IMG/VR virus record: IMGVR_UViG_3300029967_000119
Source of the DNA: an uncultured virus (IMG/VR IMGVR_UViG_3300029967_000119)
Taxonomy: Duplodnaviria; Heunggongvirae; Uroviricota; Caudoviricetes
Direction: 5' to 3' (one strand)
DNA: 20,000 nt
This document shows positions 1 through 20,000 of this stretch, one piece after another. Within the stretch, counting starts at the first letter, position 1, and each line of letters begins with the position of its first letter. Made by a program: the position numbers and the translations under genes. Under the pieces are notes generated by a model that did not search any database, was not told the origin of the DNA, and saw only the letters and a program-made list of their open reading frames with translations.

Positions 1-1
1 A

Positions 2-1195
2 CAGGGCTGCATTGTAGTCGACATGCTTGAGTCCATCTTCTTTAGAAGTTGTGACAAGATCATCATAGCCTTGTGACTCAAGCTCTTGAGCGATGAAGCC
101 ATAAGACTGTAGAGAAGTGTCACGCCATTTGAATGCAAACACGGATGGCTCTGGAACTTGATCATCAATACTAGATATGCCAGTCTTGAGGTTTTTGTCT
201 GAAGATGCATAGAATGCACTAGCAGTCATTGTACCAGAAATCTCGACTGTATTTGCAAGGCTGATTGTTGCATCAGTGATGTTAATGTTAGAACCAGCTT
301 TATATGTTGTGCCGCCACCTGATGCACTTATCTGATATGGAGAACTTGAAGTTCCGGATCCACTGATTGTGACATTGGTCCCAGCAGATATAAGTCCAGA
401 TACACTGTTTGGGCCAGTAGGACCAGTAGGACCAGTAGGGCCAGTAGGGCCAGTAGGGCCAGTAGGGCCAGTGCTGCCATCTTGACCTGAACCAGTTACT
501 CCAGGTCCTGTTGGGCCTTGTAGACCCTGTGGCCCTTGTGGGCCTGTGCTGCCATCTTTGCCAGTTCCGGTGTAGCTTGGTCCAGTTGGACCTTGTGGCC
601 CTTGTGGGCCTTCACCACCTCCACCTCCTTCTCCAGCAGGGCCAGTTGGCCCTTGTGGACCTTGCGAGCCTTCACCACCTCCTTCTCCTGGAGGTCCAAC
701 CGGCCCTTGCCAGCCCTGGAATCCCTGTGGACCAGTCATCTTAGTGACATTGTCTATAGCATCCCAGATGCTGTCTGTTGAGTCACTTATCTTCTTGCCA
801 TCGCCATCGTAGACATCTTTGCCGATCTCAATGTCTGTGCCTTTCACTTTCTCTTCAATCATTGTCTCAATCATGTCTGATGTGTCATTGAATGACCAAA
901 GAGCATAGTCTTCTGCAGTGACAGCATTGAAGTCAAGGCACTTCACAGATGTGTCATTTGTACCAGCAACATTAGTGAGAGCCATGTTAGTTATCATGAT
1001 AGTGCCTTCAGACACATCTTTGCTGACAAGCTCATGGCCTTGGACACCAATCGGTACTTTGTTGTAGATTGGGATACGATATGTTGCTTGGTCTGTTGAA
1101 GTGTTCTCGTAGTATATAGACTCAATTGAAGTGATTGGTGACACATTCACATTCAATGAGTCAAGGATTTGCAAGCTCTTTGCTGTCTTTGACAT
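2..1195 (-). CDS. Tail fibre/spike-like protein with collagen G-X-Y repeats and a C-terminal peptidase S74 intramolecular chaperone domain (3' end runs off the window)
   Basis: Not in the ORF track because it is open at the edge. Manual translation from ATG 1195: [21 protein letters not shown]...[34 protein letters not shown]...[15 protein letters not shown]...[18 protein letters not shown]...[44 protein letters not shown]. The SDxxLK, GFIAQE and VDY motifs are typical of S74 chaperones. No stop in 398 codons. Confidence 0.9.
410..735 (-). repeat. Collagen-like G-X-Y coding repeats, including a 9-bp GG(C/T)CCTACT tandem (GPT)n
   Basis: Tandem ccagtaggg/ccagtagga units at about 414-470 and GPQ/GPT triplets up to about 735. 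Confidence 0.9.
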
Positions 1196-1233
1196 TGAGA
1201 ATTCTTAAGCTATTTTGCTCGCGGGTCTCCCGC

Positions 1234-1258
1234 CATTTTCAATATTTATCAACTTGCA
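1234..1258 (-). promoter_or_regulatory. Putative late promoter (TAAATA core) upstream of the fibre gene
   Basis: Minus strand reads TGCAAGTTGATAAATATTGAAAATG, nearly identical to TGCAAAGTGATAAATATTGAAATG at 6151-6174 (+). The core resembles the T4 gp55 late promoter TATAAATA. Confidence 0.7.
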
Positions 1259-1261
1259 ATC

Positions 1262-2920
1262 TTATTCACTTATCTCAGAGAATCCATTGTGCTTCTGCAC
1301 GCTGATGCACTTGTCAAACATCTCAAGGTTCATGTCAACATGTGACACGATGATGATGTTCAGCTTCTCATCTCTTGCAAACTCTCTCAAGAACTCAAGC
1401 ATGATGTTTGATGTCTCTGGATCTAGTGTAGACAAGATTTCATCAAGATGGAATATGTTGATTGTTGGGAACTTGTGCTTGAGCACTTTGAAGAGCGCAC
1501 ATATGATTGCTAGATCAGCACGAGTCATCTCTCCATCACTCAAGCTCTCTACTGGAATCTCAACATTGTACTCTCTGACAGTTGCATTGAACTTTGTGTC
1601 AAAAGTCACAAAGTATGGGAAGTTGAGAGCTTCAAGATGCTGTGCAACTGACTTGTTGAAGAGTGGCAGATATGTGTTGATTATCTTCTCTTTAGCCCCA
1701 TCAGCTGAATATACCAAGAGCAGCTTCTGCAAGTCATCCATGTGTGTATTGTCATCATCGATGATCTTCTGTGTAGCTTCTATCTCGGACTTTGTCTTGT
1801 CAATGATGTTCTGTATGCCTTTCAGCTGTGATGAGACACTTGCAATGTTCTCTATTGTCTTGTTCTCTGCTGCAAGCGCAGCAACTTGTGAGTTGATTGC
1901 TGAGAGTGCAGAAGAGAGTTTCTCAAGTGCGTCCGACAGAGTCTTGTTGGTCTCATTCAGTTCATTGATCTTGCTTATGAATGATTCTCTCTGCTCACTT
2001 ACTTTAGTTTCTGCTTCTTTCAGCTTCTGCTTCACTTCATCAAACTGTGAGGAGGTGAATGAGCTTCCACATGTGGGGCACTTGTCATGGTTGAAGAGAT
2101 CAATCTTCTGCTTGATCTGTCTTGCAAGAGCCTCAACTTCATGCAGCTTCTTCTGCTCTGCAGTTACAGCTGCTCTAGAATCATTGCTTTGCTTAGAGTA
2201 TGTCTCATATGCTGCCAAGACTTGAGCCTTCTTTGCTGTAAGCTCTTCGATCTTAGTAACGTTCTCTTTCATCTTCTCTGATTCTACAGTGCTTGCACTT
2301 GCAGATGCTCTCTTGAGCTCTTCTACAGACTGGTCAAGCGTCTTGTTGAGTGCAAAGAATGCAGAGTTGCTTGCATTGATGTTGTCTCCAACTTTCTTGA
2401 TGTCATCTTTACACATCTCATAGAGCTTGTTGAGTTGGTCAAGAGAAAACACAATGTCAATGATCATCTTCTTGTCATAAGGATTCATTGTCAAGAATGA
2501 CTTGAACCTTCTCATTGACACTGTTATGATGTTAGAGAACACCTGCTGTGGGATGTCTACCACTTCATTGAGTATGAATGACTGTGCATCATTGATGCCA
2601 TAGTTCTCTAAGTCTTTTCCATCTTTCCATATCTTGAGAGAGGATGGGTTGAATGTCCTCTCTATTGCATACTCATGCCCATTAGAGACAATCTCTCCTC
2701 CGATCCAGCCATTCTTGTTGATTCTGTTTGCAATTGCATTCTTTGGAATCTTGTCGGACTTGCCATAGATGAGGAGCATTGGCAGAGAGAGTATGGCTGA
2801 CTTGCCAGCACCAGACTTGCCTGACACTAGCATGAGACAGCCATCTTTCTGGTACTCTATTGTGTTCACTTTCTCCCCATAAGCAAACACATTCTTGAAC
2901 ATTATCTTCTTGAACTCCAT
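1262..2920 (-). CDS. gp46: Recombination nuclease ATPase subunit (T4 gp46 / SbcC / Rad50-like)
   Basis: Walker A GKSGAGKS, coiled coil with zinc-hook CPTCG, ABC signature LSDGE, Walker B/D-loop FHLDEILSTLD, H-loop IIVSH; adjacent to gp47; TAA stop. Confidence 0.95.
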   Translation of the reverse strand: MEFKKIMFKNVFAYGEKVNTIEYQKDGCLMLVSGKSGAGKSAILSLPMLLIYGKSDKIPKNAIANRINKNGWIGGEIVSNGHEYAIERTFNPSSLKIWKDGKDLENYGINDAQSFILNEVVDIPQQVFSNIITVSMRRFKSFLTMNPYDKKMIIDIVFSLDQLNKLYEMCKDDIKKVGDNINASNSAFFALNKTLDQSVEELKRASASASTVESEKMKENVTKIEELTAKKAQVLAAYETYSKQSNDSRAAVTAEQKKLHEVEALARQIKQKIDLFNHDKCPTCGSSFTSSQFDEVKQKLKEAETKVSEQRESFISKINELNETNKTLSDALEKLSSALSAINSQVAALAAENKTIENIASVSSQLKGIQNIIDKTKSEIEATQKIIDDDNTHMDDLQKLLLVYSADGAKEKIINTYLPLFNKSVAQHLEALNFPYFVTFDTKFNATVREYNVEIPVESLSDGEMTRADLAIICALFKVLKHKFPTINIFHLDEILSTLDPETSNIMLEFLREFARDEKLNIIIVSHVDMNLEMFDKCISVQKHNGFSEISE

Positions 2921-2927
2921 GTGCTCT

Positions 2928-4022
2928 TTATATGCTGTCTATTGAGTTGAGTGCTGTGAAATAGTTCTCATTGAGGGATTTGATCCGTTCCATCTGCCTC
3001 TCATCTGCATCTATAGATGAGATCAATGAAGACACAACATCTTTCAGAGAGACCTTCTCTATGTTGATGTCTAGTGTATCTGTGAGAGCTTTGCCATTGC
3101 TTCTCATGATGATTGACACTTTCTTGGCGCCTAAGTCTTGTATCTTCTTGTAGATTGTTGCCATGTTTGGTGTGTCATCTACAATGATGTCAACATAGTT
3201 GTGTGAGAAGATCTTCTTCAAGCTCTCATCATCCATCTTGGAGAACTCATCAAATGAGATCTGCAAGAAGAGTGGAGAGACTTTGTTCTCTTTGAATGCT
3301 GCTTTGCCTGTTGCAACTTCAAGGATATACACACCTTTCTCATTGCCAATGTCAGATCTGTTCAACTGGTATGGGCATCCAACATAAGTCACCTTCTTGG
3401 TCTGCTGCCTCTTGTGGATGTGCCCTGCATAGATGTGCCCAGTAAATGAATCTACATTGACTCCACTTATCACCTTCTGGTTGTTTGCATACTTCATCTT
3501 GTTGATGTCTGTGTGCATGAAAGCATAGTCAGCATTTGCATTCTCTACCAAACACTTAGTCTCTTCAGTTGCAGACCCAAGGTATGGGATTGCTATACCA
3601 ACTTTCCCTTCTGGGAAGTTGATCCTTGTCGGTGTACAAATCACAGTGACATTGGGGATGAACTCTAAGCTTTTGAGTGAAGTCACACCAACATTTGTGC
3701 GTCTGTACAAGTCATGGTTCCCGTTGATGATGACAGTTGGCAGCACTTCTGCAACTTCTGCAAACATTGTGATTGCAAAGTCATTGACTGCAAGGTTGAG
3801 GCTCTTTCTATCATCAAACACATCTCCAAGCACAAGCAGCCCAACCTTCTTCTGAGCTCTCTCTCCTCTCTTGACTTCTTCTTTGCAAAGTGAGATGAAG
3901 AAGCTGTCTGCCCACTCTTTCATGTTTGCCACTCACTCTTCACTAGAGCCTCTCACACCAAAGTGCAAGTCAGCTATCATCAAGACTGTGTCAAAGTTGA
4001 GATCTATTGTTGGCAATCCCAT
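2928..4022 (-). CDS. gp47: Recombination nuclease subunit (T4 gp47 / SbcD / Mre11-like metallophosphoesterase); one in-frame TGA at 3933-3935
   Basis: From ATG 4022: MGLPTIDLNFDTVLMIADLHFGVRGSSEE[TGA]VANMKEW..., then GDVFD, GNHD, FMHTD, AGHIH, VGCPYQ. Motif I (DLHFG) lies upstream of the TGA, so the track ORF 2928..3932 is truncated. Confidence 0.93.
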
Positions 4023-4025
4023 CTT

Positions 4026-4583
4026 CTAGAACATCTTATATGTTTTTGCAAAGTCCATTGCAGACACATGCATGCCATTCTCATATATGTCTTGGCAAAT
4101 CTCAGCAAGCATCTTTGGACTCAACACACTGCTCACGATGTACTCATAGCTGAAGTTGAAGAACTCATTTATAGCTATAGTTGCATTGAGCGCTGTCACC
4201 CCACTCATCTTCTCAAGCTTCTCCTTCACATAGTAGAACACTTCAAAGATGCTCTTCTTTGGTATCTTCTTTATAGTCCCATCAGGGTTTGTGTACTGCT
4301 CTCTGTATGGAGACTTCTTTCAAATCTCTAGCACCTGCAGAGATATGTCTTTCATCTCATCTTCATCATAGAGTGTCGGCTCATAGTCATCGACATACTC
4401 TGAAGCGAGCACTATCTTTGTGTTCCTAGCATAAGTCATGTCTACACTTGCATCAGTGTAAGCATGGAGAGACTTCATTGTGTTGATGCGCTTCCTCACA
4501 CTAGGATCAGGTGTGCCTTGTGCAGAAGAGTCTGCTGCAGCAAGCGACACATCTATGGTTGCATCAATTGATGGTTGTTCCAT
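4026..4583 (-). CDS. Hypothetical protein, 185 aa; one in-frame TGA at 4320-4322 joins two track ORFs
   Basis: 4320..4583 and 4026..4241 share a frame; the linker reads LEI[TGA]KKSPYREQYTNPDGTIKKIPKKSIFEVFYYVKEKL with no other stop. It fills the gap between gp41 and gp47. TAG stop. Confidence 0.8.
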
Positions 4584-4598
4584 TTGAAGTGTTTGATT

Positions 4599-6080
4599 TT
4601 AAGAAGCTTCAAACAAGTCTTGCCCAGATATCCTCAGCTCGCTGAGACCTAAGTTCGGCAGTTCTTGTTGCCCTTGTTGTTTAGGTTGCCCTACACTATT
4701 ATATTGTGGGTTTGCCAAAGCTGTCCATTTCTTTGGTATGTCCGTCCCTTCTACCACTATGTCTTCAGTCGTGTCTTCTGTGATCCTCAAGAACTTTTTG
4801 TCTACCACATACTTCTTCTTGTTTCCCATGGCATCACTGTTCCTCAGTGCTACAGCCTTGAGGTAGTAGACACCTTCTGCATTCATCACAGCTGTCTGGA
4901 TGATTCCAAACAGAGAGTCAACAGTCGCAATCAGGCCAGCAGACTCAGACACATTGCTCATGCTTATGTCAGTTGCATCAAATGCAGACCTGTTAGTCTG
5001 TGTCACTGACACGACACACCAGTTGTTCCGCTGAGACATTGCACGGACATCCTCACATATAGACTTTATCTTCTGGTATGTGTTCTCAGAGTTCGGGTTC
5101 TTGTAGTCTTTCATGATGTTGATGTAGTCAATGAAGACGTTGTCAAACTTGAAAGGCTTGTCTTCAGTTGAGAGCTCGGCTTCTTTCTTCAGTATGAAAG
5201 CTTCTATGTCATACACAGTCGCTGAAGATGTTGGAAACTCTTCAATGAAGAACTTTCCTGGCTTCTGGAATGAACCAGCTTTCTTTGCTTGGTACGCTGA
5301 GACTTTCTCTTTGAACTTCTCAATGTCTTGGACATAGTCTCTGTACTCTTTGATTGGTATGTCAAACAAGTTTGCGCCAATCCTCTGGTTCACAAGCTGG
5401 TATGACAGCTCAAGAGTTATGTACACAGTGTTGAGGCCGGAGTCGACTGAGTTCGCCGCCAAGTTGCAGAGCCACATCGACTTCCCGACCTTTGGCGACC
5501 CCATCAGCACATTGAGGGTCTTCTTTGCCCATCCACCATTCAATGCAATGTCCATGAACTTGTATCCTGTCGGCTTTGTGTCAAAAGTCTGCATCACATG
5601 GTTGTTGATGTCAAAGAAGTCATGTCCTTCTGTGCTGTCAAATGCAAAGCTTGCGTCTGCATTGAACATCGACTTCACCTTCTCTATGACTTCCTTGCAG
5701 TTCTCAAATGTGATGTCTCCTTGAGAAGTCTTTATGTATGCAAGCACCCTCTTCAACGAGCACATCAAGTTCTGCCATTCAGCATAAGCAGATGTGTTCT
5801 CTTTGAGCCACTCATCAGTATACTCATTGACTTTGCTCTCTGACTGCCAGATTGTGTGGATGATGTCATCAGTCAAGACCTCATCTTTGCCAGCTATCTT
5901 GACTAAGTCTATTGCCTGTGTCTCAGATGGCATTGACCTATATTCCAAGACATGCCCTTTGAGAATCTCAAACAGCTCTTGGATTGGCTGTGTGTTGAAG
6001 AACTTTCCCTTGAACTTTGCTGCAAGCTCTGGATGCTTCAGCACATAGAAGAAGATTATTGTCTCTAAGAATCCGTTCAC
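4599..6080 (-). CDS. gp41: Replicative DnaB-family (SF4) helicase, T4 gp41-like
   Basis: Walker A GSPKVGKS, YITLEL, Walker B FIDYINIM, VTQTNR, SESAGLIATVD; GTG start; TAA stop. Confidence 0.93.
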   Translation of the reverse strand: MNGFLETIIFFYVLKHPELAAKFKGKFFNTQPIQELFEILKGHVLEYRSMPSETQAIDLVKIAGKDEVLTDDIIHTIWQSESKVNEYTDEWLKENTSAYAEWQNLMCSLKRVLAYIKTSQGDITFENCKEVIEKVKSMFNADASFAFDSTEGHDFFDINNHVMQTFDTKPTGYKFMDIALNGGWAKKTLNVLMGSPKVGKSMWLCNLAANSVDSGLNTVYITLELSYQLVNQRIGANLFDIPIKEYRDYVQDIEKFKEKVSAYQAKKAGSFQKPGKFFIEEFPTSSATVYDIEAFILKKEAELSTEDKPFKFDNVFIDYINIMKDYKNPNSENTYQKIKSICEDVRAMSQRNNWCVVSVTQTNRSAFDATDISMSNVSESAGLIATVDSLFGIIQTAVMNAEGVYYLKAVALRNSDAMGNKKKYVVDKKFLRITEDTTEDIVVEGTDIPKKWTALANPQYNSVGQPKQQGQQELPNLGLSELRISGQDLFEAS

Positions 6081-6099
6081 CTTAAAAATTTCTGATCTA

Positions 6100-6130
6100 A
6101 GATTTTATGCCGGATGTGCTCAAAAGTCTC
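6100..6130 (-). promoter_or_regulatory. Putative early sigma70-like promoter for the gp41-gp47-gp46 unit
   Basis: Minus strand GAGACT(6130-6125)-N17-TAAAAT(6107-6102)CT; same architecture as the two sites at 11922-11984. Confidence 0.55.
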
Positions 6131-6150
6131 TGATGTCTGTTTCACTAGAC

Positions 6151-6174
6151 TGCAAAGTGATAAATATTGAAATG
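6151..6174 (+). promoter_or_regulatory. Putative late promoter (TAAATA core)
   Basis: TGCAAAGTGATAAATATTGAAATG, a near-copy of the 1234-1258 (-) element, directly upstream of a two-gene plus-strand unit. Confidence 0.7.
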
Positions 6175-6189
6175 CCAAAAAGTTGCCCA

Positions 6190-7620
6190 ATGGCAAGACA
6201 AATATTCGACACATCTTGGAACATAGACTTCAAAGGATACAATCCAGAGAATGGAGAGACAGCAGATGTAAAAGAGCTTGAATGGAGAGAGTTTGATGAT
6301 GCTGGAGCGGTAATTGACAGCAGCTACATCACTCCTAATGTCAACCTAGCAACTGTCTATGTTGAGGCAGATCCTGACAAGAATGGTGTCCCAACTAGAT
6401 ACTCATTCCAAGACTTCTTTGAGAACTTTGACAAAGACACTTCTAACCGATTCAGAGAGATAACCGAAGAGATTGAGACTAAAGTCAGGACAGCATATAA
6501 AGTCAAAGGCAACTCATACATTGACACAACTGGCACCGCTTCTGCTCCAAGCTTGTGGGACACATACATCAGTGCAGAGGCTGCTTCTAAGTCAGCAGCT
6601 GCATCACTTGCAAACCCTGTTGATGTCTCAGTTGGCTTTGTCTACAATGTGCTTGATGGGTCTATCCTGTTGCAAGTTGAAGCAGGTGACAACTATGTCG
6701 TGACGGGATATGACTCAAACAAGTCTGACTGAGGCAAGTGCATCAGTGTAGATGCAAATGGCAACAAAGATGGCAACACGATTGTCAGTAAGGCTGGTGT
6801 CATCCTTGACAACTTAGGCGGCCCAGTCGAGACACACATGACATTCAGGTGCACTAATGTAGCAAACTCTAGTGACTTGACTTTGAACAAGACTTACACA
6901 AATGCAGAGGTGACTGAGCTGCTTCAGCTCCTGCTCTCACCATATGTTCCACCTAAGAACTTGGTTGTGACTAGAAGCAACACCAACAATTTCTTGTTTG
7001 GGACAACTAACAGTGTATATCCAAGAGCAAAAGTGACTAAGGGAAGCGAAGACTTGACAACATACACATTCAATGGCACTCAAGGAACATTTGAGAGCGG
7101 CAATGCAAATGCAAGCGTTGGAGAAGATGCATCAATCAAAGGAGTTGCAGAAAGCATAAAAGACAACACAACATGGAAAGTTGTCATCTCTGATGGCCGC
7201 ACTACACTAGAGAAGTCTACATCAAGCCAGTTCTATTGGCCATACTATGTTGGCTTGATCACCAGTGAGCCACAGAATCTCACAGTTGCAGATCTTGGCA
7301 CAGGGTGCCTCACAACCGAGAAGACAATCACTCACACTGCAACTGTCAGCAAGACAACTAACCAATATTTCTGGATGGCAATTCCACGATTTGTCACCCC
7401 AACAGCGTGCAAAGGCGGCAAGAACTCTGGCTCTCTCACAAACTCTTATGATCTTGTAAAAGTAGTGAACAACTTAGAAGTCACATTAGGAGGAACTAAG
7501 TACTTGTACAATGTATGGACACCTACGGCTGAAGCACCAGTAGTTGCTGGCACCACAGCGTGCTTCCAATACACACTCAACCAAGACTTGAAGCTTGGCA
7601 CTAACAGGCCGACAGCATAA
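6190..7620 (+). CDS. Hypothetical, probably virion structural protein (about 476 aa); one in-frame TGA at 6730-6732
   Basis: Track ORFs 6133..6732 and 6838..7620 share a frame; linker DSNKSD[TGA]GKCISVDANGNKDGNTIVSKAGVILDNLGGPVETHMTF. Thr/Ser/Asn-rich, beta-strand-like C-terminal half. Start placed downstream of the TAAATA element (ATG 6190; 6172 is an alternative). TAA stop. Confidence 0.75.
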
Positions 7621-7643
7621 AAGACTACTAGACACTCAAAGAC

Positions 7644-9947
7644 ATGAGCACAAACAACATATTCTATCAGCTATACTCAAATGGCAAGCAGAGCTATGTG
7701 AGCTCCCAGTATGTCTGCTCAGATGCAGCTAATGAGGAAGGTACACAGTTCTCTATTGATGATGGCAAAGCAACTATAACAGACTCTGAAGGAAATGAGC
7801 TTGCATCACTTGACCTTTCAAGCGTGAGTGATGGCACTGATGGGATAACAGACTACAAGACTGAGACTAAGGTCTTGCCTGGTGGAAGTGCTCTGATGGT
7901 GCAAGGTCCAGACTTTGGGCTCTCTAATGAGACACAGTGCTTTGCAATCTGTGACACAATCTCTTCTGTAGATGACTTTGATGGCTATGTCAACGCAGAG
8001 CTTGACATCACAGTCGTGAGCAAGTTCAAGTGCAAGACAATCCATGTGAACACTGCTTCTGCCCGTGAAGCTGGGTCTTCCGAGTCAGTCATCGACTTGA
8101 TCAACAACATCTTATGCAAGTGGAACATACCGGTAGTTGCATCTCTCGAGTCTGTAGACACAGAGCTCTGCTGTGAGACTGACACAATCATCTACCTCAA
8201 GTTCATGTCTAACCAGCTCGGCTACTCATACAAGATAGACAATGTCGTGCTGAAGGCGATCTCACGGAGTGAGGACTTTCCAGACGCACCATTCGATGAC
8301 CCTACAGTCACTGTGCAAGATGTGCTTGACGCAATTGCATATGTCAGGCCAGAGAAGTGCAAGGTGCCAGAAGATGGGTGAGACACTTACTATGGTGAAG
8401 GCATTGTTCACTATGTCAACTCACTCACAGGTGAAGACATAGCAGATGCTTCTTCAAGCTGCATGATCCTCTTCAACATAGATCCAAGTAACTGGACAAA
8501 GTTCAAAGATGGCACAATCACAGTAGTTGCAAACTCTAGCTTGCTTGGTGCAAGTGCTTCTGTGCAAGGATCTGCATCACTCAATGAGACTTCTAAGTAT
8601 GTCAAAGGCAACATGCCAGAGATGTACTCCGAGTCTTCAGTCTACACAGTCTCACTCACACAGAATGTGTTCCCACAGAAGAGGGAAGGAGACACCGTGG
8701 TGGTAGATGCAAGCTTTGCATTCATTGATGGCTCTATATCTGTAGACGCTCCAATCAGGCTCTGCACATCATGGATGAATGGAGACCCAATGAGTGGCTA
8801 CGACATCATCATACCAAAGTACACAACTTTGATGCAGCTCACAGACTGGCAAGAGACACATGACACAGAGCCAGACACATCGACTGACTCTTCTGCTGGT
8901 GGCTGGATGGAGCTCTGGGATGACTGCTCTTGCAACTGTGATGGGTGTGACTCAAGCAACTCATCTTCTGGAAGCAACACTTCTTCTGGCAATGGCAGCA
9001 ACACAAAGCCATCAGACTCTTCTAAGTATGTCATCGATTGCTCTCTCTACATATACATCCTCAACAATGCTGGCGTAGGCATGCCAACTGCTGCCAAGTA
9101 TGAGAGCTTCAGTGATGCAAGTGTAGACCCAAGTGCTGGTGTCTTCTCTTATGTAGATGGTGGCTGGCTCTGGAACCCATCAGACATCTTTGATGTGTTC
9201 AAAGAGCTCATCGACCTGACCGGCCTCACAGACCCAGCAGATGCAAGTGCTTCACTCAAGTGTGAGCTCACAGAAGATGCAAGCCTCTATGTTGGGCCAT
9301 TGAAGTATCCAAACGGCTCAATGAGAGGCATTGTGATAGCTCCTTCGTATCCAGAAGGATATGTTGATGAATATGAGCCGCTGCAAGTAAATGTCATACA
9401 AGACAAAGTCAGCATCTATGAGAAGTTTGGAGACTGGGATGCAGATGGCAACCAGTCATTCATCTTAGGCAGAGATGCATGTGAGCGGTGTGATGGCAAC
9501 CTCATCCCACTCTACACAAAGAGAGACTTTGATGTGAGATGCTCACTCCAAGAGGAGCCAATGCACATGAGCATCCCAGACACAGATGACTCTAGCTGTG
9601 GATGTGACACAAGCACATGCCATGCACACTGCTGGCATGACATAGACATAGAGACTACTAGCGGGACAACTGCAAATGGGTCAAGTGCATGAGCAGACAA
9701 TGAGAGGGCCTTTGAGAGCTGGAGCACAATGTGCCAGTGCACATCTAGCACAGATGGCATGCTTGGCAAGTCCGGCTACCTCAGGTGGGTTGACCAGAAC
9801 GGCTGTTGGCTGAAGTTCAAGACACTCTTCGCAATTGTTGGAGGAAAGGACTCTGAGACAAGCGATGACAAGAGCCACATCAACAGCATCTGGATATACA
9901 ATCCGAATGATGTGCCGCTCAAGGTCAAGTACTTGATGTTTGCATAA
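7644..9947 (+). CDS. Large acidic, Cys-rich hypothetical protein (767 aa); in-frame TGA at 8379-8381 and 9690-9692
   Basis: Three track ORFs (7644..8381, 8463..9692, 9729..9947) share a frame; linkers PEDG[TGA]DTYYGEGIVHYVNSLTGEDIADASSSCMILF and GSSA[TGA]ADNERAFESWSTMCQC. TAA stop followed by a hairpin. Confidence 0.8.
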
Positions 9948-9948
9948 G

Positions 9949-9987
9949 AAGAAGTCCACCATCCTGCAACTGCTTGGTGGACTTCTT
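9949..9987. terminator. Hairpin between convergent genes; probable bidirectional terminator
   Basis: 13-bp perfect inverted repeat AAGAAGTCCACCA / TGGTGGACTTCTT with a 13-nt loop, between stops at 9947 (+) and 10011 (-). Confidence 0.75.
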
Positions 9988-10010
9988 GCAATATATGATT
10001 CTAGAGCTGC

Positions 10011-11471
10011 TTAAGCTGAAGCATTCCTCTGCCGCTCTTCAAGGATGTGCTTGAGCTCTTCATACTCAGAGTTTGCTTGCTTCTTCATCTTCTTTGCTTC
10101 CTTTCTCTTCATGAAGAAGTCTTCAAGGATGTGTGGCAATATGCCTTGCTTCTCTTTAGAGTAGACACTACCAGATGAAGTCATGATCTCATTCTCTTTC
10201 AGCTTGTATGTCTTTGGATCATGCTTCCCAAGCCAAGTCTCTGGGGATATGTTGAACTGGCGCTGTGTAGTTGGGTACAGAGATGCAAAGTCAAGTGCAC
10301 CGACATACTTGAACACACCTGGCCGGCTAGGCCAGACAAATGCCCCTTCATAGTCTGCTACTGGTATGTCTTCTTTCTTCTTTGTTGGGATCACCTTGTG
10401 CTCTCTGTATGCATACTGGCACATCACTACTTCAGTCGGTGCTACAGTTGAGAATGCCATGTTCAAGTCAATCTTGAGCTCTGCTGCAATTGTGAACCAT
10501 ATCTTGGCAATCTGGAGCTTCTTGTCGATCTGCTCTACAAGTATGGTGTCAACTAAGTTGTAGAAGACATAGTCTTTGTAGAACTTGTCATAGAACTCTC
10601 CAAACCCAACTGAGTGCTTCACCTTCTTGACACCAAGCGACTTCTCTGCAACAAAGTCAAGAGTGTTGTTCTCTTTCACCTTGATGCTCTGGTCCCACTT
10701 GCGATACACCATCAAGTAGTCATATATGAGCTTGTGAAGCGGCACCATTGCATTTGCTTGGACTGACTTTGCATTTATGCTGACTTGCTTGAACTCATGT
10801 GTTGGGCTCACACTCTCTATGTCAATCCCAAGCTTCTTGCATCGGTTGTAGATATATGTCCAGTCATACTCAAGGAAGTTCCAGCCAGTGATTGCAGGCA
10901 TTGGCTTGATGTACTCAACAAAAGCTTGGAGCATCATTGCTTCATTTGGATACTCACAATACTCAAACTTGTAGTCATGCGTCAAGTCTGAGTATGTCTC
11001 AAGCTTCTCTTGGATGTACTTGAGCTCATCTTCAGTGAGAGGCTTCTTCCCAAAGCAGACAGTGTTTGGATACTTAGTTATTGCAATCGTGTTGATCTCA
11101 TTGTCTGCATCCTCTGGACTTGAGAATCCCTCATCACTCACGGCTGTCTCTATGTCACAGAACCAAGTCTTTGGGGTGTTCACCTCAAACATTGGGTTGA
11201 TGTAGTCACCAAATGAGCAAAGTATCTCATTGAGCCTCATCTCATTGAGAGACTTTGTTGGGTACTTTGTCACAAACTTGTTGTCATAGCTCTTCCAGTA
11301 TGGATCTGCATTCTTCCTTGTGCTGTACTTCCATGCAAACATCTGCTCAAACGGGACCTTGTAAGTCAGATATGAGATGTTGCCTTCTTTGTTCACATAA
11401 GAGATTATGAGCTCTTTAGTCAAGTTCCCATTGTCATCTATGCAATCTCTCTGCTGCTTTGAAACTATCAT
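10011..11471 (-). CDS. Family B DNA polymerase, N-terminal half (3'-5' exonuclease plus motif A); split gp43-like
   Basis: ExoI CDIET, ExoII GWNFLEYDW, ExoIII YNLVDT, YEGAFV, motif A DFASLYP, NISPET, KQGILP..LEDFFMKRKEAK, then TAA. No YGDTDS motif C and no thumb domain. Confidence 0.92.
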   Translation of the reverse strand: MIVSKQQRDCIDDNGNLTKELIISYVNKEGNISYLTYKVPFEQMFAWKYSTRKNADPYWKSYDNKFVTKYPTKSLNEMRLNEILCSFGDYINPMFEVNTPKTWFCDIETAVSDEGFSSPEDADNEINTIAITKYPNTVCFGKKPLTEDELKYIQEKLETYSDLTHDYKFEYCEYPNEAMMLQAFVEYIKPMPAITGWNFLEYDWTYIYNRCKKLGIDIESVSPTHEFKQVSINAKSVQANAMVPLHKLIYDYLMVYRKWDQSIKVKENNTLDFVAEKSLGVKKVKHSVGFGEFYDKFYKDYVFYNLVDTILVEQIDKKLQIAKIWFTIAAELKIDLNMAFSTVAPTEVVMCQYAYREHKVIPTKKKEDIPVADYEGAFVWPSRPGVFKYVGALDFASLYPTTQRQFNISPETWLGKHDPKTYKLKENEIMTSSGSVYSKEKQGILPHILEDFFMKRKEAKKMKKQANSEYEELKHILEERQRNASA

Positions 11472-11492
11472 CTGTCTTGTCTTTTAAGTGTC

Positions 11493-11897
11493 TTATGCTT
11501 CCTTCTTCACCAATGTCACAAATGGACATGTTATGTATGCATTTGCAATGATGTAGTCCTTGAAGAACTTCCTGAACCTCTCCCAAGCTTCTTCACCCTT
11601 GACAAGTATGTCAAAGAATGGCCGATGCTCATAGTCTGTCTCCTGCCCAAGCTCGTACCAGTCTGCAAGCCTTGGGCTTTGGTACACCACATCAAGGAGA
11701 GAGTCATCTTCATTGACTGTAGATGCAGAGCCTATCTCTCCAGTGGTAGGAATCTCTTGTGCAAGCGCTTGCAAGAAGCTGTCAATCTCGTCATCAGATG
11801 AGACTTGCACAGAGACTAGGAAGCCAGGAGCGTCTTTGTTGATTATGAAGTCCTCATATCTAGTGTCTGACTTGAATGTTGTGTTCATCACTCTCAT
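11493..11897 (-). CDS. Hypothetical protein (134 aa)
   Basis: Fills the space upstream of the polymerase on the same strand; ATG start, TAA stop; preceded by a promoter-like motif. Confidence 0.75.
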   Translation of the reverse strand: MRVMNTTFKSDTRYEDFIINKDAPGFLVSVQVSSDDEIDSFLQALAQEIPTTGEIGSASTVNEDDSLLDVVYQSPRLADWYELGQETDYEHRPFFDILVKGEEAWERFRKFFKDYIIANAYITCPFVTLVKKEA

Positions 11898-11921
11898 AGC
11901 ATGAAATGTCTTAAGTTCTTC

Positions 11922-11984
11922 AGATTTTAAGAGAATCTATGTGGCAAGTCTTTGTGACATGGGCAGCTTGCTTGCATAAAATCT
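11922..11984. promoter_or_regulatory. Back-to-back divergent sigma70-like promoters
   Basis: Minus: AAGACT(11952-11947)-N17-TAAAAT(11929-11924)CT. Plus: GTGACA(11954-11959)-N17-TAAAAT(11977-11982)CT. Confidence 0.6.
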
Positions 11985-11986
11985 GC

Positions 11987-13780
11987 ATGGAGAAGTTTGA
12001 AGACATAAGAGTCAATGTTGAGAGCTGGGCTAAGCAGCACCTAGACAAAGAGTTCCAGTTCAGAGAGTACCAACTTGACATCATCACTTCTATCATATAT
12101 AGGATAGTCAATGACAACACACAGACACAGATAGTTGAGGCGCCTACTGGCTCAGGCAAGTCTATACTCTGCATTGTTACAGCAGGTGTCCTTGCAGAGC
12201 ACTATGGCAAGACTTCATACATCCTCTGCTCAGACTTGTATCTCTGGTCGCAGTATGAGGCATTCATATCAAAGAATGGGTTGCCATTTGGAGCACTGAA
12301 AGGGCAGTCAGGCAACTATGTCTGTGAAGCAAATGGCCTTGATGTGAAGCTTGGTGCATGCAAGATTGAGAGGATTTCATGGGGGCAACTCTACAAGAGA
12401 GACCAAGCCACAAAGCTAGGATATGCTTGTGCAGATTGCTGTGAGTATGTGCTAGCTAGGAGGAGGGCCCATGAGAGCAAAGTCTGCTTGATGACATACC
12501 AGCTCTGGCTGTATCAGATGAATGTCGTGAAGAGTGAGAATGGCAAGAAAGAGTTCAGCTCAAGAGATGTGCTGTTCTGTGATGAGTGCCACAACGTGCC
12601 AGAAATAGTGTCAAGCTTCTCATCGCCAGTCGTGAGCCCACAGAGAGACTTCCCACACTTGTGTGAGCTCTGGAAGCTTATGCAAGGCAAGCTTGATGAC
12701 AATGCTGTGGCCGATGAGATGCTTGAGAAGCTCCAAGCATCATTCAATGATTTGTGGAATGCAGAAGAAGACCAAGAGGTCTATGCTGCTTTCAGCAAGT
12801 ATGCAAGCTATGTGATGAGCCTGCCTACACTTGACACATGCACAGACATGGTCCTCAACCTGTCTAAGTCAAAGAGGCTCTCTAAGAAGCAGATGCACTT
12901 GCTGCAAGATGCTGATTATGTCTGCTCACTCAGGAGCAGGATAGAAGACTTCTTGGTGTCAGTTGGTGATGGAGGAATTGAGACATTAGCTAAAGACAAC
13001 AGCTTGAGCAAAGATGGGCACAAGTCAGTCACACTCTCATGTGTGAAAGAAGACTATCTCTGCAACAAGTATCTCTTTGGCAACACCAAGCATGCTGTGA
13101 TGATGAGTGCAACAGTCGGCCAGAAGGATGCATTTGATGAGAATGTCGGCATTGCACTCACAAGGTCTCAAGACAGCATCATGATGCGGGTGCCTTCTAC
13201 ATTTGACTTCACAAAGTCTCCAATCTACTCATCAAGCAAGTGCTCGATGGCTCTGAAGCACCTTGCACAGAGCTTTCCAAAGGTTGCAGACATGGCTTTC
13301 AAGCTGATGTGCCTCCACAGAGAGCAGCATGGCATCATACAGACCGGGTCATACAAGCTAGCGATGCAGTTGTATGACATTGCTTCTGAAGAGTGCAAGG
13401 CTAGGATGTTGCTCTACAGTGGCAACATAGAGAAGCAAGAGATGATTGCCAAGCTGAGGAGCACTCCTGGGCTTGTGCTTGTTGGCCCGACTCTCCTTGA
13501 AGGGATCGACCTGCCTGGTGACTTGTGCAGGTTCATCATCATAATGAAAGTGCCATTTCCAAACTTGGGCTCTGAAGCGACAAAGAAGAAGCTCAAGCTG
13601 TTCCCAAAGTGGTATGAAGGCAAGGCAAGCATGGGCATCTTGCAAGGCATAGGCCGTGGCAACAGATATAGAGAAGACTGGTGTGTGACTTACATACTTG
13701 ACTCTTGTTGGAGAAGGCTCTATGCACAGCACAAGGATGCATATCCCAAAGAGTTCCAAGAGCGGGTGAAGTTCATCTAG
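11987..13780 (+). CDS. DinG/Rad3(XPD)/YoaA-family SF2 helicase with a putative Fe-S cluster
   Basis: Q-motif FREYQ, Walker A APTGSGKS, Cys cluster NYVC..GAC..ACADCCEY, DECHN, MSAT, EGIDLPGD.CRFIIIMKVPFP, QGIGRGNRYREDW, ILD. Start placed at ATG 11987 (MEKFEDI); the upstream extension in the track overlaps the promoters. TAG stop. Confidence 0.92.
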   Translation: MEKFEDIRVNVESWAKQHLDKEFQFREYQLDIITSIIYRIVNDNTQTQIVEAPTGSGKSILCIVTAGVLAEHYGKTSYILCSDLYLWSQYEAFISKNGLPFGALKGQSGNYVCEANGLDVKLGACKIERISWGQLYKRDQATKLGYACADCCEYVLARRRAHESKVCLMTYQLWLYQMNVVKSENGKKEFSSRDVLFCDECHNVPEIVSSFSSPVVSPQRDFPHLCELWKLMQGKLDDNAVADEMLEKLQASFNDLWNAEEDQEVYAAFSKYASYVMSLPTLDTCTDMVLNLSKSKRLSKKQMHLLQDADYVCSLRSRIEDFLVSVGDGGIETLAKDNSLSKDGHKSVTLSCVKEDYLCNKYLFGNTKHAVMMSATVGQKDAFDENVGIALTRSQDSIMMRVPSTFDFTKSPIYSSSKCSMALKHLAQSFPKVADMAFKLMCLHREQHGIIQTGSYKLAMQLYDIASEECKARMLLYSGNIEKQEMIAKLRSTPGLVLVGPTLLEGIDLPGDLCRFIIIMKVPFPNLGSEATKKKLKLFPKWYEGKASMGILQGIGRGNRYREDWCVTYILDSCWRRLYAQHKDAYPKEFQERVKFI

Positions 13781-13794
13781 AGTGGCAAGAGCCA

Positions 13795-13812
13795 CATAAA
13801 TATCTATAAATG
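13795..13812 (+). promoter_or_regulatory. Putative late promoter(s) CATAAATA / TATAAATG
   Basis: ATAAATA at 13796-13802 followed by TATAAATG, in the short gap before the baseplate-like gene. Confidence 0.55.
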
Positions 13813-13826
13813 TTTGGAGAGGGCTC

Positions 13827-14543
13827 TTGTTCTTCGAGTATTCAATAGATGACAAAAGCACAGTCACTGATCCTTCTGGCAACCAGCTCAAGGACCTGAC
13901 TATTTGTGTCTTCAAGAGAGATGCTGCTGAGCTCTCTGGAGCAAGCTATGTCAGGGTCTCTGACTCTTTTGACATGCGGCCAGACTTAGTCTCTATCATG
14001 GAGTACAGGGACAGTGGTGAAGGCACCGAGATGATCTTGAAGTACTCTGGCATCAGCAACCCATTCTCACTCTGTGATGATGATGTGCTCAGGATCCCTG
14101 ACTACTCTATGGCAATAGCTAATGTCTACACTGTCACTTCTGACACTAATGATGCTTCTAGCATGCATGAGCAGCTCATCAAGAACTACTACAAGTTTGC
14201 AGTCACAGACTATGATGGGTCTCCATCAAAGAGCTTGAAGGCACTCATGGACACAAAGATCCCATCTGGCAATGTCAACAAAGATGCTGTGACTTCAGGC
14301 TCTACACCTTATGTGAACACTGCTGGCGGCCAAGCGGTCACAATCAAGAATGGCAAGATCTACTTTGGTGACGGTGTAGCAACAAGTGCTGACCAATATG
14401 CTTCTGCAAAAGATGTGACAAGCGATGATGTGAACAACATGATCTCTTCTATAGTCGCATCTACAAGCTCTCCATTTGATGAGATGTGCATCTTCAACGG
14501 CACTAAAGTCGCAGCTATAGAGCGAGAAAACTACAAGAACTAG
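13827..14543 (+). CDS. Baseplate wedge protein, T4 gp53 / LysM-like N-terminal domain
   Basis: RPDLVSIMEY...MILKYSGISNPFSLCDDDVLRIP matches the RPD..S...Y....ILK.N.I.NPF.L..G..L.IP pattern of gp53-like proteins. TTG start after GGAGAGGG; TAG stop. Confidence 0.7.
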   Translation: MFFEYSIDDKSTVTDPSGNQLKDLTICVFKRDAAELSGASYVRVSDSFDMRPDLVSIMEYRDSGEGTEMILKYSGISNPFSLCDDDVLRIPDYSMAIANVYTVTSDTNDASSMHEQLIKNYYKFAVTDYDGSPSKSLKALMDTKIPSGNVNKDAVTSGSTPYVNTAGGQAVTIKNGKIYFGDGVATSADQYASAKDVTSDDVNNMISSIVASTSSPFDEMCIFNGTKVAAIERENYKN

Positions 14544-14736
14544 GAGGGATGCCCTAGGAATGCGACATTTGGCCCTAGTGGGCGGCTAAGCACAAAGATG
14601 ATTAACTAATCAAAAGTTAGATTTTGAAGGTTTGCCACTTCCTGGTGCAAAAATCAAAGGCATCATATTAATACAATCTTAGGCCCATAATAAGATAAAT
14701 TTTAATAACGAAAAAATAATTGGTACCAAACACATT

Positions 14737-15753
14737 ATGAAAATCAAAAAGTATAGCAGGGGCGATGTGACAACCACAACGCCGAAGTTCACAAAGAAAT
14801 GCTATGAGAAGATGGAGCTCTTGCAGAGGATTGCAGGTGCTACAAGTAGTGGCTTCATAAGGATATTCAAGAAGTCATCTAGCAACCCAACACCTTCTCC
14901 AGAGCCAACTCCTACCCCAACACCAGAGCCAACGCCATCTGATGTCACAAAGAAGTCAGCTGGCACTAAGGATGAGTTCAAGGACATCATCAAAGAAGCT
15001 AAGGCAGCTAACAAAGCCGGTACACCTATCGAGAACTTAGAGCTGACAATCTCTGAAGACATAGACTGTGGTGGCAAGCCAGGAGACTACTCGACAAAGT
15101 TCTACCTCAATGCCAAGAACACAACACTTGATCTCAATGGCAAGACTATGTCTAACTTTGACAGGATCTCTACCAACCTTGATGGGGCAGCCTTGACAGT
15201 GAAGAATGGCAAGATCAAGGATGGGTGTGTGATGACTAATGCAGACAATGTCACACTCATCCTTGAGGATGTCGAGATTGAGAGCACCCAAGACTTTGGT
15301 GTATGCACATATGGCATGAATGTAGGTGTCAATGCAACTGTGAAGGACTGCTCCATAACTGCTCTCTACACTGCAATCTATTGCACCTCTAAGCCCGGCC
15401 AGGATATCCTTGGCACCCTCACAGTAGAGAACTGCACTCTGACTTCTACTGATGAGACCCCAATCGCTCTCAAGAAGTGCAATGCAACAGTCACGAACTG
15501 CACACTTGAGTCTAAGTTTGCTCCACAGGAATACAAGAAAGTTGGATCTAATGGAACGAATGGATTTGGATATGGTGTGTCATTTGAGACTTACAGTGAT
15601 GCATCAGTCCCAGCAGAAGGAAGCTTGAAGCTTGAGAACACAACGATCAAAGTCGCTGACACCACGACTGGATATGAGATATTCAACTACCTTGGTGGTG
15701 CGGCAATCACTTCAGACAAAGAGTTCAAGACTACGACTGAGCTGACTGCATAA
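14737..15753 (+). CDS. Protein with a Pro/Thr linker and a probable right-handed beta-helix (pectin-lyase-like) domain
   Basis: PTPSPEPTPTPTPEPTPS linker; TLDLNGKTM; repeated strands LTVKNGKI, LILEDVEI, ATVKDCSI, LTVENCTL, ATVTNCTL, LKLENTTI. Start position uncertain. TAA stop. Confidence 0.65.
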   Translation: MKIKKYSRGDVTTTTPKFTKKCYEKMELLQRIAGATSSGFIRIFKKSSSNPTPSPEPTPTPTPEPTPSDVTKKSAGTKDEFKDIIKEAKAANKAGTPIENLELTISEDIDCGGKPGDYSTKFYLNAKNTTLDLNGKTMSNFDRISTNLDGAALTVKNGKIKDGCVMTNADNVTLILEDVEIESTQDFGVCTYGMNVGVNATVKDCSITALYTAIYCTSKPGQDILGTLTVENCTLTSTDETPIALKKCNATVTNCTLESKFAPQEYKKVGSNGTNGFGYGVSFETYSDASVPAEGSLKLENTTIKVADTTTGYEIFNYLGGAAITSDKEFKTTTELTA

Positions 15754-15777
15754 GCAAGGTGCAGCTTAATGACATGA

Positions 15778-15811
15778 AAAGGATGCAACTAAGTTGCATC
15801 CTTTATTTTTT
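15778..15811. terminator. Bidirectional intrinsic terminator between convergent genes
   Basis: 12-bp stem AAAGGATGCAAC / GTTGCATCCTTT with loop TAA, followed by a T-tract; it overlaps the TAA (15803-15805) that is reached only by TGA readthrough. Confidence 0.8.
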
Positions 15812-17563
15812 GATTCCACATGCCTTGAGAGCATCATCTGGAACTATGTCTATGAGCCTCCTCAACTTCAGGTCATTTACCACTTCTCACATCTTGTGCC
15901 TTGTGTATGCAATGAACTCTTTGTCATTCCTCTTGAGAGCATCATGCCAGAGTGCATACATTGCAAAGAACCTTCCTTTGAGCCTTGTCTTTGTGCTCAT
16001 GCCTTTTCCGAGAGATCCGGCTCTCCTTGCATCATGGTTCACACCATTCCAGCTCATGACTCTGTAGTCCTTTGCAAAGAATGACAACATCTCACTGAAC
16101 ATGTTGTCTTCACCTAAGACATAGTTCTTCTTTGGCATCCAACCTATCTCCGATGGCTCTACAAACCTTATCTGATGGCTGTCTAAGAAGCTTTTCTTCA
16201 CAAGCTTGCACCAGCAATAGACTCAGAGGGTGTTCCTCCAGTTCACATCCACTCTCATCTCCTCTGCCTCTGCTCTGTCAGGGTTGCCAATGTCATTGTA
16301 GTTGAAGACCTCTGTAGAAGGATTCTCTCTGACAGACTCAGCTGCATTGAGCAGCATAGTTGGAAGGACTTCATCATCACAGTCAAGGAAAGCAGTATAC
16401 TTCCCTCTCATCTGCTTGAGACCAACATTGCGAGCGACTGTGTTGCCTGCATTCTTCTGGTGGATCACCTTGACATAGCTGCACTTCTTTGCAAGCTCAT
16501 CAGCTAGCTTTGGTGTCTCATCTGTTGCACCATCATCTACAATGATGCACTCAAAGTTCTGTTGTGTTGCACCTCTGAGATTGGCTATGCTAGCTAAGCA
16601 CTTCTTGTAGAGCTCAAGTGGTGTGTTCCATGAAGGGATGATGAGTGACACAAGTGGAGAGGTCCACTCTTTGAGCCATTGCTCTGTCTCAGAAGTCCAG
16701 ATGTCTCTGTAGTCAGGATCTTGCTCTCTTGTGCCTTTGACTGTGTGCCTTGGCTTGCTGTGCTTCTCAAGGTGCAAGCCCATGTCTCCTTGCACTAACA
16801 TAGGCTTGGAGATTGGCAGCTCACTGTACTTGATGCCAAGCTTCCAGCAGCAGAAGTCGAATGACATCTGGTCTCTCCAAGAGAATCTCTTCACCTCTTC
16901 TGCCCACATGTCTTCAAGCTCTGCAACCTTCTGGCACTTCTTCCTGATGAACACACAAGTCTCTGCAAGGCCAGATGCAGGTGGAAGCCCTGCAACTCTA
17001 TACCTTGCAACTTGCTTGTTGATTGTGTCTCAGCTGTCTAGCTTGAGCCTCTTGATTTCAAGAGCCTCTTCATAGATGTCATCTCTCTCAGTGTGCTTGC
17101 GCATCCACAAGAACTGGCTTTGGCTCTTCTTCATGACGCTCTCAAGCCACCTCTTCACTTGCTTCTCTATCTTGACTCTGCCATCTATCCAGATAATGAC
17201 ATCATACTCTGGAAGGAGCTTGTGTGATAGAATCTTCACACACCGCTGCTGTCGGACTTTGTCTAGTTGCTGGAGCTCTTCAGGAATTGGCTTCACTTTC
17301 CATGCAGAACCCTTGCTGACTCTAGACTGGTCATCAGTGAAGAGCACATAGTCAGCATCTTTCTCTACAACTGGCTCTCTGACTGTGTCATATCTACCAG
17401 TGATGCATGTATAGATGCACCATCTCAATAGACTTGATTGCTGTGCTGGATGCTTTGATGATGCTAATGGCCTGGAGACAATCTTCTTAGTCTTGACTTT
17501 CAAAACTCTATGTCTGTGCTCAACTGGCTTTTGGACACAGAATGCTTTGTTCACTCCAGACAC
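15803..17563 (-). CDS. Two-domain glycosyltransferase: DUF616 (TOD1/MUCI70-like) fused to GT2; three in-frame TGA (17030, 16223, 15887); about 586 aa
   Basis: Three track ORFs in one frame. DUF616 motifs IYTCITGRYD, LFTDD, KILSH, IWIDG, KHTERDDIYEEA, [TGA], LAETCVFIR, RDQMSF. GT2 motifs VSLIIPSWN, IIVDDGATD, ARNVGL, FLDCDD, [TGA]VYCWCKLVKKSFL, GEDNMF. Ends KM[TGA]EVVNDLKLRRLIDIVPDDALKACGIKK-TAA at the terminator. GTG start uncertain. Confidence 0.87.
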
Positions 17564-17587
17564 TTAGTTTGGTTCTCTGCTAATTTT

Positions 17588-17977
17588 TTAAAGAGAAGCT
17601 TCTTCAGAGGTCTTCTTCTTTCTTCCACCACGCTTCTTTGGCTCTGCTGGCACTTCAACAGGCTCAGCTCCACCAAGGACTTCTATTGGTGCCTCAACAG
17701 ACTCTATGCACTCATCCTTTCCAGAGAGCTCATCTTCAAGAGCTTTCACTTCAACTGTCTCATCTGGTGTGATGACTGCATTGTTGTTAACTTCTTCAAC
17801 TGCTTCTGCAACATCCATGTTGAGATCCACAGCACAAGAGATGACTGCATTCTCAGATGCACCTTCTGCTTCTTTCTTCTCTGGCTCTTCCTTAGATGGT
17901 TTATTCTTGGTAGCATATATTGGATATACATGCACTCGTGTAGCAGTGCGCCCTATATAAAGGTTCCTTCTTACCAT
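17588..17977 (-). CDS. Hypothetical acidic low-complexity protein with a basic C-terminal patch
   Basis: 129 aa, E/A/V/P-rich, ending PKKRGGRKKK; lies between same-strand neighbours; TAA stop. Confidence 0.65.
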   Translation of the reverse strand: MVRRNLYIGRTATRVHVYPIYATKNKPSKEEPEKKEAEGASENAVISCAVDLNMDVAEAVEEVNNNAVITPDETVEVKALEDELSGKDECIESVEAPIEVLGGAEPVEVPAEPKKRGGRKKKTSEEASL

Positions 17978-17990
17978 AATTCTTTCTAGA

Positions 17991-18200
17991 TTACTTTATT
18001 ACATTATATTTCATGTCAAAATCCTCATCACTCTGTGTGAGATAGAGTATGCCTTCTACAAGAGCAACAAGAGATGGGATGCCTGTCCAACAGAATAAGA
18101 TGTAGAGAATCCCAAGGCCCACATGCCCAAGATAGAAGTGGTGTATGCCAATGCCTCCAAGAAGGATAGCAAACAGACCAGCTGCAATCTTTGATTTCAT
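17991..18200 (-). CDS. TM2-domain small membrane protein
   Basis: MKSKIAAGLFAILLGGIGIHHFYLGHVGLGILYILFCWTGIPSLVALVEGILYL is the canonical TM2 pattern. GGAGGA Shine-Dalgarno at 18215-18210 supports ATG 18200. Confidence 0.92.
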   Translation of the reverse strand: MKSKIAAGLFAILLGGIGIHHFYLGHVGLGILYILFCWTGIPSLVALVEGILYLTQSDEDFDMKYNVIK

Positions 18201-18227
18201 TAAAAACAATCCTCCAAAAAATTTAAA

Positions 18228-18273
18228 TATTTATATGTGTTTAGGGTATCATAGCACTCCTAGGCAATAAATA
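18228..18273. promoter_or_regulatory. Divergent putative late promoters
   Basis: Perfect T4 late consensus TATAAATA on the minus strand (18235-18228) and ATAAATA on the plus strand (18267-18273), facing the TM2 unit and the fibre gene respectively. Confidence 0.6.
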
Positions 18274-18304
18274 CAAGTATATTAAATTTCACAAGAAGAA
18301 ATAG

Positions 18305-20000
18305 ATGGCTGAGTTTATAGTTGGGACTGGTTCTCCAGTATATGCTTCAATGCTTGAATATGCTGCACATCTTCCACTTGATGCAAAGTCAATAGCAAAC
18401 ACTTCAATAGAGCTATATCAACGCAAAAATGCATATGAAGGTGAATGGGTATATGCAAAAGACACTCACAAATTCTACTATTGCAAAGCGGCCACAGATA
18501 AAGGCTCAACTTGGAAAGAGTATGACGCAAGAGACATAAGCCTTGGAGCAGACATACCAAGCTCTAGATATACTAAGGCAATGAGCTTGTATGATGTCAT
18601 CTACAACATAGACTCTTCAATCAAAGCTAACAAAGATACTTTTGATGACCTCTCTACATATGTGTATGTCACAGTAGATACAAGCATCTTTGACATAAGC
18701 AACAGGCTGAATGACACATCTAACAGACTCAATGACACTTCTAATAGATTAAATGACCTTTCTACTTATGTAAGAGTTACAGTAGACACAAGCTTGTTTG
18801 ATATAAGCAATAGGCTCAACAATACAAGCAATAGGTTGAATGATATGTCGACCTACATTGACACGAACGTCAACAGCTCGATCAAGAACATCTCGACCTA
18901 CATCCACAAGACAGTTGACAATTCAATCTACAACTTGTCGACCTACATTGACACGAACGTCAACAGCTCGATCAAGAATGTGTCAAGCTATGTACACAAC
19001 CAGGTTGACACATCTATCAAGCGACTCAACAGCTCAGTCTCTAACTTGTCGACCTACATTGACACGAACGTCAACCCGTCTATCCTGAACATCTCGACCT
19101 ACATCCACAAGACAGTTGACACTTCAATCTACAACTTGTCGACCTACATTGACACGAACGTCAACAGCTCGATTAGAGACATATCTAACAATCTTGCATC
19201 TTCAGTCAAGTCTCTTACAGACAAGATTAACAGCAATGGCACAGATACACAAGCTAAGATAGACACTATAAACTCTCATCTCACTGCACTTGACTCATCA
19301 AGCAAAGTGACTATGACAGTCTCTAACCCAAGCAACTCTTCTCTTGCAGCGACATATACGCTCAAGCAAGGCACAACTACACTTGGCACAATATCAGTTC
19401 CTAAAGACACTTGGCTCAAAGGTGGTGAAGTCTCCACACACTCTGATGGTGTGAAGTATCTTGACTTGACTCTCTATGTCTATGACCCAGACTCTGGCAC
19501 CTCAACAAATGGAACTGTGAGCATACCACTCACCGACCTTGTAGATGTCTACACAGGAGCAAAGAGCTCAACGACTACTACATCTGTGAGTGCATCTAAT
19601 GTCATCACAGTTGAAGTGAATGCAAGCAACACTGCTACACTTAATGGAACTGCATATGTCTACAATGGCTCTGTTGCTAAGTCATATAGTTGGTACGCTC
19701 CAACTACTGCCGGAACTGCTGGATATGTGCTTGTAGCTGGAGCAGGTGGAACTAACACTCCAGGATGACAAAGTGTTGCAACTGCTGGATTGAGGGGCTA
19801 CCAAGGCTACCAAGGCCGTCAAGGCCCTACTGGCCCACAAGGACCACAAGGCAGGCAGGGATACCAAGGCCCACAAGGCCCTACTGGCCCACAAGGACCA
19901 CAAGGCAGGCAGGGATACCAAGGCCCACAAGGCCCTACTGGCCCACAAGGACCACAAGGCAGGCAGGGATACCAAGGCCCACAAGGCCCTACTGGCCCAC
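18305..20000 (+). CDS. Long fibre-like virion protein: coiled-coil repeat stalk then collagen repeats; in-frame TGA at 19766-19768; continues beyond the window
   Basis: After the TGA the frame continues GTNTPG[TGA][35 protein letters not shown]... with no stop to the edge. Confidence 0.85.
18647..19177 (+). repeat. Intragenic 45-nt (15-aa) and 21-nt (7-aa) repeats
   Basis: Nine 15-mers of type [15 protein letters not shown] / [15 protein letters not shown] interleaved with DTSNRLN-type heptads; TGTCGACCTACATTGACACGAACGTCAAC occurs four times. Confidence 0.9.
19820..20000 (+). repeat. Perfect 54-bp tandem repeat encoding collagen-like [18 protein letters not shown]
   Basis: Units start at 19820, 19874, 19928 and 19982 (the last is truncated by the window edge). 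Confidence 0.95.

Follow-up and report, generated by a model that had tools for sequence, protein, structure and literature searches.

The named phages nearest to the locus described here are the Prevotella Lak megaphages, for which the order 'Grandevirales' has been proposed (Crisci et al., 2021, PMC8346664; Cook et al., 2024, PMC11165621). In Lak phages TAG codes for Gln and the GC content is 26–31% (PMC8346664), and the recoding of TAG has been stated to be conserved in all of them (PMC8346664; PMC11165621). Recoding of TGA to Trp is likewise already known in phages. Gut phages of this kind belong to several clades, Jade and Agate among them, and the preprint that describes them also reports clades in which codes 11, 15 and 4 occur side by side as well as phages of standard-code hosts that are only partly recoded; in the text available, Lak is not mentioned as using TGA (Borges et al., bioRxiv 10.1101/2021.08.26.457843). 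A validation study of recoding names code 15 alone in its abstract.

The stretch of DNA analysed here, referred to as the window, comprises 20,000 nucleotides of an uncultured virus (IMG/VR record IMGVR_UViG_3300029967_000119) and holds 16 genes, six of which are listed first:

1262..2920, minus strand: Rad50/SbcC-like ATPase (gp46-like), free of TGA, ending in TAA; matches phrog_77
2928..4022, minus strand: Mre11/SbcD-like nuclease (gp47-like), 364 aa under code 4, ending in TAA; Pfam Metallophos at residues 13–204, phrog_100 at 6–350
4026..4583, minus strand: 185-aa protein between helicase and nuclease, ending in TAG; homologues in 15 Lak records and in the contig fragment L019
4599..6080, minus strand: DnaB-like replicative helicase, free of TGA, ending in TAA; Pfam DnaB_C, phrog_19
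10011..11471, minus strand: family B DNA polymerase, N-terminal part only, free of TGA, ending in TAA; DNA_pol_B_exo1 and the start of DNA_pol_B, phrog_2062 at residues 100–500 of 502
11939..13780, plus strand: helicase (ResIII/Helicase_C_2, Pfam and PHROG matches), free of TGA, ending in TAG

The SbcC/SbcD-like pair, the DnaB-like helicase and the family B polymerase correspond to the gp46/gp47, gp41 and gp43-type module of T4-like phages, which use the standard code. The initial annotation had called the phage T4-related, which is right as to the kinds of proteins but too coarse, as Rad50 and the polymerase are only 26–29% identical to T4-like (cyanophage, enterobacterial) records, whereas amino acid identity to Lak phages reaches 45% for Rad50, 52% for the N-terminal part of the polymerase and 39–45% for the 185-aa protein. 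In quick trees of two proteins, with SH-aLRT as the only support measure, the window lies inside a clade that also holds Lak-type contigs, both for Rad50 (SH-aLRT 99, 10 rows) and for Mre11 (SH-aLRT 97, 47 rows), and stands on a long branch by itself, separate from the Lak-type subclade. Window and Lak phages have in common that a stop codon appears to be recoded. They differ in which one, since the window would read TGA as Trp while TAG never occurs in frame and terminates three genes, and also in GC content (44.8% in the window). The Lak genomes measure 476–660 kb, as against the 20 kb available here.

Stop codons and in-frame TGAs in the window

Nine TGA codons, with lowest plus-strand coordinates 3933, 4320, 6730, 8379, 9690, 15887, 16223, 17030 and 19766, lie in frame in six of the 16 genes, the other ten being free of TGA. 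All nine positions had been given in the initial annotation and were re-derived from the sequence, as was the observation that every TGA connects two stop-free stretches of the same frame. Among the 6415 codons of the 16 genes neither TAA nor TAG is found in frame, and the 14 genes that end inside the 20-kb window terminate with TAA (11) or TAG (3) and never with TGA, a tally that came out the same on recounting. TGA occurs 203 and 397 times in the two off-frames of the same genes. Counted as a Trp codon, TGA stands beside 79 TGG codons and thus makes up 9 of 88.

The ten TGA-free genes served as the training set for codon frequencies, with which the coding character of the sequence around each TGA was assessed over up to 60 codons on the 5' and on the 3' side. 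All 18 flanks score best in the frame of their TGA, an outcome with a chance probability of 3e-9. A crude greedy cover of the window by open reading frames is 0.899 with TGA as a stop and 0.955 with TGA as a sense codon, and the mean open reading frame of that cover lengthens from 316 to 425 aa. As the cover also increases, to 0.934, when TAG is read through instead, this measure by itself does not single out TGA.

In code-4 phages the recoded codon would be expected to concentrate in structural and lysis genes. The window has no clear late-gene bias. Its replication-module genes contain 2 TGA and 32 TGG versus 7 and 47 in the other genes (Fisher p = 0.47, window only), so that the idea of a late-gene switch is unsupported by these 20 kb.

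The residue at the TGA sites

What is the residue inserted at these codons? Family or homologue matches cross seven of the nine TGAs, no homology being found across residue 200 of a 495-aa protein and residue 559 of a glycosyltransferase. The homologue columns are informative, and point to Trp, at three sites; they are variable without a Trp signal at four (residue 246 of a 767-aa protein and residues 178, 447 and 559 of the glycosyltransferase), and two sites are without homologues. The informative sites and the proteins newly concerned are the following:

3933..3935, minus strand: in-frame TGA at residue 30 of the nuclease (SSEE-W-V); homologue column all W
4320..4322, minus strand: in-frame TGA at residue 88 of the 185-aa protein (LEI-W-KK); homologue column available
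7644..9947, plus strand: 767-aa protein, ending in TAA; 124 representatives at E<=0.001
8379..8381, plus strand: in-frame TGA at residue 246 of the 767-aa protein; homologue column variable
9690..9692, plus strand: in-frame TGA at residue 683 of the 767-aa protein; homologue column mostly W

The nuclease has 294 homologues at E<=0.001. In an alignment of 37 of them Trp occupies the column of residue 30 in 35 of 35 full-length sequences, the two left out of the count being truncated fragments with gaps at this position. A Trp in the SxEW position of gp47 homologues, noted in the initial annotation, is therefore borne out by the alignment. In the 185-aa protein, which has no Pfam or PHROG family match, residue 88 corresponds to W in Lak-B5 and Lak-C1 and to Y in L019. 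Of the 18 homologues aligned at residue 683 of the 767-aa protein, 16 have W, one has Y and one R; 13 rows have a gap. The other assignments that could be imagined for TGA are glycine, as in code 25 of Absconditabacteria and Gracilibacteria phages, and selenocysteine, for which TGA is the codon. Phages using code 25 have been reported (Borges et al., bioRxiv 10.1101/2021.08.26.457843). Yet the three informative columns contain neither Gly nor Cys (W 35/35; 16 W, 1 Y and 1 R of 18; 2 W and 1 Y of 3), the Rfam scan at E<=1 yielded no SECIS-type match, and the nine sites fall in six unrelated proteins, and a residue other than Trp thus appears extremely improbable. The earlier preference for code 4 over code 25 is upheld by these columns, Gly being found in none of them.

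A different possibility would be that translation does end at the TGAs in genes that are split or decaying, or that these codons are assembly or sequencing errors of TGG, from which TGA differs by a single transition. Code-11 gene callers did in fact deliver separate pieces (P0001, P0211, P0218, P0222 and P0227). However, a stop at residue 30 would deprive the nuclease of its metal-binding motif I, DLHFG, which is encoded 5' of TGA30, with the remaining protein 3' of it, and which in homologues is part of the same polypeptide; the separation of this motif from the rest of the nuclease had been seen in the initial annotation. Many homologues of the 767-aa protein are likewise single proteins, of 500–926 aa, that run across both sites, and three matching stretches flank the two TGAs. 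Real stops or errors would also sit poorly with 18 of 18 flanks coding in the TGA frame and with nine nonsense changes that are all TGA when TAA and TAG are absent from 6415 codons.

Moreover, the same truncated frames recur in several assemblies. P0001, 99.7% identical to the nuclease, comes from a 3,647-base contig and starts at M34 just past the TGA, and P0335, a nuclease fragment identical to the window by eye, is recorded from two contigs, one of 78,451 bases. P0211, from a relative with no more than 81% identity, retains the stop at residue 246 of the 767-aa protein: it is 245 aa long and terminates exactly at the TGA246 of the window. Three code-11 gene calls of a 55–81% identical relative cover residues 1–245, 255–401 and 480–594 of the 767-aa protein; they probably stem from one contig, as each has a longest contig of 11,808 bases. 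Another contig on record for the relatives measures 13.6 kb. The three pieces end at TGA246 and directly before W402 and W598, both encoded by TGG in the window, and the probability that three of three ends fall by chance on the 16 Trp positions is 9e-6. The breaks in the relatives are known as stops from protein records, which do not establish that these stops are TGA. Judged from these sequences, TGG and a recoded stop would appear to take each other's place at identical Trp sites in closely related phages, as true synonyms should. Genuine stops or errors consequently seem very improbable, and reading TGA as Trp is preferred.

The remaining TGAs lie in three further genes:

6133..7620, plus strand: 495-aa protein, ending in TAA; no relatives found
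6730..6732, plus strand: in-frame TGA at residue 200 of the 495-aa protein; supported by the codon scores of its two flanks only
15803..17563, minus strand: fused TOD1/MUCI70-like and GT2 glycosyltransferase, 586 aa, ending in TAA; PF04765 at residues 53–243, PF00535 at 306–416
17030..17032, minus strand: in-frame TGA at glycosyltransferase residue 178, inside TOD1/MUCI70; the domain match runs through
16223..16225, minus strand: in-frame TGA at glycosyltransferase residue 447, within the latter half of the GT2 fold; spanned by a phrog_22739 match (305–467)
15887..15889, minus strand: in-frame TGA at glycosyltransferase residue 559, 27 codons before the TAA; codon score only
18305..19999, plus strand: collagen-like tail fibre gene, running off the window; phrog_5073 at residues 459–564, phrog_819 at 235–565, Pfam Collagen at 510–564
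19766..19768, plus strand: in-frame TGA at fibre residue 488 (PG-W-QS), just 5' of the collagen repeats; spanned by tail-fibre profiles

The two-domain make-up of the glycosyltransferase is found again in P0121. Two of its TGAs had been placed inside DUF616 and GT2 domains. For TGA178 this holds, TOD1/MUCI70 being the DUF616 of the initial annotation, while TGA447 lies 31 residues past the Pfam GT2 envelope, yet within the phrog_22739 match. Only two homologues cover residue 178, both with P, and the residue at this TGA is therefore not informed. The column of residue 447 is variable, and a conserved W451 and a nearly invariant D486 of the GT2 homologues follow 3' of the TGA. The alignment at residue 559 is poor (W 2, Y 1, I 1, gaps 19), and the glycosyltransferase could alternatively end at this TGA. 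For the 495-aa protein neither a family, nor a homologue among proteins of 272–867 aa, nor a match among phage records was found. In the fibre gene TGA488 precedes the in-frame collagen repeats, as initially annotated; by reading of the sequence the G-X-Y repeats exist in the frame of this TGA only, and under code 11 they would require a TTG start eight codons on. The fibre has a weak match to Lak at residues 180–310, away from TGA488.

Considering the Trp columns at three of nine sites and the code-11 frames of relatives that break at Trp positions, TGA is almost certainly a sense codon for Trp in this phage, as initially proposed. Its use as a minority synonym of TGG, in a genome whose genes end only in TAA or TAG, is very likely the best explanation of the observations.

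Host code and decoding machinery

How might TGA be read as Trp in the infected cell? Provided that TGA is Trp, it is somewhat more probable than not, by analogy with the code-4 gut phages, that a suppressor borne by the phage acts in a host of standard code. In this model, for which the phages of Borges and colleagues are the template, the host would use the standard code and the machinery for reading TGA would be encoded elsewhere in the phage genome. The machinery would most likely be a Trp-charged suppressor tRNA with anticodon UCA, perhaps with release factor 1 in a helping role, and the TGA-containing genes would therefore be made in full only once it is expressed. A suppressor tRNA with this anticodon is given for 35% of code-4 genomes (Borges et al., bioRxiv 10.1101/2021.08.26.457843). 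Neither a suppressor tRNA nor RF1 nor TrpRS can be seen in the 20-kb window; a tRNA gene search of it gave none, and a scan against Rfam (E<=1) gave no tRNA match and none above noise, so that the decoding machinery is unseen in this stretch, which also holds no terminase gene. The tRNA search was equally negative in seven related loci and in the whole L019 record.

Alternatively, the host itself could use code 4, as do Mycoplasma, Spiroplasma and others, in which case the phage would simply share the code of its host and need neither a switch nor machinery of its own. The lack of a suppressor tRNA in the window would agree with this, as would the finding that 22 of the 27 database phages for which table 4 was predicted are viruses of Mycoplasma or Spiroplasma (Cook et al., 2024, PMC11210395). 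The composition of the window, however, speaks for a standard-code host, with TGA merely 9 of 88 Trp codons, ten of 16 genes free of it and 44.8% GC. Hosts using code 4 are generally AT-rich and prefer TGA over TGG. Furthermore, the nearest named relatives infect Prevotella, the host given in the Lak records, and the Rad50 clade is of mixed code, including TAG-recoded and standard-code members. A code-4 host is accordingly regarded as improbable, and a standard-code host is the preferred setting.

A TGA-reading branch beside the Lak megaphages

Members of the Rad50 clade vary, showing recoding of TAG, recoding of TGA, or none. A further TGA-recoded relative, L019, is a fragment of IMG/VR contig IMGVR_UViG_3300001598_000072 (49.6 kb, CheckV completeness 15%). 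It has the same gene order of helicase, 185-aa protein, Mre11 and Rad50 as the window, 22 in-frame TGA versus 32 TGG, and 13 of 13 long open reading frames ending in TAA. It differs from the window in its GC content of 24%, in a protein identity of only 33–41%, in branching outside the clade of window and Lak, and in the position of its nuclease TGA, which lies at another site and aligns with Tyr. The 673-kb contig of the loci L005 and L006 has no stop codon recoded. L005 had been considered as TGA-recoded and was rejected, since two of its genes plainly stop at TGA and the seemingly in-frame TGAs lie in doubtful open reading frames at one end. Searches for closer relatives yielded little: the phage collection contained no near match to the window, viral_contigs lacked an exact 40-mer and gave no relatives in scans with the helicase and the 767-aa protein, metagenome_contigs returned nothing for a Rad50 scan or an exact 36-mer, and genome_contigs returned only three matches, from Bacteroidales, at 30% identity.

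With the code-4 gut phages (Borges et al.) the window shares in-frame TGAs aligned with Trp, the abandonment of TGA as terminator, a partial recoding that touches only some genes, and probably a large genome, and it differs from them in that its replication proteins are nearest to Lak. The initial annotation had suggested an undescribed lineage. TGA-to-Trp gut phages having been published (the same preprint), this kind of recoding is not itself new; what stands of the suggestion is that Lak phages are described as users of TAG. With about as much confidence for as against, the window may represent an undescribed lineage of 45% GC that uses TGA as Trp and is nested in the huge-phage radiation holding the TAG-to-Gln Lak phages, with neighbouring branches that recode TAG (Lak-type), TGA (the lineage of the window and, separately, L019) or nothing (L005/L006). 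It would extend a known pattern rather than open a new one, because clades of mixed code have been reported (Borges et al.).

The practical consequence concerns annotation. The standard code cuts six genes of the window into pieces, and such fragments are already present in public gene calls; annotation of the lineage therefore needs code 4. For the biology of these phages, the window would be a TGA-reading branch beside the TAG-reading Lak megaphages. If this is true, stop-codon capture would be a repeated and labile event in the radiation that holds Lak, whose branches would provide natural contrasts for studying the mechanism and causes of a code change in phages.

In-frame TGA codons and the genes that carry them

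With TGA read as sense, the window (44.8% GC, no N) holds the following 16 genes:

2-1195, minus strand: collagen-like tail fibre, partial
1262-2920, minus strand: Rad50/SbcC-like ATPase
2928-4022, minus strand: Mre11/SbcD-like nuclease
4026-4583, minus strand: 185-aa protein
4599-6080, minus strand: DnaB-like helicase
6133-7620, plus strand: 495-aa protein
7644-9947, plus strand: 767-aa protein
10011-11471, minus strand: family B DNA polymerase, N-terminal part
11493-11897, minus strand: 134-aa protein
11939-13780, plus strand: helicase
13827-14543, plus strand: 238-aa protein
14737-15753, plus strand: beta-helix protein
15803-17563, minus strand: fused TOD1/MUCI70-GT2 glycosyltransferase
17588-17977, minus strand: 129-aa protein (putative gene)
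TM2-domain protein
18305 to window edge, plus strand: second collagen-like fibre

Recomputation reproduced all nine in-frame TGA codons of the initial annotation (3933, 4320, 6730, 8379, 9690, 15887, 16223, 17030 and 19766), which are spread over six genes, and its stop usage also held, the 14 genes that end within the window using TAA (11) or TAG (3) and none TGA. Over the 6415 codons in these genes TGA occurs nine times in frame and TAA and TAG not at all; the two other frames contain 203 and 397 TGAs. TGA is thus strongly avoided in frame but does occur, which is what a rare sense codon should show. With codon frequencies from the ten TGA-free genes, stretches of at most 60 codons 5' and 3' of each TGA were scored in three frames, and TGA's own frame scored best in 18 of 18 flanks (chance, 3e-9). 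Greedy ORF cover, a crude measure, rises from 0.899 under code 11 to 0.955 with TGA read-through, and mean ORF length from 316 to 425 aa; on 20 kb this cover discriminates poorly, since TAG read-through also gives 0.934. The base 3' of the in-frame TGAs is a purine in eight of nine cases (G seven times, A once) and C in the ninth.

The two collagen-like tail-fibre genes, one per window end, are distinct, and the one at 18305-19999 begins with a long N-terminal stretch of short tandem peptide repeats of the NRLNDTS and [12 protein letters not shown] types, followed by the collagen part. The most TGA-rich gene, with three TGAs, is the glycosyltransferase, which combines a TOD1/MUCI70-like (DUF616) domain and a GT2 glycosyltransferase in a single chain; the sole protein found to share this make-up, P0121, is 27% identical. 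The family B polymerase gene reaches its TAA after 486 aa. Besides the exonuclease domain it includes 135 positions from the start of the polymerase domain, and it matches nearly all of the 502-position profile phrog_2062, and matches from Lak phages, the Prevotella megaphages known for reading TAG as Gln, cover the same range (1-484). No C-terminal half adjoins the gene, and the polymerase seems to be split between two genes set apart. Two ORFs without a family match, of 159 aa at 17510-17989 (plus strand) and 129 aa at 17588-17977 (minus strand), overlap on opposite strands; the latter was entered as the putative gene.

The residue read at TGA

Which amino acid stands at these positions in homologues? 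The nuclease has 294 homologous proteins at E<=0.001, and in 37 aligned sequences, chosen among the 120 matches listed, residue 30 is W in all 35 full-length rows, within the motif S-E-E-W, the other two being truncated gene calls. For the 767-aa protein an exhaustive profile-free search yielded 124 representatives, 31 of which were aligned. Residue 683 is gapped in 13 rows, and among the other 18 it is W in 16, Y in one and R in one; the stretch around residue 246 is variable and gap-rich and does not inform the residue. The 185-aa protein is matched by 15 Lak records; TGA at residue 88 stands against W in the two that were aligned, Lak-C1 and Lak-B5, and against Y in L019, a fragment of IMGVR_UViG_3300001598_000072. 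The Trp that the initial annotation placed in the SxEW position of jumbo-phage gp47 homologues thus holds for the nuclease. The glycosyltransferase columns are variable: both rows that reach residue 178 have P there, 447 shows a mixture, and at 559, 27 codons upstream of the TAA, gaps predominate; profile matches continue through 178 and 447, and the nearly invariant D486 is located beyond TGA447. Tail-fibre profiles span fibre residue 488, and the downstream collagen G-X-Y repeats share the frame of the TGA. The 495-aa protein found no relatives among homologues of 272-867 aa or in phage records, and for its TGA and the last one of the glycosyltransferase, both without homology across the site, the codon score is the sole support. 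Gly, the reading under code 25, was rejected as it is absent from every informative column. The W columns, the flanks and the lack of TGA terminators all support the initial reading of TGA as a sense codon for Trp, and TGA must, with very high probability, be translated in this way.

TGG and a stop are exchanged among relatives. The hits to the 767-aa protein include three short gene calls from closer relatives. P0211 (245 aa, 81% identical) stops precisely where the window has TGA246, P0222 (149 aa, 55%) spans 255-401 with its end immediately before W402, and P0218 (118 aa, 74%) spans 480-594, carries three further residues and terminates immediately before W598, W402 and W598 being TGG in the window. 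In each case the longest contig measures 11,808 bases, which makes a common origin from a single gene probable. All three internal ends fall on Trp positions, of which there are 16 among 767 residues (chance, 9e-6), and the stops there would be TGA. Among nuclease relatives, P0335 is by eye identical to residues 34-364 (2 contigs, the longest of 78,451 bases) and P0001 differs from the window protein by one residue (contig of 3,647 bases); both begin at M34, the first ATG downstream of the nuclease TGA. For P0002 (89% identical) and P0336 the contigs measure about 13.6 kb. The recurrence of broken frames across several assemblies and several divergence levels argues against assembly error.

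Affinities with the Lak megaphages

Among 50,697 phage records there is no near DNA match. Prevotella Lak megaphages supply all of the best named protein matches (Rad50, 44.6-44.9%; polymerase N-terminal part, 50.9-51.8%; 185-aa protein, 39-45%), followed by huge metagenome phages (27-35%) and T4-like phages and cyanophages (26-29%). A scan of IMG/VR that used the aligned nucleases found 61 loci, of which the closest (38-44%) are on contigs up to 673 kb; most have 25-29% GC and a jump in ORF cover under TAG read-through, which is the Lak pattern. In quick maximum-likelihood trees with SH-aLRT support only (Rad50, 28 rows; Mre11, 63 rows), the window's Rad50 falls into a 10-row clade (support 99) with Lak-type loci, TAG-recoded loci of 27-28% GC, L005 (40% GC) and L015, with L019 as sister of the clade. 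In the Mre11 tree the window and P0002 (support 100, stem length 0.9) join P0003-P0005 (support 94), and this group is nested in a 47-row clade (support 97) containing all Lak-type loci, with L019 outside. The window is a member of a wider radiation around Lak and not Lak proper; it shows neither the TAG recoding nor the 26-31% GC (Crisci et al., 2021, PMC8346664) of Lak phages.

Which codes do its neighbours use? L019 is TGA-recoded, with 22 in-frame TGAs vs 32 TGGs and TAA ending 13 of 13 long ORFs (1-21050), and like the window has the gene order helicase, 185-aa protein, Mre11, Rad50. This fragment has 24% GC, and its phage is probably huge, since CheckV puts the 49.6 kb at 15% completeness. 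L005 and L006 (33-kb and 673-kb contigs in IMG/VR) represent a 40% GC relative in the window's Rad50 and Mre11 clades; in L005 TGA is the stop of at least two genes (1-21101). Since L005/L006 appear to use the standard code, the clade holds TAG-recoded, TGA-recoded and unrecoded members.

Decoding of TGA and place among recoded phages

No tRNA gene and no Rfam match above noise was found in the 20 kb, nor any tRNA across the whole L019 record. In their preprint Borges et al. (bioRxiv 10.1101/2021.08.26.457843) describe a TGA suppressor tRNA as detectable in 35% of code-4 genomes, RF1 and TrpRS beside lysis genes in two Jade phages, and a concentration of recoded codons in genes for structure and lysis. 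If the window's phage resembles those phages, a UCA suppressor that it encodes probably decodes TGA in a host on the standard code. A host natively on code 4 is less favoured, as TGA makes up only nine of the 88 Trp codons and is missing from ten of 16 genes, and as Lak records name Prevotella hosts. Within the window a late-gene bias of TGA finds no support (TGA/TGG 2/32 in replication-module genes vs 7/47 elsewhere; p = 0.47). In the replication cluster one TGA falls in the nuclease and one in the 185-aa protein.

A phage with TGA recoded to Trp is a known kind of system. The same preprint reports such recoding in uncultured phages and clades mixing codes 11, 15 and 4, and in Cook et al. (2024, PMC11210395) table 4 is the predicted code of 46 gut vOTUs and of 27 database genomes. 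A jumbo phage survey (2026, PMC13037316) includes a screen for TGA recoding, and the abstract of Peters et al. (2022) names code 15. A second study (Cook et al., 2024, PMC11165621) argues for a new order partly from the conservation of TAG recoding in Lak phages and leaves undecided whether all megaphages are recoded. In the literature searched, which for Borges et al. comprised the preprint text, no description of a TGA-recoded Lak relative was found, and the window lineage appears new among the sequences and literature searched. The window provides a well-supported TGA case that is relevant to annotation, and with it a TGA-reading lineage stands alongside the Lak phages, which read TAG.
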